NCBI GenBank assembly: GCA_965248445.1
Contig: CBDFJG010000004.1
Coordinates: 1,696,001 to 1,760,000 of the forward strand
Reading direction: 5' to 3'
Source of the DNA: Planctomycetota bacterium
Lineage (GTDB): Bacteria > Planctomycetota > JAJSAM01 > JAJVHW01
Length of the DNA: 64,000 bases
The notes beneath the pieces were generated by a model. It was not told where the DNA came from and did not search any database. It was given only the letters and a program-made list of their open reading frames with translations. A program made the translations under genes and the position numbers. Shown piece after piece: positions 1 to 64,000 of this stretch (position 1 is the stretch's first letter; the number at the start of each line of letters is the position of its first letter).

Positions 1-2
1 CC

Positions 3-3000
3 GACGGACTTCCGCTTCGGTATCCCCTCCCGGTCCTCAGCAAGCCGTCCTCCGACAACGACGAGATCTGGCGCATGCAGACGGGTTTCGTCGAAGGTTC
101 GCAGACCTACACGGACCGCACCCGCCGGCAGCGTCTGGGCCATCGACCGGTGCAGCCCGCCGTCTCGCGCAACGTCGTGTATGTGAACTCCGGGCTGGCC
201 GTGTTCGCTATCGACGTCTCGTCGGGGCACATCCTCTGGCTGCACCGGGGCCCGCACCACGACGCAGACTGGCGCGACAACCGCCACATGGTGCACGGCG
301 CCGCGGTGGTCGGAGACGTCGTGTACGCCGCTGTGGCGTCGCGCTCGGACGCTCCCAACATGGAGCGCCTGTTCTACGGGCACCCGATCGTCTATCCGCT
401 GCCCCACCGCACGCTCGTCGCCCTGGACACGCGTTCGGGTGACGTTCTCTGGTCGCACGACGACGCATCGCTCGCCCGTACGGAGCATCCCGACACCGAC
501 CTGATCAGTGCGGAGTCCGTCGCCTCACCGCCACTCGTGGTGGGCGACGACCTCCTCGTCGCGTCGTGGCGTTGGGAGGCGCTCTTCTCCGTTCGCGTCG
601 TGTGCTACGACCGCCACACCGGGCACACGCGCTGGCGCCGCAACGTCACACTCGGGCAGCAGGAGCTGAACCTGTTCGGACGGCCCGTCAAGGAACTCGC
701 CACGACCGCGCTGGCGGAGCGCGACGGCGTCATCTACTTCGGCACGAACCTCGGTGTGGTAGCCGCGCTCGATCGTGAGAGCGGCAACGTCGTCTGGTTG
801 ACCACGTACCCCCAGACGCCCATCCCGCGTTCCGAGTACTGGTATCAGACGGTCGAGCGCGGCGTTCGCTGGCACCCGGGGCCCGTCGTGGTGACGGATC
901 GTCACCTGCTGATTGCGCCGACTGAGTCTCCGAACCTGCTCGCGATCGAGCGGGACACCGGAAAGATCGCCTGGCTGCGCCGCGACCGGGACCGGGCGCT
1001 CCGCAACGAAGACTGGTTCCTCGGCGTGCAGGACGGCCGCGCATACACGCTCGGCGACCACCTGTCCGCGACGTTCGTCGAGACCGGCAAGCCCGCGTTC
1101 AGCGTCCGTCTCAAGAACGAGAAGGGTCAGAGCCGGCCGGCCGGCGGCGCAGGCGTCCTGGCGAAAGACGGAGTGCTCGTCGGAACCACCGACTCGCTGC
1201 TGCGCCTCGACTCCGCCACGGGGAAGTTGATCTCCGAGACGCCCATGCGACGGGGGGGCGACGGCGCGTTCGCGGGTGATCTCCTCTCGGCGGACGGCGT
1301 GCTGTTCGCCATCACGCAGTCGGCCGTGACCGCTCACTACGACCCGGTGCATCGGCGCGCCGAACTGCTGCGCCGTCTGGCGAACGACCCGGACGATCCG
1401 CGACTCCGTCTCGAAGCGGGCGAGGTCTTCCGTCTGACGGGTGATCTCGACGACGCCGTCTCCTCGCTCGAGGTCGGACTGCGCAACATCACCGGGCTCG
1501 CGGCGCGTGCGCGAGAGCGCATCGAGGGTCCCCTCCGGCGCTCGCTCTACGACGCCTACTCGGATCGCGGAGCGAGCCGGCGGAAACTCAGCGACATCGC
1601 GGGCGCCATCGAGGACTTCGAGCGTGCCGCCGACATCGCGAGCGACGACGCCGCTGCGGTGCTCGCGCTCTTCGAGGTGGCGGCGGTCGCAGAGAGCAAG
1701 CGGCGCCGCCAGGCGTACGAGCGAATCCTGCAAGAGTACGCCGGCACGCGGGTCACGTTCCCGAGCGGGGAGCGGCGTCACGCCGGTGCCTATGCGGCGT
1801 TCATGCTCGGAGACGAGTTGTCGGTGCGCGGCGACGTGCAGGGCGCGCTCCGTACGTGGCTCGACCTGCTCGAGGAGCACGCAGACGAGGACCTGGGCAA
1901 GTCCGACGTTCGGGGCGGCGTGCACCAGCGGCTCGCGCGACTTGCCGAGACCCAACCCAATCAGGTGAACAAGGCGGTGCGCGAGCGGTCGCGCAGCGCG
2001 TTCGAGCGCGCGCGCGACCGCGCGGACGCGTCGGCGCTCGACCGCGTGGCGCGCCTCTATCCGCATCCGGAGACGGCCGTCGAAGCGGCGCTGCTGGCGG
2101 CGCAGATTCACATCGGCGCCGGTGACCCGCGGCCGGCGGTCACCGGATTGCGCCGGCTGCTCGGGACGAAGCCGCCTGCCGCGTCGGCCGCACGCCTTCT
2201 GGTCGCGCTCGCAGACGCCTACCGGGCGTTCGATGACCCGTCGTCCGAGCGCGCAGCGTTGACGCGGCTGGCTCGCGAGCATGGCGACGTACAGCTCTCG
2301 GGACAGTCGGCGCTGGCGTTCGCCACCGCGCGCCTGGCCGATCCGCGACTCGTCGGACCGTCTGTCGAACTCCCCCGCCCTGAGCCGCCTCTGGTGAAGA
2401 TCTGGGAGCGCAAGGGGCATGGCGTCGCGCCCCGCATCGTTGCAGTCCACGGCCGGCATCCGGACGGCCTGGAAGAACGCATGCTTGCGACGCGCGGCGA
2501 CACGATGCTGGCGATCGGCGAGCGCACCGGAGAAGTCGAGTGGATGACGCCCGTCGCGACGGATCCGCGTCACGGCGTCATCGGGCACCGCGGCCTCGTC
2601 ATCGTCGCCGGCAGCGAGAAGCGCGCGGTCGAGAGCACCGTCCTCGTCGAAGCGTTCCGCGCCCACGACGGCCAGCCCGCATGGGCCCGGCGCCTGGCCG
2701 GGAGGCATCGCTCGCACGCGCTCGGCGAGGGCGTCCTCTACGTGCTCTGGCGCGCGCCGATGGATGCTTCGGGGGCGGCGCGCTACCACCTCTCGTCGAT
2801 CGACCTGAGCAGTGGCGAAGTGGCCGCGGACCGGACGCTCGAGGGACCCGTGAACGAGCAACTGGTCGTCAGCGACAATGCGGTGCTGGTGTTCCGGACG
2901 ATCGTCAACGGCGGTCGCGCACAGCGCGTCGCCGAAGTGCTCGACGGCGGTACGCTCGCGCTCCGCGGACGCGTCGCATACGACTCGGGCGGGTCTCAAC

Positions 3001-3629
3001 GGCTCGCGGCCGCGGTTCCCGAACGCCCGGTCGTCGTGGGTCTGTCCGGCGCGACGTCGCTGATCGGGATCGACGTCCACACCGGGGAACGGGCCTGGAC
3101 GAAGAGCCTCGGGGAGATCCCCATCGCGACGCTGCTCCCGGTGCCCGGCGGACTGATCACGATCGACGGCGAGGGTCATCTGAGGCGGCTCTCCCCCGAT
3201 GGCGAGGAGCGCTGGAGCGCCGATCTGAGCGTGCTCGGCAGCTTCGCGTTCGGCGGCAGCGCCGCCGCGGACGGCACCGTTGTCGTGCCTGTCGTCCAGA
3301 GCGGCAGCGGCAAGGGCGCGACCATCGTGGCAATCGACGCGGGCAGCGGCGAAGAGCTGTGGCGCGTCCCCATCGCGCTGGCGCGCCGGGCGATGCCGCG
3401 GGCCACGATCACGCGAAATCACGTGGCCATCGAGATCAACGAGAACCTCGGACGCGGCCAGTGGCGCTCGCGGGTCGTGTTCTTGAACCGTGAGAACGGC
3501 GAGACCGAGTGGGAGCTCTCCGACCCGGAACTGTCCAAGTCGTTCCTGAAGGTTCGCTACGACCGGTCGTTCGTGGTTCTGGCGACACTCGGCACCGGCG
3601 GCCAGCATGTCGTCGTCTATGGGAAGTAA
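3..3629 (+). CDS. PQQ-like (BamB-type) beta-propeller repeat protein with central TPR/helical region; 5'-truncated by window edge
   Basis: Frame is open from position 3 through the ATG at 75. Repeated A(L/I)DxxxGxxxW propeller motifs at both ends (AIDVSSGHILW, ALDRESGNVVW, AIDAGSGEELW); helical TPR-like middle (LRLEAGEVFRLTGDLDDAVSSLE). Confidence 0.85.
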   Translation, partial: DGLPLRYPLPVLSKPSSDNDEIWRMQTGFVEGSQTYTDRTRRQRLGHRPVQPAVSRNVVYVNSGLAVFAIDVSSGHILWLHRGPHHDADWRDNRHMVHGAAVVGDVVYAAVASRSDAPNMERLFYGHPIVYPLPHRTLVALDTRSGDVLWSHDDASLARTEHPDTDLISAESVASPPLVVGDDLLVASWRWEALFSVRVVCYDRHTGHTRWRRNVTLGQQELNLFGRPVKELATTALAERDGVIYFGTNLGVVAALDRESGNVVWLTTYPQTPIPRSEYWYQTVERGVRWHPGPVVVTDRHLLIAPTESPNLLAIERDTGKIAWLRRDRDRALRNEDWFLGVQDGRAYTLGDHLSATFVETGKPAFSVRLKNEKGQSRPAGGAGVLAKDGVLVGTTDSLLRLDSATGKLISETPMRRGGDGAFAGDLLSADGVLFAITQSAVTAHYDPVHRRAELLRRLANDPDDPRLRLEAGEVFRLTGDLDDAVSSLEVGLRNITGLAARARERIEGPLRRSLYDAYSDRGASRRKLSDIAGAIEDFERAADIASDDAAAVLALFEVAAVAESKRRRQAYERILQEYAGTRVTFPSGERRHAGAYAAFMLGDELSVRGDVQGALRTWLDLLEEHADEDLGKSDVRGGVHQRLARLAETQPNQVNKAVRERSRSAFERARDRADASALDRVARLYPHPETAVEAALLAAQIHIGAGDPRPAVTGLRRLLGTKPPAASAARLLVALADAYRAFDDPSSERAALTRLAREHGDVQLSGQSALAFATARLADPRLVGPSVELPRPEPPLVKIWERKGHGVAPRIVAVHGRHPDGLEERMLATRGDTMLAIGERTGEVEWMTPVATDPRHGVIGHRGLVIVAGSEKRAVESTVLVEAFRAHDGQPAWARRLAGRHRSHALGEGVLYVLWRAPMDASGAARYHLSSIDLSSGEVAADRTLEGPVNEQLVVSDNAVLVFRTIVNGGRAQRVAEVLDGGTLALRGRVAYDSGGSQRLAAAVPERPVVVGLSGATSLIGIDVHTGERAWTKSLGEIPIATLLPVPGGLITIDGEGHLRRLSPDGEERWSADLSVLGSFAFGGSAAADGTVVVPVVQSGSGKGATIVAIDAGSGEELWRVPIALARRAMPRATITRNHVAIEINENLGRGQWRSRVVFLNRENGETEWELSDPELSKSFLKVRYDRSFVVLATLGTGGQHVVVYGK

Positions 3630-3708
3630 TCCGCCGGTTCCCGACGTCTCGGACGACGCCGCCGGACGTCTATACTCACTGGGCGCCCAGCCGGCGCGAC
3701 CCACCACG

Positions 3709-4965
3709 ATGCGACCCACCCCAGTGCGACCCACCCTCGATCGAACCACCACCGCCCGACCCGCCCTCCGTGTGACGGGCGTCCTGGTCCTGCTGGGAGC
3801 GCTGGTCGGCGGCCTCTGGCCGCTGGCGGCGACATCCGAGGAAGCCGAGTCGGCGGGACTGACCACGCCGGCCTCCCGCGCGGCCGCCAAGAAGTCGCTG
3901 GAGTGGCTCGACAAGCACCAGCGGGAAGACGGCGCGTGGCACTCCGACGTCGGGTTCAAGCTGAACAACTCATATCACGTCGAGCATCCCAACAAGGCGC
4001 ACATCGGCGTGACGGCACTGTGCGGCACCGCATTCCTCGCATCGGGCAGCGTGCCTGGACGCGGGACGTACGCGAAGAACGTCGACCGGGCTCTCGAGTA
4101 CGTGCTGTCCAAGCAGGACAAGACGACCGGGTTCATCGCCGACAACGGAACGCGCATGTACAGCCATGCGTTCGCGACGCTCTTCCTGGCCGAGGTCTAT
4201 GGCACCACGCGCGACGAACGAGTGCGCAAGGCGCTGCAGCTGGCCGTCGAGTTCACGTACAAGGCGCAGAACGACCAGGGCGGCTGGCGCTACGTGCCGA
4301 ACGCCGAAGACTCGGACATGTCCATCACCGTCTGCCAGGTGGTGGCGCTGCGCGCGGCCAAGAACAAGGGCATCCGCGTGCCGAAGACGAGCATCGATGC
4401 GGCCGTGGACTACGTGCTGCGCTCCGCGGTCACCCGCGACACACACCAATTCAGGAAGGGCGCGTTCCTCTACCAGTACCAGTCCACAAATCGGGCTGCG
4501 GAAGAGAACACCCGCACGTCGTTCGCGCTCACCGCAGCGGGTCTCACGACTCTCTACGGAGCCGGCGTCTACACCGACGAGGACATCCGGCGCTTCGTCC
4601 AGGAGCGCGAGATCAACCGCTTCCAGTCGAGCCGGGATCCGATGCCGTCGTTCCGCTCGATGGTCGACTACGTGTTGAGCAGCTACGACGGCGTGCAGCG
4701 GTCCTGGTCGAACCACTACTTCTACTACTACGGCAACTACTATGCGGCCCAGGCGATGTTCATCACCGGCGGCCGCGCCTGGGAGCGCTACTACACGCGC
4801 GTCCGCGACGACCTCGTGAACACGCAGCTGCGCGACGGGTCATGGGACTGCGTTGTGCGCTACACGCCGCGGGACGGCAGCCGCCACGAGTTCCCGCTAT
4901 CGACGGCGGTCGGCGCGATGCTGCTCCAGATCCCGAACAACTACCTGCCGATCTTCCAGAGATAG
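3709..4965 (+). CDS. Exported prenyltransferase/squalene-oxidase-repeat (alpha/alpha toroid) protein
   Basis: QW-like repeats (WLDKHQREDGAW, AQNDQGGWRY, QLRDGSW), MYSHAFATLFLAEVYG, YYYYGNYYAAQAM and C-terminal LPIFQR. N-terminal hydrophobic signal; ATG 3709 chosen over ORF-track 3607. Confidence 0.85.
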   Translation: MRPTPVRPTLDRTTTARPALRVTGVLVLLGALVGGLWPLAATSEEAESAGLTTPASRAAAKKSLEWLDKHQREDGAWHSDVGFKLNNSYHVEHPNKAHIGVTALCGTAFLASGSVPGRGTYAKNVDRALEYVLSKQDKTTGFIADNGTRMYSHAFATLFLAEVYGTTRDERVRKALQLAVEFTYKAQNDQGGWRYVPNAEDSDMSITVCQVVALRAAKNKGIRVPKTSIDAAVDYVLRSAVTRDTHQFRKGAFLYQYQSTNRAAEENTRTSFALTAAGLTTLYGAGVYTDEDIRRFVQEREINRFQSSRDPMPSFRSMVDYVLSSYDGVQRSWSNHYFYYYGNYYAAQAMFITGGRAWERYYTRVRDDLVNTQLRDGSWDCVVRYTPRDGSRHEFPLSTAVGAMLLQIPNNYLPIFQR

Positions 4966-4994
4966 ATGGAGCCGGCGAGCGGCCGCGCAACGCG

Positions 4995-5528
4995 CTACTC
5001 GAACTTGCCCTTCGTCTTGATCGTGCCCTTCACGCGGTTCCCCGCGCCCTCTCCGCTGGCGATCGTCCCCTCGAACTTGATTTTGTAGTTGAACTTCTTC
5101 TTCACGCCGCCGGTGGTCTGCTTGCCGTTGAACTTGGCGTTCGCCTCTGTGACGGCGATGTCGACTCCGTGAACGTCGAGGACCACGTTCTCGACGAGCG
5201 TCATCACGACGGCGTCGTCCTCTGACCGGATCTTCGCCTTCTTCGTGCCCTTGATATCGGCCGTGCCCGCGAACGTGCCGTACGTCCCGGCGGTCAGGCT
5301 GTACGTGCCGGTCAGACCCCCGATCGTTCCGGAGATCGTCACCGGCACCTCCAGCTTCAGCTTCTGGCTCTTGGCCTTGCCCGGCGACTTGCTGGGTGGG
5401 TTGCCGAACAGCCGGAGGAAGACGACGAAGATCGAGTTGTGGACGATCCCGAGTTCGAAGCAGCCGGTGAGCGGCGCGGTCAGCCCGACCACAGCCAGCA
5501 GCGCGGCGGCTGTACGAAGTCTCCTCAC
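4995..5528 (-). CDS. Predicted lipoprotein, beta-rich and Lys-rich, function unknown
   Basis: GTG at 5528 preceded by GGGGAGGG; signal peptide with lipobox LTGC (MRRLRTAAALLAVVGLTAPLTG-C). The ORF-track extension to 6173 overlaps the sigma gene and is unlikely. Confidence 0.7.
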   Translation of the reverse strand: MRRLRTAAALLAVVGLTAPLTGCFELGIVHNSIFVVFLRLFGNPPSKSPGKAKSQKLKLEVPVTISGTIGGLTGTYSLTAGTYGTFAGTADIKGTKKAKIRSEDDAVVMTLVENVVLDVHGVDIAVTEANAKFNGKQTTGGVKKKFNYKIKFEGTIASGEGAGNRVKGTIKTKGKFE

Positions 5529-5660
5529 GCGTTCCCTCCCCGGCGCACAGTGGCGACGCCGAGCCCAAGGTAGCACGAGGGGGTGGCCGGGCCGGGCGAG
5601 GCTGCGACGAGCCCGGGGCCGGGCTGGTACTCTCCCGCGACGAAAAAAGTCGAACCTCTG

Positions 5661-5690
5661 GTGAACCGGTTCGGAGGGGACCCGGTTCGA
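5661..5690 (+). promoter_or_regulatory. Putative ECF-sigma autoregulatory promoter (GTGAACC-N16-GGTTC)
   Basis: -35 GAACC and -10 GTT-type boxes with ECF spacing, an upstream A6 tract, 18 nt before the sigma ATG; same -35 box recurs at 21602. Confidence 0.45.
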
Positions 5691-5708
5691 CGGTTTCGTG
5701 CCCTCGGC

Positions 5709-6359
5709 ATGCCCACCCGCGACCCCACCCAGCCTTCTTCCGGGCCAGCCTCTACTGGCCCTGCAGGCAAGGGGTACGGCCAACAGGCCTCCGTGCGCTG
5801 CATGGAGCGACTCGCCCGCGGTGACGAAACGGCCCTTGCGGAGCTCTACGAGCGATGGTCCCGCCCTCTTCTGAGCTTCCTCTACGGCATGTGCCGGGAC
5901 CGGGCCCTCTGCGAGGACCTGCTGCAGGGGGTCTTCCTGCGCGTCTGGAAGGCCGCGCCGCGCTACAAGCCGCTCGCCAAGTTCTCGACCTGGCTGTTCC
6001 AGATAGCCCGCAACCACTGGCTGAACGAGCGCGAGAAGAAGATGCGCCGCATCCGGCCCACCTCGCTCGACACGGGCAACGCGGACGAGGGCAGATCCAG
6101 CTTGGGATCCCGTGTGGCGGACGACACGCCGGGGCCCGTCACGATGGCGCTGCACGGCGAGCTGGACGACCACATCCAGGCCGCCGTCGAGCGGCTACCG
6201 GAGAAGCTGCGCAGCGTGTGGATGCTCGGCGCCGCGCAGGGGCTCCCCTACCGCGAGGTGGCGGACATCCTGGAGATCCCGGTCGGCACCGTGAAGTCGC
6301 GGATGTTCCAGGCCGTGCGCCTGCTGCGCGAGGCGCTCGCGCCGTACGTCTCGGGATAG
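5709..6359 (+). CDS. ECF (sigma-70 group 4) RNA polymerase sigma factor
   Basis: Region 2 (EDLLQGVFLRVW, KFSTWLFQIARN) and region 4 (LPYREVADILEIPVGTVKSRMFQA). Confidence 0.95.
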   Translation: MPTRDPTQPSSGPASTGPAGKGYGQQASVRCMERLARGDETALAELYERWSRPLLSFLYGMCRDRALCEDLLQGVFLRVWKAAPRYKPLAKFSTWLFQIARNHWLNEREKKMRRIRPTSLDTGNADEGRSSLGSRVADDTPGPVTMALHGELDDHIQAAVERLPEKLRSVWMLGAAQGLPYREVADILEIPVGTVKSRMFQAVRLLREALAPYVSG

Positions 6360-6547
6360 GGCGTCTCGGGGTAGAGCCTGTGCTGGGCCGAACCTCAGCG
6401 CCACCGAGCGGGTTACCCGCGTATCACATCCGCAGACGCCCCGGTGCTGCGACCACGCAGATGAGCCGACTCCTCCTGGCGGGGAGGTCCGTGACTCGCG
6501 CGGCGACGCACTGCCGCGGGCACGACACAACAGAACCGCATTTCAAT

Positions 6548-6651
6548 CTGGCCCGTCCGCTGACGCGCACGGAGCTGTACCCGCTGGCCCGTCCGCTGAC
6601 GCGGACGGAGCTGTACCCGCTGGCCCGTCCGCTGACGCGGACGGAGCTGTC
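6548..6651 (+). repeat. 36-bp tandem repeat, about 3 copies, no spacers
   Basis: CTGGCCCGTCCGCTGACGCG(C/G)ACGGAGCTGTACCCG starting at 6548, 6584 and 6620 (third copy truncated). Confidence 0.95.
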
Positions 6652-6666
6652 CGGAGGAGTCCGCCC

Positions 6667-8277
6667 ATGAGCCGACCGGACCCGTCTCACGAACCAACCT
6701 CGTCACCCGACGACGCAGGCGCAGATCTGCTCGCCCACCTGCTCGGGCAACTCGAGCCCGAACGCGCGGCCGACCTCGAACGGCGGCTCGGAGCCTCCGC
6801 GGGACTGCGTGAGGAGCGCGACCGACTGGCCGCCGATCTCGCGGCGTACCGCGCCGGAGGAACAACGCCGCCACCGTCCGCATCCGGACTCGCCAACCTG
6901 CTCGCAGAGATCGAGGACGAGGCCGCGGAGCGGCGCGCAGATCACGCTGTCGCCAGGTCGGCGCTCCCTCCTGACGTCGGTGCAACCGTCGTGGCGCACG
7001 CACTCGGCCAGCTCCGGGGGGAGTCCGCGAAGGAAGCCGAGCGCATCGTCGCAGAGAACCCGGAGGCGACAGCCGAGGTCGCACTCGTCGGCCGTCTTGT
7101 CGCCGCAACGCGCAAGGCGTACTCCGTGCGACCGTCCGAGGAGACGGACAGAGCCGTACTCGCCGCGTTCGTGAACAGAACGGCGGCCCACGGTGCGACC
7201 GGACTGCACGACGTCCCGGCGCCCGAGAGCCGCCCGCAGCGTGGTGGCCACCTGGTCCAGATGATCGTCCCTGCGCTCATCGCCGCGGCAGCGCTCGTCG
7301 TCCTGTCGCTGATCCCGATGGACGGCACCCCGTCACACGTCACGACCGGGGCACTGCTGCACTACCCGCAGATCGGTTCCCCCGCCACTGTCGTGGACTC
7401 GGACAACGGCGGCTTCGAGTTCGAGGTCGACCACGTGATCGCCGCCGAGCGCGAGGCGGTCACCGTGCACGTCGCGTGCACAGAGAAGGCGGAGGCCGCC
7501 GCGACCGGCGCCCCGGTCGCCGGCACTGCCGCGTTCACGTTGGAGCCAGGCGCGCGCTTGCGTCGCGTCGATGCGTCCGTGTTCGCGCTGCTGGCGGGCC
7601 GCGTCCACGTGGAGGCCGTCGACCTCAAGGACCAACTCGAGATCGGCGCGGGAAACCTCTTCGCGGCGGTTCGCGGTACGCGCTTCGACGTCCTGCGCGT
7701 CGATGACCGACTCGTGGCCATCGTGCTCGACGGGACGGTGGAGTTGGGCCGCCGAGGCACCGACCCCAAGTCCTTGGAACTCGGCTCCGGCGAGCAGGGC
7801 CTTGTGGACGCAACCCGCCTCCTGCGAGCAACGAGCGGATCGGACCCGTCGTCGCTCGCGTTCCTGACGCCCCGCGCATCGCTCCAGACGGCCGTGGCAG
7901 CGACCGTTCTCCCGGCGCCGGTGATCCTCGCGGCCCGCTTGGAGGCCGGCCTGGGTGGGACCGTGCGGATTCCGGCGTTCGACCCGTCCCAGCCGCTGTT
8001 CGTCGTGCGTCTAACGGGACCGGACGGACGCGTGAAGGAAGTGAAATTGCAGGACTCGATGATCACGAGCGCGAAGCCCGTCCCGGCCGCCGACGGAACG
8101 TGGTCCCTGGAGGAGGGAACGCCCTACGTCCTCGCTCTCGCGATTCCGAGCGACGGTCTCTATCCGGGCGAGTGGACGGCCACTCTGCGCTACATGTCCT
8201 ACCGGGCGAACGCCAGCGGCGGCGAGTGGCTCGGCGTCGTGGAGAGTGAGCCCTGGCCCGTCGAGGTCTCCGAGTGA
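6667..8277 (+). CDS. Anti-sigma factor with duplicated anti-sigma domain, TM helix and FecR-like periplasmic domain
   Basis: Downstream of the ECF sigma; SD GGAGGAG. Two ASD-like segments (LLAHLLGQLEPERAADLERRL; VVAHALGQLRGESAKEAERIV), one TM (IVPALIAAAALVVLSLIP), FecR motif AAVRGTRFDV...VLDGTVEL. Confidence 0.8.
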   Translation: MSRPDPSHEPTSSPDDAGADLLAHLLGQLEPERAADLERRLGASAGLREERDRLAADLAAYRAGGTTPPPSASGLANLLAEIEDEAAERRADHAVARSALPPDVGATVVAHALGQLRGESAKEAERIVAENPEATAEVALVGRLVAATRKAYSVRPSEETDRAVLAAFVNRTAAHGATGLHDVPAPESRPQRGGHLVQMIVPALIAAAALVVLSLIPMDGTPSHVTTGALLHYPQIGSPATVVDSDNGGFEFEVDHVIAAEREAVTVHVACTEKAEAAATGAPVAGTAAFTLEPGARLRRVDASVFALLAGRVHVEAVDLKDQLEIGAGNLFAAVRGTRFDVLRVDDRLVAIVLDGTVELGRRGTDPKSLELGSGEQGLVDATRLLRATSGSDPSSLAFLTPRASLQTAVAATVLPAPVILAARLEAGLGGTVRIPAFDPSQPLFVVRLTGPDGRVKEVKLQDSMITSAKPVPAADGTWSLEEGTPYVLALAIPSDGLYPGEWTATLRYMSYRANASGGEWLGVVESEPWPVEVSE

Positions 8278-10601
8278 TGAGTGATCCCGTCAGGTCCGGT
8301 GATCCCGTCAGGTCAGGGGATGCCAACGATCGCGCGGCCCGCGCCGCCGCCCTGCGTCCCGTCCACGCGCTCCTCGACGCGGTCCGCGCCCGCCTGCGGC
8401 GCCGGCACGTCCTGCGCGCGCTCGGGATCATGGCGGCCGCCGTCTGCGCCGTTCTCGTGCTCTCGTTCCTCATGGACTGGCTGCTGGAGCTGCCGCTCGC
8501 GGTCCGCGCCGTCCACCTTGCCATCGTGGCGATCGCGCTGTCCGGCCTCGCCGCCGCCGCGCTCGCGCCGCTCCGTCGCAAGGTGCCCGAGTCCGACGTC
8601 GCGCAAGCGGTCGAGGACATCCGCCCGGGACTCCAGGACCGGCTCGCATCCGCGCTCGACTTCGAGAGGCGGCTCGACGATGCGGACGAACCCGAATCCC
8701 ACCAGCTCATGCAGCGCGTCGTGCAGGCGGCTGCAGCCGACGCACAGAAGCTCCGTCCGCAGGCGCTCGTCACCATGCGGCGCGCACGTCCCGCGCTGCT
8801 GGCCGGGCTCGCGGGCGTCGGCATCCTCGGCATCACGGCCCTCGCCGCGGGCGACGCGTTCTCGCTCTGGCTGTCGCGCGGTCTTCTATTGCGCGACATC
8901 CAGTGGCCACGACGCACACGCATGCTTGTGCTCGACTTCCCTTCTTCTGGTGAGAAGACGATCACACGGGGAGACGATCTGCGCGTCGTCGCGCGCGCCG
9001 AGGGCGCCCATCCGCGCGAGGTCATCCTCCACTTCGAGGCGCTCGAGTTCGGCGCCGAGGGCGGCGACGCGCGGGTCACCGACGTCGACACGCGCAACAT
9101 GCACCCTCTGGTGACCGAAGAGGGTGACACCGGGGACTTCGCGCTCGACTTCCGCTCCGTCCCCGGCTCGTTCCGTTTCTGGGTGACTGGGGGCGACGAC
9201 GACGATCGCGATCCCGAGTACGTCGTGCGCGCAGCCATCCCGCCGCGCATCGCGTCGATCGCCGCCGAGATCACGTATCCCGAGCACACGAACCGGGCGC
9301 CCGAGGTGTTCCGCGAGGCGTCGTTCGAGGTGATCGAGGGCTCGCGTGTCGTCCTGGACCTCGCGTCGAGTATGCCCCTCTCCGCCGCGCGCATGCTGCC
9401 CGAAGGAAGTGAGTCGCGCGACCTGCCGCTCTCGGAGGGCGGAGCACGGCTGCGTATCGATCTCGGCAAGGTGAACGACGACCTCGACTTCAAGCTGGAT
9501 CTCACCGCCGAGTCGGGGCAGCGCAACCGTCCCGGCGAAGACCGCTTCCTGATTCGCGCGGTAACCGACGACCCGCCGGACCTGCGCGTCCTGCACCCGC
9601 TCAGCCGCATCTACCGCACGCCCACCTCGGTCCTCCCGGTCAAGCTCGCGGTCACCGACGACTTCGGCATCACGGACATCTCGATCGCCGTGCAGGCCGA
9701 GGGCAAGGCGCGCCTCGGTCGTTCGCTGCTTCCCGCCGACGCCGGCATCGCGACACAGCACGACATCTACGCGCCGCTCGAGATCTCCGTCCTCGGAACC
9801 GCTGACACGCCGGTCCGCCCGGGCGATCTGCTGACGCTGCTGGTCTTCGCTCGCGACAACGCGGGACAGGAATCGGAGGCGCCCGAGATCTCGATCGAAG
9901 TGCTCTCGCGCGAGGAGCTCGAGCGCCGGCTCGGACAGCGGCAGGTCGGCCTGCGCGACCAGTTGCTCCAGGTGCGAACGCACCAGAGACGCGCACTGGA
10001 CGAGCTGAGGACGCTGGCGAGCGACGTTGAGAAGGGCGACCGCGGCTCGGCGGAAGTTGGCCGCGCACGCGACCTGCAGGTCGAGCAGGGCCGGGTGACG
10101 GGCAACCTGGAGCGCTTCCTCGACGGCATCCACCGCGTCTTGGACGCGTACGTCCTGAACCGTCTCGGGAGCGGCCCAACGGTCGACCGGATGCTGCCGA
10201 TGTATCACCGCGCACTATCTGGACCGCTCGATGACAACGGCAACGTGTTCCCCCGCGCCCTGTACCGCGAGGTCGTGGACGAGAAGCGCGCCGGACGCCT
10301 CTACGACCCCGAGGTGCTCGGCACGCTGCTCGACATCATGGATCTCGCTGACACCGCGGTCCTCGACCTGTCGCCGGGAGTGCACGAGTCGCTGCGCACC
10401 TGGGCGGCGGCGCCCGTGGACAACGCCGACCAGATGCCCACGGCGCTCGCGCGCGCGGAAGACCTGGCGCGCAAGCTCGAAGAACTGGAGCGCCGGATGG
10501 ACCGATGGGAAGACCTCGCCGAGATCATCGAACTGGCGCGCGAGATCCGCGACCGGCAGGGCGACATCTCCCGGCCGTACCAGCCTGAAGACGACAAGTG
10601 A
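8277..10601 (+). CDS. DUF4175-like membrane protein (3 TM, Ig-like domains, C-terminal coiled coil)
   Basis: TGATG coupling with upstream stop. Motifs PGLQDRLASALDF, WPRRTR, DDPPDL, AVTDDFGI, FARDNAG, typical of this PVC envelope family. Confidence 0.75.
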   Translation: MSDPVRSGDPVRSGDANDRAARAAALRPVHALLDAVRARLRRRHVLRALGIMAAAVCAVLVLSFLMDWLLELPLAVRAVHLAIVAIALSGLAAAALAPLRRKVPESDVAQAVEDIRPGLQDRLASALDFERRLDDADEPESHQLMQRVVQAAAADAQKLRPQALVTMRRARPALLAGLAGVGILGITALAAGDAFSLWLSRGLLLRDIQWPRRTRMLVLDFPSSGEKTITRGDDLRVVARAEGAHPREVILHFEALEFGAEGGDARVTDVDTRNMHPLVTEEGDTGDFALDFRSVPGSFRFWVTGGDDDDRDPEYVVRAAIPPRIASIAAEITYPEHTNRAPEVFREASFEVIEGSRVVLDLASSMPLSAARMLPEGSESRDLPLSEGGARLRIDLGKVNDDLDFKLDLTAESGQRNRPGEDRFLIRAVTDDPPDLRVLHPLSRIYRTPTSVLPVKLAVTDDFGITDISIAVQAEGKARLGRSLLPADAGIATQHDIYAPLEISVLGTADTPVRPGDLLTLLVFARDNAGQESEAPEISIEVLSREELERRLGQRQVGLRDQLLQVRTHQRRALDELRTLASDVEKGDRGSAEVGRARDLQVEQGRVTGNLERFLDGIHRVLDAYVLNRLGSGPTVDRMLPMYHRALSGPLDDNGNVFPRALYREVVDEKRAGRLYDPEVLGTLLDIMDLADTAVLDLSPGVHESLRTWAAAPVDNADQMPTALARAEDLARKLEELERRMDRWEDLAEIIELAREIRDRQGDISRPYQPEDDK

Positions 10602-10650
10602 GCGACGGACGAGACATCTGATGGCGTGCCGAGGCACGCAGGAGGCAGAC

Positions 10651-13600
10651 ATGACGACGACATCCAGGACGCACCGTCCACTCCTCTCAGCCCGGGCTGG
10701 AGGCCTGTTCCTCGCCGCGGCTCTTCTCGTCATGCTCCCCGGCGCGCCGTCGGCGCTCGGTCAGGATCCCGCAGAGGACCAGGAGTCGCGCCGGCGCTCG
10801 GGCGATCAGCAGTCCAATCGCCAGCAGTTCCAGGACCTGAAGGTGCGCATGCGCGCGTTCGCCGAACGGCTTCGCGAGGCCGGGTTCGGCGAGAAGGCCG
10901 ATCTCGTGGACAACGCGCTCAAGCACGCCGACTCGCAGCAGATCGGCGCGAACATGGACACCGTGCGCAAGCTGTTCGAGGACGGCAGCTTCCAGCGCGG
11001 CATCGGACTCGCCGGAACGGTGCGCCAGGACCTCGAGGACCTGGTCGCCATCCTCGAAGAGCGCAACACACTCGACGACCTGCAGAGGCGACAGGAGGAG
11101 ATCGCAGCAGCGCGCGAGGCCATCGCGCAGGCGCTGGCCGAGCAACAGCGGATCCGCAAGGACACCGAGAAGGTCCGCGACCGCTCACAAGTGGACGATG
11201 CCGTGCGCGATCTCGATCGCGACATCGAAGAACTGCAGCGTCAGCAGGCCGCTCTGGATGCCGAGCTCGGAGACACCGCCGGGGACGAGCGCCAGAGGGC
11301 GCAGGACAACGCCGAGGCACTCGAACAGCTAGCGCAAGAGCAGCGGGCCCTCGCCGAGAACACGGCGTCGGCGAGCAGCGAGGTCCAGCCGGACCTGGCA
11401 CAGCTGGCGCAGGAGGCACGGGAGCTCGCAGCGCAGGAACGCGCCGCGCGACGCAGCATCGATCCGTTGCGCGCCGCCGAAGAGGCCGCGCGGCGGCTCC
11501 AGGAGCTCGCGAGGCGCGCCGCCGGGGCGAGCGAACAGATGGAGTCGGTGAATTCGGAGTCACTCGAGAGCGCGCGCACGACCGAGTCGGCCGCGCGCCA
11601 GGCAGCACGCGAGCTCTCGAAGACGAACCCGGCGAGGGACGGCTCGGCACAGGAGTTCGGCGAGCAGGCCGATCGCCTGGAGCGCGAAGCGCAGGCCGCG
11701 CGACGGGACGCCGAGGATGCCAAGGCCGCGGGAGACGATGCCGAAGCCGCCGCGCGCAGCGCTGCGGCCGAGAGAGCCGCACAGGCGGCCGCCGCCGCAC
11801 GTGAGGCGAAGGCCGCCGCAGAACGCGCTGCGGAAGCGCGCGCGAGCGGTGACCGCGACGCGGCCCGCGAGGCCGAGGCCGCGGCGAACGATGCGAAGGA
11901 CCGCGCAGCGGAAGCCGCGGCACAATTGGCGCGTGCCGCTACGGCAACAGAGTCCGCGAAGACCGCGGAGAGGCTGTCCGGAGAGGAACGACGCACTGGC
12001 CAAGAGGCGGCCGCGACCGCGTCGGCGTTGCGCGAGGCCGCACCGCGATTCGGTTCGGAGGCCGCCGAGAAGGCCGGTGAGAAGGCCGCGGACGCTGCAG
12101 ACGAAGCGGCCGCTGCGCTGGACCGGGCGAGCCGCGAGCTGGACGAGGGCAACGCCGCAGAGGCGCGCCGCCAGGCGGGTGAGGGCCGGGACGCGATGGA
12201 GCGTGCGCGGGACGCCGCAAACGAAGCGGTGCGCGCGGCGCAGCAGTCCGCGAACGCCGCAGCCGCGCAGCAGGAAGCCGTCGCCGCGAAGGCCGAGCAG
12301 TTCGCGCAGCGCGCGGACGAAGCCGCGAAGGCCGCCGGACTGTCGGAGAGCGGCGAGCAGAACAAGGAGCGTCAGGCCGCCGCCCAGCGCGGAGCACAGG
12401 CAGCGCGCGAAGCGGCCGAAGCCGCGCGTCAAGCCGCGGAGTCGTTGCGCCAGGCAGCGCAGGCCGCGGGCAGCCCCGAGGCCTCATCGGAGTCCGCGCA
12501 GAAGGCGCAGGCCCAGCAGGCCGCGGAGCAAGCGGCTGCCGCAGAGACTGCCATGGAGCGCGCCGCGCAGGAGTTCGCCGAGGCCTCGGGCCAGAGTGAA
12601 GTCGCTCGGAGCATGACCACGCCGCAACAGGATCTCGCCCGCAGAGCCGGTGAGATGTCGGAGCGTGTGCCCGAGGGCGAGGCGCGCGAGAAGCTCGACG
12701 AGGCGCGCCGTTCGATGAACGAGGCAGCGCAGCGCGCGAGTCAGGGACGCGCGGAAGAGGCCACAGCGGCCGCAGAGCGCGCGGCCGAGCAACTCGAACA
12801 GGCCGCACAAGCCGAGGCCGCAAGGCGAGACGCTGCCGCGGAGCGCGAGACCGAAACCGCCAAGGAACTCGCCGAGCGCCAGAAGGAGCTCGAGGAACAG
12901 GCCAAGGTTCTGGCGGAGAAGATGCGCCAGCGCGCGGAGGAACTGGAACAGACCGGTGAGGACAGCGCCGCGGCGCGTGCGCGCTCCGCTGCCGAGAACA
13001 CGGAGAGCGCATCGGAAGAGATGCAGAAGGCGCGCGAGAGCGCGCAGGCCGGCGAGACGCAGAGAGCCGGCGAGCAGCGTCATCAGGCGCAGGCGCAACT
13101 CGAAGAGGCCCGCGAGTCGTTGCGCGACCCGGAACTGGAAGCGGATGCGCGTGAGCGTCTGAAGGAACTCAAGGAAGAGCAGGACGAGCTCTCCGAGAAG
13201 GCCAAGGACATGGCGCAACAGATGCAGCAGAGCGCCGCGCAGAGCGGTGCGGAGAGCATGGAACGCGCATCGCAGGAGATGGACAACGCCGAGAACCAGA
13301 TGGAGGAGAACGACCCCGAGGAGGCGACGCAGGAGCAGGAGGATGCGGAGCGCTACCTCGAGATGGCCGACGCCGCACTCCAGGAGGATCAGGAGCGCTA
13401 CAACCAGCTGCAGGCGCAGGAGGCGCTGTACCGCCTCGAGCAAGAGCTCGCCCGCGCCCGCGAACTGCAGGAGGACATCCTCAAGCGCACGGAGGACATG
13501 TGGCGCGACCGCGGCGAGGAGGACTCGTTCGCGCGCCACCAGCGGGTCAAGCTGACCAAGCTGTCGGGCGAACAGGAGGAGCTGTCCACGCACCTCGATC

Positions 13601-14148
13601 CGATCGTCGAAGCGATCGAACAGGAGGACTCGGCGGTGTTCGCGCCGATCCTGCGCGGTTGCAAGGACGACATGCTCGAGTCATCCCGCCGGCTGCGCCG
13701 CAAGGAGCCAGGCGAGATCTGCCAGGGCATTCAGCGCGACGTCATCGCGCGCCTGGCTGAGTTGCAGGAAGTGTTCCGCGAGGAGCGCGAGCGTCAGAAC
13801 GAGCAGCAACAGCAGCAACAGGGACAACCGCCTCCACAGCAGCAGGGCGATCAGCCGATCGTGGCCCCGGTGGCCGAACTCCGCGCCCTCAAGCGCATGC
13901 AGGAGGCCATCACCCGCAAGCTGGAGACGCTGCGAGCCGAGAGTCTGCCTGACGACCCGGTCCAACTGACGCCCCATCAGCGGTCCCGCCTGGAGCGCCT
14001 CGCGCACCAGCAGGGTACGATCAGGACGATGTGGCGCGACCTCGCGCGCCGTATCGGCCTCGGGGAGGAGATCTTCGAGGAACCGGTCGCCGGAGAGGAT
14101 GGCGCCGGGGGTGAAGGCACCGACAGTGGCGAAGAGGAGACGAGGTGA
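10651..14148 (+). CDS. Large exported Ala/Glu/Gln-rich coiled-coil protein (1165 aa)
   Basis: SD GGAGG 5 nt before ATG 10651; signal peptide ending SALG-QDP; heptad-rich throughout; C-terminal PIVAPVAELRALKRMQ...LERLAHQQ. Confidence 0.85.
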   Translation: MTTTSRTHRPLLSARAGGLFLAAALLVMLPGAPSALGQDPAEDQESRRRSGDQQSNRQQFQDLKVRMRAFAERLREAGFGEKADLVDNALKHADSQQIGANMDTVRKLFEDGSFQRGIGLAGTVRQDLEDLVAILEERNTLDDLQRRQEEIAAAREAIAQALAEQQRIRKDTEKVRDRSQVDDAVRDLDRDIEELQRQQAALDAELGDTAGDERQRAQDNAEALEQLAQEQRALAENTASASSEVQPDLAQLAQEARELAAQERAARRSIDPLRAAEEAARRLQELARRAAGASEQMESVNSESLESARTTESAARQAARELSKTNPARDGSAQEFGEQADRLEREAQAARRDAEDAKAAGDDAEAAARSAAAERAAQAAAAAREAKAAAERAAEARASGDRDAAREAEAAANDAKDRAAEAAAQLARAATATESAKTAERLSGEERRTGQEAAATASALREAAPRFGSEAAEKAGEKAADAADEAAAALDRASRELDEGNAAEARRQAGEGRDAMERARDAANEAVRAAQQSANAAAAQQEAVAAKAEQFAQRADEAAKAAGLSESGEQNKERQAAAQRGAQAAREAAEAARQAAESLRQAAQAAGSPEASSESAQKAQAQQAAEQAAAAETAMERAAQEFAEASGQSEVARSMTTPQQDLARRAGEMSERVPEGEAREKLDEARRSMNEAAQRASQGRAEEATAAAERAAEQLEQAAQAEAARRDAAAERETETAKELAERQKELEEQAKVLAEKMRQRAEELEQTGEDSAAARARSAAENTESASEEMQKARESAQAGETQRAGEQRHQAQAQLEEARESLRDPELEADARERLKELKEEQDELSEKAKDMAQQMQQSAAQSGAESMERASQEMDNAENQMEENDPEEATQEQEDAERYLEMADAALQEDQERYNQLQAQEALYRLEQELARARELQEDILKRTEDMWRDRGEEDSFARHQRVKLTKLSGEQEELSTHLDPIVEAIEQEDSAVFAPILRGCKDDMLESSRRLRRKEPGEICQGIQRDVIARLAELQEVFREERERQNEQQQQQQGQPPPQQQGDQPIVAPVAELRALKRMQEAITRKLETLRAESLPDDPVQLTPHQRSRLERLAHQQGTIRTMWRDLARRIGLGEEIFEEPVAGEDGAGGEGTDSGEEETR

Positions 14149-14150
14149 TC

Positions 14151-14999
14151 ATGACGACCACGACGAAGAACCGCCTGTTCGCTCTCGCACTCGCTGTGAC
14201 GCTGTTCCTCGGTGCGCCGTCCCTCAGCACTGGCACCCGCGCGTTTGCCCAGGAGGCGGGCGAGGGCGGTCCCCCGAGTCAGGAAGAGATCATCAAGAAG
14301 GTGCAGGAGATCGAGAAGCTGATGCGCGGGGCGGAGGAAGCGCTCGCGCGCTCCACGCATTCGCGGCGCGCCCGCGCGGACTCCGAGAAGACCGCTGCGG
14401 AGATCGAGAAGCTGATCAACGAGCAGGCGCAGGCGCAGTCAGGCAAGTCCGCTGATCAGTTGCGGCAGGAGGCGGCCGCCGGATCCGAGGAAGCGCGTAA
14501 GCAGATCGAGCAGATGACGAAGGACGCCACCGCCAAGATCCAGAAACTCATGGAGTCCGCAGGCGGCAGCGCCGGCGGAGCTGCCGACGGCGTGCGTAAG
14601 TTGCTGGAGAAGACGAAGAGCCAGGGCGAGCAGGCGGCGGCCGGGATCGAGTGGATCCTGCGCCAGGCCGGTTCGTCCGGCCGCTCGGGCGGTCAGGGCA
14701 AGCACCAGCCGCGCCCCGAGGACAGCGAGCCGCAAGGCAAGAAGCCCGGGCAGGACGATCCGGAGGGTGAGAAGCCTGACGATCCGAAGGAGGACGAGGA
14801 CGACCCGAACGGCGACCGTCCGGAGAGTGACGTCGAGCCACCGAAGAGTCCCGAGTTCGAGAAGTGGTACGCCGCGCTGCCGCCGCAGGTGCGCAAGGCG
14901 TACGAGTCCGAGGACTGGAACGCCATCCCGGTGCAGTGGCGAGGAATGCTGCGCGCCTGGACGAAGCTCTTCAACGATCTGGAGAAGGACCGCCGCTGA
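14151..14999 (+). CDS. Exported helical protein with acidic low-complexity linker and C-terminal WYAALPP motif
   Basis: SD GAGG; signal peptide ending RAFA-Q; directly follows the coiled-coil gene. Confidence 0.8.
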   Translation: MTTTTKNRLFALALAVTLFLGAPSLSTGTRAFAQEAGEGGPPSQEEIIKKVQEIEKLMRGAEEALARSTHSRRARADSEKTAAEIEKLINEQAQAQSGKSADQLRQEAAAGSEEARKQIEQMTKDATAKIQKLMESAGGSAGGAADGVRKLLEKTKSQGEQAAAGIEWILRQAGSSGRSGGQGKHQPRPEDSEPQGKKPGQDDPEGEKPDDPKEDEDDPNGDRPESDVEPPKSPEFEKWYAALPPQVRKAYESEDWNAIPVQWRGMLRAWTKLFNDLEKDRR

Positions 15000-15003
15000 C
15001 GTC

Positions 15004-16242
15004 ATGACCTCCCGCCGCCGACTGATCGTGCTCACGGCAGCACTCGCGATCGCCGCTACGGCCTGGCCGGGCGACGGCGCCCAGGCGCTCGACCGAGAGG
15101 AGAGCTCGCGTCCTCCGGCCATCACCGCCATGACGCGCAGACAGCAGCGCGGCATCGAGGATTCGCTGAACTGGCTCGCAACGCACCAGCAGCCGGGCGG
15201 CGCGTGGGGCGACAAGAACGCCACGCGCGTGGCCGACACATCGCTGGCCGTGCTCGCTCTGATGGCAGGCGGCAGTTCGGTCCACGCCGGGCGCCGGATC
15301 CGCAGCGGCTCGGACGACCGCACCACGTCCGTCGGGGAGCCGCAGTTGCGGGGCGAACACGCCCGCGCTGTGCAGGAGGGGCTGCGCTATCTCGCGCGCC
15401 TCGCGTGGTCCCGCGAAAAGGGCAAAGTGCCCGGGTACATCCACGACGACCGCGAGTCAAAGATGCACGGCCACGGATTCGCGACGCTTGCACTCTCGAC
15501 GGCGCTCGGCAACCTCGGCGCACGCCGCATCGAGGAGATCGAGGCGTCGGTCCGTGTGCGGGGTCCGTCGCAACTCTCGTTCGCAGACCAGGTTCGCTAC
15601 GGCGTCGAGAAGGCTGTCCGCCTGATCGAGCGCGCGCAGGATCCCGATTCCGGCGGCTGGATGTACGACCCGTACCCGAACAGCCACGAGGGCTCGATGA
15701 CAATCACGCAGATCCAAGCGCTGCGCGCTGCGCAGGATGCAGGAGTTCGCGTGAACGGAACGGTGATGCAGCGCGCATACGACTACGTGCGGGCGTCTCA
15801 GAACCTGACCGACCGAGAGTTGTACGGCGGCTTCGCGTACCAGAAGACGCAACTCTCCCGCGTCTCGTACGCGCTCACCGGCGCTGCGCTGACCACGTTC
15901 TTCGGTCTCGGGCGGTACGGCGACAACAAGGAAGACCGCCAGCTGATCGAGCGCGGCATGGCGTTCCTCGATCGCAAGATGCGCGACGGCGTCAGCGCGA
16001 ACCGCCAGTGGTTCTACTACGGAGCGTTCTACGGTGTTCAGGCGGTGTACCAGGAGCAGGACCGCCGCAGACTCTCCCGACACTGGCCGGAGATCCGCGA
16101 CACCGTGCTGAGCCTGCAGGGCGCCAACGGCTCGTTCCATCCCACGGGACCCGACGGCCGCAGCGTCGAATACTCGACCGCCATGGGCGCCCTGATCCTG
16201 CAGGTCCCGCTGGAGACGTTGCCGATCTTCCAACGCCGCTAG
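15004..16242 (+). CDS. Second exported prenyltransferase/squalene-oxidase-repeat protein
   Basis: WLATHQQPGGAW, MHGHGFATLAL, AQDPDSGGWMY, FYYGAFYGVQA, C-terminal LPIFQRR; paralog of 3709-4965. Confidence 0.85.
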   Translation: MTSRRRLIVLTAALAIAATAWPGDGAQALDREESSRPPAITAMTRRQQRGIEDSLNWLATHQQPGGAWGDKNATRVADTSLAVLALMAGGSSVHAGRRIRSGSDDRTTSVGEPQLRGEHARAVQEGLRYLARLAWSREKGKVPGYIHDDRESKMHGHGFATLALSTALGNLGARRIEEIEASVRVRGPSQLSFADQVRYGVEKAVRLIERAQDPDSGGWMYDPYPNSHEGSMTITQIQALRAAQDAGVRVNGTVMQRAYDYVRASQNLTDRELYGGFAYQKTQLSRVSYALTGAALTTFFGLGRYGDNKEDRQLIERGMAFLDRKMRDGVSANRQWFYYGAFYGVQAVYQEQDRRRLSRHWPEIRDTVLSLQGANGSFHPTGPDGRSVEYSTAMGALILQVPLETLPIFQRR

Positions 16243-16244
16243 CT

Positions 16245-16383
16245 CACGCCCGTGCGTCACGCGGATCGCGATGCGATCCCCGCGCCGCACGGCGATCGCG
16301 TGTCTCCCTCCTACGCGGCCTCCGGCCGCGTAGGAGGGCTGCGTTCACGGCGCTTGCTACGCAACCCCCGCGCCCTCGCGATT
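16245..16383 (+). repeat. Dispersed ~140-bp structured repeat, copy A
   Basis: Aligns with the reverse complement of 59571-59710; contains perfect 15-bp hairpin CCCTCCTACGCGGCC-TCC-GGCCGCGTAGGAGGG. Confidence 0.85.
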
Positions 16384-16449
16384 CGGACTCTCCCTCGCAA
16401 TCCCTGTAGCGGCGGGCCGCTGCCCCGCCCGCGATCGGACGAGAGGCCC

Positions 16450-16983
16450 CTACTCGCGTCTCGGACTCGGCTTGCGGCTGAGGTCTGCGCGCACGCCGAT
16501 CGCGAAAATCATCGTCTGCACGGCCATCACGACAAGCGCGACCGGGATCAGGCGCTGGCGCGTGAAGGTCGTGCTCTCGAACGCCGCGAGAGTGAATGCG
16601 AACACGCCGAGCATGCCGAGCATGAATGCCCACCGGTAGTACGGCAGGCCCTCACGTCGTCGCACCCTCGCGCCCAGCGTGGACCACATCGCGCCGAGGA
16701 ACCCGAACAGCATTGCGAGGCTGATCGGAATCCACGTCGCGAGTCCGAGGATGCGTTCCGGAGTGATGAACCCGGTCGGGCCGTCGCCGCCGAACATCCC
16801 GAGCGACGCTGCAACCAGGTTTCCGAGAAGCACGATCACGACGACAATCACGATCCAGCCGATCCACGACTTCGGAATGAACGAGAAGTTGAATCCGTTG
16901 CCGCCGCCGGACTTTTTGCCCCGCCCGCGCCCACGTCCGCGACCCCCGCCGTGACCGTCTCCCCCGCCTGCCGTATCCGTCAC
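16450..16983 (-). CDS. Four-TM membrane protein with Gly/Arg-rich N-terminus
   Basis: GTGA overlap with larE stop; four hydrophobic segments. Confidence 0.75.
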   Translation of the reverse strand: MTDTAGGGDGHGGGRGRGRGRGKKSGGGNGFNFSFIPKSWIGWIVIVVVIVLLGNLVAASLGMFGGDGPTGFITPERILGLATWIPISLAMLFGFLGAMWSTLGARVRRREGLPYYRWAFMLGMLGVFAFTLAAFESTTFTRQRLIPVALVVMAVQTMIFAIGVRADLSRKPSPRRE

Positions 16984-17864
16984 GCGCGCACCTCGTCAGT
17001 CGTCACGTCCGCGGCCACCGGATCGCCCAGATTCACGACACGCGGAGTCGCGCGATCCGCACCTCCGGCACTGCGGCCGTCGAGGTCGAGTAAGACGGTC
17101 GTGAACCCCGCGGCTTGCACCGCGGAGACGAGCGCCTCGCGCCGCTCCAGCGCACGGGCGACGTCCTCGGCTGCCGAGAGCTCGACACGCGCCGCGGCGC
17201 CGTGATGGCGCACGCGGAGGTCATCGAAGCCGAGAACCCGCAGCGCCTCTTCGGCGCGCTCCACCTGATGCAGGCGCTGAGGCGTCACGGCCGAGCCGTG
17301 CGGAATGCGTGACGCGAGACAGGGGGCGGCCGGTTTGCTCGCGGTCGGCAGACCCAGCTCCCGCGAGACCGTCCGCACATCGGCCTTCGTGAGGCCGGCC
17401 TCGCGCAGCGGCGACCGCACACCGAGTTCGTGCGCCGCGCGAACCCCCGGACGGTCGGCCACGTCGTCGTCCGCGTTCAATCCGTCCGCGACGTGCGCGA
17501 CACCGTTCGCAGTCGCCCATGCCCCGATCCGCTCGTAGAGCTCGGACTTACAGAAGTAGCAGCGGTCGGGTGCGTTCCGCACATAGCGCGGATCCTCGAG
17601 CTCGCGGGTCGGGATCCGCTCGAGCCGGAGGCCCGTGATGCGGGCCACGCGCTCGGCATCGTCCAGTTCCCGCGCCGCCAGGCTGTCGCTCACGCCGGTG
17701 ACGGCAACGGCGTCGTCCCCGAGCACGCGGTACGCGAAGGCGGCCAGGAACGACGAGTCCACACCGCCGCTCAGCGCGACGGCGACCGTGCGCATCTCGC
17801 GCAGGATGGTCTCGAGACGCGAGAGGCGCACGTCGAGGCAATCCGCCGCTCTCCCTTCCTTCAT
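16980..17864 (-). CDS. larE: ATP-dependent sulfur transferase LarE (PP-loop)
   Basis: ALSGGVDS PP-loop, DRCYFCK, DGLNADD..DRPG, KPAAPCLASRIP, DLRVRHH. Confidence 0.9.
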   Translation of the reverse strand: MKEGRAADCLDVRLSRLETILREMRTVAVALSGGVDSSFLAAFAYRVLGDDAVAVTGVSDSLAARELDDAERVARITGLRLERIPTRELEDPRYVRNAPDRCYFCKSELYERIGAWATANGVAHVADGLNADDDVADRPGVRAAHELGVRSPLREAGLTKADVRTVSRELGLPTASKPAAPCLASRIPHGSAVTPQRLHQVERAEEALRVLGFDDLRVRHHGAAARVELSAAEDVARALERREALVSAVQAAGFTTVLLDLDGRSAGGADRATPRVVNLGDPVAADVTTDEVRA

Positions 17865-17965
17865 CGGAAGCACTCTATAGCGGCCGGTGACGCTCCGGGA
17901 GTCCTGCGCCGCCCCTGATCCGCGCGACGCCCCTGTTCCGCGCGAGGGCAGGTAGATTGCAAAGC

Positions 17966-19540
17966 ATGCGCGCGCCTCCCACCGCCACTCGTCACGCCGC
18001 GGCGATCACAGCGATGCTGGCGGCGGTCTTGTTCGTAGCCGCCGCTCGGCCGGTGGCGGCCCGGGCAGCGGACGACGGCGCGGATGCAGATCCGTACGGC
18101 AAGATCCTGGCCGATTACCGCCAGCGCATGCGGACCGCGAACGTCGAGCGGGCCGTGGACGCGCTCCAACTGCTCGATCCGCAGAACTCACGGTCGCTGC
18201 CGGAGATCGTGAAGCTCCTGGCGACCGGACACTGGTACGTGCGAGGCCACGCCATCGATGCCCTGGCCACGGTGCCCGCGGGCCCGCTGCGCTCGGAGAT
18301 GCGACTCCACCTGATCACTCACGAGGACCCGTGGGTGCGCGAGGGCATCGCCTACGCCATGTCGACAGGGCCCGTTGCGGGAGACGCCGAGGCGCTCGCC
18401 GCCGCGATGGACGATGCGGACTTCCGGGTGCGCCGCACGGCCTCGCGGGCACTCGGCGAGATCCTGTCGAAGGAGGGCGTCCAGCGCCTTGTGCGCGCCA
18501 TCGCCGAGGAACAGGACGTCCGCGTTGTCGTCTGGGTGCGCAGGAGCCTCCGCATGATCGCGGGCAGCGACCTCGGCGCCGATCCGGCCGTCTGGCAGGA
18601 GTGGTGGAAGCGCCACAAGGACCGGCCCGAGTGGACGAGCCAGGGCGACGAAGTTTCCCGGGGCGACTTCGCCGGCGTTCCGCTCGAGACCTTCACCGTC
18701 GAATCGAACGTGACGTCCGAGGACGCGGAGCGCCGCCGCAACCGGCCGGACCTCTTCGTGCTCGCGCCGTTCGGTTACTCGCACGACTACTTCCGTCCGT
18801 ATCTCGACGAGGCGTCCCGCTTCGTGCGCATCACGTACGTGACGCTGCCAAGCGTCCGGGAACTGACCCGCTCGACGGGGTTCGGGTCTTCCATTCCCGT
18901 CTACCCCGTGGCGAAGCTCGCCAAGGCGCTCGACGCGCTGCGCGAGCAGAAGGAGAAGGACCAGATCATCCTGATGGCGCCGGGACCGGCGGTGTGGATC
19001 GCCGAGTACTACGCGCTCAAGCACGAGAAGCACGTCGCGGGGCTCGTGCTGTCCAACGGCTGGCTCGACCGCACCTCGTACGCCAACGGTCTCATGCGGC
19101 TTGCGCGAGACGGCACCGGACCGGAGAAGTGGGCAGCCGGACTGCTCATGGGCCGCGGCACCCCACGGCGTGACGAGCTGGAGGGTCAGCGCATGCGCCG
19201 CATCTTCCTGACGCACGCTCTGACCGACCGGCGGGACAGCGAGGCGTGGCGGCTGTGGAAGGACACCGCGCGCGACCACGGTTTCGTGACCGTGCCGCCC
19301 ATCGACTTCAGCCGGCGAGTGCGCATCGAGAAGCCCACGCTGTTCACGTTCCCCGGCGCGTCACCCCTCGGCGGCGGCACGCCGGAGGACCTCCGCCGCA
19401 TCCGTGAGTCGTTCAAGAAGCCGCCCCCGATCACCGCCGTGCTGCGCGACTCGAGGGGCCTGCTGCACGTGGAAGAGCCGCAGGAGTTCCTGCGCGTGCT
19501 GGAGGGCTTCCTCCGGTACATGGGACTGATCCCGCGCTGA
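17966..19540 (+). CDS. Exported HEAT-repeat protein fused to a degenerate alpha/beta-hydrolase domain
   Basis: Signal peptide; HEAT repeats (DFRVRRTASRALGEI) with cap WQEWW; C-terminal hydrolase-like segments IEKPTLF and HVEEPQEFLRVLEGFL. Confidence 0.75.
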   Translation: MRAPPTATRHAAAITAMLAAVLFVAAARPVAARAADDGADADPYGKILADYRQRMRTANVERAVDALQLLDPQNSRSLPEIVKLLATGHWYVRGHAIDALATVPAGPLRSEMRLHLITHEDPWVREGIAYAMSTGPVAGDAEALAAAMDDADFRVRRTASRALGEILSKEGVQRLVRAIAEEQDVRVVVWVRRSLRMIAGSDLGADPAVWQEWWKRHKDRPEWTSQGDEVSRGDFAGVPLETFTVESNVTSEDAERRRNRPDLFVLAPFGYSHDYFRPYLDEASRFVRITYVTLPSVRELTRSTGFGSSIPVYPVAKLAKALDALREQKEKDQIILMAPGPAVWIAEYYALKHEKHVAGLVLSNGWLDRTSYANGLMRLARDGTGPEKWAAGLLMGRGTPRRDELEGQRMRRIFLTHALTDRRDSEAWRLWKDTARDHGFVTVPPIDFSRRVRIEKPTLFTFPGASPLGGGTPEDLRRIRESFKKPPPITAVLRDSRGLLHVEEPQEFLRVLEGFLRYMGLIPR

Positions 19541-19569
19541 GGCGGAGAACGAGACCTGAGGAGGGGACC

Positions 19570-20262
19570 ATGAGGACGATCGCACTCGCGACGGCGCTGC
19601 TCGCCACGCTTCTCATCGCATCGCCGCTGTCCGCGCAGGAGGGCGGAGCGCCCGATCTCGCGACACGTTGCGAGGCCGTGAAGTTCGAGCACCGGGGAAC
19701 GGACGGCGACAGTCTGTTGCCGGCGGGTCTGGTCGAGATCCGCGACGAACTCCGCGAACGCGGCGTCCAGTCGCTCGACGACATCGAAGCGGCGATTCCG
19801 AAGAGCGCGAATCTGCGCCGCCTGGTGCCGTTCCTGGTCGACGAGTGGCCGTGCGACAGGACCCGCGCGCTGCTCATCGGGCTCCTCTCGGACCGGGAGG
19901 ACTTCATCGCGTCGTTCGCCGCGTTCGCGCTGGGCGAGGTCGGCGGCAAGGAGGTCGTCGGCCCGCTGATCGAGGCCGCGACAAAGCGCCCGGGGACCCT
20001 GCGCCACAACGTCCTGACCGCGCTACCGGGTCTGGGCGGTCTCCGCAGGGCCGGATTGGAACTGGCGCTCACCTCCACGGGCGACAGCGAGGCCTGGGTG
20101 CGGCAGTCGGCCTACTCGTGCCTCGAGTCGGCGGACTGGGACAAGGCGATCGCGGAAGCGATCCCGGCGCTCGAGGAGGCCGTCGAGTTCGAGAGCGTCG
20201 TGGACGCCAAGATCGCCGGCCAGCGCGCGCTTCGGGTCCTGCGCGCCCGCTCGGAGAAGTAG
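19570..20262 (+). CDS. Exported HEAT-repeat protein
   Basis: SD GGAGG; signal peptide ending PLSA-Q; HEAT-like motifs AAFALGEVGG and DSEAWVRQSA. Confidence 0.75.
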   Translation: MRTIALATALLATLLIASPLSAQEGGAPDLATRCEAVKFEHRGTDGDSLLPAGLVEIRDELRERGVQSLDDIEAAIPKSANLRRLVPFLVDEWPCDRTRALLIGLLSDREDFIASFAAFALGEVGGKEVVGPLIEAATKRPGTLRHNVLTALPGLGGLRRAGLELALTSTGDSEAWVRQSAYSCLESADWDKAIAEAIPALEEAVEFESVVDAKIAGQRALRVLRARSEK

Positions 20263-20350
20263 CCGCAGGGCGAGAGCCGCCGGGCCCTCGCCAAGAGGGA
20301 GCGAAACGTAGAGCCCGTCCCGTACGTTGCAGGGTGGAGAGGAAGCGCCC

Positions 20351-21520
20351 ATGCCCCATGCCCCATCGCACGTCTCGACGGTCTGCCTGTTGCTCGCCGG
20401 CCTGGCCGTCGTAGCCGCCGCCGGGGGCGAGACCGGGAAGGTGCCCGTGACCGAGCACTTCGCCGGGAAGGTCACCAAGATCACGCCCGAGGGCGAGATC
20501 GAGATCCGCTACGACTTCGAGGAGAAGGGCCAGATGGCCGACTTCGAGAAGTCGCTGCCGTTCCGGGCCGTCTCGACGGTCGAGGGCACGATCGAGAATG
20601 GGCGTGTGCGCTTGAAGGGCACGGGAAGCCTGCGCCACAAGGCGGTCTTCAAGGACTACGTCGCGGCGTCGGCCAAGTTCACGCCCTACATCCCGTACGA
20701 CTTCGGGTTCTCCGTGTCGGAGGAGAGCAAGAGCGAGATCTTCACGCTGTACTGCGTGCGCGACCGCTACTTCAGCAAGGGCGACAACGTCAATCACCCG
20801 CAGAACATGGTGATCAAGTTCATCCCGCGGGACGCGGGGCGACGCAAGGACGGCTACCAGGACTGGCGTTACTGCGGTTCGCGGGGCGAGAAGCCGGGCC
20901 TGCGCGGCGGCCAGACGATCGACGTGCAGATCCGCCGCGGCGAGAACAAGAGCTTCATGCAGATCGACGACACGTTCACGGCCAAGGGTAAGGAGGCCGC
21001 CCGCGACCTCACGACGCAGATGCTCGGCATCTACGGCTACAAGGCGGACACCCGGTTCGACGACCTGGTGGTCACCGGCGTCCTCCATCCCTCGTACGTG
21101 AAGCGGCACAACCTCGATCTCGAGGTCGAGCCGGAGGTGGTCGAGGACCCCGACGCGGCGCCCAAGAGCGACTACTCCGAAGAAGCGGCCGGACTGTTCC
21201 GCGCGAGGATCGCCGCGTATCCGCGCCAGACGAAGCGCCCGGCCATGGGCAAGATGCTTGCCGACGTCGAGGTGCCGCTGGCGTTGCGTCAGGAGGCCGC
21301 GGAGCGGATCAAGGCGAACCGGGACAAGAAGATGGTCCCTTACCTCCTCGACGCCCTGAACTCCGACGACCAGCCAACCCGCGGCCTGGGGGCTGACCTC
21401 GTCAAGGGGCTCACAAACAGCACGTTCGGCTTCCGGCCCGGCGACAAGCCCGAGAAGCGCAAGAAGGCGGTCCAGAAGCTCCTGGCCCACGTCCAGAAGA
21501 ACGCCCGCGACTTCCGATAG
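20351..21520 (+). CDS. Exported protein: beta-sandwich (LamG/lectin-like) domain plus C-terminal HEAT repeat
   Basis: Signal peptide; YDFE...RFDDLVVTG beta-rich domain; VPYLLDALNSDDQPTR HEAT repeat. Confidence 0.65.
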   Translation: MPHAPSHVSTVCLLLAGLAVVAAAGGETGKVPVTEHFAGKVTKITPEGEIEIRYDFEEKGQMADFEKSLPFRAVSTVEGTIENGRVRLKGTGSLRHKAVFKDYVAASAKFTPYIPYDFGFSVSEESKSEIFTLYCVRDRYFSKGDNVNHPQNMVIKFIPRDAGRRKDGYQDWRYCGSRGEKPGLRGGQTIDVQIRRGENKSFMQIDDTFTAKGKEAARDLTTQMLGIYGYKADTRFDDLVVTGVLHPSYVKRHNLDLEVEPEVVEDPDAAPKSDYSEEAAGLFRARIAAYPRQTKRPAMGKMLADVEVPLALRQEAAERIKANRDKKMVPYLLDALNSDDQPTRGLGADLVKGLTNSTFGFRPGDKPEKRKKAVQKLLAHVQKNARDFR

Positions 21521-21601
21521 GGCTCCGTCAGGCTCGGAACAGCCCCGCGAGCCCGCAGGGCTTTCAGAACCGGGTCCTTCAGGTGACAATCCCAGGGTCC
21601 G

Positions 21602-21629
21602 GTGAACCTGACGGCAGGCTCGGACGTCC
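21602..21629 (+). promoter_or_regulatory. Putative ECF-sigma promoter (GTGAACC-N16-CGTCC)
   Basis: Same -35 box and spacing as the site upstream of the ECF sigma gene. Confidence 0.45.
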
Positions 21630-21705
21630 TACAGAACGACCCCCTCGCAGATTCGGCGAAACCGCCGGAACGCGCGAGGGTTGTGAGTCCGGAGGTAGAA
21701 GGACC

Positions 21706-22143
21706 ATGAAGAAGTTCATCCTGATCGCATTCGCGGCGCTCTCCTGCGTGGTGGCGGCGACGACCCTCGGCCCGGAGGCCAGCTACGCCCGTGGCGGCGG
21801 TGGCGGCGGTGGCGGTGGTCGCGGCGGTGGTCGCGGCGGCGGTCGTGGTGGTCGTGGTGGTCGTGGTGGTGGTCGTGGTGGCGGCGGCGTCGGTGGCGGC
21901 ATGACAGGCCGCGGCGGCCGCACCTCGAACGCACGCTTCGACGGCAAGAACACCTCGGGCTACATCGAGCAACTCCAGCGCGAGCAGGCGGACGCAGAAC
22001 GTCCGGACTTCCAGGCGGGCAACCGTGATGAGTCGCTGCGGCGCGAGCGGGACCGCTCGCGGGCGGCGGACCTGGCGGCCGAGCGCAACGACGCCGCAGC
22101 CGAGCGACGCGCCGACCAGGAAGCCGGCGCGCACCCGTACTGA
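21706..22143 (+). CDS. Small exported Gly/Arg (RGG)-rich protein
   Basis: Purine-rich GGAGG/AAGGA leader; MKKFILIAFAALSCVVAA signal; GGR repeats followed by a charged helix. Confidence 0.75.
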   Translation: MKKFILIAFAALSCVVAATTLGPEASYARGGGGGGGGGRGGGRGGGRGGRGGRGGGRGGGGVGGGMTGRGGRTSNARFDGKNTSGYIEQLQREQADAERPDFQAGNRDESLRRERDRSRAADLAAERNDAAAERRADQEAGAHPY

Positions 22144-22259
22144 TCGATGACCTCTTCGAGGTCCCTCCTCGAGCGCTGTATGACGCGCACGGGTAGGGAC
22201 CTCGTTCTCCATCCGGGCTTTCGCTCTGCAAAGCCTCTCCTCCAACTGCGAGGTGCGCC

Positions 22260-24017
22260 ATGACGCATCGCCTCCCCCCGTTCACGCGCACGCTGGCGCT
22301 CGCCTTGGCGCTCGCGCTTGGTTCGACGCTCGCACCGGTAGCGGTGCAGCCGGCTGCGCAAGCCGCCGAAGCGTCGGCAAAGCGCGTGAAGGACGCCCAG
22401 CGGAAGCTCCGCCAGCAAGACCTGACGGGAGCACTCAAGGACCTCGAAGCCGCGCTCAACGCGGATCCGAACGATCCCGACGCGAACCTCCTCTATCAGG
22501 ACACCGCGAGCGAGGTGCTCGGCATCGCCGACGTCGAGGCGCGCTACACCGAGCTGGCGGCTGCGAATCCTGACGATCCCCTGTTCCAGTTCCTCGCGGC
22601 GCGGCTGCTCGAGACCGAGGCCTCGGCGTCCGCGTTCGAAAAGCTGAAGGGGAAGTTCAAGGACTCGCCCTGGCCGCACGTCGGTAAGGCGCGCGCGCTC
22701 GAGGGGCTCGACAGGGTGGACACCGCGCTGAACGAGCTCGACGCGGCCATCGGCAAGGCCCCGGAGGCCGACAAGCCCCGTTTCCGCACCTACCGTGCGG
22801 CCGCGCTCGAGCGGGCCAAGCGCTGGGCGACCGCCGTGTCCTCCTGGCGCTCCGTCGTCGTGTCGCGTCCCGAAGACGGATCTGCACACATCGGCCTCGG
22901 TGAGGCGCTCCGCGGCTCCGGCGCGCCGGACGAGGCCATCGAGGCGTTCGACGCGGCCGCCAAGCACATGCCCGGAGACCCGGAGCCGCATTACCGCAAG
23001 GGCATCGCTCTCCTGGACCAAGGCAACTGGGACGAGTCCGTCGTGGCACTCGAGCAGGCGCTGAAGCTCGACAAGGAGATGGTCGAGGCGATGTGCGCGG
23101 CCAGCGAGGCGCTGCTCGCCAAAGCGACCGAGAACATCCAAGACCTCAGGAAGCCGTACGACGAGAAGGTCCTGTCCAAGGCGGACAAGTACGCGTCGAA
23201 GGCGATCACCGTCAACCCCGACAGCGCGCGCGCGCACTTCGCGCTGGGCGCGGTTCTCGAGGTCGCAGGTGAAGCCGACATCGAGAAGATGCGAACGGCG
23301 ATCGAGGAGTACTCGGCCGTTCTGGCGATCTACACCTTCCCGGGACCCGAGCGGGTGCGCGGGCTGGTTGCGCGCGCGTACGTGAACCTGCGTATGGCGC
23401 GTTTCCCTGACGCGCTCGAGGACGCGGAGAACGCCCTGGACATCGACGCGAACCACGCGACCGCAACGCTCCACGCAGCGCACGCTCTCGTCGGGTCGGA
23501 GCTCTACGAGGACGCGATCAAGAAGTACTTCAAGCCCGGCGCCAAGAAGTGGAAGACCGATCCCCGCTTCCCCCACGGCATGGGCATGGCGTACTGGAGC
23601 CTCGGCAAGATCAAGGACGCCGAGAAGGGCCTGAAGGCTGCCGCGAAGATCGAGCCGGACAACGGCATCTACCGGCTCGCATACGGCGAGTACCTCTACG
23701 AGCAGCGCAAGAACAAGGACGCGGTCAAGGAACTGTTCGAGGCCACGGAGTTGCGTCCCTGGGACGCGGCAGCGTGGCGTGCGTTCGGCCGCGCCTGCAC
23801 CTCGCAGAAGCACTGGGAGGACGCGGTCGAGGCGTTCGAGAAGGCCATCGAGCTGGATGCCGAGTCCATCGAAGAGCACCTCTACTGCGCCATCATCCTG
23901 GCCGACCAGATGAAGAAGCCCGAGGACGCCAAGCCGCACATCGAGACCTTCCGCGAGAAGGGCGGTTCGGATCCGAACCTCGAGGACTGGATGGACCGAG
24001 TCCTCGAAGGCAAGTGA
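22260..24017 (+). CDS. Exported tetratricopeptide-repeat protein
   Basis: SD GAGG; signal peptide; many TPRs (AHIGLGEALRGSG, AHFALGAVLE, AWRAFGRAC). Confidence 0.9.
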   Translation: MTHRLPPFTRTLALALALALGSTLAPVAVQPAAQAAEASAKRVKDAQRKLRQQDLTGALKDLEAALNADPNDPDANLLYQDTASEVLGIADVEARYTELAAANPDDPLFQFLAARLLETEASASAFEKLKGKFKDSPWPHVGKARALEGLDRVDTALNELDAAIGKAPEADKPRFRTYRAAALERAKRWATAVSSWRSVVVSRPEDGSAHIGLGEALRGSGAPDEAIEAFDAAAKHMPGDPEPHYRKGIALLDQGNWDESVVALEQALKLDKEMVEAMCAASEALLAKATENIQDLRKPYDEKVLSKADKYASKAITVNPDSARAHFALGAVLEVAGEADIEKMRTAIEEYSAVLAIYTFPGPERVRGLVARAYVNLRMARFPDALEDAENALDIDANHATATLHAAHALVGSELYEDAIKKYFKPGAKKWKTDPRFPHGMGMAYWSLGKIKDAEKGLKAAAKIEPDNGIYRLAYGEYLYEQRKNKDAVKELFEATELRPWDAAAWRAFGRACTSQKHWEDAVEAFEKAIELDAESIEEHLYCAIILADQMKKPEDAKPHIETFREKGGSDPNLEDWMDRVLEGK

Positions 24018-25234
24018 AGGGCGCGACACGCCGACCGCTACGCACGCTGTTCGCAGCGGCGCTGATTCTGGCGCTGGCACCGGCCGCGTTCGCAAAGAAC
24101 AAGGTCGACGTGCCCGAGATCCCGGGCGCCACACCGGCCGCCCGTGTGGACGCCGCGCGCAAGCTCGCCACCGAGAACCCGGAGGGCCTGGCGCACGCAC
24201 TGGCCGCGATCGCCGACGCCAAGCCGAAGAAGGACGCCGCCGCCGAGGCACTGGACTTCCTCGTCCCGTATCTGGTCGGGGAGCCGTCCCGCGTTCTGCG
24301 CCTGCTCGCGGTCGACGCGGCAGAGCGCATCGATCCGGCCGGCGCTGCCGAGAGACTCCGGCCGTTCGCGGTGCCGGAAGACGCGTTCACCGCGGCGTGC
24401 GCCGCTGAGGCGCTCGGGTACGTCGGAACGAAGGAAGACGTGCCGCCGCTCGTCGAGCTGGCGCGCATCACGCGCCTCGACGTCTCCGTCGCCGCGATCC
24501 GTGCCCTCGCGCGCATCGGCGACAAGAAGTCGGTCACGCAGCTCGTGGACATCGCCCTGACCCACGAGCGCGCCGAGATCGGCGACGAGTGCGCGTGGGC
24601 GGTGCAGGACATCCTCAAGAAGGAGAAGGCGATCCTCGCCAAGCTGAAGAAGGCCGCGGGCAAGGACGTTGACAAGAGGATCCGCTACGACACGATCGCG
24701 GCGATGCTCGCGGACGAGTCACAGCCGCTGCACGCGTGGGACAAGAAGTCTCTCGACAAGCTGCGCAAGCTGGCGCTCGATCGGCCGGACGAGGTTGGGA
24801 ACCCGAATCCCGTCAGGCAGCGCAAGGCGAAGGTGACCGCGGTCCTGGCGTGGCTGAAGGAGAGCCTCCCCGCGCACCACTTCTCGGTCGTCGTGGCGGT
24901 CAAGTCCATCGACTTCCCGATCAAGAAGGACCCGACGAAGTTCCTCGATCGCGACGAGCTCGCGGTGGGCATCCCCATCGGGCTGAAGGGCGTCTCCTAC
25001 ATCAAGCAGAGTGAAGGCCAGGTCGCCTACCACGTGCTGCGCTCGGCAATGGTCCTCCTCGAGCACGCGATGGGCAACCCGACCTGGGGCCGCCGTGGCT
25101 GGCACAACGCAGTCAGCGACACCTACGACCTCTGCAAAATCGCCGGCCTCTACAGCGTCGCCGACGGCGTCAACCGAGACGGCCTACTGGATCAGATCTA
25201 TGGGTTGCAGAGCCCCCCTTGGCGCGGCGAGTAG
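24014..25234 (+). CDS. Exported HEAT-repeat protein with uncharacterised C-terminal domain
   Basis: GTGA overlap with TPR gene; signal peptide ending PAAFA-K; HEAT motifs AAEALGYVG and AAIRALARIG. Confidence 0.8.
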   Translation: MKGATRRPLRTLFAAALILALAPAAFAKNKVDVPEIPGATPAARVDAARKLATENPEGLAHALAAIADAKPKKDAAAEALDFLVPYLVGEPSRVLRLLAVDAAERIDPAGAAERLRPFAVPEDAFTAACAAEALGYVGTKEDVPPLVELARITRLDVSVAAIRALARIGDKKSVTQLVDIALTHERAEIGDECAWAVQDILKKEKAILAKLKKAAGKDVDKRIRYDTIAAMLADESQPLHAWDKKSLDKLRKLALDRPDEVGNPNPVRQRKAKVTAVLAWLKESLPAHHFSVVVAVKSIDFPIKKDPTKFLDRDELAVGIPIGLKGVSYIKQSEGQVAYHVLRSAMVLLEHAMGNPTWGRRGWHNAVSDTYDLCKIAGLYSVADGVNRDGLLDQIYGLQSPPWRGE

Positions 25235-25297
25235 CCGCGACAAAAGGGGGCCTCTGCAACGGCCGCGACGCGAGTCCGCGTGCCAGCGGACGAGTGG

Positions 25298-25324
25298 GCA
25301 GAAGCCGTAAACAACGGCTTCTGC
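25298..25324. terminator. Hairpin between convergent genes (possible terminator)
   Basis: GCAGAAGCCGT-AAACA-ACGGCTTCTGC, perfect 11-bp stem; no clear U-tract. Confidence 0.4.
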
Positions 25325-25376
25325 AGCGGCACGGACGATCTGCGAGCCCCCCACCCATCGTCTCACCCCAACGGCT

Positions 25377-26513
25377 CTACACCTCCAGCACCTTCTCGTA
25401 CGGCGTCAGGTTCTCGCACCCGTCCTGCGTGACCAGCACCATGTCTTCGAGCCGCGCTCCACCGAGCTTCTCGTAGTAGAGACCCGGCTCGACCGTCACG
25501 ACGGCGCCGTTCGGCAGTCGGCTCGGCAACAATCCGAACGACGGCGGCTCGTGGATGTCGAGGCCGACGCCGTGACCGGTGCCGTGGAAGAAGCCCTGGT
25601 TGCGGCCGTTCTTCTCGCCCGTCGGCCAGCCCTCGGCATGGAACAGGTCGCGGATGCCCTGGTGGATGGCCTGCGCGTCGCAGCCGGCCTTGATCCGGTC
25701 GAACGCGTACTGCTGGCCGGCGTACACGGTGTCGTAGAGGTCACGCAACTCCCGTGACGCCTTCCCGCGCACGACCGTGCGCGTCATGTCAGAGTGGTAC
25801 CCCGTCGCGTTCTCCCGGGGGAAGATGTCGAAGATGATCGATTCATTCGGGCGCACGGGGCCAGAGCCGATGTCGTGCGGGTCGACGCACTGGTCCCCCA
25901 CGGCGACGATGGTGTGCGACGCCGTGCAGTCATCGCGTACCAGCGACTCGTGGATCACGGACCGCAGCAACTCGGCGGTGACCGTGTCGCCACCACGCCG
26001 TAGGACGCCGCTGCGCGTGCGCGCCTCGCGCAATACGTCGAGTGCCCCATTGAGCGCCCGCTCCCCGGCCGCCTGCGCGCGCCGGATGGCGGCGACCTCG
26101 TCGTCGCGCTTCCGTATCCGCTCTGGGAAGAACATCGGCGGGCGCACCTCGACGTCGATCCCTGCCGCCCGGAACGTATCCGCGGTGCCGACGGGGAACG
26201 ACGAGGGGACTGCCACGGCGCGAACCTCCTTCTCCTGCAGCACGAGCAGGAACGTCTCGGCGGGCGTCGCGGGACGCCCGAGTTTGCGACTCGCGCGCCC
26301 GCGGGCCGCGTAGCCGTCGATGACGTGCCGCGCGCGCCCCTGCCACTTCGCGCGGCCCACTTCGAGCGGCGAGACGACGATGTAACTGTGCGCGCCTCGC
26401 CGGAACCAGAAGGCGGGGTCCGTCAGCCACATCCCGCAGGCGTAGAGCATGTCCGCATCGCGCTCGCTGGCGGCATGGAGACAGAGTGCGCGCTGCGTCT
26501 TGCGGCGGCTCAC
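25377..26513 (-). CDS. Xaa-Pro aminopeptidase family (M24B) peptidase
   Basis: GYHSDMTRT, HGTGHGVGLDIHE, VTVEPGLY, GGARLED. Confidence 0.93.
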   Translation of the reverse strand: MSRRKTQRALCLHAASERDADMLYACGMWLTDPAFWFRRGAHSYIVVSPLEVGRAKWQGRARHVIDGYAARGRASRKLGRPATPAETFLLVLQEKEVRAVAVPSSFPVGTADTFRAAGIDVEVRPPMFFPERIRKRDDEVAAIRRAQAAGERALNGALDVLREARTRSGVLRRGGDTVTAELLRSVIHESLVRDDCTASHTIVAVGDQCVDPHDIGSGPVRPNESIIFDIFPRENATGYHSDMTRTVVRGKASRELRDLYDTVYAGQQYAFDRIKAGCDAQAIHQGIRDLFHAEGWPTGEKNGRNQGFFHGTGHGVGLDIHEPPSFGLLPSRLPNGAVVTVEPGLYYEKLGGARLEDMVLVTQDGCENLTPYEKVLEV

Positions 26514-27151
26514 GCTACGGCTCTCCCCGCGGACGTGCCGAGCACCGCGTCGAGCCGGTCGATCAGCAGCGCGCTCCAGGTCTCGAACGTGTCGCGCTCC
26601 TCCGTCGCCAGGCGCAACAGTTCTCGGCGCGGCACGAAAGAGCCGGTCAAGGTATCGGTCTCGCGCACGGTGACGTCGCCGTCCACCGAGACGACCGCGA
26701 CCAGACCGAAGTGCACGCTCCCCACGTCGGTGCTGTCGTCGTTCAGCGATCCGACCACGCGGGCGGACCAGTGGCCGTCGATGGAGATCTCCTCGTCGAT
26801 CTCGCGCTGCAGAGCCAGGTCGAGCAGGTCGCAGTCATGGCCGGGGTCCTGCCCGTCGTCGATCGGGTTGACGTGCCCGCCGATGCCGATCGATCGCTTG
26901 CCGTGCAAGCGTCCCTCGCCGCCGCCGATCCGCTGGGTGAGGAACACCTCGTCCCCGCGCGTGACGACGCAGTAGGGGATGACCTGCTTCATAGAGGCGT
27001 CCTGCTCTGCGTGTCGCCGCTCCACGAAGAAGCCGCAGGATCGGATTCGTGCGAGCAGCGCGTCCATCTCGGCCGCCTCGGGCACGACGAGGCCGTGGGG
27101 ACACGCGCGCTCGAACAGGTCGAACCGCTTCACGACGTAGACGAACTCCAT
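26510..27151 (-). CDS. NUDIX-family phosphoesterase
   Basis: KQVIPY, EGRLHGKRSIGIGGHVNP, REIDEE, DVGSVHFG. Confidence 0.88.
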   Translation of the reverse strand: MEFVYVVKRFDLFERACPHGLVVPEAAEMDALLARIRSCGFFVERRHAEQDASMKQVIPYCVVTRGDEVFLTQRIGGGEGRLHGKRSIGIGGHVNPIDDGQDPGHDCDLLDLALQREIDEEISIDGHWSARVVGSLNDDSTDVGSVHFGLVAVVSVDGDVTVRETDTLTGSFVPRRELLRLATEERDTFETWSALLIDRLDAVLGTSAGRAVA

Positions 27152-27207
27152 GCCCACGATCCTACTGTGGGGCTCCGATGCTCCCGAGACGCGTAACATG
27201 GCGCGCG

Positions 27208-27948
27208 ATGGCCGAGGCCCCCTGGTCGGGGCGTGGAGAACTCGGGGGAGGGCCAGTGAAGATCAGAGTGTCCGTCCCCGGCGTGAGGGCGCTGCCCTAC
27301 CTCGTGCCGTTCGTCCTGTTCGTCACGCTGCCGCTCCTGGGCAATGTGATCCCGCCAGAAGGCGCGCCGTGGCTCGATCCGGTCCGCGTGGCCCTCGCCG
27401 GCGCGTCGCTCATCTTCTTCGCCTCCCGCGCGAAGTACCCGGAACTGGCCCGCGCGAAGCCCGCCGGCGGCGCCTCCCGCCCGCTGGCACTCGGGGTCGC
27501 CGTCGGCGCCGGGCTCGTCTGCGGCCTGGCGTGGGTCCCGCTCGCCGAGGCCGTCCCGATGATCGGCGGGCGCGGGGGCTTCGACCCGGACGCACCGGGA
27601 TTCGCGATCCGTCTGGCCCTTCGCCTGGCCGGCACGCTCGCCGTCGTCCCGGTGATGGAGGAATTGCTCGTGCGCTCGTTCGTGCCGCGGATTGTGGACT
27701 CAAGCGGCGGCGGTGCCCCGTGGCACGAGCGCTCGGTGGGCCGATTCACTGTGCTCTCGTTCGCCGTCTCCGTCGCGTTCTTCACTCTGTCGCACTCCGA
27801 GTGGTTGGCTGCGCTCGTGACAGGTATCGTCTACACGGCGTTGCTCATGTGGACGCACCGCATCCGCGACGCCGTCATCGCGCACGCCGTGAGCAACGCG
27901 GTTCTCGCGGGCTGGGTGATCACGCGCGAGGAGTGGCATTGGTGGTAG
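27208..27948 (+). CDS. CPBP/CAAX prenyl protease-related intramembrane metalloprotease
   Basis: VVPVMEELLVRSF, LSHSEW, AHAVSN, terminal WHWW. Alternative start GTG 27256. Confidence 0.88.
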   Translation: MAEAPWSGRGELGGGPVKIRVSVPGVRALPYLVPFVLFVTLPLLGNVIPPEGAPWLDPVRVALAGASLIFFASRAKYPELARAKPAGGASRPLALGVAVGAGLVCGLAWVPLAEAVPMIGGRGGFDPDAPGFAIRLALRLAGTLAVVPVMEELLVRSFVPRIVDSSGGGAPWHERSVGRFTVLSFAVSVAFFTLSHSEWLAALVTGIVYTALLMWTHRIRDAVIAHAVSNAVLAGWVITREEWHWW

Positions 27949-28448
27949 ACGAAGCTCCCCCGCCGGTTCGCGCGCCCGAGCCCGACGTGATCACGATGTC
28001 CACTCCGGTGGAGCGCAAGGGCGCGCGCTGGCGCGTCGCGATCTACGGCGGCCTCATTGCGGTGGCGACAGTGATCGCGTTCTTCGTGTCCCTGCCGGGT
28101 GTGTCGCTCTGCGCGTTCCAGGCCTTCTTCAGCCGGCCGTGTCCAGGTTGCGGGATGACGCGCTCGGTTGTGAACCTCGCACAGGGAGACGTGCTGACGT
28201 CACTGCGTCTCCACCCGCTCGGCATCGTGCTCGGCGTCGGGCTCGTCGCGTCGTTCTTCTCCGCGACCTACGGGTCGATCCGCGGCCGGGATCCCGCGTG
28301 GCGGTTCCTGAACGTCCATGGCGCCAGGGCGTCGATCCTGTTCCTCGTCGCGCTGATCGGGATCTGGATCGTCCGCGCGTTCATCGTCACGGACTGGTCG
28401 CCGAACGAGATCCATCGTCCGTTCTGGACTCAGTTCTCAGATCGCTGA
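27942..28448 (+). CDS. DUF2752-domain membrane protein
   Basis: C..FFSRPCPGCGMTRS...HPLG signature; SD GAGGAG before GTG. Confidence 0.85.
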   Translation: MVDEAPPPVRAPEPDVITMSTPVERKGARWRVAIYGGLIAVATVIAFFVSLPGVSLCAFQAFFSRPCPGCGMTRSVVNLAQGDVLTSLRLHPLGIVLGVGLVASFFSATYGSIRGRDPAWRFLNVHGARASILFLVALIGIWIVRAFIVTDWSPNEIHRPFWTQFSDR

Positions 28449-28541
28449 GCCGCCCCACCCGGGACTTCGTGTGGGCAGACTCTTGTAGTCTGGAGCGTGG
28501 CACTTCACTCGCAGCGCGAATGTGCACGACGGAGAGGCTCC

Positions 28542-28694
28542 ATGTCCGAACAGGTCCCTGACTCGAAGCCGCGCGAACGTCCCGAGCCGGTACGAAAGCG
28601 CGAACCGTCATGGCTCGAGAAGCTGCGACGGAAGCTCGAGACCAAGCCGCAGCGGGTCAAGCGGGAAGACCCGAGCGTGTACCCGCTGCACTGA
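28542..28694 (+). CDS. Small basic peptide (50 aa) ending DPSVYPLH
   Basis: SD GGAGAGG 4 nt before ATG; first gene of a tightly spaced 4-gene cassette. Confidence 0.6.
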   Translation: MSEQVPDSKPRERPEPVRKREPSWLEKLRRKLETKPQRVKREDPSVYPLH

Positions 28695-28702
28695 GCGCAC
28701 CG

Positions 28703-29650
28703 ATGTCAAGTGCACCGATGTCCGAGCCTGACTCGACTGTCCCGAGCGCCGCGATGCTCCAGCCCTATTCGATGCTCCAGCCCTACTCCGGGAACAGGAC
28801 GCGCGAGCACCTCGGAGACGCAGGACCGCCTCACGCCACGGCACGCTATGGCAGGGACGAAAGCGGGACGAAGCAGTACCGTTTCAACACACTCGGGTTC
28901 CGAGGCGAGGAGCACGACCCTGCCGCCAAGTTCACGATCTTCGTCTGCGGTTGCAGCGACGCGCTCGGCACCGGCTTGAATGTCGACGAGACGTGGGCGC
29001 ACAGGCTGAAGCTGGCCTACGCGACGCGCCACGGACATGCGCCCGACGACGTGAACGTGTTGAACTTCTCGCAAGGTGCCGCGTCGAACGATTACATCGT
29101 CAGGACGCTCCTCGCGCAGTGCGCCGACGTGCAACCGGATCTGGTGGTGGCGCAGTTCAGTCCGATCAACCGGGCCGAGGGATTCGTGGGAGGGGTTCCC
29201 TTCTCAATCGGCCCGTGGCTCTGGCCGGGCGGTTCGCTTTGGTGGCGCATCGCGCGTACCCCGTGGCGGCAGCTGCGCGCGGTCCTGGCGCGAGTTCGGA
29301 AGGCGCGGCACTACTCGAAGTACTACACGCGCGAAATGGGACTCGCGAACGCACTCCGCAACATCCTGCTCACGCAGTTCTTCTGCCGATCACGAGGCAT
29401 CGAGTGCGTGATCAGCTGGTCGGACCACCGGCGATTGGGAGACCCCGCGTCGCTGGCTCAGCCGGTGCTCGCTCCGCTCATCCGGTTGGTGGACCGTAGC
29501 TGCGTCTGCGACTTCGCCATCCGTGACCCGGACGTCTGCACCGACGTCGCGGCGGACGGCTGCCACGCGGGACCGGACTCGCACGAGGCGTTCGCACACC
29601 GGCTACTCGACTTCCTGGGCACGAAGCGGAGGGTCCCACCGTCGCCGTGA
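28703..29650 (+). CDS. SGNH/GDSL-like hydrolase or acyltransferase
   Basis: NTLGFRG, block I GCS (VCGCSDALG), block II NFSQGAASN, block V DGCH. Start ambiguous: ATGs at 28703, 28718, 28754, 28772 because of duplications. Confidence 0.75.
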   Translation: MSSAPMSEPDSTVPSAAMLQPYSMLQPYSGNRTREHLGDAGPPHATARYGRDESGTKQYRFNTLGFRGEEHDPAAKFTIFVCGCSDALGTGLNVDETWAHRLKLAYATRHGHAPDDVNVLNFSQGAASNDYIVRTLLAQCADVQPDLVVAQFSPINRAEGFVGGVPFSIGPWLWPGGSLWWRIARTPWRQLRAVLARVRKARHYSKYYTREMGLANALRNILLTQFFCRSRGIECVISWSDHRRLGDPASLAQPVLAPLIRLVDRSCVCDFAIRDPDVCTDVAADGCHAGPDSHEAFAHRLLDFLGTKRRVPPSP

Positions 29651-30504
29651 CTCTTCCCGCGAGTGAGCAGATAGCGCAGCGAGTGCGTGCGTTCTACGAG
29701 GCCGCGCCGTTCAACTGCTCTGCCTCGACGGCGGAGGCGGCCGAGCGAGTACGACTCGGTACACTCGAGAGCGTCCACCCCGACGTCCATGAACTGCTGC
29801 GGTCGGGCGAGGTGCGTTCCGTGCTGGAGTTCGGATGCGGCACCGGCTGGCTCGCGAGCACGATTGCGCACCGCTACTCGATCCCTGTCACCGGCGTGGA
29901 CTTCGCGGCGCCCGCGATCCGTCGGTCCCATGAGCGTGCGAAGGCGCTCGGTGTCGGCGGCCTTACGCGTTTCGAGTTGGCGGACCTCTTCACCTACCGT
30001 GCCGGGGGGCAGTTCGATCTCGTGGTCACCGAGGGCGTTCTGCATCACACGTACAGCGCACGAGAGGCGTTTGCGCGCGTGCGAGAGTTCGTGGCTCCGG
30101 GGAAGTACCTCCACCTGGGTCTCTATCACCGCTACGGCCGGGCGCCCTTCCGCGACCACCTGCGCCAGATCCTGGAGCGCGCCGGAGAGGAGGCTGCGTT
30201 CCGCGAGTACAGCGCACTCGACTCGATGCGTCGAGGGGACGCGGTTCAGCTCCGATCGTGGTTCCGTGACCAGGTGCTGCACCCGCACGAGAGCTCTCAC
30301 ACCCTTCGAGAGGTCACCGAGTGGCTCTCGGACGCGAACTGCGAACTCGTGACCACCAGCTTGAACGGATTCCGTGAGTTCGAGCGCCTCGACGGGCTGT
30401 TCGCGCTGGAGGAGCGCTGCGGCGAGTTCGCCCGAGAGGCGACCCACGTCACCCGTCGCTACTACCCGGGCTTCTTCACGGTGCTCGCGCAGGGCTGGGA
30501 GTAG
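29647..30504 (+). CDS. Class I SAM-dependent methyltransferase
   Basis: VLEFGCGTG, FDLVVTEGVLHH, GLYHRYGR, DQVLHPHE; GTGA overlap with upstream gene. Confidence 0.92.
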   Translation: MTLPASEQIAQRVRAFYEAAPFNCSASTAEAAERVRLGTLESVHPDVHELLRSGEVRSVLEFGCGTGWLASTIAHRYSIPVTGVDFAAPAIRRSHERAKALGVGGLTRFELADLFTYRAGGQFDLVVTEGVLHHTYSAREAFARVREFVAPGKYLHLGLYHRYGRAPFRDHLRQILERAGEEAAFREYSALDSMRRGDAVQLRSWFRDQVLHPHESSHTLREVTEWLSDANCELVTTSLNGFREFERLDGLFALEERCGEFAREATHVTRRYYPGFFTVLAQGWE

Positions 30505-30512
30505 CCGGCGTC

Positions 30513-31799
30513 GTGGACTGGCGCGCACGGTGGTACCCGGTCTCCCTGGTCGAGGATCTGCCGCGGGACCGGCCCCATGGGTTCTCGATCCACGGAGAGT
30601 CGCGCGTGCTGTTCACGGACCGTGAGGGACGGGTCTCGTGCCTGGCCGATCGATGCCCGCACCGCTCCGCGCGGCTTTCGGACGGCCGACTCGTGGATGG
30701 GGGGATCGAGTGCGGATATCACGGCTGGCAGTTCGACGCCGGCGGCACGTGCCTGCGCATCCCGCAGTTGCCGGACGGACACGAGATCCCCGAGAGGGCG
30801 CGCGCCCGGTCCTACGCCGTCGTGGAGCGCCAGGGAATCGCCTGGGTCTGGGGCGGCGGAGAACCGGGTCCCGATGAGGGCGACATTCCCGTGCTCGAGG
30901 AGCTCGACCGGCCGGAAACCGTCAGCATCGACTTCATGATGGACCTGCCGTACGGCCAGGCGGCGCTGATCGAGAACGTGATCGACATCGCCCACATCCA
31001 CATCGCGCACGACGGTGTGCGCGGCGGCGGCCGGCGCGAACTCGCCAGGCCGCTCGAATTCGAGGTTCTCGAGAACTCGGCCACGCGCATCCGGAGCCGC
31101 TTCCGCTCCAAGGGGATCGAGGGTGTGCACGGACTACCGCAACTGCGCGGAGCAGTCATCGAGTTCGTGGCCCCGAACCTCGTGAAGCACGAGTCGATCT
31201 ACGAGGATCCCCGGCGCTGGTCGGGGCTGGCCCTCTACTCGCTCCCGCTCGAACGCAACCGATGCCGGCTCATTTACCGCGCGTACAGCAACTTCTGGTC
31301 GTGGAAGGACCGCTGGAAGCCGCGTGCGTTGCAGCACTGGACGCAGTGCACGATTCTGGAGCAGGACATGCAGGTCGTAATCGGTCAGGTCGCGGAACTC
31401 GACCGGTCCGAGAGAGGACTGGAAGACACGTGGCTGCCCATCAAGTCGAGCGATGCGCTGGCGCTCCTGTATCGCAAGTGGCTCGACGCACACGGCACGC
31501 CCTCGGCCGGTCACCGACCGTTCTCGTCCTCGGCCACCGGCGTTTCGGACCCGGAGGTCGAAACGACCGCATCTGCACCGAGCCGATTCGAGCTGCATAC
31601 GCGGATCTGCAAGTCCTGCAGCAGCGCCCACGCTCTGCTGAGGCGGTGCGCGGCCATGCTTGCCGGCGGCACCGTCGCCCTGCTCGCGCTGGGCGTTCTC
31701 CGCGGACGCTCACGGCTGACCACCGCGCTCGTGGTGGCCGCCCTCCTGACGGCTCTCGGCGCCGTGGCGGCGCGAAGGGCTCGAGCGCGCTTCGAATGA
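30513..31799 (+). CDS. Rieske non-heme iron oxygenase, pheophorbide a oxygenase/Tic55-like
   Basis: Rieske CPHR...CGYHGW; Fe site ENVIDIAHIHIAH; LPIKSSD...YRKWL; HTRICKSC; two C-terminal hydrophobic helices. Confidence 0.88.
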   Translation: MDWRARWYPVSLVEDLPRDRPHGFSIHGESRVLFTDREGRVSCLADRCPHRSARLSDGRLVDGGIECGYHGWQFDAGGTCLRIPQLPDGHEIPERARARSYAVVERQGIAWVWGGGEPGPDEGDIPVLEELDRPETVSIDFMMDLPYGQAALIENVIDIAHIHIAHDGVRGGGRRELARPLEFEVLENSATRIRSRFRSKGIEGVHGLPQLRGAVIEFVAPNLVKHESIYEDPRRWSGLALYSLPLERNRCRLIYRAYSNFWSWKDRWKPRALQHWTQCTILEQDMQVVIGQVAELDRSERGLEDTWLPIKSSDALALLYRKWLDAHGTPSAGHRPFSSSATGVSDPEVETTASAPSRFELHTRICKSCSSAHALLRRCAAMLAGGTVALLALGVLRGRSRLTTALVVAALLTALGAVAARRARARFE

Positions 31800-31824
31800 G
31801 GGGCCGAACCCCACCCCGCGGGGC

Positions 31825-32640
31825 TCAGCGCCTTCGGCGGGTCGCCTTACGGCCGTTGCGCCGGCTGCTCTTGAGCTTCGAGTGGATCCCCTCGTATGCA
31901 CGCAGCATCGCGCCGGCGTTTGCGTAACGCTTGCGCTGATCCACTTCGAGCGCGCGCCGCAAGAACGTCACGAGCCGCGGCGACACCTTCGTGCGCAACT
32001 TCGCGTTACCCGGGAGCGGCCAGGTGAACGGCCAGTCGGGCAACTCGCCGGCCAGCATGCGGTAGAGCACCAGCCCGACGCAGAAGACGTCGCTGCGCAA
32101 CGACGGCCGTCCCATCGCCTGCTCCGGTGCCATGTACCCGAGGGTGCCGGCACCGGTGCCCCACAGCGTGCGCTGCGCGTGTTTCGCCAGGCCGAAGTCG
32201 CCGAGCTTCGCGACGTTGCCTGGGAACAGGATCACGTTGTCCGGCTTCACGTCGCGGTGGACGATGCGGCGGTCGTGCGCGTACGCGAGTGCCTGGAGCA
32301 TCTGCTCGAACATGTCGAGCGCTGTCTTCGCTCCCATGCGCCGCCGCATGCGCTCGTGCAGCGACTCGACGCCGAGCGGAGTCGCGACGACGAGCCGGCT
32401 GTTGATCTCGTCCGCATTCTTGATCGGCAGGATGTTCGGGTGATCGAGCCGGACCATCAACCGGATCTCGCGCCGCATGAGATCGCGATCCGATGCCTTC
32501 GCATCCTTCGGCAACACCTTCAACGCGACGCGGATGTTCTCGATCGTGTCGCGCGCCTCGTACACCGAACCGAATCCGCCACTCGCGATGTGCCGCACGA
32601 TGCGGTACTTGCCGAGTCGGGTTCTGGCGCGGAGTGGCAT
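31825..32640 (-). CDS. Stand-alone Hanks-type Ser/Thr protein kinase
   Basis: IASGGFGSVY, VALK, HRDVKPDN, DFG, GTLGYMAPE. Confidence 0.93.
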   Translation of the reverse strand: MPLRARTRLGKYRIVRHIASGGFGSVYEARDTIENIRVALKVLPKDAKASDRDLMRREIRLMVRLDHPNILPIKNADEINSRLVVATPLGVESLHERMRRRMGAKTALDMFEQMLQALAYAHDRRIVHRDVKPDNVILFPGNVAKLGDFGLAKHAQRTLWGTGAGTLGYMAPEQAMGRPSLRSDVFCVGLVLYRMLAGELPDWPFTWPLPGNAKLRTKVSPRLVTFLRRALEVDQRKRYANAGAMLRAYEGIHSKLKSSRRNGRKATRRRR

Positions 32641-32982
32641 GGTTGGATGCGCCGCTCCGAGGGTCCCTCGGAGGCGGACCCGAGAGGTTACGAGAAGCAC
32701 CGACACAGGCCGAGCGCCGGCTCGGTCCGCGGACCGAATTCCGCGCGCGATGGCTCGGGGGTGGACACCCGCCCGGACCGGGGCTTCCGGTGCCGGCCTT
32801 CGCGTTCCCGCTACCTGCGAAGCCAAGGCGGCGCGGCGGTTGCCACGCGACCGCCGTGACGCCGTAGTAGGCCGACCGGGCGTCCCGACCGAGAGGGATC
32901 ACCCTCCTCAGACGACCGCTTCGGGCGCTCGGACGGCCCCAGCAACACGTAACGCGCGGAAGTTGCCCCGCAACTGACGTGA

Positions 32983-33693
32983 CTACAACTCGAGGACGAG
33001 GATGCGGTGGCAGTTGCGACAGAGGATGACCTCTGTGCCCGCGTGCAGGTCCGAGATGTCCTGCGGCCGGACGGCCATCTGGCAGCCCTGGCAGTACTCG
33101 CCATGCACGGCCACGACGGCGGTCCCGCTCGAGAGGTTGCCGGAGCGGATGCGGTCATACAGCGTGAGCTTGGCCGGGATGATCGCCCCCGCCAGTTCGC
33201 TCCGGGCGGCCTGCTGGGTCTCGAAATCGGCCTCCAGACCCTGACGCTGCCCCTCCAGCCGGGACTCCGCGGCCCGCAGGGCCGCCTCGGCGTCCTTCTG
33301 CAGGCCCCGGGCCGCGTCCTCGGTGCGCTCCTTCTCCTCGACGTCGTCCATGGCCAGGAGGATCAGCTCCTCGAGCTTGCCGTTCTCGGCCTGCTTGGTC
33401 CCGATCTCGAGCTGGATCGCCGCGAACTCCTTGTTGGTCGAGGCGGTGTTCAGCTTGACCTGGAACCTCTTGACCCTGTCCTCGCTGGCCTGGAGGTCGG
33501 TCTCGTGGGAGTGCAGTGCGGCCTGGGAGTGTTGGAGCACCCCGTGGGCCGCCTCGACCACGGCCTTGGCCTTCTCGAGGTCCGCCTGGGCGCCGTGCAG
33601 GCCCTTGTGCAGATCGTCGATCCGGGTCCGCAGCGCGTTGAGGTCCAGATCCATCCGCTGCAATGCGATCAGCTGCTCGAGCGTCTCTCTCAC
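32983..33693 (-). CDS. C4 zinc-ribbon coiled-coil protein (DUF164/CT398 family)
   Basis: LIALQRMD N-terminus, long coiled coil, CQGC...CRNCHRIL; located downstream of rpoD. Confidence 0.9.
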   Translation of the reverse strand: MRETLEQLIALQRMDLDLNALRTRIDDLHKGLHGAQADLEKAKAVVEAAHGVLQHSQAALHSHETDLQASEDRVKRFQVKLNTASTNKEFAAIQLEIGTKQAENGKLEELILLAMDDVEEKERTEDAARGLQKDAEAALRAAESRLEGQRQGLEADFETQQAARSELAGAIIPAKLTLYDRIRSGNLSSGTAVVAVHGEYCQGCQMAVRPQDISDLHAGTEVILCRNCHRILVLEL

Positions 33694-33741
33694 GTCCGTC
33701 GTCCTTCGCTTCTGCGCATGATGCACACCGCCCTACCAACG

Positions 33742-33773
33742 CGAAAGGGCCCGGCTCGCGCCGGGCCCTTTCG
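33742..33773 (-). terminator. Intrinsic terminator-like hairpin after rpoD
   Basis: CGAAAGGGCCCGGC-TCGC-GCCGGGCCCTTTCG, 14-bp stem, 5 nt after the rpoD stop. Confidence 0.7.
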
Positions 33774-33778
33774 GGGTG

Positions 33779-35479
33779 TCACTCGTTCCCCACCGAGTCG
33801 AGGAAGCCCTCGAGCTTCCTCGCTCGCACCGGGTGCTGGAGCTTTCGCACCGCCTTCGCTTCGATCTGGCGCACGCGCTCGCGCGTCACCTTGAAGATGC
33901 GACCCACCTCCTCGAGCGTGTAGGTGTAGCCGTCGCCGATGCCGTACCGCAGCTTGATGATCTCGCGCTCGCGGAACGTCAGCGTCTGCAGGACCTTCTC
34001 GATCTTGTCCTTCAGCATCTCGTGCGTGGCCGCGTTCACCGGCGACTCGGCGCTGCCGTCCTCGATGAAGTCGCCGAAGTAGCTGTCGTCGCTGTCGCCG
34101 ATCGGGCAGTCCAGCGAGATCGGATGCTTGGCGATCTTGAAGACGCGCTTCGTCTCGTCGACCGAGATCTCGGACGCGGCCGCGATCTCCTCGATCGTCG
34201 GTTCGCGACCCTTCTTCTGCACCAGGTCCTTGGTGACGTTGCGCAGCTTCGACATCGTCTCGATCATGTGGACCGGGATACGGATAGTGCGCGCCTGATC
34301 GGCGATCGACCGCGTGATGGCCTGGCGGATCCACCAGGTCGCGTACGTCGAGAACTTGTATCCGCGGCGGAACTCGTACTTCTCGACCGCCTTCATCAGG
34401 CCGGTGTTGCCCTCCTGGATGAGGTCGAGGAACGAGAGTCCGCGGTTCCTGTACTTCTTCGCGATCGAGACCACGAGGCGCAGGTTGCCGCTCGAGAGGT
34501 TCTGCTTCGCCAGTTCGTAGCCGTTGAACTCGTGGCGGATCTGCTGGCGCAGGCGGCGGCGCAGGCGAGCCGGCGCCTCGCACGCGTTCAGCGTGATCTG
34601 CGCGATGCGGTCCTTGACCTCTTCGCGCTCCTGCACGACGGCGGCGCTCGACGAGCGCGACGCATCGAGGTCACGCACTCGGCGCTCAAGGCGGTCGAGC
34701 TCGCGCACGGTCGCAGCGATCTCGTCCATCACAGGCTTCAGCTTCTTGATCTGGATGTTCAGCTCTTCGAGCAGCCTGCGGCCGCGGCGCCGGCGCTCGC
34801 AAAGCCGGCGGGACACGAGGACGCGCTTCTTCTTGCTGCGCGCGACGGTCAGCTCGAGTAGGTCACCGCGCATCGCGTTCAACATGGCGCGAAGAGTGGC
34901 GACGTGCTCCGGCAGCCGCTGCTGCGTGTTCTGCTTGCTGTTGTCGATCTGCGGGTTGACCTTGAGGGTCCGGTCGAACGCGAGTTCACCGCGCATCACG
35001 TCCTCGAGCAGGCGCACCGACAGTTCGAGCGCCATGCCGCAGGACAGCAACTTCTCGCGATAGCGCTTCCGCGTCCGCTCGATGGTCTTCGCAAGCCAGA
35101 TCTCCTGCTCGCGCGTCAGCAACGGGATCTCGCCCATCTGCGTCAGGTACATGCGGACGGGATCGTCGATGCGCTCGACGGGCGTCTGCATCGTGAGCGG
35201 ATCGATGGCCGACTTCTGCACCGGCTCGAGCGTCTTCTTCTGGCGCAGCTGACGCGCATCGACGTCTTCGGCGGCTGTCGCCTCGGCGTCGTACGTGTGC
35301 GCCTCCTCGACGAGCTCGATGTTCAGCTCGTCGAGCTGCTGCGCGATCTTGTCGAGTGCCTGCTCCGACGCAGTGATCTCATCGGGCAGCATCCGATGCA
35401 CTTCGTCGATGGTGACGTAGCCCTTGCGGCGCCCCTCTTTGATGAGGGCCTTGAGCTCGGGGTCGATCCGGTCGTTCAT
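33779..35479 (-). CDS. rpoD: RNA polymerase primary sigma factor
   Basis: Region 1.1; [52 protein letters not shown]. Confidence 0.97.
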
Positions 35480-35530
35480 GGGCGGATTCGTGCTCCGGTC
35501 GGGGTCGTCAGAAACGGCGGAGAAGGGCGC

Positions 35531-35572
35531 CCTGTGCACCCCTCACTGGATCCTGTGCACCCCTCACTGGAA
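35531..35572. repeat. 21-bp tandem duplication in rpoD leader
   Basis: CCTGTGCACCCCTCACTGGA(T/A) x2. Confidence 0.9.
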
Positions 35573-35738
35573 GACGTGCGGCGGAAAGCTGTGCCGAACT
35601 CCTGAATCTACAGTCTCAATGCGATGGGGAGAAGCTCCCACCGCTTTGACTCATTCCGAGAATCGGACCTCCCGGAGCGTACCCCACGATTCGGACGAGC
35701 CCATTCGGACGAGAGCGGCGAGCCTGGACAGGGTCGCA

Positions 35739-37607
35739 CTAAGCGGGGTTCCCGTCGGGGGCTCCCGGGAGTTGATCCGGGCTGCCCTCCGGTCGATCTG
35801 CTGCCTCCGAATCGAGGGGCTGGCCCGCCGCGCCGGACGCCCGGCGCCGGTGGAAGTCGACGAGGTCGCGCAGCCGGGCCGCCTCCTCGGCTCCCCCGTC
35901 CGCCTCGCGCAGGGCGTCGTGGAGTCCGCGAGCCTCGACGCGCTGGCGGAGCCTGTCGAGGCAGTCGCGGCCCTGGCGCAGCAGGTCGGTCTTGCCGGCG
36001 GCCTGGTCGAGGAGCGCCGCGCCGAGAGCCGCCAGTTCGGGATCAGCGAGGCCTCCCACGACGGCCTCGCCGGTGCTGCCTCGCTCGCGACCGTCGCGGA
36101 GCGCCGACACCAGGCCGCGCACGAGCGAGTGTCCGAGGAGCCCCGCGTCCTCGTCCGTGATCTGGTCGAGGAACTCGGTGGAGCAGAGCGCCGACTCGAG
36201 GAGCAGTCTCTCGAGAGTCGTCGGCGGCCGCTCGGGCGGACGGACCTCGTCGTCAGAGGCAGGAGCGGGCTGAGCGGGTAGCGCCGCGGCCGGGCGGGCG
36301 GGCCGGCGCAGGGCGTTCAGGCGCTCCTCGACCGCGTGCTCGGGGATGCCGAGTTCATCGGCGAGTTGGCGCACGAGGAGCGCAGAGCGAACCGGGTCGG
36401 TCACGTCGGCGACGACCTGCAACACGTCCGCCGCCGCTGCAGAGAGCGCAGCCGTCCCCTCGCCGCCGTGCGCGGCCACCCGCGCCCGTACCAAGAAGCG
36501 GAAGGCGTCCTGGCTCGTGTCGAGGTGGCCGCGCAGCGCGTCGAGCCCGCCGCCGACGACGATGTCGGCCGGGTCGCTGCCGGGGGGCAGAGTGACGACC
36601 CGCGGGTTCGCGTCTTGGGCGAGGAACGCCGCGGACGCCCGCTCGGCCGCGCGCTGGCCAGCTGCATCGCCGTCGTAGAGCAGGAACACGCGGCCGGGCA
36701 ACCTGACGTGCCGAGCGAGGAGCGCCGCCTGCCGCTCGGTCAGCGCCGTGCCGAGACCGGCAACCGCCACCTTGTACCCGTGCTGGTGGGCCAGGACCAC
36801 GTCGGTGTAGCCCTCCATGACGGCCGCCTCGCGGTCCTCCTGCATGGCTGCGCGCGCGAGGTGCAGGGCGTAGAGGTGGCGGCCCTTCTGGAAGAGCGGC
36901 GTCTCCGGCGAGTTCAGGTACTTCGGCTCGTCGTCGCCGAGCGTGCGGGCGCCGAATGCGATCACGCGGCCCTGCGTGTCGGCGATGGGGAACACGACGC
37001 GATCACGAAAACGGTCGTAGGTCTTCTCGCGGTCTCCATCCGTGCGATGCACCACGAGACCGGCGTCCACGAGTTCGGGGACGCTGAATCCGCCACGTTG
37101 TGCTGCTCCGAGGAGGCGGTCCCACCCGGGCGGCGCGTACCCGAGCCGGAAGTCGCGCGCGGTCTCGCCGCTGATCTCCCGGCGCTGGAAGTACGCGCGG
37201 GCGCGCTCTCCGTCCGGCCCGCGGAGCGCGGCCTCGAAGAAGCGGCACGCCCACTCGCACGCCTCGAGCAGGCGCGTGCGGCGGCCCGTGCGCTTCGCCT
37301 CCTCGGGAGTCGCGGACGGAGGCGAGATGCCGGCTTGGCGGGCGAGCTGCAGGACGGCTTCGCGGAACGTCGCGCCCTCCTTCTCGCAGACGAAGCCGAA
37401 TACGTTCCCGGACTTGCCGCAGCCGAAGCACTTCCACGTCGTTGTCTCGGGCCACACGACGAACGACGGCGTCTTCTCGCGGTGGAACGGGCACAGGCCC
37501 TTGAGGGAGCCGCCCTGTTTGCGCAGCGTCACGTGCCGTCCGATCACCTCCGCGGCGTCGACGGTCAGTCGCACCTGTTCGATGAAGTCGTCGGGGAGGA
37601 GGGCCAC
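35739..37607 (-). CDS. dnaG: DNA primase
   Basis: CPFHREKTPSF...CFGC zinc finger, DRFRDRVVFPI, PKYLNSPET, EGYTD, YDGDAAG. Confidence 0.97.
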   Translation of the reverse strand: MALLPDDFIEQVRLTVDAAEVIGRHVTLRKQGGSLKGLCPFHREKTPSFVVWPETTTWKCFGCGKSGNVFGFVCEKEGATFREAVLQLARQAGISPPSATPEEAKRTGRRTRLLEACEWACRFFEAALRGPDGERARAYFQRREISGETARDFRLGYAPPGWDRLLGAAQRGGFSVPELVDAGLVVHRTDGDREKTYDRFRDRVVFPIADTQGRVIAFGARTLGDDEPKYLNSPETPLFQKGRHLYALHLARAAMQEDREAAVMEGYTDVVLAHQHGYKVAVAGLGTALTERQAALLARHVRLPGRVFLLYDGDAAGQRAAERASAAFLAQDANPRVVTLPPGSDPADIVVGGGLDALRGHLDTSQDAFRFLVRARVAAHGGEGTAALSAAAADVLQVVADVTDPVRSALLVRQLADELGIPEHAVEERLNALRRPARPAAALPAQPAPASDDEVRPPERPPTTLERLLLESALCSTEFLDQITDEDAGLLGHSLVRGLVSALRDGRERGSTGEAVVGGLADPELAALGAALLDQAAGKTDLLRQGRDCLDRLRQRVEARGLHDALREADGGAEEAARLRDLVDFHRRRASGAAGQPLDSEAADRPEGSPDQLPGAPDGNPA

Positions 37608-37829
37608 GGGTCGTCTCGCCGGTCGTTTGGGTCGTCGCGCCACGGAGAGCCGCGGGCCGCACATGGTAGCGGCCGGATGCCCCGACGGCCTGTGCGACCG
37701 CCCGCTATCTGTCGTGTGCGGCCGAGCGTGAGCCGAGCCTGGGTCGGCGGCTGCCCTCAAGCGTCGCCGCCACAGCTTCCGATGCTTCTCAGGGGCACCA
37801 CTGCGGCTGGCCGCAGGGAGAGAGCAACG

Positions 37830-38537
37830 ATGTTCCGAGTGACGCTCGTCGAGGGCGAGGACGAACTGGCCGAGTTCACGTTCGACCAAGAAGTCGTGAC
37901 GATCGGCCGCGACCGTCACTGCGACATCATCGTGGCCAACGCGCGGGCGTCGCGCTACCACGCGACCATCGAGCGGACGCACCGTGGGTACGTGCTGGCG
38001 GACCTGAGCAGCCACAACGGCACGTTCGTCCACGGGAAGCGGGTCCGCCATCACCGCCTCGACGACGAGGACGCCTTCTCGATCGCGCGGCAGACGTTCC
38101 GGTTCCTGCAGACCGAGTCCACCGACGAACTGGATGAACTCGAGGAGGAGCTCAGCTTCTCGTCGTCGCAGTCGCAGCCCGTGGTGATCGAGCCGGGACT
38201 CGAGACGGAGCCCGACCTCGATGTGGTGCTCCAGGAGATCAAGGCGTCGCCGCCGGCGCGGCTCGTCCAGCTCGCACCAACCCGCCGGGTCTTCGACATC
38301 GACGGCGAACGTGTCGTGATCGGCCGCAACGCCGCTTCTGAGATTCGCCTCCACGGTCTCCTGGTTCCGCATCAGGCGGCTGTGCTGGTGCGAGAGGACG
38401 ACGCCTACCGCGTACTCGGTGTGTCACGTCGGTTCCGTCTGAACGGACGGCGCGCGGAAGGGGTGGCGCTGAAAGACGGCGACCTCCTCACGATCGGGCG
38501 GCACCGCTTCCGCTACGTCATCGACCAGCGGGACTGA
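37830..38537 (+). CDS. Tandem FHA-domain protein
   Basis: TIGR...SRYHA...DLSSHNGTFV canonical FHA; second, degenerate FHA (VIGR...LNG...LKDGDLLTIG); SD GGGAGAG. Confidence 0.9.
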   Translation: MFRVTLVEGEDELAEFTFDQEVVTIGRDRHCDIIVANARASRYHATIERTHRGYVLADLSSHNGTFVHGKRVRHHRLDDEDAFSIARQTFRFLQTESTDELDELEEELSFSSSQSQPVVIEPGLETEPDLDVVLQEIKASPPARLVQLAPTRRVFDIDGERVVIGRNAASEIRLHGLLVPHQAAVLVREDDAYRVLGVSRRFRLNGRRAEGVALKDGDLLTIGRHRFRYVIDQRD

Positions 38538-38603
38538 GGTTCTCGCTGCGGACCCACGCGAGCGCGTCTCGACTCATCGCCACCAGCTCAACGGGACACC
38601 GGC

Positions 38604-38981
38604 TCAACCGGACACCGGAACCGTCCACATGAACGCGAACCCCACGGTGCGCGCGACGAGCGCGGTGCTCGCGATCCAACGATGCCACAGGCGCACACGC
38701 GGGGCCGGTCCGCCGAGGAGCAACCGCGCACCCAGCGCGAGCGTCGGGAGGTAGAGCACCACCGCCACGACACTCGCCACGACGTGCCAGGTCTCGCCGG
38801 TTCCCATGGGCTCGGTGCGGACCTGTGCGATCACGCTCCGCTGGACCTCGAGCGCGACCACGATTCCGAGGTCGAGCAGGATGCCGGCGAGCACGAGCGG
38901 AACGTGTACCCGGCGCCGCTTCCGGGCAGCCCAACCGGCGACCAGGAGGACGAACGCGATCGATGCGAGCGCGAAGTGCAC
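38604..38981 (-). CDS. Small 4-TM membrane protein (DUF420-like) with His residues in helices
   Basis: SD AAGGAG before GTG; four hydrophobic helices with HVPL, WHVV, WHRW. Confidence 0.6.
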   Translation of the reverse strand: MHFALASIAFVLLVAGWAARKRRRVHVPLVLAGILLDLGIVVALEVQRSVIAQVRTEPMGTGETWHVVASVVAVVLYLPTLALGARLLLGGPAPRVRLWHRWIASTALVARTVGFAFMWTVPVSG

Positions 38982-39159
38982 GGTCTCCTTCCCAGTCAGG
39001 CCACCCGAGGATGTCACCTACCACGTGGACGAGCCTCGGATTGTGCCGCCTGCGGTCGGGGCCGAGGAACTTCCCTCCGGAGACGCCCGGCGAGCCTGGC
39101 ACAGCTTGGATCAGGCCTTCTCTCTCAGGCTGGAACGGCCGGGTGCCCGATGAGGATGC

Positions 39160-40953
39160 GTGGCTGCGTACCCAGACCCTGTAGCACCCCTCGAGGAGAG
39201 ACTCCCCGACTCCGGGCCCGCCCGCGAGCGAGCCCGCGTGGCGAGGCTCGAGGCCGATCTCGGCCGCGCCGTCGAGGAGCGGGCTCACCAGTCTCGGATG
39301 GTGCGTGAGGAGCTGGACCGCCTCTCCAAGATCTACGACCGTCTGCGCGCTGACCTCGCGGGCGCGCAGGGCGAACGCGATCAAGCGCTCGAGGACGCCC
39401 GCCGCGAGCGCGAACTGCGGGCCCGGGAGACCCTCGAACTCGCCGAGCAGTTGGAGGAGGCGCGGCAGAACGCATCGTCCCCCGCCGCCGCCGGTGCCGA
39501 GGAGTCCCGCGCGCGATTCGTGGAGGAGCGGTTGCGCCTCGTCCCAGAGGAACGCCGGGAGCTCGCTCCGGGTGAACTGCCCGAACTCGAAGGGTTCCGG
39601 ATCATCGAGGAGATCGGTCGCGGCGGCATGGCCACGGTGTTCCGCGCCGAGAACAAGGCGGACGGCGAGACCGTCGCGATCAAGCTGCTGCACGAAGGCA
39701 GCAAGGCGAACCGCACGCGCACCGAGCTGTTCCTCCGCGAAGCCGCAGTCATGCTGCAGCTCGACCACCCCGCGTTGCTCCGCGCGATCGACGCCGGTGA
39801 CTGCCGCTACGGCCGGTACCTCGTGCTTCCGCTGGTACGCGGACGGAGTCTCGCCGCGCGCGCGCGGCGCGAAGGACCGCTCGGCGAAGAGGAGTCCGTG
39901 CGCATCGCGCTCGAGATCGGTCGCGCGCTGCGCTACTGCGCGCGCATCGGACTGACGCATCGCGACGTCAAGCCGAGCAACATCATGCAGGACGAAGAGG
40001 GGCGCGTGCGTCTCTGCGACTTCGGCCTCGCGGCGCTGGACGACGGTGACTCCGGGCGGCCCTACGGCTCCCCGGGATACGCGGCGCCGGAACAGCTCTC
40101 GACGCCCGACGAGGTCGACGAGCGCGCGGACATCTACGCGCTCGGATGCTCGCTGTGGCACTTGGTCGTCGGCCGCCGGCCGTTCCCGGGGTCGCCGCGC
40201 AAGTCGTTCGAGGAAGCGCGCCGCAACGACGTCCCCGACCCGCGCTTCGAGGGCGCCGACGTCTCCCGCCGCCTCGCCCAGGTGATCCGCCGCATGACGC
40301 GCTGCAAGCGCACACGTCGTTACCGCAACTGGGACGAGTGCCTCCTCGACCTGATGCTCGTCGAGAAGGGCAATCCGCCGTTCGCGGCGCACCTCGCCGA
40401 CGCGCTCGCTCCGGAGCTGCGTCACGACGGCGCCGGCGCGGTGCCGCCGGTCGCTCCGATCGGCGGCACGCTCAACGCGTCGCCGCCGCTGACCGGTGAG
40501 TCGGGGCAGTTCCCTTCGCCTGTTCGCCCGTCGATCACTGCGACAGGCACGGGCGAACAGATGCCGGAAGAGCGGACAGCGTTCGATCGTCTCTCTGCCG
40601 CCCTGCGCGGGGCCGAGGACGCAGCCGGCGACATCGCCGTTCCCGACGAGTCGGGCGGCAGCGAATCCGGCCTCGTGAAATTCGACAACGCGCTGGCTCG
40701 CCTGCTCGACGTTGCAGCCTCCCACCGGGGGCTGCTCGTCACCGTGGCGCTCGCGTTCCTGCTGATCGGGCTCCTGGCGGGCGCGCAGTTCGGCGGGGAC
40801 TCGACGGTCTCCCGGCTGAGGGACGAGGCCATCGTCCTGGCCTCCCGCGGCGAGGGGCGCGAGGCCGCAGCCTCCCTTCGGGCCGCCGCCCGCCTCGTGT
40901 CCAGCGACGAGGCCGAAGAACTCCTCCAACTCGCTCGCGAGCTCGAGAAGTAA
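39160..40953 (+). CDS. Membrane-anchored Ser/Thr protein kinase with N-terminal coiled coil
   Basis: IGRGGMATVF, VAIK, HRDVKPSN, DFG, GSPGYAAPE; C-terminal TM LLVTVALAFLLIGLLAGA. Confidence 0.92.
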   Translation: MAAYPDPVAPLEERLPDSGPARERARVARLEADLGRAVEERAHQSRMVREELDRLSKIYDRLRADLAGAQGERDQALEDARRERELRARETLELAEQLEEARQNASSPAAAGAEESRARFVEERLRLVPEERRELAPGELPELEGFRIIEEIGRGGMATVFRAENKADGETVAIKLLHEGSKANRTRTELFLREAAVMLQLDHPALLRAIDAGDCRYGRYLVLPLVRGRSLAARARREGPLGEEESVRIALEIGRALRYCARIGLTHRDVKPSNIMQDEEGRVRLCDFGLAALDDGDSGRPYGSPGYAAPEQLSTPDEVDERADIYALGCSLWHLVVGRRPFPGSPRKSFEEARRNDVPDPRFEGADVSRRLAQVIRRMTRCKRTRRYRNWDECLLDLMLVEKGNPPFAAHLADALAPELRHDGAGAVPPVAPIGGTLNASPPLTGESGQFPSPVRPSITATGTGEQMPEERTAFDRLSAALRGAEDAAGDIAVPDESGGSESGLVKFDNALARLLDVAASHRGLLVTVALAFLLIGLLAGAQFGGDSTVSRLRDEAIVLASRGEGREAAASLRAAARLVSSDEAEELLQLARELEK

Positions 40954-41261
40954 GCCGCACTTGCCGGTTTCCCGGCTGACGTAACGTCAGCTTTACGTTC
41001 TCGCGACGCGTCCGAGCCTGAGACTCCCGGCACGGGGGTTGCAAAACAGAGAGCAAGTTCCCGCTTGGGGACGGACAGGCAAAGTCCCCCTCGCGAGGGA
41101 GAAGTGCTCTCCGCGAGGTCCGGGACCGGTTCCCAGGGTTTCACCCGTGTGGGTGAGGCGGATGCGCCGCCAAGGACCCATCCTGGTGTTCCGGTCCCGG
41201 TGTGGGACGCCGCACTCGCGGCACGAGCGCCCCTGACTCGAGCGCGCGGTACGATCCGCCA

Positions 41262-42638
41262 GTGCAGGACGCCCCCACCACGTTCGACGGTCTCGGCCTT
41301 CCGCCGGAAATCGTCACCTCGCTCACGGACGCAGGCTTCGTCACACCGCTCCCGGTGCAGGTGCGGGCGATCCCCCCTCTCCTCGAGGGCGCGAGCGTGG
41401 TCGTATCGGCGGAGACGGGCAGCGGCAAGACCCTGGCGTATGCCGCCCCTCTCGTCGCGTCGCTCCTGGACGGCCCCCCGGCCGCGGCGCCGCGGGTGCT
41501 CGTTCTGGTACCGACCCGCGAGCTTGCGTCGCAGGTCGCCGGCGTCTTCGAGTCGGTCGGCGCCGCGCACGGCATCGTCACCGCGGCCACGCATGGCGGT
41601 ACGCCGGTCCGCATCGACGAGCGGGCGCTGGAGGCCGGTGCGCACGTCGTCGTCGCGACACCCGGCCGCCTGCGCGACCTGGCCCGGCGGGGCGCGTTCC
41701 TGTCCGGCGCGCTCGAGACGGTCGTCGTCGACGAGGCCGACCGCATGCTCGCGCGGGACTTCGCGCCCCAAGTGCGGAAGCTGATCGAGTTCGTTCCGCC
41801 CACGACGCGACTCGTCCTCTGCTCCGCCACGGTCGACAACCGCGTGCTCGATCTGGCTGCCGGACGTCTGGACGACGCGGTGCGCGTCCACGGCTCGCTC
41901 GAGGGTGACCGCGCGCTCCCCCCGGGCATCCGTCACACCGCAGTCGTCGTGCGGCAACCGCTCAAGCGCCTGCTGCTGGTGCACCTGCTCACGACGGATG
42001 AGACCACACGGCTTCTGGTGTTCGTCGGCTCTCGGTTTCGCTGCCGTGCGCTCGCCGAGGCGCTTGTGGCGGACGGCGTGACCGCCGAGTCGCTCTCAGG
42101 CGGACGCAAGCAGGAGGACCGCGACGCGGCGCTGGCGGCGTTCCGCGCGGGGCGGCTCCGCGTGCTCGTCGCCACCGATCTGGCCGAGCGCGGCATCGAC
42201 CTGCCCGGACTGACGCACGTCGTGAACTTCGACCTGCCGAGGAAGGTGACGCGCTACGCGCACCGGGTGGGGCGCACGGCACGCGCGTTCGGCGAGGGCG
42301 TGGTTCTCGCGTTCGTCACGCCACCGGAACAGGGGTTCCTGGACGCGGCGAGGAAGCTCCTCGACGTGCCGATCGAACTGGCCGAGCTACCGGGGTTCGA
42401 CTTCGAGCAGAAGCCCGTCGGCCCGGACCCGCTGGTCGAACCGCTGGATCTATCCAAGGGCAGGTCGGCGAGGACACCAGATGGACCGAAACGGCCACGC
42501 ACGGGCAACCCCGCACAGCAGAAGAGGGCTTTCTGGGATCGCGCCCGCAAGTCACGCGACGAGCGCCGCGCGCGACGAGGAGGCCCACCGGCGCGCGGTA
42601 AGCGCGGCGGACCGAAGCCGGACAAGCGGAGCAAGTAG
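41262..42638 (+). CDS. DEAD-box RNA helicase (RhlE-like)
   Basis: Q motif, AETGSGKT, PTRELA, TPGRL, DEAD, SAT, HRVGRTAR; basic C-terminal tail. Confidence 0.95.
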   Translation: MQDAPTTFDGLGLPPEIVTSLTDAGFVTPLPVQVRAIPPLLEGASVVVSAETGSGKTLAYAAPLVASLLDGPPAAAPRVLVLVPTRELASQVAGVFESVGAAHGIVTAATHGGTPVRIDERALEAGAHVVVATPGRLRDLARRGAFLSGALETVVVDEADRMLARDFAPQVRKLIEFVPPTTRLVLCSATVDNRVLDLAAGRLDDAVRVHGSLEGDRALPPGIRHTAVVVRQPLKRLLLVHLLTTDETTRLLVFVGSRFRCRALAEALVADGVTAESLSGGRKQEDRDAALAAFRAGRLRVLVATDLAERGIDLPGLTHVVNFDLPRKVTRYAHRVGRTARAFGEGVVLAFVTPPEQGFLDAARKLLDVPIELAELPGFDFEQKPVGPDPLVEPLDLSKGRSARTPDGPKRPRTGNPAQQKRAFWDRARKSRDERRARRGGPPARGKRGGPKPDKRSK

Positions 42639-42641
42639 CCG

Positions 42642-43718
42642 TCAGGAAGCGGACGAGACGAGCCGTGGATCGGTCACGTCGCGGAGCGCGTCACCGATCA
42701 GGTTCATCACGAGCACCGTGAAGAAGACCGCGATGCTCGGCGGGTACATCAGGTGGGGCGCGATGCGCAGGTTGTCCCAGCCGGAACGAAGGATGTTGCC
42801 CCATGTCGCTTCGGGCGGTTGCACGCCGAACCCCAGCCACGACAGCCCGGTTTCCGTGAAGATCGCGCCCGCCACGCCGAACGCGACCACGACCAGCACC
42901 GGCGCCAGAGCATTCGGCATCAGGTGCCGGAAGATGATGCGCGGCGCCGACGCGCCGAGCGCGCGGGCTGCCAGCGCATAGTCGAGGCCCTTCAGCTTCA
43001 TCATCTCCCCGCGCGTGTAGCGAGCGATGCCCGTCCACGCGAACAGCCCGATGACGACCATGATGTTCCAGATGCTCGGCTCGAAGATGAGCAGGCAGAT
43101 GAGGATCACGTAGAAGACCGGCACGCAGATGAAGACCTCGATGATGCGCGAGAGCGCGATGTCCCACCATCCACCGAGGTAGCCCGCCACGCAGCCCATG
43201 ATGATCCCGATCACGGCCGCGATGCCCATTGAGACGAATCCGATCAGAATCGCGATCGGCGTGGCGTGGAGCATGCGCGACATCACATCGCGACCGATCT
43301 CGTCCGTGCCGAGTCGATGCTCCGCGCTCGGCGGCTCCAACTTGCGCAGTGGCGCGGTTTGATTGGGTCCGTACGGCACCGGCGGCCACGTGGCCCAGTT
43401 CGCGTCGTCCTGCGTCTCCGCGTAATACTCCTGCGCGCTGAACTGCGGGAAACGGAAGGGCTTCGGCATCGCGTGCAGATCCTCGCCGAACGGCACCTGG
43501 TGCAGCACGTCCACGAGAGCGGGGAAGAAGATCTCGCCCTGGTACTTGCAGACGAGCGGCTTGTCATTCGCGAGGACCGGGCTCAGGAACGCGACGAGGG
43601 CGAGCAACGCGAGCATCGACACGCCGAACATGCCGGAGCGGTGTTTCTTGAGACGTCCCCACGTCGCACGCCAGAAGCCCTGCGGCGGCGGTGGGTCGGC
43701 TGGCCGCGGATCAGTCAT
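42642..43718 (-). CDS. Peptide ABC transporter permease (OppC/DppC-like)
   Basis: HRLGTDEIGRDVMSR, AARALGAS..RIIFRHLMPN, LIGDALRD. Confidence 0.93.
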   Translation of the reverse strand: MTDPRPADPPPPQGFWRATWGRLKKHRSGMFGVSMLALLALVAFLSPVLANDKPLVCKYQGEIFFPALVDVLHQVPFGEDLHAMPKPFRFPQFSAQEYYAETQDDANWATWPPVPYGPNQTAPLRKLEPPSAEHRLGTDEIGRDVMSRMLHATPIAILIGFVSMGIAAVIGIIMGCVAGYLGGWWDIALSRIIEVFICVPVFYVILICLLIFEPSIWNIMVVIGLFAWTGIARYTRGEMMKLKGLDYALAARALGASAPRIIFRHLMPNALAPVLVVVAFGVAGAIFTETGLSWLGFGVQPPEATWGNILRSGWDNLRIAPHLMYPPSIAVFFTVLVMNLIGDALRDVTDPRLVSSAS

Positions 43719-44685
43719 AGCGGATCCTCGGGTCGGCCACCGCGTACAAGAGGTCAGCCAGCAGGATGCCGCCGAGCACGAGGACCGAGCTGATGATCAA
43801 GCTCGCCATCATGATCGGGTAGTCGCGCGCGAGCATGCCGTTGAAGAACAGACGGCCGAGACCGGGCCAGTTGAAGATGACCTCCAAGATCACGCTGCCC
43901 GAGATCAGCGCAGGCACCAGCGCGCCCAGGCGCGTGAGGAGCGGAATGAACGTGTTGCGGAAGGCGTGCTTGAACAGCACGCGCCGCTCGGACGCGCCCT
44001 TGGCCCGCGCGGTCCGCACGTAGTCCTGACGCAATACCTCGAGCAGCGTGCTGCGCGTGAAACGGGACTGGAACGCCAGCCCGCCGAACGTGAAGCAGAA
44101 CGTGATCAGCACGTAGTGCGCGATCGCGTCCTTCCACTTCCCCGCAAGGGACATCGTGTCGTATGCGTCGGACTGCATCCCGCGGAACGGGAGCAGGTCC
44201 CACTGGACACCGACCCAGTAGATGAGCACGACTGCTGCGACGTAGCTGGGCACGGCGTACAGGGCGTAGAGGAAGACCCCCGAGATCGTGTCGAACAGAC
44301 CCCCCTGGTGCGCCCCCTGGTAGAGGCCGATCGGGATGGCTGCGGCGAGCATGAGCAAGATGCTCAGAGTGGAGACGCTCAGCGTCGGCCACAGCGACTG
44401 CATGACCTTGTCCGCGACCGGGCGGCCGTCCTGGAACGACGTCCCGAAGTCGCCCTGCAGCATCTTCCCTAGCCACGACAGGTAGCGCTCGTGCAGCGGC
44501 TTGTCGAGGCCGAAGTGCTTGCGCAGCATCTCCGCCATCCGCGCGGAGACCTCGGGGTCCTGCACCTCCGACATGATCGCCGCGGGGTCACCCGGAATCA
44601 TGTTGATCAGAGCGAACACGATCACGGAGATCCCGAGGAGCGTGAACGCTGCGATGAACAGGCGCCGGACGGTGTACTGGAACAT
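43711..44685 (-). CDS. Peptide ABC transporter permease (OppB/DppB-like)
   Basis: PGDP, GDFGTS, DYVRTARAKG, LADLLYAVADPRI. Confidence 0.93.
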   Translation of the reverse strand: MFQYTVRRLFIAAFTLLGISVIVFALINMIPGDPAAIMSEVQDPEVSARMAEMLRKHFGLDKPLHERYLSWLGKMLQGDFGTSFQDGRPVADKVMQSLWPTLSVSTLSILLMLAAAIPIGLYQGAHQGGLFDTISGVFLYALYAVPSYVAAVVLIYWVGVQWDLLPFRGMQSDAYDTMSLAGKWKDAIAHYVLITFCFTFGGLAFQSRFTRSTLLEVLRQDYVRTARAKGASERRVLFKHAFRNTFIPLLTRLGALVPALISGSVILEVIFNWPGLGRLFFNGMLARDYPIMMASLIISSVLVLGGILLADLLYAVADPRIRYD

Positions 44686-44697
44686 GCGCCGGTGCGG

Positions 44698-46446
44698 CTA
44701 CTTCATGCCGTGCATCTGTTCGTCCTTGGTGACCCACCAACCGAGATACGACGGATCGAAGTTCCAGACGCCGCGCGGACTGAAGTGGATCCCACGCATG
44801 CGCTTGGCGAACCCCCACAGCACCCGCCGATTCCACAGGAACGTGTACGGCTGCTCGTCGTAGATGATCTTCTGCATCTCGGCGTAGTACGCGGCACGCT
44901 TGGTCTGATCGAACTCGAAGCGCGCGAGCTTCAGGAGCTCATCCACGCGCTCATTGTTGAATCCGCCGTAGTTGCGACCACCGTCGTACTGGCTCGAGTG
45001 CCAGAGGTTCCAGCCGGTGTCCGGGTCGGTACCCGTGCCCCAGGCCGCGATCGATGCCTGGAACTCATGCTCGCGGGTGCGCTGCTGGAACGTGGCCCAC
45101 TCGAGGACGATCTGCTTCATCTCGACGCCGATCTTGCGCAGGTCCTGCTCGAAGATGGCCGCGATCTGCGGCGACGTCGTACTGCCCTGCGGAATCAGCA
45201 GCGTGAACGTGAACGCAGTGCCGTCTCTCTCCCGCCAGCCGGTCTCGTCATTGACTTTCCAGCCGGCCTCGTCCAGTAGGCCTGCGGCCTTCTCCAGATC
45301 GAATCCCAGGAGCTTGACGTCCTTGTTGAACATCCACGAGTCGGGGTGATAAACGCCGTAGCACGGATCGACGATGTTGTAGCCGATCTGCGAGATCATC
45401 AACGGCAGGTTCATCGCATGCGTCATGGCACGGCGAACGCGGACGTCGTTGAAGAACGGGTTCGAACCGTCCTGGTTCCAGCCGACGTACGAGAAACTCC
45501 ACTGCTTGCCCATCGCCTTGTACGCGGCCCGCGTGTAGCTCTCCGACCCCACCGTCTCCACCGCGAACTGCTTCGGCGACATCCGGAACTCGTCGGTCTC
45601 GCCCTTCTCGAGCGTGAGCAACGCCACGTTGTTGTCCGGGATGATCCGGCACACGATGCGCTTGAAGTGGGGCTTCGCTCCGTGGAAGTCCTCCCAGCGC
45701 TCGAGGACGATCTTGTCGTTCTCCTTCCACTCCACGAACTTGTAGGGCCCGCTGCCCACGGGCTCGCGGTTGACGCGCGCGTGGTACTCGTTCGTCTTCA
45801 GCGTCGGGTCCTGCTCCTTCTCCACCTCGTAGATGTGCTTCGGGATGATGGAGAAGAAGACGTTCCACTTGCTGGTCGGCAGCGGGTCCTTGTGCACGAA
45901 TCGCACCGTCAGGTCATCGACGGCCTCGCACAGTTCGATCTCGTCCGTGCCGGGCTTCTGCGACGGACACGGCACGCGGTCATCCAGGATGTTCTTCCAC
46001 GAGAACGCGATGTCGTGCGCCGTGTACGGGTGGCCGTCGTGCCACTTGAGGCCGGGCTTCAGCTTGAGCGTCCAGACCTTGTGGTCCTCACTCTCCTCCA
46101 AGCTCTCGACCATCGCGTCGTTCAGCATCCAGTTGAGGTCTCGGTCGAATGTGAAGGGACCGTTGAACAGGAAGGCGTTCAGCCGGAACTCGTACGTGGA
46201 CGACCCGAACAGCGGGTTCAACGTGGCGGGGTTGCCGTCGAGCGTGCAGTAGAACCACTCGTCCTCCGTGGCCTCGGCTGCGTCGTACTCCTGCAGCAGC
46301 GTCGCGGGATTGACGAGCGGGTCGTTGGCAGGATCGTACGCATCGGTTGCGCCGGCTGCGCCGCCGCCGCCCGTCGGTGCGGGACCCGGGCACGCGGTCG
46401 TGGCGATGGCGGCGAGTGCCAAGAGACAGAGAGACGACATACGCAT
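44698..46446 (-). CDS. Peptide ABC transporter substrate-binding lipoprotein (family 5)
   Basis: SD GGGAGG; lipobox TTAC; LKWHDGHPYTAHD, PVGSGPYKF, VRRAMTHA. Confidence 0.92.
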   Translation of the reverse strand: MRMSSLCLLALAAIATTACPGPAPTGGGGAAGATDAYDPANDPLVNPATLLQEYDAAEATEDEWFYCTLDGNPATLNPLFGSSTYEFRLNAFLFNGPFTFDRDLNWMLNDAMVESLEESEDHKVWTLKLKPGLKWHDGHPYTAHDIAFSWKNILDDRVPCPSQKPGTDEIELCEAVDDLTVRFVHKDPLPTSKWNVFFSIIPKHIYEVEKEQDPTLKTNEYHARVNREPVGSGPYKFVEWKENDKIVLERWEDFHGAKPHFKRIVCRIIPDNNVALLTLEKGETDEFRMSPKQFAVETVGSESYTRAAYKAMGKQWSFSYVGWNQDGSNPFFNDVRVRRAMTHAMNLPLMISQIGYNIVDPCYGVYHPDSWMFNKDVKLLGFDLEKAAGLLDEAGWKVNDETGWRERDGTAFTFTLLIPQGSTTSPQIAAIFEQDLRKIGVEMKQIVLEWATFQQRTREHEFQASIAAWGTGTDPDTGWNLWHSSQYDGGRNYGGFNNERVDELLKLARFEFDQTKRAAYYAEMQKIIYDEQPYTFLWNRRVLWGFAKRMRGIHFSPRGVWNFDPSYLGWWVTKDEQMHGMK

Positions 46447-46533
46447 CGGCGAACCTCCCGTTCCGGCCGCTACAGCCGGGCGGGCGAGTCTATCGGACCC
46501 GCCACACGAACGAACGCCGCAACGGGCACGTGA

Positions 46534-47558
46534 CTACGCGGGCGGCGCGACGGTCGTCTGGCCGGTGACGATCGGGCAGGCGACCTGGCGTCGGGCATCG
46601 ACCTGCACGAGCGGCGGAATCTCCTCGGCGCACGACGGCTGCGCGAGCGGGCAGCGCGTGCGGAAGCCGCAGCCGGAGGGCTTGTTCATCGGAGTCGGGA
46701 TGTCGCCCACGAGCATCGTCCGCTTCTCGCGGCGGCGGTGGGGATCGGGTTGCGGAACGGCCGACAGCAGTGCCGTCGAGTACGGGTGGACAGGGTCCTT
46801 GTAGACCTGCTCCGAGTCCGCCAGTTCGACGATGTTACCGAGGTACATCACCGCGATGCGATCGCTGATGTGGTAGACGACCGACAAGTCGTGGGCAATG
46901 AACAGGTAGGTGAGCCCGAACTCCTCCTGCAGGTCCTGCATCAGGTTCACGACCTGCGCCTGCACCGAGACGTCGAGCGCACTCACCGGCTCGTCGCCGA
47001 TGATCAGCTTGGGGCGCGTGGACAACGCCCGCGCGATGCCGATGCGCTGCCTCTGACCGCCCGAGAACTCGTGTGGGAACCGGCCGGCGTACTGCGGCTG
47101 CAGACCGACGCGGTCGAGCAGGTCGAGCACACGCTTGCGGCGCGCGCGACGGTCGAGTTTCGTGTGCACCTTCATCGGCCCGCCGACGATCTGCTCCACG
47201 GTCATGCGCGGATTGAGCGACGAGAACGGGTCCTGGAAGATGAGCGCGATCTCGGACCGGTACGGGTGCATCGCCCGGCGCGACAGTCCGTGTACGTTCA
47301 CGGGGCCACGGTCGGAGTGGAAGATGATCTCTCCCTCGAGCCGCGTGCCGGGAACGGTCGGCCGAATCAAGTTGATGATGGCCTTGCCGATCGTCGACTT
47401 CCCCGAACCGGACTCCCCCACCAGGCCGACCGTCTCGCCCTTTTGGATGTCGAACGTCACGCCGTCCACGGCCTTCACGCGCCCGACCACGTGGCGCAGC
47501 ACGCCGCCGTACACGGGGAAGTGCACCTTCACGTCCCGCATCTCGAGGAGTGGCTCGC

Positions 47559-47562
<4 letters not shown>
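46534..47562 (-). CDS. Peptide ABC transporter ATP-binding protein (OppF-like)
   Basis: GESGSGKS, FSGGQRQR, DEPVSALD, HPY, GCGFRTRCP. Confidence 0.95.
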
Positions 47563-48545
<983 letters not shown>

Positions 48546-48549
48546 CCGT

Positions 48550-49680
48550 TCACCGCAGCCTCGAGAAGACCTTCGGGTCGAACGCCTCGCGGATGCCCTC
48601 GCCGATGAAGACCACGAGGTTCAGAGTGAGGAACAGCGCCGCCAGCGGGAACGTCACCAGGTGCCAATGCTGGATGTTCTCCTTGCCCTGGTTCACCAGT
48701 TCACCCCACGACGGAGTCGGCGCGGGCAGCCCGAAGCCGAGGAAGTCCAGTCCGACGAGTGACACGATCGCGCCGACGGTTGCGAACGGTGCAAACGTGA
48801 TGATCGGCGTGAGCGAGTTCGGCAGGATGTGCGAGAACATGATCGCCCGCCGTGAGTCGCCCTGCGCGATGGCCGCAGAGACGTAGTCCTTGGCCTTCTC
48901 GCGGTAGAACTCGCCACGCATGTAGTAGCTGATCCCGACCCATCGGAACACGCTCAACAACAGCGCCAGTCCGAGCAGCTGCGGCTTCAGTAACGCGCTG
49001 ATAATGATCACCGTGTACAGGAACGGAATCGACCCCCAGATCTCAACGAGCCTCTGCCCGAGGAAGTCGAGCTTGCCGCCGAAGAACCCCAGCAGGGCGC
49101 CGACGCTCGCGCCGATCACGTAGGCAATCGAGATCACGAGCAACGCGAATGTGATCGAGATCCTGAACCCGTACGCCAGGCGCGCGAATACGTCGCGTCC
49201 CCGGTCGTCCGTCCCCATCCAGTGTCCTCGCTGCGGCTTGTGCGGCGGCGCACCAGACAGCGCTGGATCCGTGAGCAACGACTCGTTCGGGTGGTACGGA
49301 TACAGCGGCATCACGAGCCAGCTGTCGGTCTCACTCTCTGCCCAGTCCTCAGCCAGCTTGCGGTAGTTAGCCTCGCCGATCGAGCGCTGCCCGAACGTCT
49401 TCGCAGCGTGCTGCTTGCCACTCGTCCACTCGGCCAGCGCCGGGAAGTAGGTCTCGCCGCCGTGACTGACGATCAGCGCGCGGCTATTGATCAGTAGCGG
49501 GTTGAACACGCTGATGACGTACAGCCCGACGAGCAGCAGGAAGCACCACCAGCCGCGCTTGAGCGTGCGGAACTTGCGCCATCGGCGGCGCAGCACCGAG
49601 ACGGACCGCTGTATCTCCGCACGCTCCCCCGCGACCTCTTCGGCCGTCGCGCCAGTGACAACAGGTTCGGCGTCGTCCAT
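48550..49680 (-). CDS. Peptide ABC permease (YejE-like)
   Basis: RWRKFRTLKRG, HWMGTDDRGRDVFARL, LDFLGFGLP..TPSWGEL, IGEGIREAFDP. Confidence 0.9.
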   Translation of the reverse strand: MDDAEPVVTGATAEEVAGERAEIQRSVSVLRRRWRKFRTLKRGWWCFLLLVGLYVISVFNPLLINSRALIVSHGGETYFPALAEWTSGKQHAAKTFGQRSIGEANYRKLAEDWAESETDSWLVMPLYPYHPNESLLTDPALSGAPPHKPQRGHWMGTDDRGRDVFARLAYGFRISITFALLVISIAYVIGASVGALLGFFGGKLDFLGQRLVEIWGSIPFLYTVIIISALLKPQLLGLALLLSVFRWVGISYYMRGEFYREKAKDYVSAAIAQGDSRRAIMFSHILPNSLTPIITFAPFATVGAIVSLVGLDFLGFGLPAPTPSWGELVNQGKENIQHWHLVTFPLAALFLTLNLVVFIGEGIREAFDPKVFSRLR

Positions 49681-49686
49681 CGCCGC

Positions 49687-50742
49687 CTACGCGAATCTGA
49701 TCCGCGGGTCTACGAGCACGTACAGAACGTCGCTCAGGATGTTGCCGAACAGTACGAGCACGGCGTTGATCGCCAGCACACCCAGCACAACTGCGTAGTC
49801 GCGCCCGACGATCGACGTGTAGCCGAGATACCCCAGCCCGTCGATGTTGAACACGTACTCGATCAGATAACTGCCGGCCATGATGATGCCGATGGCGTGG
49901 CCGAGGCCCGTGCAGATCGGTATGAGCGAGTTGCGCAGGGCGTGTTGGAACACGACGCGCTTTTCTGAGAGTCCCTTGGCGAACGCCGTCCTCACGTAGT
50001 CGGCGCCCAGGTTCTCCATCAGCGAGTTCTTCATGAGCAGCGTGAGCGTCGCAAAGCTTCCGATCATGTAGCAGATGACCGGTGCGATCGTGTGGTGCAG
50101 CTTGTCCTTGATGCACCACCAGTACTCACCCTTGTCCCACATGGCGTTGAACTCGGGAGAGTGGAATCCGCCGAGCGGAATCCAATCGAAGAAGTTGCCG
50201 CCACCGAAGTACACGAGCAGCAGTGCACCGAGCGCCCAGCCGGGAATCGAGTATCCGATGAACACGAGCAGACTCGAGCCGACGTCGAAGACGCTGCTGT
50301 GCTTGACGGCCTTCATGACCCCCAGCGGGATGCAGACCAGGTATGCGAGAGTGAACCCGATCAGACCGAAGTAGATCGAGATGGGGAAGCGGTCCTTGAT
50401 CAGGTCGACGACCGGCGTGCTGTACTTGTACGAGTTGCCCAAGTCCCCACGGACGACGTCGCCGAGCCAGTGGACGTACGCAACGGGCAGAGGCATGTCC
50501 AAGCGAAAGCGCTTCTCGAGTTCCTTCATCGCTTCTGGCGGGATGGCTGCGCCCCCACCGGCCTGCTCTCCGCCGCCGGACGCGCCCCCTTCGCCGCCCT
50601 GCTCGCCGCCCATCTGGATCTGGACCATCATCTGGTCGATCGGTCCGCCGGGGACGAACCGGGTGACGCAGAAAACGAGGAATGTGATCCCGATGAAAGT
50701 CGGGATCAGGAGCAACAGCCGGCGTGCGAAGTAGGCGCCCAT
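49687..50742 (-). CDS. Peptide ABC permease (YejB-like)
   Basis: RRLLLLIPT, FVPGGP, FATLTLLMKNS, DYVRTAFAKGL, VDPRIRF. Confidence 0.9.
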   Translation of the reverse strand: MGAYFARRLLLLIPTFIGITFLVFCVTRFVPGGPIDQMMVQIQMGGEQGGEGGASGGGEQAGGGAAIPPEAMKELEKRFRLDMPLPVAYVHWLGDVVRGDLGNSYKYSTPVVDLIKDRFPISIYFGLIGFTLAYLVCIPLGVMKAVKHSSVFDVGSSLLVFIGYSIPGWALGALLLVYFGGGNFFDWIPLGGFHSPEFNAMWDKGEYWWCIKDKLHHTIAPVICYMIGSFATLTLLMKNSLMENLGADYVRTAFAKGLSEKRVVFQHALRNSLIPICTGLGHAIGIIMAGSYLIEYVFNIDGLGYLGYTSIVGRDYAVVLGVLAINAVLVLFGNILSDVLYVLVDPRIRFA

Positions 50743-50763
50743 GGCGAGGCCGCGTGGTCCTGC

Positions 50764-52782
50764 CTACTCGCCGCCCTTGTTGCGCTGCCAGGCGTTCCAC
50801 GCTTCCCAGAAGCGGTTCTGCTTCTCAGGGATCGGCATGGTCTTCGAGTCGTCCTTCTTGGCGGCCTCGAGCTCTGCTTCCTTCTCCGGATCGATCCAGA
50901 ATCCGTAGTAGTAGGCGCGGCTCTGGGACACGCGCGAGCAGCCCCACGGCGGCATGCCGACCTTGTTCCAGTACATGAAGCGCAGGTTGCCGCCGTACCA
51001 CCCGAGCACGTACGGGTGCTGCTTGTAGATCAGTCCGTCGATCTCACCCACCGTCCGGATGCGCTCGGAGACCTCGTATGACGCGTCGTACTCCGCCATC
51101 AGGGCATCGACCGCGTCGTCGGCGAACGCCGTGATGTTGTTGTTGCCGGTCTGCTCCGCGAGCTCGCCCTTCCACGACGACTCGGGGTTCGGGAACACGA
51201 GCGCGCCCCAGGCCTGGCTCGAGAGCTCGTACTCCTTGCCGGTGACCGCTTTCCACTGCTCCGCCGGCGTGATCCGCCGCAGGTTGATCTTGATGCCGGC
51301 TTTCGCACAATCCTCCTGGAAGATGGTCAGGCTTCGCTCGGTGAGCGCGCTGGTGTAGAGGATCTGGAACTCCATGAGCTTGCCGTCCTTGACGCGCAAA
51401 AGCTGATCGTTCACCTCGGTCCACCCGGCGGCTTCGAGGAGTTCGACCGCCCCCACCGGATCGTACGGCAGGTCTTCGTTGTCGGGGTTCGCGTACATGC
51501 CGCCCTGCCAGTAGCTCGTCAGAGGCTTGTACTCGTTGAAGTAGAGCTTCTCGATCATCAGCTCGCGGTTGTAGAGGAACTGCAACGCCTTGCGGATGCG
51601 CACGTCGTCGAGCGGCGCCTTCTTCATGTTGATGGCGATGCCGCTCGTCCCGATCGGCCCGTCGTTGAAGATCTTCTTCATGACGAGCAGACCGCGCTTC
51701 ACCGGGTCGAGGTGCAGGATCTCGGTGGCCCACCACTGCGCTTTCGGCACGTAGTAGATGTCGAGTTCGCCCTTCTTGGCCTTCTCGTACGCGAGGCTGA
51801 TGTCCTTGACGATCTCGTACTCGAAACGATCGATGTTCGCAGTTCCGGCAACAGAGGGATCACCGTCGCGCCAGTAGCTCTTACGCTTCGAGATGGCCAG
51901 GGAGGCGCCGAGCTGGACGTCCTCCATCTTCACTTCGTACTGTCCGACGGCCGGGAAGTACGAGTTCTGGTACTTCTCGAGGAACTCGTCTCCTGGCATG
52001 TCGATGTACTTCGCGGGCATCACAAAGCTCTCCGCGAAGTACTGGAAGTTGCGCCAGTTGTCCTGCTTGCACGTGACTCTCACGATGTACTTCGACTCCG
52101 CGGTGGGCGTCTCGAACTTCCCCCACGTGATGAGCGAGGACGGGAAACGCGCCTTCGGATCCATGCGCAGCTTGTACGTCGCGATCCAATCGTCCGCCGT
52201 GACCTCGGCGCCGTCGCTCCAGCGCGCCTCCGGATTGATGCGGAACCGGTAGGTCTGCTTGTCTTCCGAGATCTGCCAGTGCGTGGCGAGGCTGGGAATG
52301 AACTCCAGCGTGGTCGGGTGAATGGAGAGCAGGCCCTCCGTGCAGAGGTCCATCACGATGTAGTTGAACTGTGTGTTCCAGTTCTCGCCATGGAGCCGGA
52401 GCGTCGCCGGCCAATCCAGCAGGTAGCCGCGCAGCGTCCCGCCCTGCGGCGCGTCCGGCCACCCAAGAGCCGGAAACGTCATGTTCGTGGTCCAGCCCTC
52501 GCCGGTGAACCCGGGTCCGCCCATCTCGGCGGGTACCGAGGAGTCGCCGACATCCTTGTTCCAGCGGTAGGTCACGTCCGGGAAGTCGAGGTGGTCCTTG
52601 TACCTCTCGATCAGCTCGGCGTTCGTGTCCGTGGAGACGTTCACGTCGCCGTCACCACCTCCGCCGCCGCCTCCCCCGCCGCCTCCCCCGGTGTTTCCGT
52701 CGTCACCGCACGCCGGCAGCGCCAGGGCGATCGCGGCGAGAAGCAAGGCTTGGCCCAGGCGCGAGGTTGAGATCGACGACAT
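50764..52782 (-). CDS. Peptide ABC substrate-binding lipoprotein (YejA-like)
   Basis: SD GAGGAG; lipobox LPAC then poly-Gly linker; PDAPQGG, ARWSDG, DVRIRKAL. Confidence 0.9.
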   Translation of the reverse strand: MSSISTSRLGQALLLAAIALALPACGDDGNTGGGGGGGGGGGGDGDVNVSTDTNAELIERYKDHLDFPDVTYRWNKDVGDSSVPAEMGGPGFTGEGWTTNMTFPALGWPDAPQGGTLRGYLLDWPATLRLHGENWNTQFNYIVMDLCTEGLLSIHPTTLEFIPSLATHWQISEDKQTYRFRINPEARWSDGAEVTADDWIATYKLRMDPKARFPSSLITWGKFETPTAESKYIVRVTCKQDNWRNFQYFAESFVMPAKYIDMPGDEFLEKYQNSYFPAVGQYEVKMEDVQLGASLAISKRKSYWRDGDPSVAGTANIDRFEYEIVKDISLAYEKAKKGELDIYYVPKAQWWATEILHLDPVKRGLLVMKKIFNDGPIGTSGIAINMKKAPLDDVRIRKALQFLYNRELMIEKLYFNEYKPLTSYWQGGMYANPDNEDLPYDPVGAVELLEAAGWTEVNDQLLRVKDGKLMEFQILYTSALTERSLTIFQEDCAKAGIKINLRRITPAEQWKAVTGKEYELSSQAWGALVFPNPESSWKGELAEQTGNNNITAFADDAVDALMAEYDASYEVSERIRTVGEIDGLIYKQHPYVLGWYGGNLRFMYWNKVGMPPWGCSRVSQSRAYYYGFWIDPEKEAELEAAKKDDSKTMPIPEKQNRFWEAWNAWQRNKGGE

Positions 52783-52940
52783 GGTAGGAGTCTCCTCTCG
52801 ATCGGGTTTGCGGGCGGCGTCCGCCACCCAGCTTCCGGGGAGGGCGGTTCTACCGCAAGCGAGGGGGCGGATGCAGCCGTTCGTCCCCACTCTCGGGCCC
52901 GCTCTCGGGCCCGTGACCGCCCCCAGCGTGACGCGGCCAG

Positions 52941-53837
52941 TCAGTCGGTCCACTCGTCGCGGAAGATCTCGGCCCACTCACGCGCGATCCGCGCGGCGTG
53001 CGGGGCCTCTTCCTCAACGGTGTCGGCGAGGTCGATCAGGCCCTTCGCCCGCTTCGCGAGGTCCTTCGCCTTCAGCCGCTTCTTGCTCGCGGCCGGTCCG
53101 TGAACCCCGCCGACGAGCTTCGCGACGCGCCGCTGCGCGGCGAACTCGGCCTCGTGGTCTCCCTCGCGGAGCGCTTGCGAACGGGCAGCCGCGGTCTCAG
53201 CAGCCTCAGTACGCGCGAATCGCTCCGCGGCGCCGTCGAGGACCTCGGTGGCTTCGAGCACTCGGCCGGCTTCGACCAGCGTCTCCGCCCGTGCGAGCAT
53301 CCGACCGGCAATGACTGCCTGCGTCTCGGCATCGGCGCGTTCCAGATAGCGAAGTTGTTTCTCGAGGTCGCGCTTGCTGAGTCCGCCCGGTCGTCCTTCC
53401 CACTGCACCGTACCGTTGCCGTCGATCAGAACCGCGTGCGGCAGCATCTTGACCTCGTAGCCGGAGCCGCCGCCGAACGCCATCGGGAAGCCCACGCGCG
53501 GCGCACGGTGGACGAGGTAGCGCAGACCCGTCGCGCGCTCTTCGTGCGTCACACCGACGACGTTCAGTCCCTTGCGGCGCAAGGCCTCGTCGAGACGCGC
53601 GAGTTGCGGGAGCGCGCTCCGCGAGGCGGGACAGTCCGTCTTCCAGAACGCGAGGAGGACCATCTCGCCATCGAAGCCTGCGATCTCGGTGCGTCCGTCG
53701 CCGCGGGACCAGTCGCGGGCCGTCAACTCGGGAGCCGTCTCACCGACCAGCGTGTGCCGCGCGTCGGCACCGCTGGGGGTCGCGATGACCAGAGCAGCAG
53801 CCAGCACTGCGAGCAGACGGAGTGGAGTGATGCGCAT
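52941..53837 (-). CDS. Exported TlpA/redoxin-like thioredoxin-fold protein (CxxS) with helical C-terminus
   Basis: Signal peptide; VGETAPEL, LLAFWKTDCPAS, LPHAVLIDGNG. Confidence 0.85.
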   Translation of the reverse strand: MRITPLRLLAVLAAALVIATPSGADARHTLVGETAPELTARDWSRGDGRTEIAGFDGEMVLLAFWKTDCPASRSALPQLARLDEALRRKGLNVVGVTHEERATGLRYLVHRAPRVGFPMAFGGGSGYEVKMLPHAVLIDGNGTVQWEGRPGGLSKRDLEKQLRYLERADAETQAVIAGRMLARAETLVEAGRVLEATEVLDGAAERFARTEAAETAAARSQALREGDHEAEFAAQRRVAKLVGGVHGPAASKKRLKAKDLAKRAKGLIDLADTVEEEAPHAARIAREWAEIFRDEWTD

Positions 53838-53863
53838 AGCGATGACACCCCGCGCGGGAGTCG

Positions 53864-56833
53864 CTAGGTAGGACGGTCCTGTTCGGGGGCTGGTTCCGGC
53901 GCCGCATCGGCGCCGGCGCCGTCTGCCACGACTTCGGGGGCGGGCGGCGCAGCCGCCGCCGCGCTCGCAGCCTCGACCGGAAGCTCAGCGGGCGTCTCGG
54001 GCTTGGGCTTCGTAGGCTTGGGCTTCGCAGCCGTCTTGCTCGGCTTCGGCTTCGTCTCTGCCTTCGTCTCCGGCTTCGTCTCCGCCTTTAGCTTCGGCTT
54101 CCTGGGCTTCGCAGCCCTCGCCTTCTTCGCGGGCTTGGCGGGCTTCGCGGCTTTCGGCGGAGGCGGCGGCTCGAGTCCGAGTTTCTCGCGCAACGCAACC
54201 AACTGCTGGTGGAACGGGTCGTGTTCGCGGGGCACGCCGCGGATCGCCGGTGTGCGGACAGAGGGCCGTCCTCCGCCGGGTCTGCCGCGATCGCCCCGTC
54301 GGCCGCGGTCCCCGCGTCCACCGGACCGCTGCCCTCCCGGACTCCGACCTCCCGGCCGGCCGCCGCGCCGGGGCTCGCGACCCGGACCACCCGGACCGCC
54401 GGAACGACCCCGCTCGCCGCCTTCTTGCCGCGGCGGCGGTCGCTCTGACTCGGGTGGCGGCGGCAACAGCGCCTTCACGCTCAGGGAGAGACGCCGCTTC
54501 TCCGGCTCGACGCCGACGACGCGCACGCGAACCGGGTCCCCGACCGACACCACGGCCGCCGGATCCTCCACGTAGCCATGCGCCAGTTGCGAGACGTGGA
54601 CCAGACCCTGCTCGCGCAACCCGACGTCCACGAACGCTCCGAAGTTCGACAGACCGGCGACGACGCCGTCGAGTTCCATGCCCTCCTGGACGTCGTTGAA
54701 CCGCCGCACGCCGGGGTTGTGCACGGGCGGCTTGAACGCACCACGGGGATCGCGGCCGCCGCGGGCAAGCCCGCGCAGCACCTGACGGACGCTGTCCACG
54801 GAGTGAACCTCGCCGGCGATCTTTGCGACGTCCACCGCTGACTCGAAGTCCTTGCGGCCGATGAGTTCGCGGATCTCCACGCCCACCTTGGTTGCGACCG
54901 CGCGGGCGATGGGCAACGCGGTCGGGTGCACGCCGCTCGCGTCGAGCGCCTCGCTGCCACCGGCCACGCGCATGAAGCCCGCGGCGCGCTGCCAGGCGTC
55001 GTCCGACACGCCCTCGACCGCGCGCACGTCCGTGCGGCAGGCGAACGCTCCGTGCGTGTTGCGGTGCGTCTCGATGGCCTGGGCGGACGGGCCGTCCAGT
55101 CCGGGCAGGCGCGCGAGGATGCGGGCGGGCACGGCGTTGACGTCGACGCCCACGGCGGCGAGGCACTCCGTCGCCACCTCGTCGAGGGAACGCCGCAACT
55201 CGCCCCGGTCCACGTCCCGCTGATTGGGGCCGAGCGGGAGGTCCGTCATGTCGTAGCGCGCCAACTCGAGCAGCGGATCCTGCACGCGACGGGCCAGCGC
55301 CACAGCCACACGAGCCGTGACCGGGAGTTCGGGCGCGGCCGCTTTGCCCGCATCCGTGCCCGCGTACCGCTCCGCCGCGGCCTCGTGCACCGGTGCGAGC
55401 ACCGCGCCCAGCTCCCGGTTCGCCGCGAGCACGTCCCCCACCCACGACCGGAGCGCCGTCGCACGGCCGCTGCCGGCGACGGCCACGAGCTTGGCACCGC
55501 TCTCGGCGATCACGTCAGTCAGGAGCTTCGCGGCCTTCTCCCGAGCTTCGCCCTCCTGCGAAGGCTTCATGGTCTCGGTACGGCCGGCGCGGCCCTCCGC
55601 GTCCACGGCGAGCATGCGTGCGGTCCCGGCGGCTCCCGGGACCACCGCAACCACCGCGACGCCGCCCGCAGGGGGTGCCATCAACCGCGCGCGAAGGCCG
55701 TCGGCAAAGCGCGACACGAGACCGCGTTCGAGCGACCGCTTGCGTTCGTTGACGAGTTCGTTCGACGCCTCGCGCACCATGCGGTCGAGCGCGGCTTCGG
55801 TTGCCGTCTTCAGCAGGTCCGCGTAAGGGTGCGCGACATCGACGCCGAGCGGCCCCTCGAGGATGGCACTCTTCGTCTCGTCGGGCGGCACGATGCGTAC
55901 GTCGAGCGCACCGCTCTTCTTGCCGCGCCGCACAAGCATCAGCCGGCGCGCGTCGACCTGGCCGAGCGGGATGCTGAGTGCCGCAACGGGTTGCAGATGC
56001 GGTTTCAATTCGCGCCCCGCACTCGCGGACGTCGTCAGCACGCCGCGCTTGCGCAACGCACGGCGAAGCTGCTGACGCGCGAGCGCGTTGTCCGCGATGG
56101 TCTGCGCGACGAGACCGGTCAGGCGCGTGTGCTGATCCGCCGCGGTCGGTGGCGCGCCGTCCGTGCCGCAGAACGGTGCAAGCAGGTCCTCGACGGTCGG
56201 AGTCTCGGCTCCGGGTGTCTCGGCTCCGGGTGTCTCGGCACCGGGTGTCTCGGCACCGGGTGTCTCGGTCGCCGGTGTCTCGGTCGCCGGTGTCTCGGTC
56301 GCGGGTGTCTCGGTCGCGGGTACCTCGGTCGCGGGTGTCTCGGTCGCGGGTACCTCGGTCGCGGGCACCTCGGTCGCGGGCGTCGCGGTCGCCGGTGTCG
56401 CGGCGACGATCTGTGCCGCGACCGCCGACATGGGGTCCTCCGCCGCCGCGCGGCCGCGGCGGGCGTCTCTGATCGGCCGCAGCAGATCTTCGAGCAGCGA
56501 GAGATCGCGCGTCTCGCGAACCTGCTTCGCCAGTGCGTCAGTCATCAGGCTCTCGGACTCGAGAGCGCGACGCGTGGTGCCGCGGCGGCGCGCAAGTTCG
56601 CGCTCTTCGCGCCAGGCGTGCCGCAGCTTGCGGAACGCGACTGCGTCCAAGTCGCCGAGCAGATCGCGGCGGAAGTGCCACAGGAAGGCCGGCTCCTCGC
56701 CCGCCTCGAGGGCAGCGAGCAGTGGTTCCATGCGATCAGCCACCGCCGTGAAGCGGCGTCTCATCACACCAAGGAGTTCGTCGTCTTCGTCCGCCAAGAG
56801 GGCCTCGTCGTCGGGGAGGGGGAGTCGGCGCAT
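53864..56833 (-). CDS. tex: Tex/YhgF-family transcription accessory protein with S1 domain (divergent)
   Basis: ARRVQDPLLEL, VGVDVN, LDASGVHP, RDPR, S1 domain NFGAFVDVG..GLVHVSQL; low-complexity tail. Confidence 0.88.
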   Translation of the reverse strand: MRRLPLPDDEALLADEDDELLGVMRRRFTAVADRMEPLLAALEAGEEPAFLWHFRRDLLGDLDAVAFRKLRHAWREERELARRRGTTRRALESESLMTDALAKQVRETRDLSLLEDLLRPIRDARRGRAAAEDPMSAVAAQIVAATPATATPATEVPATEVPATETPATEVPATETPATETPATETPATETPGAETPGAETPGAETPGAETPTVEDLLAPFCGTDGAPPTAADQHTRLTGLVAQTIADNALARQQLRRALRKRGVLTTSASAGRELKPHLQPVAALSIPLGQVDARRLMLVRRGKKSGALDVRIVPPDETKSAILEGPLGVDVAHPYADLLKTATEAALDRMVREASNELVNERKRSLERGLVSRFADGLRARLMAPPAGGVAVVAVVPGAAGTARMLAVDAEGRAGRTETMKPSQEGEAREKAAKLLTDVIAESGAKLVAVAGSGRATALRSWVGDVLAANRELGAVLAPVHEAAAERYAGTDAGKAAAPELPVTARVAVALARRVQDPLLELARYDMTDLPLGPNQRDVDRGELRRSLDEVATECLAAVGVDVNAVPARILARLPGLDGPSAQAIETHRNTHGAFACRTDVRAVEGVSDDAWQRAAGFMRVAGGSEALDASGVHPTALPIARAVATKVGVEIRELIGRKDFESAVDVAKIAGEVHSVDSVRQVLRGLARGGRDPRGAFKPPVHNPGVRRFNDVQEGMELDGVVAGLSNFGAFVDVGLREQGLVHVSQLAHGYVEDPAAVVSVGDPVRVRVVGVEPEKRRLSLSVKALLPPPPESERPPPRQEGGERGRSGGPGGPGREPRRGGRPGGRSPGGQRSGGRGDRGRRGDRGRPGGGRPSVRTPAIRGVPREHDPFHQQLVALREKLGLEPPPPPKAAKPAKPAKKARAAKPRKPKLKAETKPETKAETKPKPSKTAAKPKPTKPKPETPAELPVEAASAAAAAPPAPEVVADGAGADAAPEPAPEQDRPT
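56200..56403 (-). repeat. In-frame 15-bp VNTR in tex (PATE(T/V)/PGAET, about 13-14 units)
   Basis: Repeats of GGTGTCTCGG(T/C)nnn on the + strand. Confidence 0.95.
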
Positions 56834-56933
56834 CGTACGAGAAGCTGCCTGGGGGCGAAACGAAGCCGCCCCTGATTGCGCGCCGGCGGATACAAGGGAA
56901 CACCGCGATGTCGCACGACGTGGAGGTGGAACG

Positions 56934-59027
56934 GTGAGGCTTCGGCCGCGGGGGACCGGCGAGCAACTCGTCGGCTTCCTGAGGGCCGCCGTGATCGGTC
57001 TCTGCGGGGGGCTTGCGTCGCTGGGGTTCCGCAGCGCCACCGACTGGGTCCAAAAGCTGATCGGCCTGGGCGGGGAGGTGCTCGAGGGCGCGCGCGTGAA
57101 CATCCTCGCGGGGGCGCGCCACGTCGGCTCCGAGACGCCGTGGCTGATGGTGCTCATCCCGGCTGCCGGCGGCCTGGCCGCGGCGCTCGTCCACCGGTTC
57201 TGCGTCAGGGGGGAATCGGGGACGGGCCTCTCCGACGTGATGGAAGCCGTCTCGTTGCGCAGCGGCCCGATCCGCCTGCGGACCGCGCTCATGCGAGCGG
57301 CGTCGTCTCTCGGGATCATCGCAACCGGCGGCTCCGTCGGACGCGAGGGTCCGATCATCACGATCTCCGCCGCGGCATCTTCGACGCTGACGCGGCTCCT
57401 GCGTGCGCCGGCACGGGACCGTGGCCTCCTCCTCGGGTGTGGTGTCGCTGCCGGGTTCGCGGCGGCGTACGGCGCCCCCATCGCCGGCGCGCTGTTCGCC
57501 ATGGAGGTCGTTCTCGGGAACTTCGCGGTCGAGCTGTTCGCGCCCGTCGTCATCGCGTCGGTCACGAGCACGCTGTTCACGTGGCACCTGCGCGGCAACG
57601 AGCCGCTCTATCAGATGCCTCACTATCAGTTGGAGACGCTGGCGGAGCTCGTCCCGTACCTCTTCCTCGGTGTCGTTGCGGGGTTCGTGGCTGTCGGCCT
57701 GCAGCGCCTGCTCTCGCTCTCGGAGCGCTTCTTCCAGTCGTTACCGGGCGACCGCATCTGGAAGACGGTTGTGGGCGGCGCGCTCATCGGGGGAATCGCG
57801 CTCGCGTTTCCAGAGGTGTGCGGCAACGGCTACGAGGCCCTCAGCGAGTTGCTGAACGGTCGCGGCCCGCGATTCGAGGAGGCCGAGTGGGGACACCTTG
57901 TGCTCATCCTCGTCGCGCTGGCGCTCGTCAAGGCGTTCGGCACGGCGATCACCGTCGGATCCGGCGGTGCGGGCGGCGTGTTCACGCCGAGCCTGTTCAT
58001 CGGCGCCGGACTGGGCGGCGCGGTCGGCGTGCTGGTGAACCACGTCGCTCCGGATATTTCGGGCGACTACGGCGGGTATGCGCTCGTCGGCATGGGCTGT
58101 GTCGTCGCCGGCACCACGCGCGCACCGATCATGGCGATCGTGGTGATGTACGAACTGACCGGTGACTACGGCATCGTGGCGCCGCTGATGCTCGGGTGCG
58201 TCGCGTCGTCGGTCGTGGCCCGTGCGATCTACGAGCCCAGCATCTACACGGAAGAGCTGCGCGCGCGCGGGGTCACGCAGCCGGTCGGACTCGAGGAGAC
58301 CGTCCTCGTGACCACGCGTGTCGGCGACGTGATGCGCGAGGACCCCATGGTCTGGGTCGGCCGTTCCATGACGTACGCCGAGATCGTCCCGCTCGCAAGC
58401 GCCGCACGCGTCTCGGTCGTCTACGTGTGCGACGACCTGCGCAGACTGCGGGGGGCAATCCGCGTGCAGAGTCTGATCGACCTCGCTTCCTTCGGCGATC
58501 TCGGGCCCGGAATCGTGGCGGAGGACCTCGCAGCCCCGGTCGAGGCGGTGCTTCGTGGCGACCGGCTCTCCGACGTCTTCGACCAGTTCGGCCGCTCCGA
58601 CATCGACGAACGGCCAGTCGTGGATGACGAGCAGAGCCTCCACCTGAGGGGTGTCGTGACACGGCGGGACGTCATGGCAGCACTCCACCTGGAAGTGCTG
58701 AAGACGCAGAACCTGCGTGCCAAGTTTGTGCACCGGGACGACCCCGACGGCGGCGCGGACTACATCGAGCTGCCCGAGGGAGCCGAAGTGGCGCGCGTCC
58801 GGGTGCACCCGGATCACGTCGGGCGAACGCTGTTCGAGTGCCAGATCCGCACGAACCACCGCGTGACGGTGCTGAACGTACTGCGCAAGGACGTGGACGA
58901 CCACGAGATGCGAGTCGTGCCGGACAGTGAGTTCGCGCTCCGTGCGGGCGACTCACTCATCGTGATCGGCGACCTGGAGGCACTGGCGAAATGGCGGCGG
59001 GAGACGGAGGGCGGAGGCAACACGTGA
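56934..59027 (+). CDS. ClC chloride channel/antiporter with CBS pair and TrkA-C domain
   Basis: SD GGAGG before GTG; GREGP, LFAMEVV, GGVFTPSLFIG, SIYT; CBS domains; C-terminal RCK-C (VGRTL...LRAGDSLIVIG). Confidence 0.93.
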   Translation: MRLRPRGTGEQLVGFLRAAVIGLCGGLASLGFRSATDWVQKLIGLGGEVLEGARVNILAGARHVGSETPWLMVLIPAAGGLAAALVHRFCVRGESGTGLSDVMEAVSLRSGPIRLRTALMRAASSLGIIATGGSVGREGPIITISAAASSTLTRLLRAPARDRGLLLGCGVAAGFAAAYGAPIAGALFAMEVVLGNFAVELFAPVVIASVTSTLFTWHLRGNEPLYQMPHYQLETLAELVPYLFLGVVAGFVAVGLQRLLSLSERFFQSLPGDRIWKTVVGGALIGGIALAFPEVCGNGYEALSELLNGRGPRFEEAEWGHLVLILVALALVKAFGTAITVGSGGAGGVFTPSLFIGAGLGGAVGVLVNHVAPDISGDYGGYALVGMGCVVAGTTRAPIMAIVVMYELTGDYGIVAPLMLGCVASSVVARAIYEPSIYTEELRARGVTQPVGLEETVLVTTRVGDVMREDPMVWVGRSMTYAEIVPLASAARVSVVYVCDDLRRLRGAIRVQSLIDLASFGDLGPGIVAEDLAAPVEAVLRGDRLSDVFDQFGRSDIDERPVVDDEQSLHLRGVVTRRDVMAALHLEVLKTQNLRAKFVHRDDPDGGADYIELPEGAEVARVRVHPDHVGRTLFECQIRTNHRVTVLNVLRKDVDDHEMRVVPDSEFALRAGDSLIVIGDLEALAKWRRETEGGGNT

Positions 59028-59518
59028 GTGTCCCCGTGGTCCTGATCACCGCCGCGCACTCGAACGCGGGCAAGACCACCGTCGCCGTCGCGCTCATCGA
59101 GGCACTCACAGCCCGCGGTACGCGCGTGGCCTACGTGAAGCGCGCGCACCACGCGGTGGACGCCGACACGGCCGGCAAGGACACGCACCGCGCCCGGACG
59201 GCGGGCGCCGTAGCGACGGTCCTCGGTTCCACCGAGGTCGCGGCCGTGTTCGTTCCACAGCCGTCGCGCGATCCGGGCGACCTCGCGGCGCTCGCCTGTG
59301 CGACCGCAGACGCAGACGTCGTGCTCGTCGAGGGCGGCAAGGAGTACACGGAGCACCCGCGCATCGTGGTCGTGCCGGACGGCGAGGCGTTCGAGACGCT
59401 TCCCGATGCCGTGGTCCTGGCCGTGGTCGGCCGCGGCGTCAGCGCCCCGGACGGAGTGCCCGTGATCGCGCCCGACGAGATCGGCCGGCTGGCCGATCTG
59501 TTTGTTCACATCAAGTAG
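59024..59518 (+). CDS. mobB: Molybdopterin-guanine dinucleotide biosynthesis protein B
   Basis: SNAGKTT, VAYVKRAHH, DTAGKDT, DVVLVEGGK; GTGA overlap with ClC gene. Confidence 0.85.
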   Translation: MSVPVVLITAAHSNAGKTTVAVALIEALTARGTRVAYVKRAHHAVDADTAGKDTHRARTAGAVATVLGSTEVAAVFVPQPSRDPGDLAALACATADADVVLVEGGKEYTEHPRIVVVPDGEAFETLPDAVVLAVVGRGVSAPDGVPVIAPDEIGRLADLFVHIK

Positions 59519-59570
59519 AGGCGAGCTTCTCACTCCGCGCGCGCAACGGAGTCGCTCTCCAGATGCAGCG

Positions 59571-59710
59571 AGTAGCGAGGGCGCGCGGATTGCGGAGCAA
59601 GGCGCGTGACCGCAGCCCTCCGTAGCGGTCGGAGACCGCGTAGGAGGGAGACATGCGCCCGAAGCGTGGCCGAGGATCGCCGCGCGATCCGCAGGCGACG
59701 CGCGCGAGTG
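59571..59710 (-). repeat. Dispersed ~140-bp structured repeat, copy B
   Basis: Reverse complement aligns with 16245-16383 (shared TGTCTCCCTCCTACGCGG, GGAGGGCTGCG, GCGCCCTCGC). Confidence 0.85.
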
Positions 59711-59719
59711 CCCCCGCCC

Positions 59720-60640
59720 CTACTCGTCGTCGCTAGCCGGCTTCAGCTTCTTCAGCTGGTGCGCGAGCGCGTTGCCCGTGATCTTCCCGCCCAGGTCGCG
59801 CGGCTTCTCCTCACCGGGCAGGAGGACGAGCAGAGTCGGCACCCTCTCCACTCCCAGGTCCCGGGCGAGAAGTGCGTGATCCGCGTTCTGCAGGTCCAAA
59901 CGCAAGAGCGCCCATCCCTCGGCGGCCGTCGCCGCGCCCTTGGACCCGAGTGTCCCCTTCTCGAACTTACGCGACGCCTTGACCTCGAGCCGCGCCTTCT
60001 TGTTGTCGTCAGCGCCTTCGCTGCGCCCGACGTACACGAGGACCGGCTTGTCGTCTTCGCGCGCCGCGTCCAGTTGCTCGCACGAAACCGTCCGCTCTTC
60101 GCCCTCGCCCTCACCGACGACCGTCGCGCGTGCGAGCGGGACGCGCGTCTTCGGGTGATCGCGCTCGTACTTGTCCGCGGCGTCGTCGAGCCACTTCGAC
60201 AGCGGCGATGCCGCATACGCGTTCGGCGCGCGATCGATGACGGTTCCGTCCGGCTTCGCGACGAACACGAGGATCGACGGATCCTCGTTCTCGTTCCCCT
60301 GATCGTGGGTCCAGGGGATGATCTTCCCGTTCAGCCCGTCGTACAGCCACTCGACGGCCTCGAAGCGCGCGACGACCTTCTGGAAGTCCTCGTCCTTCTG
60401 CACCCGGTCACGCCAGGTGTCGCACGGTACTCATATCCTGGACTTCCACGCCGTCACGATGAGCAGCGGCTTGCCGCTCTTCTTCGCACTCTCCACGCCC
60501 TTGTCGAGGGTCGTGTGCCAGACCTTGTCGCCCGCGAAGACGTCCCCGGGCACGAACGCAGTGGCGGCAAGGAGCGCCAGGCCGCCCGCAGCAATGCGGA
60601 CCGCGGCGCTCAGGGTCGGGGCTCTCGCTCGCATGGCCAT
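59720..60640 (-). CDS. Exported two-domain thioredoxin-fold protein with in-frame UGA (putative selenocysteine, UxxC)
   Basis: ORF-track 60431..60670 and 59720..60403 share one frame; reading through TGA at 60431-60433 gives KPLLIVTAWKSRI-U-VP-C-DTW at the Trx active-site position. Start 60640 or 60634. Confidence 0.8.
60401..60419 (-). promoter_or_regulatory. Candidate bacterial SECIS hairpin
   Basis: mRNA CACCUGG-CGUGA-CCGGGUG begins 11 nt after the UGA; the apical loop has G at position 2 followed by U. Confidence 0.6.
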
Positions 60641-60779
60641 TCTCGGTCTCACAACATCTCTCCGTCTCACAGCGTCTCATTCCTGTCCGTGGGACACCGC
60701 ACGCCCCACAATTCGCTGGTCGCCGGGGGTACGACGCCCGCTCCATCGCGGGGGTTCCGCCCGCCGACGGCCCACGGCC

Positions 60780-61304
60780 ATGGTATCGACCCAGCGACTG
60801 TCCCTCCTGATCTCGCTGGTCGCGGCGTGCCTGACCGCAGCCTGTCAGACGCCGCGTCGCGTCTGCGGCACCGCGCCGGAGGGCGGGGGCCCGCCGGTCC
60901 TCACGACGCGCGAGGACGAGATCTGCGAGAGCGTGCGCTGGCGGGTGCTCGAACAGATGCGCGTCCGCGAGGAGTTCTCGTACGCCCACGCCGAGCGGTT
61001 GTTCACCGCGGCGGAGACGTGGAGCACCTCGACCACGCTCGAGGACCTGCGCCGGCGCGTCGCCGCCGTCGACGACGAGCAGGCTATGGCCACCACGATC
61101 GTGGACGCGGCCCGCCACGCGTGGGAGACGTCCAAGGCTCCGGTCAGCACCGGGTGCGAGACGGACGAAGCGTGCGTGGCGGAGGCGGCCGCGCACGGTG
61201 CGCGGGTCGCGCTACGACGCCGCTCGGCCTACCTCAAGATCACACCGGAGATGATCGAACAGGACCGCGACCTCGACCGCGACTGGGACTACCTGTTGCG
61301 CTGA
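60780..61304 (+). CDS. Predicted lipoprotein, unknown function
   Basis: Signal with lipobox LTAAC; four further Cys residues; divergent from the Trx-fold gene. Confidence 0.6.
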   Translation: MVSTQRLSLLISLVAACLTAACQTPRRVCGTAPEGGGPPVLTTREDEICESVRWRVLEQMRVREEFSYAHAERLFTAAETWSTSTTLEDLRRRVAAVDDEQAMATTIVDAARHAWETSKAPVSTGCETDEACVAEAAAHGARVALRRRSAYLKITPEMIEQDRDLDRDWDYLLR

Positions 61305-61313
61305 CCTCTGGTC

Positions 61314-61727
61314 CTATCTCGTCCTGATCGACTCCACGTAGGCCGCGATGGCGGCGAGGTCGGTGGAGTCGCCTTCGAGTTCCTTGCCGCGGGCCTTGTA
61401 CTTGATCATCTCGTTGATCTTCTGCTGCAGCGTGACCACCGCCTTCTTGCGGCGGCTGTACTTCGGGTAGGCGAACTTCGCGGTGCGCAGATCGTCCTGC
61501 GGCTTGTCCGGGTCCTCGTGGCAGGTCGCGCAGCTCTTGCGCCCCAGCTCCTTCGAATGGAAGAGCTCCTTGCCCCGCTCGACCGCCTTCGTCAGCGCCT
61601 CGGCCTCCGCCTTCGCGCGGGCCGCCTCGTCGTCCTGGGCGTTGGCCGGCGGGCGCACGGCAAAGGCGGCCAGACCAGCCAGTCCGGCGATGAGGACGGC
61701 CGCGAGGGTGAAGCGGGATGGGCGCAT
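61314..61727 (-). CDS. Exported monoheme cytochrome c, SoxA/TsdA-like fold
   Basis: SD AGGAG; signal peptide; ERGKELF...SCATCH...YPKY...TLQQKINEM...LAAIAAYV. Confidence 0.85.
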   Translation of the reverse strand: MRPSRFTLAAVLIAGLAGLAAFAVRPPANAQDDEAARAKAEAEALTKAVERGKELFHSKELGRKSCATCHEDPDKPQDDLRTAKFAYPKYSRRKKAVVTLQQKINEMIKYKARGKELEGDSTDLAAIAAYVESIRTR

Positions 61728-61833
61728 GGGTGTCTCCTGGAGGGGGCGCGCAGTCTCGGCGCACCCGTTCTCTGAGGATATCGACGCAATCCCGATGCCG
61801 CTTGGTTCCCCGGGAGCGTCGCTTCTCGCGCCG

Positions 61834-63594
61834 CTACTCGCGGGCCGCCCGGAGCAGACCCGCGGGAACACCCTCGAAGACCCTCTCGTGGCCGTCCGGC
61901 CAGCGCACGAGGACCCGGTCGACAGGCCCGTGGTTTCCCAGCCCGAACGTCAGGACGCGCTCGCTCTCGGAGAGGTATCCGGCCCCGCTGCGGACGTCGC
62001 GGATCTGCGTACGCTCGCCGGTCGTGACGGTTACGCGCGCCCCCAGCGCGTCCGTCGCGGGCGGCGCACCGATCACGTGCACGCGCAGCGACCGCTCCGC
62101 CGCGCCGTCCAGGTCGCAGCGCAGAAGTCGGGCGGGGCCGCCGTTCACCGTGACGCAGAGATCGAGGTCGCCGTCTCCGTCCACGTCGGCCGTTGCCAGC
62201 CCGCGGTGCACGCGCGGCACGGCGAAGTCCGGTCCCAGGCCCGCCGACACATCCACGAATCGCGGGTACCGCTTGCCCGGAACGTTGCGCAGCAACTGCA
62301 TCGGTTCTTCGTACGCGATCTCGGCGTGCACCGTCTGGATGGTCGGCTCGATGTGCCCGTTCGCCAGCAGCAGGTCGGGGCGGCCGTCGAGATCGGCGTC
62401 CACGAAGCGGAGTCCGAACGTCAGCGGATGGTGCGTCGCGAGGGAGACTCCCGAGATGTCCGACTTGTTGACGAACAGCTCGTCCTTCAACAGTTCGAAG
62501 AACGAGACCGGTTCGCCGCTGAAGTTGCCGACGGCCAGCACCGGCTTTCCCGTGTCCGGCAGCACGATCGAGTCGACGCCCATTCCAGCGCGTGCACGGG
62601 CCGTGACGGGGTCCACTGCGACTCCGGCGGCGTATCCGATCTCGGTGAACGTCCCGTCACCGTTGTTCCGGTACAGATAGTCGGGCTGTGTGTCGTTCGC
62701 GACGGCAATGTCCGGGCGCCCGTCGTCGTTGAAGTCGAGGATGCAGACGCCGAGGCTCTTGCCGTCGTCGTTGCGGACGCCTGCCGCGTCCGTGACGTCC
62801 TCGAACTTGTTGCCGCCTAGATTCCGGAACAGGCGGCAGCTCTCGCCGTCGTACTGCTTCGGGATGGCGTACGACTTGGTCGTGCCGTCCATCGTCGAGA
62901 AGACGTCGGTCTCCTTCGACCAGTGGACGTAGTGCGCCACGAACAAGTCGACCAGGCCGTCGCCGTCGTAGTCCGTGAACGCGGCGCCCGTCGCGAACGG
63001 CCCATGTTCGTTGCCCTCGGCATCCGTCCACGTCGCCGGCGCGAGGCCGGCGATCTCCGTGATCAGCGTGAACTTGTCGCCGAGGTTCTCGAAGAACTGG
63101 TAGCCGCCCACGCCCGCGATGAACAGGTCCTGGTCTCCGTCGCCGTCGGTGTCCGCGACGGCGCAGCCCATCGCTTGCATCCGGTCACCGATCCGCACCG
63201 CTCCCGTCACATCGACGAACTTCCAGTCCCCCTCGTTGCTGAACAGGCGCGTGCCATACGTCGGCCCCTCCTTGTCGTGACCCGGCCACGTGTCGCCGTC
63301 CAGCAGGAGCAGGTCAGGGTCGCCGTCCTGGTCGTAGTCGAAGAACGCGCAGCCCGCGCCCATCGTCTCGGGAAGCAGCTTGTCGCCGTACGCCCCGTTG
63401 GTGTGACTCCACCGAATCCCGGCGGCCTCGGTGACGTCTACGTACGACAGCGCGTTCATCGGGTGCTCGGAGTCGGTGGGCGCGGCCTCCGGATAGGACC
63501 TCGTGTAGGTCGGCGGAGTGACCGGCTCGGTCGCGTCCGGGTTGCCGCAGGTCGGGACGACCAGCAGCACGCAGAGCAACCCCCAGCGCCTCAT
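61834..63594 (-). CDS. CRTAC1-family protein (FG-GAP/VCBS repeats plus ASPIC/UnbV domain), probable lipoprotein
   Basis: DYDQDGDPDL, DFNDDGRPDI, ADVDGDGDLD repeats; ALGARV...GYLSES..LTFGLG...VRWPDG. Confidence 0.92.
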   Translation of the reverse strand: MRRWGLLCVLLVVPTCGNPDATEPVTPPTYTRSYPEAAPTDSEHPMNALSYVDVTEAAGIRWSHTNGAYGDKLLPETMGAGCAFFDYDQDGDPDLLLLDGDTWPGHDKEGPTYGTRLFSNEGDWKFVDVTGAVRIGDRMQAMGCAVADTDGDGDQDLFIAGVGGYQFFENLGDKFTLITEIAGLAPATWTDAEGNEHGPFATGAAFTDYDGDGLVDLFVAHYVHWSKETDVFSTMDGTTKSYAIPKQYDGESCRLFRNLGGNKFEDVTDAAGVRNDDGKSLGVCILDFNDDGRPDIAVANDTQPDYLYRNNGDGTFTEIGYAAGVAVDPVTARARAGMGVDSIVLPDTGKPVLAVGNFSGEPVSFFELLKDELFVNKSDISGVSLATHHPLTFGLRFVDADLDGRPDLLLANGHIEPTIQTVHAEIAYEEPMQLLRNVPGKRYPRFVDVSAGLGPDFAVPRVHRGLATADVDGDGDLDLCVTVNGGPARLLRCDLDGAAERSLRVHVIGAPPATDALGARVTVTTGERTQIRDVRSGAGYLSESERVLTFGLGNHGPVDRVLVRWPDGHERVFEGVPAGLLRAARE

Positions 63595-63998
63595 CTGACA
63601 CGCTCCAGCCGATGGACGTGCACGGGCTGATCCTCGCGATTCACTTCGGGGTGCTCCCGGCGGTAGGCCTCGGTCCACTTCTGAGCGCTCTCGTCCGGGG
63701 CGAACTTCCGGTATGCCTGTTCGGCGGCGGACGCGGCTTGCTCCTCGCCCAGCGCGCGGTAGATCTGGAACCGCATCCAGTGAGCGACGCGGTCTTCGGG
63801 GTCGATCGCCAGCACACGCAGGGCGCTCGCCATCGCTTCGTCGTAGTCGCCCAGCTTGTAGTGGATACGAGCGAGCGACCGATGAATGGTGCGGTCGTTC
63901 GGGAATGTCTCGAGCGCCCGGCCGTACGCTGCGATGGAACCGTCCTGATCGCCGGCCTTCTCGAGCGCCACCCCGAAGAAGAACGCGTTCTGCGGGTC
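63591..63998 (-). CDS. TPR protein, C-terminal part (5'-truncated by window edge)
   Basis: TPRs (YGRALETFPND, VLAIDPEDRVAH); C-terminal NREDQPVHVH; ATGA overlap with the CRTAC1 gene. Confidence 0.85.
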   Translation of the reverse strand, partial: DPQNAFFFGVALEKAGDQDGSIAAYGRALETFPNDRTIHRSLARIHYKLGDYDEAMASALRVLAIDPEDRVAHWMRFQIYRALGEEQAASAAEQAYRKFAPDESAQKWTEAYRREHPEVNREDQPVHVHRLERVR

Positions 63999-64000
63999 GG

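Follow-up and report, generated by a model that had tools for sequence, protein, structure and literature searches.

The window analysed here, a 64,000-nt stretch from the genome of a Planctomycetota bacterium (G000; 5.4 Mb, GC 68.7%, 92% complete), carries two copies of a new, lineage-specific mosaic repeat that is BIME/REP-like and in which only the tail is a true GTAG REP. The unit is non-coding, about 140 nt long and composed of three hairpins in the order K1, H2 (the middle hairpin) and K2. The first-pass annotation of this DNA counted two copies, but a genome-wide search with an nhmmer profile built from 41 seed hits gave 83, as did a covariance model, and 55 of the 83 are near full length. 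The repeats are probably small mobile DNA elements, folding as single-stranded DNA (ssDNA) and colonising gene ends, and it is likely that errors of DNA copying, and not an RNA function, keep their stems matched. On balance, we favour a full account in which this lineage-specific non-coding mosaic has been spread as folded ssDNA by a trans-acting, probably HUH-type enzyme, with its stems paired by template switching. It is an orphan repeat family from a little-studied lineage of Planctomycetota, and since it behaves in a REP/BIME-like way without GTAG/CGTC tags, the enzyme that moves it is a findable target.

The two stretches of the window, first matched by eye, align with 78.3% identity over 143 nt (E = 7e-26). 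As had been described, both start at most 10 nt past a stop codon, in the sense of that gene and within a convergent gap: copy 1 lies 2 nt behind gene 15004-16242(+), which faces the convergent gene 16983-16450, and copy 2 begins 9 nt past the TAG of gene 60403-59720(-). The features of the window that belong to the family are these:

16245..16385, + strand: copy 1 of the K1-H2-K2 repeat, 2 nt past the TAG (16240-16242) of a 412-aa gene
16256..16286, + strand: K1 hairpin of copy 1, base GKCAC...CGCGCC, 3-nt loop GAT
16306..16338, + strand: middle hairpin H2 of copy 1, loop TCC, perfect 15-bp stem
16344..16374, + strand: K2 hairpin of copy 1, homologue of K1, loop TAC
16406..16431, + strand: GTAG-tagged REP 3′ of copy 1, spaced at the family's fixed distance
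16440..16453, - strand: partial inverted REP whose GTAG forms the stop codon of the convergent gene 16983-16450
25258..25329, - strand: lone module A of the same mosaic family, in a convergent gap
32830..32860, - strand: extra lone K hairpin in another intergenic context, unaligned
59569..59710, - strand: copy 2 of the K1-H2-K2 repeat, with no REP behind it
59580..59610, - strand: K2 hairpin of copy 2, loop TCC
59616..59648, - strand: H2 of copy 2, loop TCC, internal loop TAC/TAC
59668..59697, - strand: K1 hairpin of copy 2, base a subfamily variant, loop GCG
59711..59723, - strand: REP stub before copy 2, whose GTAG contains the TAG stop of gene 60403-59720

The loops of the first hairpin had been read correctly (GAT and GCG); in copy 1 its pairing continues 6 bp outward beyond 16256..16286. 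In the second hairpin the swap of C-G for T-A stands, but the structure had to be redrawn as a 15-position stem with an internal loop, and the stem of copy 1 is perfect because the usual TAC/TAC internal loop is TAC/GTA there. The supposed conserved 3′ tail proved to be another hairpin, the third, and a homologue of the first, while the GTAG REP after copy 1 and the REP stub before copy 2 are additions to the original description of the neighbourhood. Compared with shuffled sequences, copy 1 folds with z of -6.2 as RNA and -6.2 as DNA, and copy 2 with z of -3.3 as RNA and -1.3 as sense-strand DNA. The locus of copy 1 shows 0 differences in short-read contigs of the same sample, which excludes long-read error and, the sample being the same, is not independent support; no joint skipping copy 1 was seen among the same-sample DNA contigs.

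Throughout the genome, K1 and K2 are homologues of each other, each a hairpin of 31 nt with the base GKCAC...CGCGCC (that is, GTCAC or GGCAC, preceded by a variable nucleotide) and a 3-nt loop, and their mid-stem sequence is freely variable yet paired. The A.C mismatch at the base of the K hairpin, which is G.T on the antisense strand, is invariant. Pairwise identity among 39 aligned copies ranges from 54 to 90% (mean 69%), which gives no hint of a recent burst. The ends of the core are variable, and K1 stands -1 to 35 nt from the stop codon. In 19 of 64 copies, K2 is followed by a conserved linker and then, 29-32 nt away, by a GTAG-tagged REP; such a REP lies within 200 nt of 25 of the 64, and 39 have no same-strand REP in that range. 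The strict REP pattern occurs 45 times in G000 vs 3 in the control, and 57 REPs of the GTAG type are found when up to 4 mismatches are allowed, 28 of these near a copy. The tail fits the definition of a GTAG REP: a palindrome of 20-40 bp with a 5′ GTAG tag and many extragenic copies. Two further modules, A (44 profile hits genome-wide) and B (27 hits), together with a longer form of K, combine with K1, H2, K2 and REP at 146 loci, where they occur singly, nested, inverted, in tandem or as head-to-head doublets that surround REP pairs. All-against-all clustering of intergenic DNA was dominated by IS ends. The first-pass annotation could not assign the repeat to a known family, and Rfam offered none: its covariance models gave 0 matches in the window, and over 15 loci the best E was 0.056, far below the gathering threshold. 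A literature search of open full text, figures excluded, returned no description of this repeat family.

By the gene calls made in this analysis, 58 of the 83 copies are located in convergent gaps, a class that accounts for 219 of the 1382 gaps longer than 140 nt (p = 9e-26). Since sense orientation is automatic in convergent gaps, the tandem gaps provide the real test of orientation, and these contain 20 sense vs 4 antisense copies (p = 0.0015); one copy is in a divergent gap. The orientation bias that the first-pass annotation proposed to check is seen in these tandem gaps. K1 begins at a median of 11 nt after the stop codon in the 53 copies with a stop in reach (from 65 parsed copies, 8 skipped), and this stop is TAG in 33 of the 53, compared with 425 of 1187 comparable genes (p = 1e-4). 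The host genes are functionally mixed, many of them housekeeping, and tRNA genes precede two copies. The GC skew of G000 is weak, and replication-strand bias is unreadable from it. Closeness to the stop codon and the sense bias are also compatible with a role at the RNA level.

Judged by sequence searches, the full 140-nt sequence appears confined to this lineage. Its model gave weak hits in 3 of 7 genomes of the same family and 0 hits in 9 other genomes of the order. A metagenome scan returned 3 loci; GTDB contigs contained 1 match to the K2 pattern and 0 to the H2 pattern, viral contigs 0 to the K pattern, and the long form had no match in plasmid and phage collections or by distant blastn. 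The K pattern was counted 46 times in G000, 50 in G001, 11 in G006 and 9 in G105 vs 0-3 in controls, and at most 4 times per genome in the other 397 genomes sampled; G105 belongs to another family and the context of its K hairpins is different. A layout of K1, middle and K2 is also present in G001, G005, G006 and G007, each with its own genus-specific middle, and the K repeats of these genomes often stand directly after stop codons, mostly at different genes, with tandem K arrays in G001 and G006. Host genes differ between genera. Among 18 host genes of relatives with a G000 orthologue of at least 45% identity, 2 carry the repeat in G000, namely one site shared with an 83%-identical relative and one at the end of pilB, shared with another genus; across genera the repeat is common to 1 of 17 orthologous gene ends. 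As positions are mostly lineage-specific, they point to dispersal, with stable inheritance once a copy is placed. No pair of empty and filled alleles was found, so that movement is deduced from patchy positions only.

The loops argue for folding as DNA. The K1 loop is GNA or GNG in 46 of 65 copies, the H2 loop TCC in 40 of 42, and the K2 loop TNC, equal to GNA on the antisense strand, in 46 of 60; the triloops read C-GNA/GNG-G on one of the two strands. According to the excerpted text of PMC13037366, GCGNAGC forms an unusually stable DNA mini-hairpin, the RNA counterparts of which are much less stable. The mismatches conserved on the sense strand, A.C, T.C and C.C, read G.T, G.A and G.G on the antisense strand, and the latter gives the better fold in 52 of 55 copies with both energy sets. 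Triloop type and antisense folding favour a fold as DNA, with room for a secondary role as RNA. In K1 the loop favours the sense strand and the mismatches favour the antisense strand.

It is unlikely that the unit is primarily an RNA element, i.e., a 3′-UTR terminator or exonuclease block that is selected behind stop codons and homogenised in each genome by gene conversion. Its position would suit such an element, given the sense bias in tandem gaps at a median of 11 nt from the stop, the strong bias to convergent gaps and the many housekeeping hosts, and so would its retention at the orthologous site of the 83%-identical relative and at the pilB end of another genus; SPRITE, in the portion of PMC3049150 drawn on here, offers a precedent. 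However, the sense strand is the weaker fold in those 52 of 55 copies, the loops are triloops and not RNA tetraloops, no consensus of a U-tract terminator was found at copy 1, there are no G-U intermediates at the two most variable pairs of H2, 16 of the 17 cross-genus orthologous ends are without the repeat, and no Rfam family matches.

Stem covariation, which would usually speak for RNA, needs separate consideration. Pairing is kept in 94.3% of cells vs 38-52% in slid-partner controls, and double changes occur at 16 of 26 pairs, which 0 of 500 shuffles reach, although such counts are inflated by related copies. The covariation is real, yet it is weak evidence for an RNA role. The compensatory change noted in the first description does not speak for a 3′-UTR ncRNA, since two main alleles, block flips and a host-copied arm would all be expected of template switching. 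The C-G/T-A pair of H2 represents two main inherited alleles (23/42 and 11/42). The internal loop TAC/TAC has turned into TAC/GTA in 3 of 42 copies, copy 1 included, and into GTA/TAC in 1 of 42, a 3-nt block being replaced at once by its reverse complement in each case. From the K1 loop to H2 there are 27-29 nt in 52 of 65 copies, and the outer part of this stretch is locus-specific: the far arm of K1 is complementary to the last sense codons of the host (score 50 against 22.0 ± 4.2 at random gene ends, over the 12 copies in which coding sequence enters the stem, 6 of them individually at p < 0.05). In a folding-based form, the host-codon test did not reach significance (5.6 vs 4.9 ± 0.6), and mirroring of gene ends genome-wide at 9 nt is in modest excess (8/153 vs 30/3630). 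Among the mirrored hosts are the genes for ribosomal protein S9 and, in G006, for adenosylhomocysteinase (AhcY); the C-termini of both proteins are conserved, and thus the far arm of K1 is likely the copied side. K stems extend into their flanks by 2.0 bp vs 0.51 ± 0.08 over 124 units, mostly those of relatives, and a perfect extension of at least 4 bp is seen in only 3 of 54 K units of G000. In G001, a window of 3-4 nt is re-matched to its own 5′ flank at most junctions, tandem arrays included.

In the excerpts used here, template switching is described as perfecting inverted repeats in bacteria (PMC5941160) and as yielding multibase compensatory changes (PMC8794818). Stem-perfecting blocks, apparent compensatory double changes, loop inversion and replacement at equal length, which these texts report for quasipalindromes, are all shared by our repeat; unlike those cases, the events recur over dozens of copies and copy host coding sequence into the element. 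Template switching at quasipalindromes accounts for the stems, not for the spread. Because blocks change at once and host codons are copied in reverse, compensatory change alone is no proof of RNA selection. This is a more general caution, as strong covariation of stems, the usual proof of a structured RNA, can arise at the DNA level by template switching; here many parallel copies, with coding sequence fixing one arm, make the direction and length of the events measurable.

The reading that we prefer would then proceed as follows. The mover would act in trans and probably be of the HUH type (RAYT/TnpA-like), and the K hairpins, being in direct orientation, may be the recognised ends, comparable to the subterminal hairpins of IS200/IS605, with the invariant A.C (antisense G.T) base mismatch as a putative recognition feature. 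After insertion, the nascent sense strand would fold back on the GNR loop of K1 and, with a few bases upstream as template, overwrite an equally long segment of the 3′ arm. Copies would survive only at gene ends, where they would be harmless and might secondarily serve as transcript-end hairpins. In G000, one form would have joined a REP and perhaps been carried by a since-lost RAYT.

A mover of this kind was not found in the present assembly, and neither a RAYT/IS200-type TnpA nor an IS110 gene flanked by the element, as suggested in the first-pass annotation, was found for the K repeat. The only Y1_Tnp gene of G000 codes for a protein of 337 aa and has unrelated terminal repeats of its own, and the genome, at 92% completeness, holds no RAYT flanked by inverted REPs; G004 and G014 do have Y1 (RAYT) genes between inverted REPs that belong to the same GTAGGGGCG class. 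K hairpins are absent from the flanks of the Y1, GIY-YIG and DUF559 loci retrieved from the order and G105; one weak K match lies inside one DUF559 locus. In G000, the only GIY-YIG match is a UvrC-sized frame, with no short gene, DUF559 is absent, none of 7 IS110 genes is near a module, Y2_Tnp gave 0 matches with the control also silent, the one reverse transcriptase is about 15 kb from the nearest copy, and none of 22 tyrosine recombinases adjoins a copy by coordinates. Of 84 neighbour proteins in relatives, all are ordinary except one IS110 and one integron integrase; among the K arrays of G001 one lies next to an integron integrase and another contains an IS110.

Another reading is that the whole unit is a passenger of the GTAG REP, moved by a classical RAYT cutting at CT sites a long way 5′ of the REP, as in the BIME diversification model. 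We regard it as distinctly unlikely. The fixed spacing of 29-32 nt in 19 of 64 copies, the head-to-head doublets around REP pairs and the occurrence of a RAYT with the same REP class in the sister genus are in its favour, and TnpA-REP is reported, in the sections consulted, to cut CT sites far from the REP and to recombine mosaics (PMC3333891; PMC8266576). Nevertheless, the 39 of 64 copies without a same-strand REP in 200 nt do not fit it, in G001 and G006 K repeats have been amplified alongside about one REP per genome, and such a RAYT was not found in G000. REP counts (45 in G000, 156 in G005, 225 in G004, 1 in G001 and 1 in G006) do not track K counts, which makes the REP tail a local addition; K and REP are uncoupled (50 K and 1 REP in G001, 0 K and 225 REPs in G004), and for this reason a GTAG-reading RAYT cannot explain the whole family.

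The first-pass annotation left a choice between a REP/BIME-like element, a MITE and a 3′-UTR ncRNA, and it is the first that finds support, the repeat being dispersed, biased to convergent gaps, modular, joined to a GTAG REP and without an Rfam match. BIMEs and REPINs with GTAG REPs and RAYT, as presented in the available parts of PMC3733652, PMC3333891 and PMC8266576, share with it the dispersed extragenic palindromes, the convergent-gap bias, doublets and tandem arrays, as well as a conserved stem mismatch; a GTAG REP accompanies about a third of the copies, the GTAG of a REP serves as stop codon, and the mosaic character is seen in the shuffled modules of the 146 loci, the doublets and the tandem arrays of G001 and G006. 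Unlike these elements, the core is a 140-nt unit of three hairpins without a GTAG/CGTC tag and amplifies without REPs, its K stems vary in sequence and stay paired, most copies have one REP or none instead of two inverted REPs, and G000 has no flanked RAYT. A GTAG or CGTC REP is also a single short stem-loop with a terminal tag, which the core is not. With the ends and non-autonomous derivatives of IS200/IS605, by the excerpts of PMC8266576, our family shares a variable middle flanked by two similar, imperfect hairpins in direct orientation, as well as the lack of terminal inverted repeats and of any visible target duplication; it differs in that no fixed left end, target tetranucleotide or TnpA with matching hairpins was found. 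The pneumococcal SPRITE and BOX (PMC3049150, in part) are likewise structured, lineage-restricted and of about 100-200 nt, SPRITE also lying near the 3′ ends of convergent genes and BOX being modular, but the present repeat is GC-rich, has no U-rich tail, terminal inverted repeats or duplications, carries DNA-type triloops and is unrelated in sequence. The SRM/NTS repeats of the Ssn GIY-YIG nucleases are hairpin repeats too and, by the part of PMC11893778 drawn on, are recognised as ssDNA; unlike in that system, G000 and five genomes with K hairpins have GIY-YIG frames of UvrC size only and no short gene.

An outside chance attaches to a bolder version of our reading, that the unit represents an undescribed class of miniature ssDNA mobile element in which the K pair is read by an enzyme and the reverse copy of the host flank is written during insertion. 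Fold-back, hairpin-primed synthesis would occur at each new junction rather than through later replication accidents, and the re-matched windows of 3-4 nt at the G001 junctions would follow from it.

A MITE of an abundant DDE or IS110 insertion sequence is very improbable: about 195 recognisable IS genes in G000 and a compatible size would allow for it, but the alignments show no terminal inverted repeats or target duplication, as had been noted from the first pair, the ends are variable, no profile hits lie at IS ends, and the 11 of 195 IS genes within 300 nt of a module look, where inspected, inserted into or beside it. The idea that K hairpins are attC-like sites of an integron integrase is hardly credible either: one K array of G001 stands directly upstream of the order's only integron integrase, the repeats are tandem and direct, and the antisense GNA loops and stem mismatches may resemble attC, but of 17 genomes only G001 has the integrase, which is absent from G000, cassette arrays are lacking, inspection of the K unit showed no attC boxes of the consensus RYYYAAC/GTTRRRY, and with 50 K hits in G001 a chance adjacency is plausible. 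REPtron-like gaps in G001 and G006 turned out to hold a RidA-family gene, carbonic anhydrase or promoter DNA.

The window holds no multi-copy insertion sequence (IS) protein, and the following genes within it are normal chromosomal backbone:

window 33779–37607, dnaG-rpoD pair
window 41262–42638, DEAD-box helicase

Genome-wide the IS load is heavy, since N-terminal matching gave about 86 IS1380-like, 86 IS66-like, 15 IS1595-like and 8 IS110-like genes, all of these labels except IS110 being putative. One IS1380-like element interrupts a second, 233-bp unit that bears the 31-nt K hairpin, is arranged in tandem and has a middle without relation to H2, the middle hairpin of the main repeat:

G000:C3 about 312,460–312,930 (L146:1960–2430), second K-bearing unit

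On the same contig a K hairpin ends each of three type IV pilus-like genes (737,063; 936,058; 1,065,447), which we take to be PilB, PilT and PilC, and the end of the PilB gene carries it in the relative G007 as well. At 1,044,640–1,044,690 of this contig (L020) an apparent tRNA 3′ half, at which ARAGORN called no tRNA, is followed by one repeat copy, with an IS1380-like element adjoining.

The Y1 transposase of this genome, 337 aa long, is flanked by inverted repeats of about 35 bp that are unrelated to the K-repeat family:

G000:C4 about 497,000–498,200 (L006:830–1920), Y1 transposase

Families of the GTAG-tagged palindrome (GTAG REP) are large in the relatives G004 (225 copies; L104) and G005 (156 copies; L107). 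Inverted REPs flank Y1 genes in G004, and one such gene has a REP within its coding sequence.

Two K-repeat arrays were observed in another relative, G001. The first (C23; L142:1720–3220) contains an IS110 element, of which the K repeat is perhaps the target. The second, in tandem, lies immediately upstream of a solitary integron integrase gene (C33; L148:1340–3962; TIGR02249, 403 bits), the sole one among 17 genomes of the order. A cassette array was not seen at this locus.

Nine K hairpins were found in G105, a genome from another family (L155–L163). Their stems are paired and the sequence is different in every one; they lie frequently ahead of genes, not behind stops, and are embedded in a G-rich/C-rich repeat reminiscent of intrastrand triplex motifs.

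Follow-up and report, generated by a model that had tools for sequence, protein, structure and literature searches.

In the window (the whole stretch of 64,000 nucleotides of Planctomycetota DNA that was analysed), two open reading frames on the minus strand are separated by a single TGA codon. The question is whether this TGA ends a gene or codes for selenocysteine (Sec) in the active site of a longer protein and, in the latter case, what such a protein might do.

A reading frame interrupted by one TGA

Three features define the predicted gene:

59720..60640, minus strand: predicted selenoprotein gene, 306 aa by UGA read-through, with an ATG at 60640 or 60634 and a TAG stop; its full-length Cys orthologs have 287-323 aa
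60431..60433, minus strand: in-frame TGA, Sec70 at the nucleophile position of U-V-P-C; the codon is TGA in 44, TGC in 5 and TGT in 1 of 50 genes
60422..60424, minus strand: Cys73, the resolving Cys, invariant in 40/40 aligned homologs

The sequence-only reading had joined the two entries into one frame split at 60431-60433. Translation of the frame 60640-59720 (minus strand) through the TGA gives the 306 residues with this codon as the sole internal TGA. It is codon 70, found in the context TAWKSRI-U-VP-C-DTWR, and stands where a thioredoxin CxxC motif has its first Cys (U70-V-P-C73), as that reading had proposed.

A standard ORF caller outputs only the segment 59720-60403, the 227-aa C-terminal part of the protein, starting at a GTG (60403) that sits within the 3' arm of the hairpin described in the next section. 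The GenBank entry also consists only of a C-terminal 'hypothetical protein' fragment (e.g. MDA1195490.1, 227 aa). Splitting of the gene by standard pipelines, which had been anticipated, is real because 52 of 67 protein-database matches are C-terminal fragments (205-253 aa), found in an alignment search that covered proteins of 156-566 aa among 8000 candidates. Another 14 matches are full length (287-323 aa) and one has a different architecture; every name shown is 'hypothetical protein'. All 13 full-length database proteins examined carry Cys at the site.

Logan contigs from four runs of one sample have no differing letter, gap or joint across the gene, and neither TGC nor TGG replaces the TGA in them; this agreement is not independent, because the sample is probably the source sample of the assembly. 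The genome, which is 92% complete, encodes selA, selB, selD and tRNA-Sec (selC) with scores above curated cut-offs, the complete set of genes that the sequence-only reading had proposed to seek. Its selD itself contains one TGA. TGA is the commonest stop codon, terminating 1157 of 1800 long coding ORFs, and is therefore not reassigned genome-wide.

The downstream hairpin and the homologous genes

60401..60419, minus strand: bacterial SECIS hairpin, 7-bp stem and CGUGA loop, 18 nt after the UGA

The hairpin CACCUGG-CGUGA-CCGGGUG begins after an 11-nt spacer (stem 60419-60413, loop CGUGA, stem 60407-60401), with precisely the sequence and position claimed for it. All seven pairs have a pairing probability of at least 0.98 and the energy is -9.8 kcal/mol. 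The bacterial SECIS model, in the available part of PMC13188914, has a loop of 3-9 nt with a G in its first two positions, a stem of 4-16 bp, a spacing of 16-37 nt and an energy of -7.5 kcal/mol or lower; the present hairpin falls within these bounds (5-nt loop, 7 bp, 18 nt, -9.8 kcal/mol). Taken alone, the region does not exceed its dinucleotide shuffles in stability (z of -0.92, -1.00 and +1.16). A single hairpin of this kind proves nothing, since shuffles are equally stable, and its support comes from comparison across the family.

A search for related loci with the single protein as query gave no match. The family was assembled from 77 loci, 75 of which were mapped (L101 and L103, unmapped, are omitted from the codon count) and 50 of which are non-redundant by 90 nt around the site, near-identical strains remaining among these 50; L031 was left aside as an ordinary, distantly related thioredoxin with CPPC. 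Counting this genome, homologs occur in 11/61 sampled relatives and in 25/401 genomes of the phylum, concentrated in two taxonomic families (6/7 in f1, 11/16 in f28). A further 25 GTDB loci bear titles of Planctomycetota or its subgroups, except one 'uncultured bacterium', and 22 metagenome loci were also found. Had another residue such as Trp stood at the site, the Sec assignment would have suffered; the 50 non-redundant genes have TGA (44) or a Cys codon (6) there, and none has TGG.

The hairpin overlaps the conserved DTWRxxV peptide and was therefore tested against protein constraint. The 44 Sec genes form 42 distinct rows; in these, 84.7% of the hairpin cells are paired, a value reached by none of 500 shuffles, and two-sided changes are found at 4/7 pairs, which one of 500 shuffles attained. 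Control structures slid along the alignment are 23-50% paired. The Arg codon that forms the loop is CGT in 33/42 Sec genes with Arg at this position, whereas elsewhere in these genes 35/581 Arg codons are CGT. When the register is fixed and a G[U/G] loop required, 32/44 Sec genes fit the hairpin, compared to a mean of 6.6 (maximum 13) in 300 synonymous resamplings; of the 12 that do not fit, two adopt a shifted register and some have poor folds. The same hairpin fits 2/6 Cys genes versus 1.4 expected. The codon statistics, and those on the hairpin generally, are overstated because related genes are not independent. The comparative sequence evidence nonetheless indicates that the SECIS is under selection across the family.

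These data bear directly on an alternative in which the TGA truly terminates translation, results from an assembly error or a nonsense mutation, or is read as Trp, the locus then being two small genes or a pseudogene. The prevalence of TGA as the main stop codon of the genome, the downstream GTG at which the 227-aa ORF can begin and a homolog (L055) frameshifted downstream of the site would fit this explanation. It conflicts with the recurrence of this TGA in 44 genes from several families, each time at the one catalytic position and alternating only with Cys, as well as with the selection on the SECIS and the agreement of the contigs. In the predicted structure, a stop at this position would also cut the thioredoxin domain between its first strand and the active-site helix. 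An interrupted or erroneous gene is thus scarcely credible. UGA at codon 70 almost certainly codes for Sec, judging from the aligned genes, and the two apparent fragments are likely to be one exported two-domain thioredoxin-type enzyme.

The alternation between Sec and Cys was followed in a quick LG+G4 tree whose 52 proteins had the site masked; 35 rows are Sec and 17 are Cys, 12 of the latter being database proteins known as protein sequence only, and the root lies on a long branch. The tree requires five Sec/Cys changes, at least three of them forced by well-supported branches. Repeated reversion from Sec to Cys is the simplest reading because the most divergent members (L077, L056 and L105) carry TGA. 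Four named genomes with Cys forms retain selA and tRNA-Sec, and on the same simplest reading of the sequences some lineages would have reverted to Cys yet kept the Sec machinery. Sec-to-Cys reversions with a remnant SECIS are described in the accessible text of PMC1794560. The present Cys orthologs resemble those revertants in being found in genomes that keep selA and tRNA-Sec and in having, for some, a hairpin; nothing differs in principle from what that text describes, except that the remnant SECIS is here not statistically supported (the 2/6 versus 1.4 given above).

Two further observations concern the family's composition. In L105 (genome G117) and in P0068, the Sec-bearing first domain is fused to a helical C-terminal domain and not to a second thioredoxin domain. 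Genome G005 has two copies (L025 and L032), a Cys form in a locus of the family-f1 type and a Sec form whose closest grouping is with sequences of family f28, which suggests transfer or binning contamination.

Predicted architecture of the protein

Read through the UGA, the protein is divided as follows:

60533..60640, minus strand: predicted cleavable signal peptide, residues 1-36, a hydrophobic stretch with cleavage after VFA as judged by eye
60155..60532, minus strand: domain 1, residues 37-162, catalytic, of Thioredoxin_7 / DsbD-gamma / DsbH type from PF13899, the model and the fold search
60308..60343, minus strand: near-invariant family signature YDGLxGKIIxWT, residues 100-111
60275..60283, minus strand: D120-P121-S122 loop, in which the Pro takes up the cis-Pro position of thioredoxins, the cis geometry being deduced from position
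59741..60145, minus strand: domain 2, a second thioredoxin fold without CxxC, with Pro268 kept at the cis-Pro position (Z 13.0 to 1vrs, model 130-264)
59972..59983, minus strand: putative decayed active-site position of domain 2, V220-K-A-S223, from hhalign of domain 1 versus domain 2

A hydrophobic stretch precedes the mature domain in 48/50 homologs, compared to 0/100 off-frame and 3/270 mature windows. The signal peptide that had been proposed agrees with this hydrophobic N-terminus, its cleavable nature being a prediction. Inspection of the N-terminal signal region by eye revealed neither a twin-Arg motif nor a lipobox.

PF13899 (Thioredoxin_7) is the only Pfam family to pass its gathering threshold (40.7 bits versus 27, E 2.6e-10), and profile matches in the PDB are led by DsbD. 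The AlphaFold2 model built from a 40-sequence alignment (pLDDT 94) features two thioredoxin domains, with the CxxC at the start of helix 2. Domain 1 is closest to the C-terminal domain of a Bacteroides DsbD-type protein (PDB 3f9u; Z 14.7, 2.4 A, 121 residues), other matches being Chlamydia DsbH (2ju5; Z 12.7), AGR3 and DUF255. Non-redox or eukaryotic members (AGR3, UAS, DUF255) are also among the fold matches. Residues C73, W76, Y100, G105, W110 and P121 are invariant in the 40 aligned homologs. The family motif reads W-x4-U-x-[PS]-C-D-T-W, the dipeptide being x-P in 23/40 members and x-S in 15/40. An Asp precedes the Pro at the cis-Pro position in 37/40 homologs, which is unusual. The YDGLxGKIIxWT signature may form a substrate-binding surface.

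The model and the fold search confirm that, as the sequence-only reading had recognised, the protein has a second thioredoxin-like domain lacking a Cys motif; the match of this domain to DsbD-gamma (1vrs) has an rmsd of 2.3 A over 113 residues. The alignment of the two domains by hhalign is weak (E 0.00039, probability 36%) and places S223 opposite C73. The position of S223 is a Cys in 8/40 homologs, with a full CxxC only in L028. We read domain 2, from these alignments, as a probable decayed duplicate of domain 1. The complete CxxC of domain 2 in L028 (genome G009) is CADC, a possible relic of an ancestor with two active sites.

How the protein relates to catalogued families is best seen by comparison. 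No NCBIfam 20.0 family reaches its cut-off for this protein, and across 40 members the best E-values lie between 1e-5 and 1e-6. NF041199 (Trx7/PDZ), the best NCBIfam match for 35/40 members, shares the N-terminal Thioredoxin_7-type domain; here the score is about 17 bits (16.9) against a cut-off of 300, the match is confined to residues 40-94, the motif is UxxC instead of CxxU and a PDZ domain is lacking. NF041382 and NF041383 (VPGUxxT) are likewise Trx7-type selenoproteins with a similar N-terminal strand-helix, but the score is 12.6 bits versus 350 and VPGU is replaced by the family motif.

The PF13098 UxxC 'Thiol:disulfide interchange protein' and the cd02966 and DsbG-like types of Table 1 in PMC13188914, as far as the available part goes, have in common with the present family the thioredoxin fold, a Sec nucleophile, an in-ORF SECIS and Cys homologs. 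In our protein PF13098 matches only the Cys-less domain 2, with 16.6 bits against a cut-off of 27. The same part of that 2026 catalogue holds many thioredoxin-fold UxxC selenoproteins, though not this architecture: PF13899 occurs 0 times, and a tandem with a dead second domain and YDGLxGK is not listed there.

DsbD-gamma (1vrs), 3f9u and Chlamydia DsbH (2ju5) share the fold subclass of our protein (Z 12.7-14.7; 113-121 residues superposed with an rmsd of 2.3-3.0 A) and are extracytoplasmic, but their identity is only 14-20%, they have Cys in the place of Sec and they are single domains or fused to membrane domains. The protein described here is predicted to be a soluble tandem with Asp before the cis-Pro. 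It has neither the alpha nor the transmembrane domain of full membrane DsbD, which in this genome is a separate gene on contig C1.

A literature search on this tandem-thioredoxin family, with subscription journals outside its scope, found nothing. Together with the NCBIfam result and the database names, this bears out the earlier suspicion of an unannotated family. We regard it as an uncatalogued Planctomycetota family, set apart from the catalogued ones by description; in BSepDB (PMC13326102, available in part) some members may be listed with a generic name. Selenoproteins of the thioredoxin fold that are exported and carry UxxC form an already well-known kind, and the recoding mechanism is textbook knowledge. 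The accessible part of PMC4807772 reports that Planctomycetes use Sec and have a handful of selenoproteins.

Redox setting and possible function

The neighbourhood gives few clues. An upstream SoxA/TsdA-type cytochrome c gene recurs in 10/50 loci (38 of them with at least 1600 nt of upstream flank), all of family f1 where the genome could be placed. The ORF that faces the gene start, between it and the cytochrome c gene, is:

60779-61304, plus strand: divergent lipoprotein-like ORF with several Cys, one lipobox-like in our reading

This ORF has no match in Pfam or NCBIfam and is conserved beside the gene in 7 loci. The cytochrome c and Cys-containing lipoprotein neighbours pointed out in the sequence-only reading are present as described, but their conservation extends only to close relatives, so they say little about function; a functional coupling to the cytochrome c was for this reason not adopted. 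A second group, of 8-10 loci, is flanked by other genes, which we take from their motifs to be asparaginase-like and DUF151-like. No family-wide neighbour was found across the 50 loci. The gene is convergent with a MobB-like gene, a palindromic repeat element lying between them, and is probably transcribed alone. A sigma-70 promoter search at the locus found none, and a single terminator-like site on the plus strand was at chance level.

Other elements of the window were noted in passing. The GC-rich palindromic intergenic repeat at 59560-59710, presumably REP-like, has 37 genome matches of at least 100 nt among the 63 matches listed and a very high contig depth. At 52941-53837 (minus strand) an exported protein resembling ResA/TlpA is encoded, which has a C-x-x-S site and whose C-terminal domain is helical. 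The ORF 53864-57598 (minus strand) contains, in our reading, tandem five-residue ATETP-type repeats at about 56200-56350 and ends in an S1-like domain.

The remainder of the genome is more informative (prefixes C1 to C4 denote its contigs). Scanning for TGA codons flanked on either side by coding-like sequence yielded 118 sites, and a SECIS-like hairpin accompanies 27 of them. Comparison of 22 hand-picked candidates to Pfam assigned 13 to the thioredoxin fold, 3 to CMD/AhpD, 1 to DUF3179 and 2 to other families, while 3 had no match. About 17 further UGA-interrupted candidate redox genes (L109-L130) result, namely the 13 of thioredoxin fold, DsbD included, the 3 AhpD/CMD and the DUF3179 gene, and many of them start signal-peptide-like. 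The genome thus appears rich in selenoproteins. Its DsbD is of particular interest:

C1:397668-399623, minus strand: the only DsbD of the genome, with a TGA (C1:397943) at the first Cys of the gamma-domain CxxC

The codon at this site of DsbD (L126, L131-L147) is TGA in 13/17 genomes of the class and TGC in the other 4, all of family f3. The loop of the DsbD hairpin in this genome is without an early G.

Other candidates of the scan have less usual folds. In the gene of an FG-GAP repeat protein (C3:877035, plus strand, L116), a TGA lies in frame (DG-U-SCVW) and is accompanied by a strong SECIS-like hairpin; the fold would be an unusual one for a selenoprotein. Candidate exported selenoproteins with no family match, or a weak LRR match only, are found at C4:1210341 (plus strand, L122), C2:189625 (minus strand, L114), C4:671858 (L128) and C4:135754 (L130), with the respective motifs C-U-T, P-U-P, U-V-G-C and U-N-P-C.

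The suggestion of a periplasmic selenoenzyme finds support, at the level of prediction, in the complete Sec machinery, the TGA in 44/50 genes and the exported thioredoxin-type fold. We favour, with a probability of about 60%, a periplasmic disulfide reductase fed by DsbD. The best structural matches are domains from the reducing side of the periplasm (3f9u, Z 14.7; DsbD-gamma, Z 13.0; DsbH, Z 12.7), and DsbH is termed a reducing dithiol oxidoreductase in the available text of PMC5193440. U-V-P-C resembles the CVPC motif found in two reductases, TlpA and B. japonicum CcmG (PMC5909903, Table 4, seen in its accessible part). The likeness to DsbH and to CcmG-TlpA reductases is one of fold and dipeptide, drawn from sequence and model. 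Before the cis-Pro, CcmGs have Ala, Val or Leu and isomerases have Thr according to the same part of PMC5909903; the Asp found here differs from both and does not diagnose the functional subclass. From sequence, Asp-cis-Pro is atypical of reductases and isomerases alike.

In the favoured mechanism, SelB, bound to the SECIS within the ORF, would bring Sec-tRNA to codon 70, the sequence requirements for this step being present, and the signal peptide would route the protein through general secretion. By analogy with thioredoxin chemistry, the attack on a substrate disulfide would come from the selenolate of Sec70, and Cys73 would then resolve the intermediate, leaving a Se-S bond. The genome's only DsbD, whose gamma domain likewise has a UGA at its CxxC, would then re-reduce the protein. 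Non-catalytic domains of PDI select substrates. The decayed domain 2 and the YDGLxGK..W surface may do the same here.

A different use of the same parts would be that of a PDI-like a-b disulfide isomerase or chaperone, in which domain 1 shuffles disulfides, domain 2 binds unfolded substrate and DsbD keeps the enzyme reduced. Whole-chain Foldseek matches are the tandem-thioredoxin proteins QSOX1, ERp72, PDI and Eps1, and domain 2 is conserved despite being catalytically dead (mean top-residue frequency 0.57, versus 0.64 in domain 1). These matches have a TM of about 0.3 and an rmsd above 11 A, however, so the domain arrangement differs, and the family has neither the Tyr dipeptide nor the Thr-cis-Pro that are isomerase hallmarks in the consulted portion of PMC5909903. 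We consider an isomerase unlikely.

The near-invariant aromatic and acidic patch and the atypical Asp before the cis-Pro could also form an Asp-cis-Pro and YDGLxGK..W pocket for a specific substrate that is small or not a protein: a peroxide, sulfenylated thiols, or a compound of sulfur or a metal. Family-f1 loci do lie close to mono- and multi-haem cytochrome c genes, but such neighbours are found in only 10/50 loci, with a divergent gene between, and there is no match to peroxiredoxin or GPx families in Pfam and NCBIfam. Such a function is less probable again than that of an isomerase.

The genome also encodes VKOR, therefore an oxidative partner exists, and a DsbA-like oxidase that introduces disulfides and is re-oxidised by VKOR could be imagined. 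The DsbA active site is CPHC, whereas the dipeptide of the present motif is without His. DsbA-like UxxC selenoproteins are catalogued in the available part of PMC13188914; nevertheless the protein has no DsbA family match, and none is present among the 50 fold matches listed, which makes an oxidase very improbable. The DsbD-fed reductase remains our preferred reading.

The locus adds to the known selenoproteins an uncatalogued family in which Sec is the majority state (44/50 genes) and which annotation cuts in two. Its natural Sec and Cys orthologs in Sec-competent genomes are ready pairs for testing the benefit of selenium to an envelope oxidoreductase. Much of the envelope redox chemistry encoded here, DsbD included, seems to rely on Sec, a situation little described for Planctomycetota in the literature found (subscription journals being outside the search). 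More tentatively, and with less confidence than we give to the reductase role itself, the family might be a branch of an all-selenium periplasmic reducing relay in which Sec-DsbD feeds the dozen or so other Sec-containing thioredoxin-fold proteins, the dead domain 2 and the Asp-cis-Pro picking the substrate class. If this is true, the relay member would be a bacterial, selenium-based counterpart of the PDI-style modular oxidoreductases that annotation has missed.
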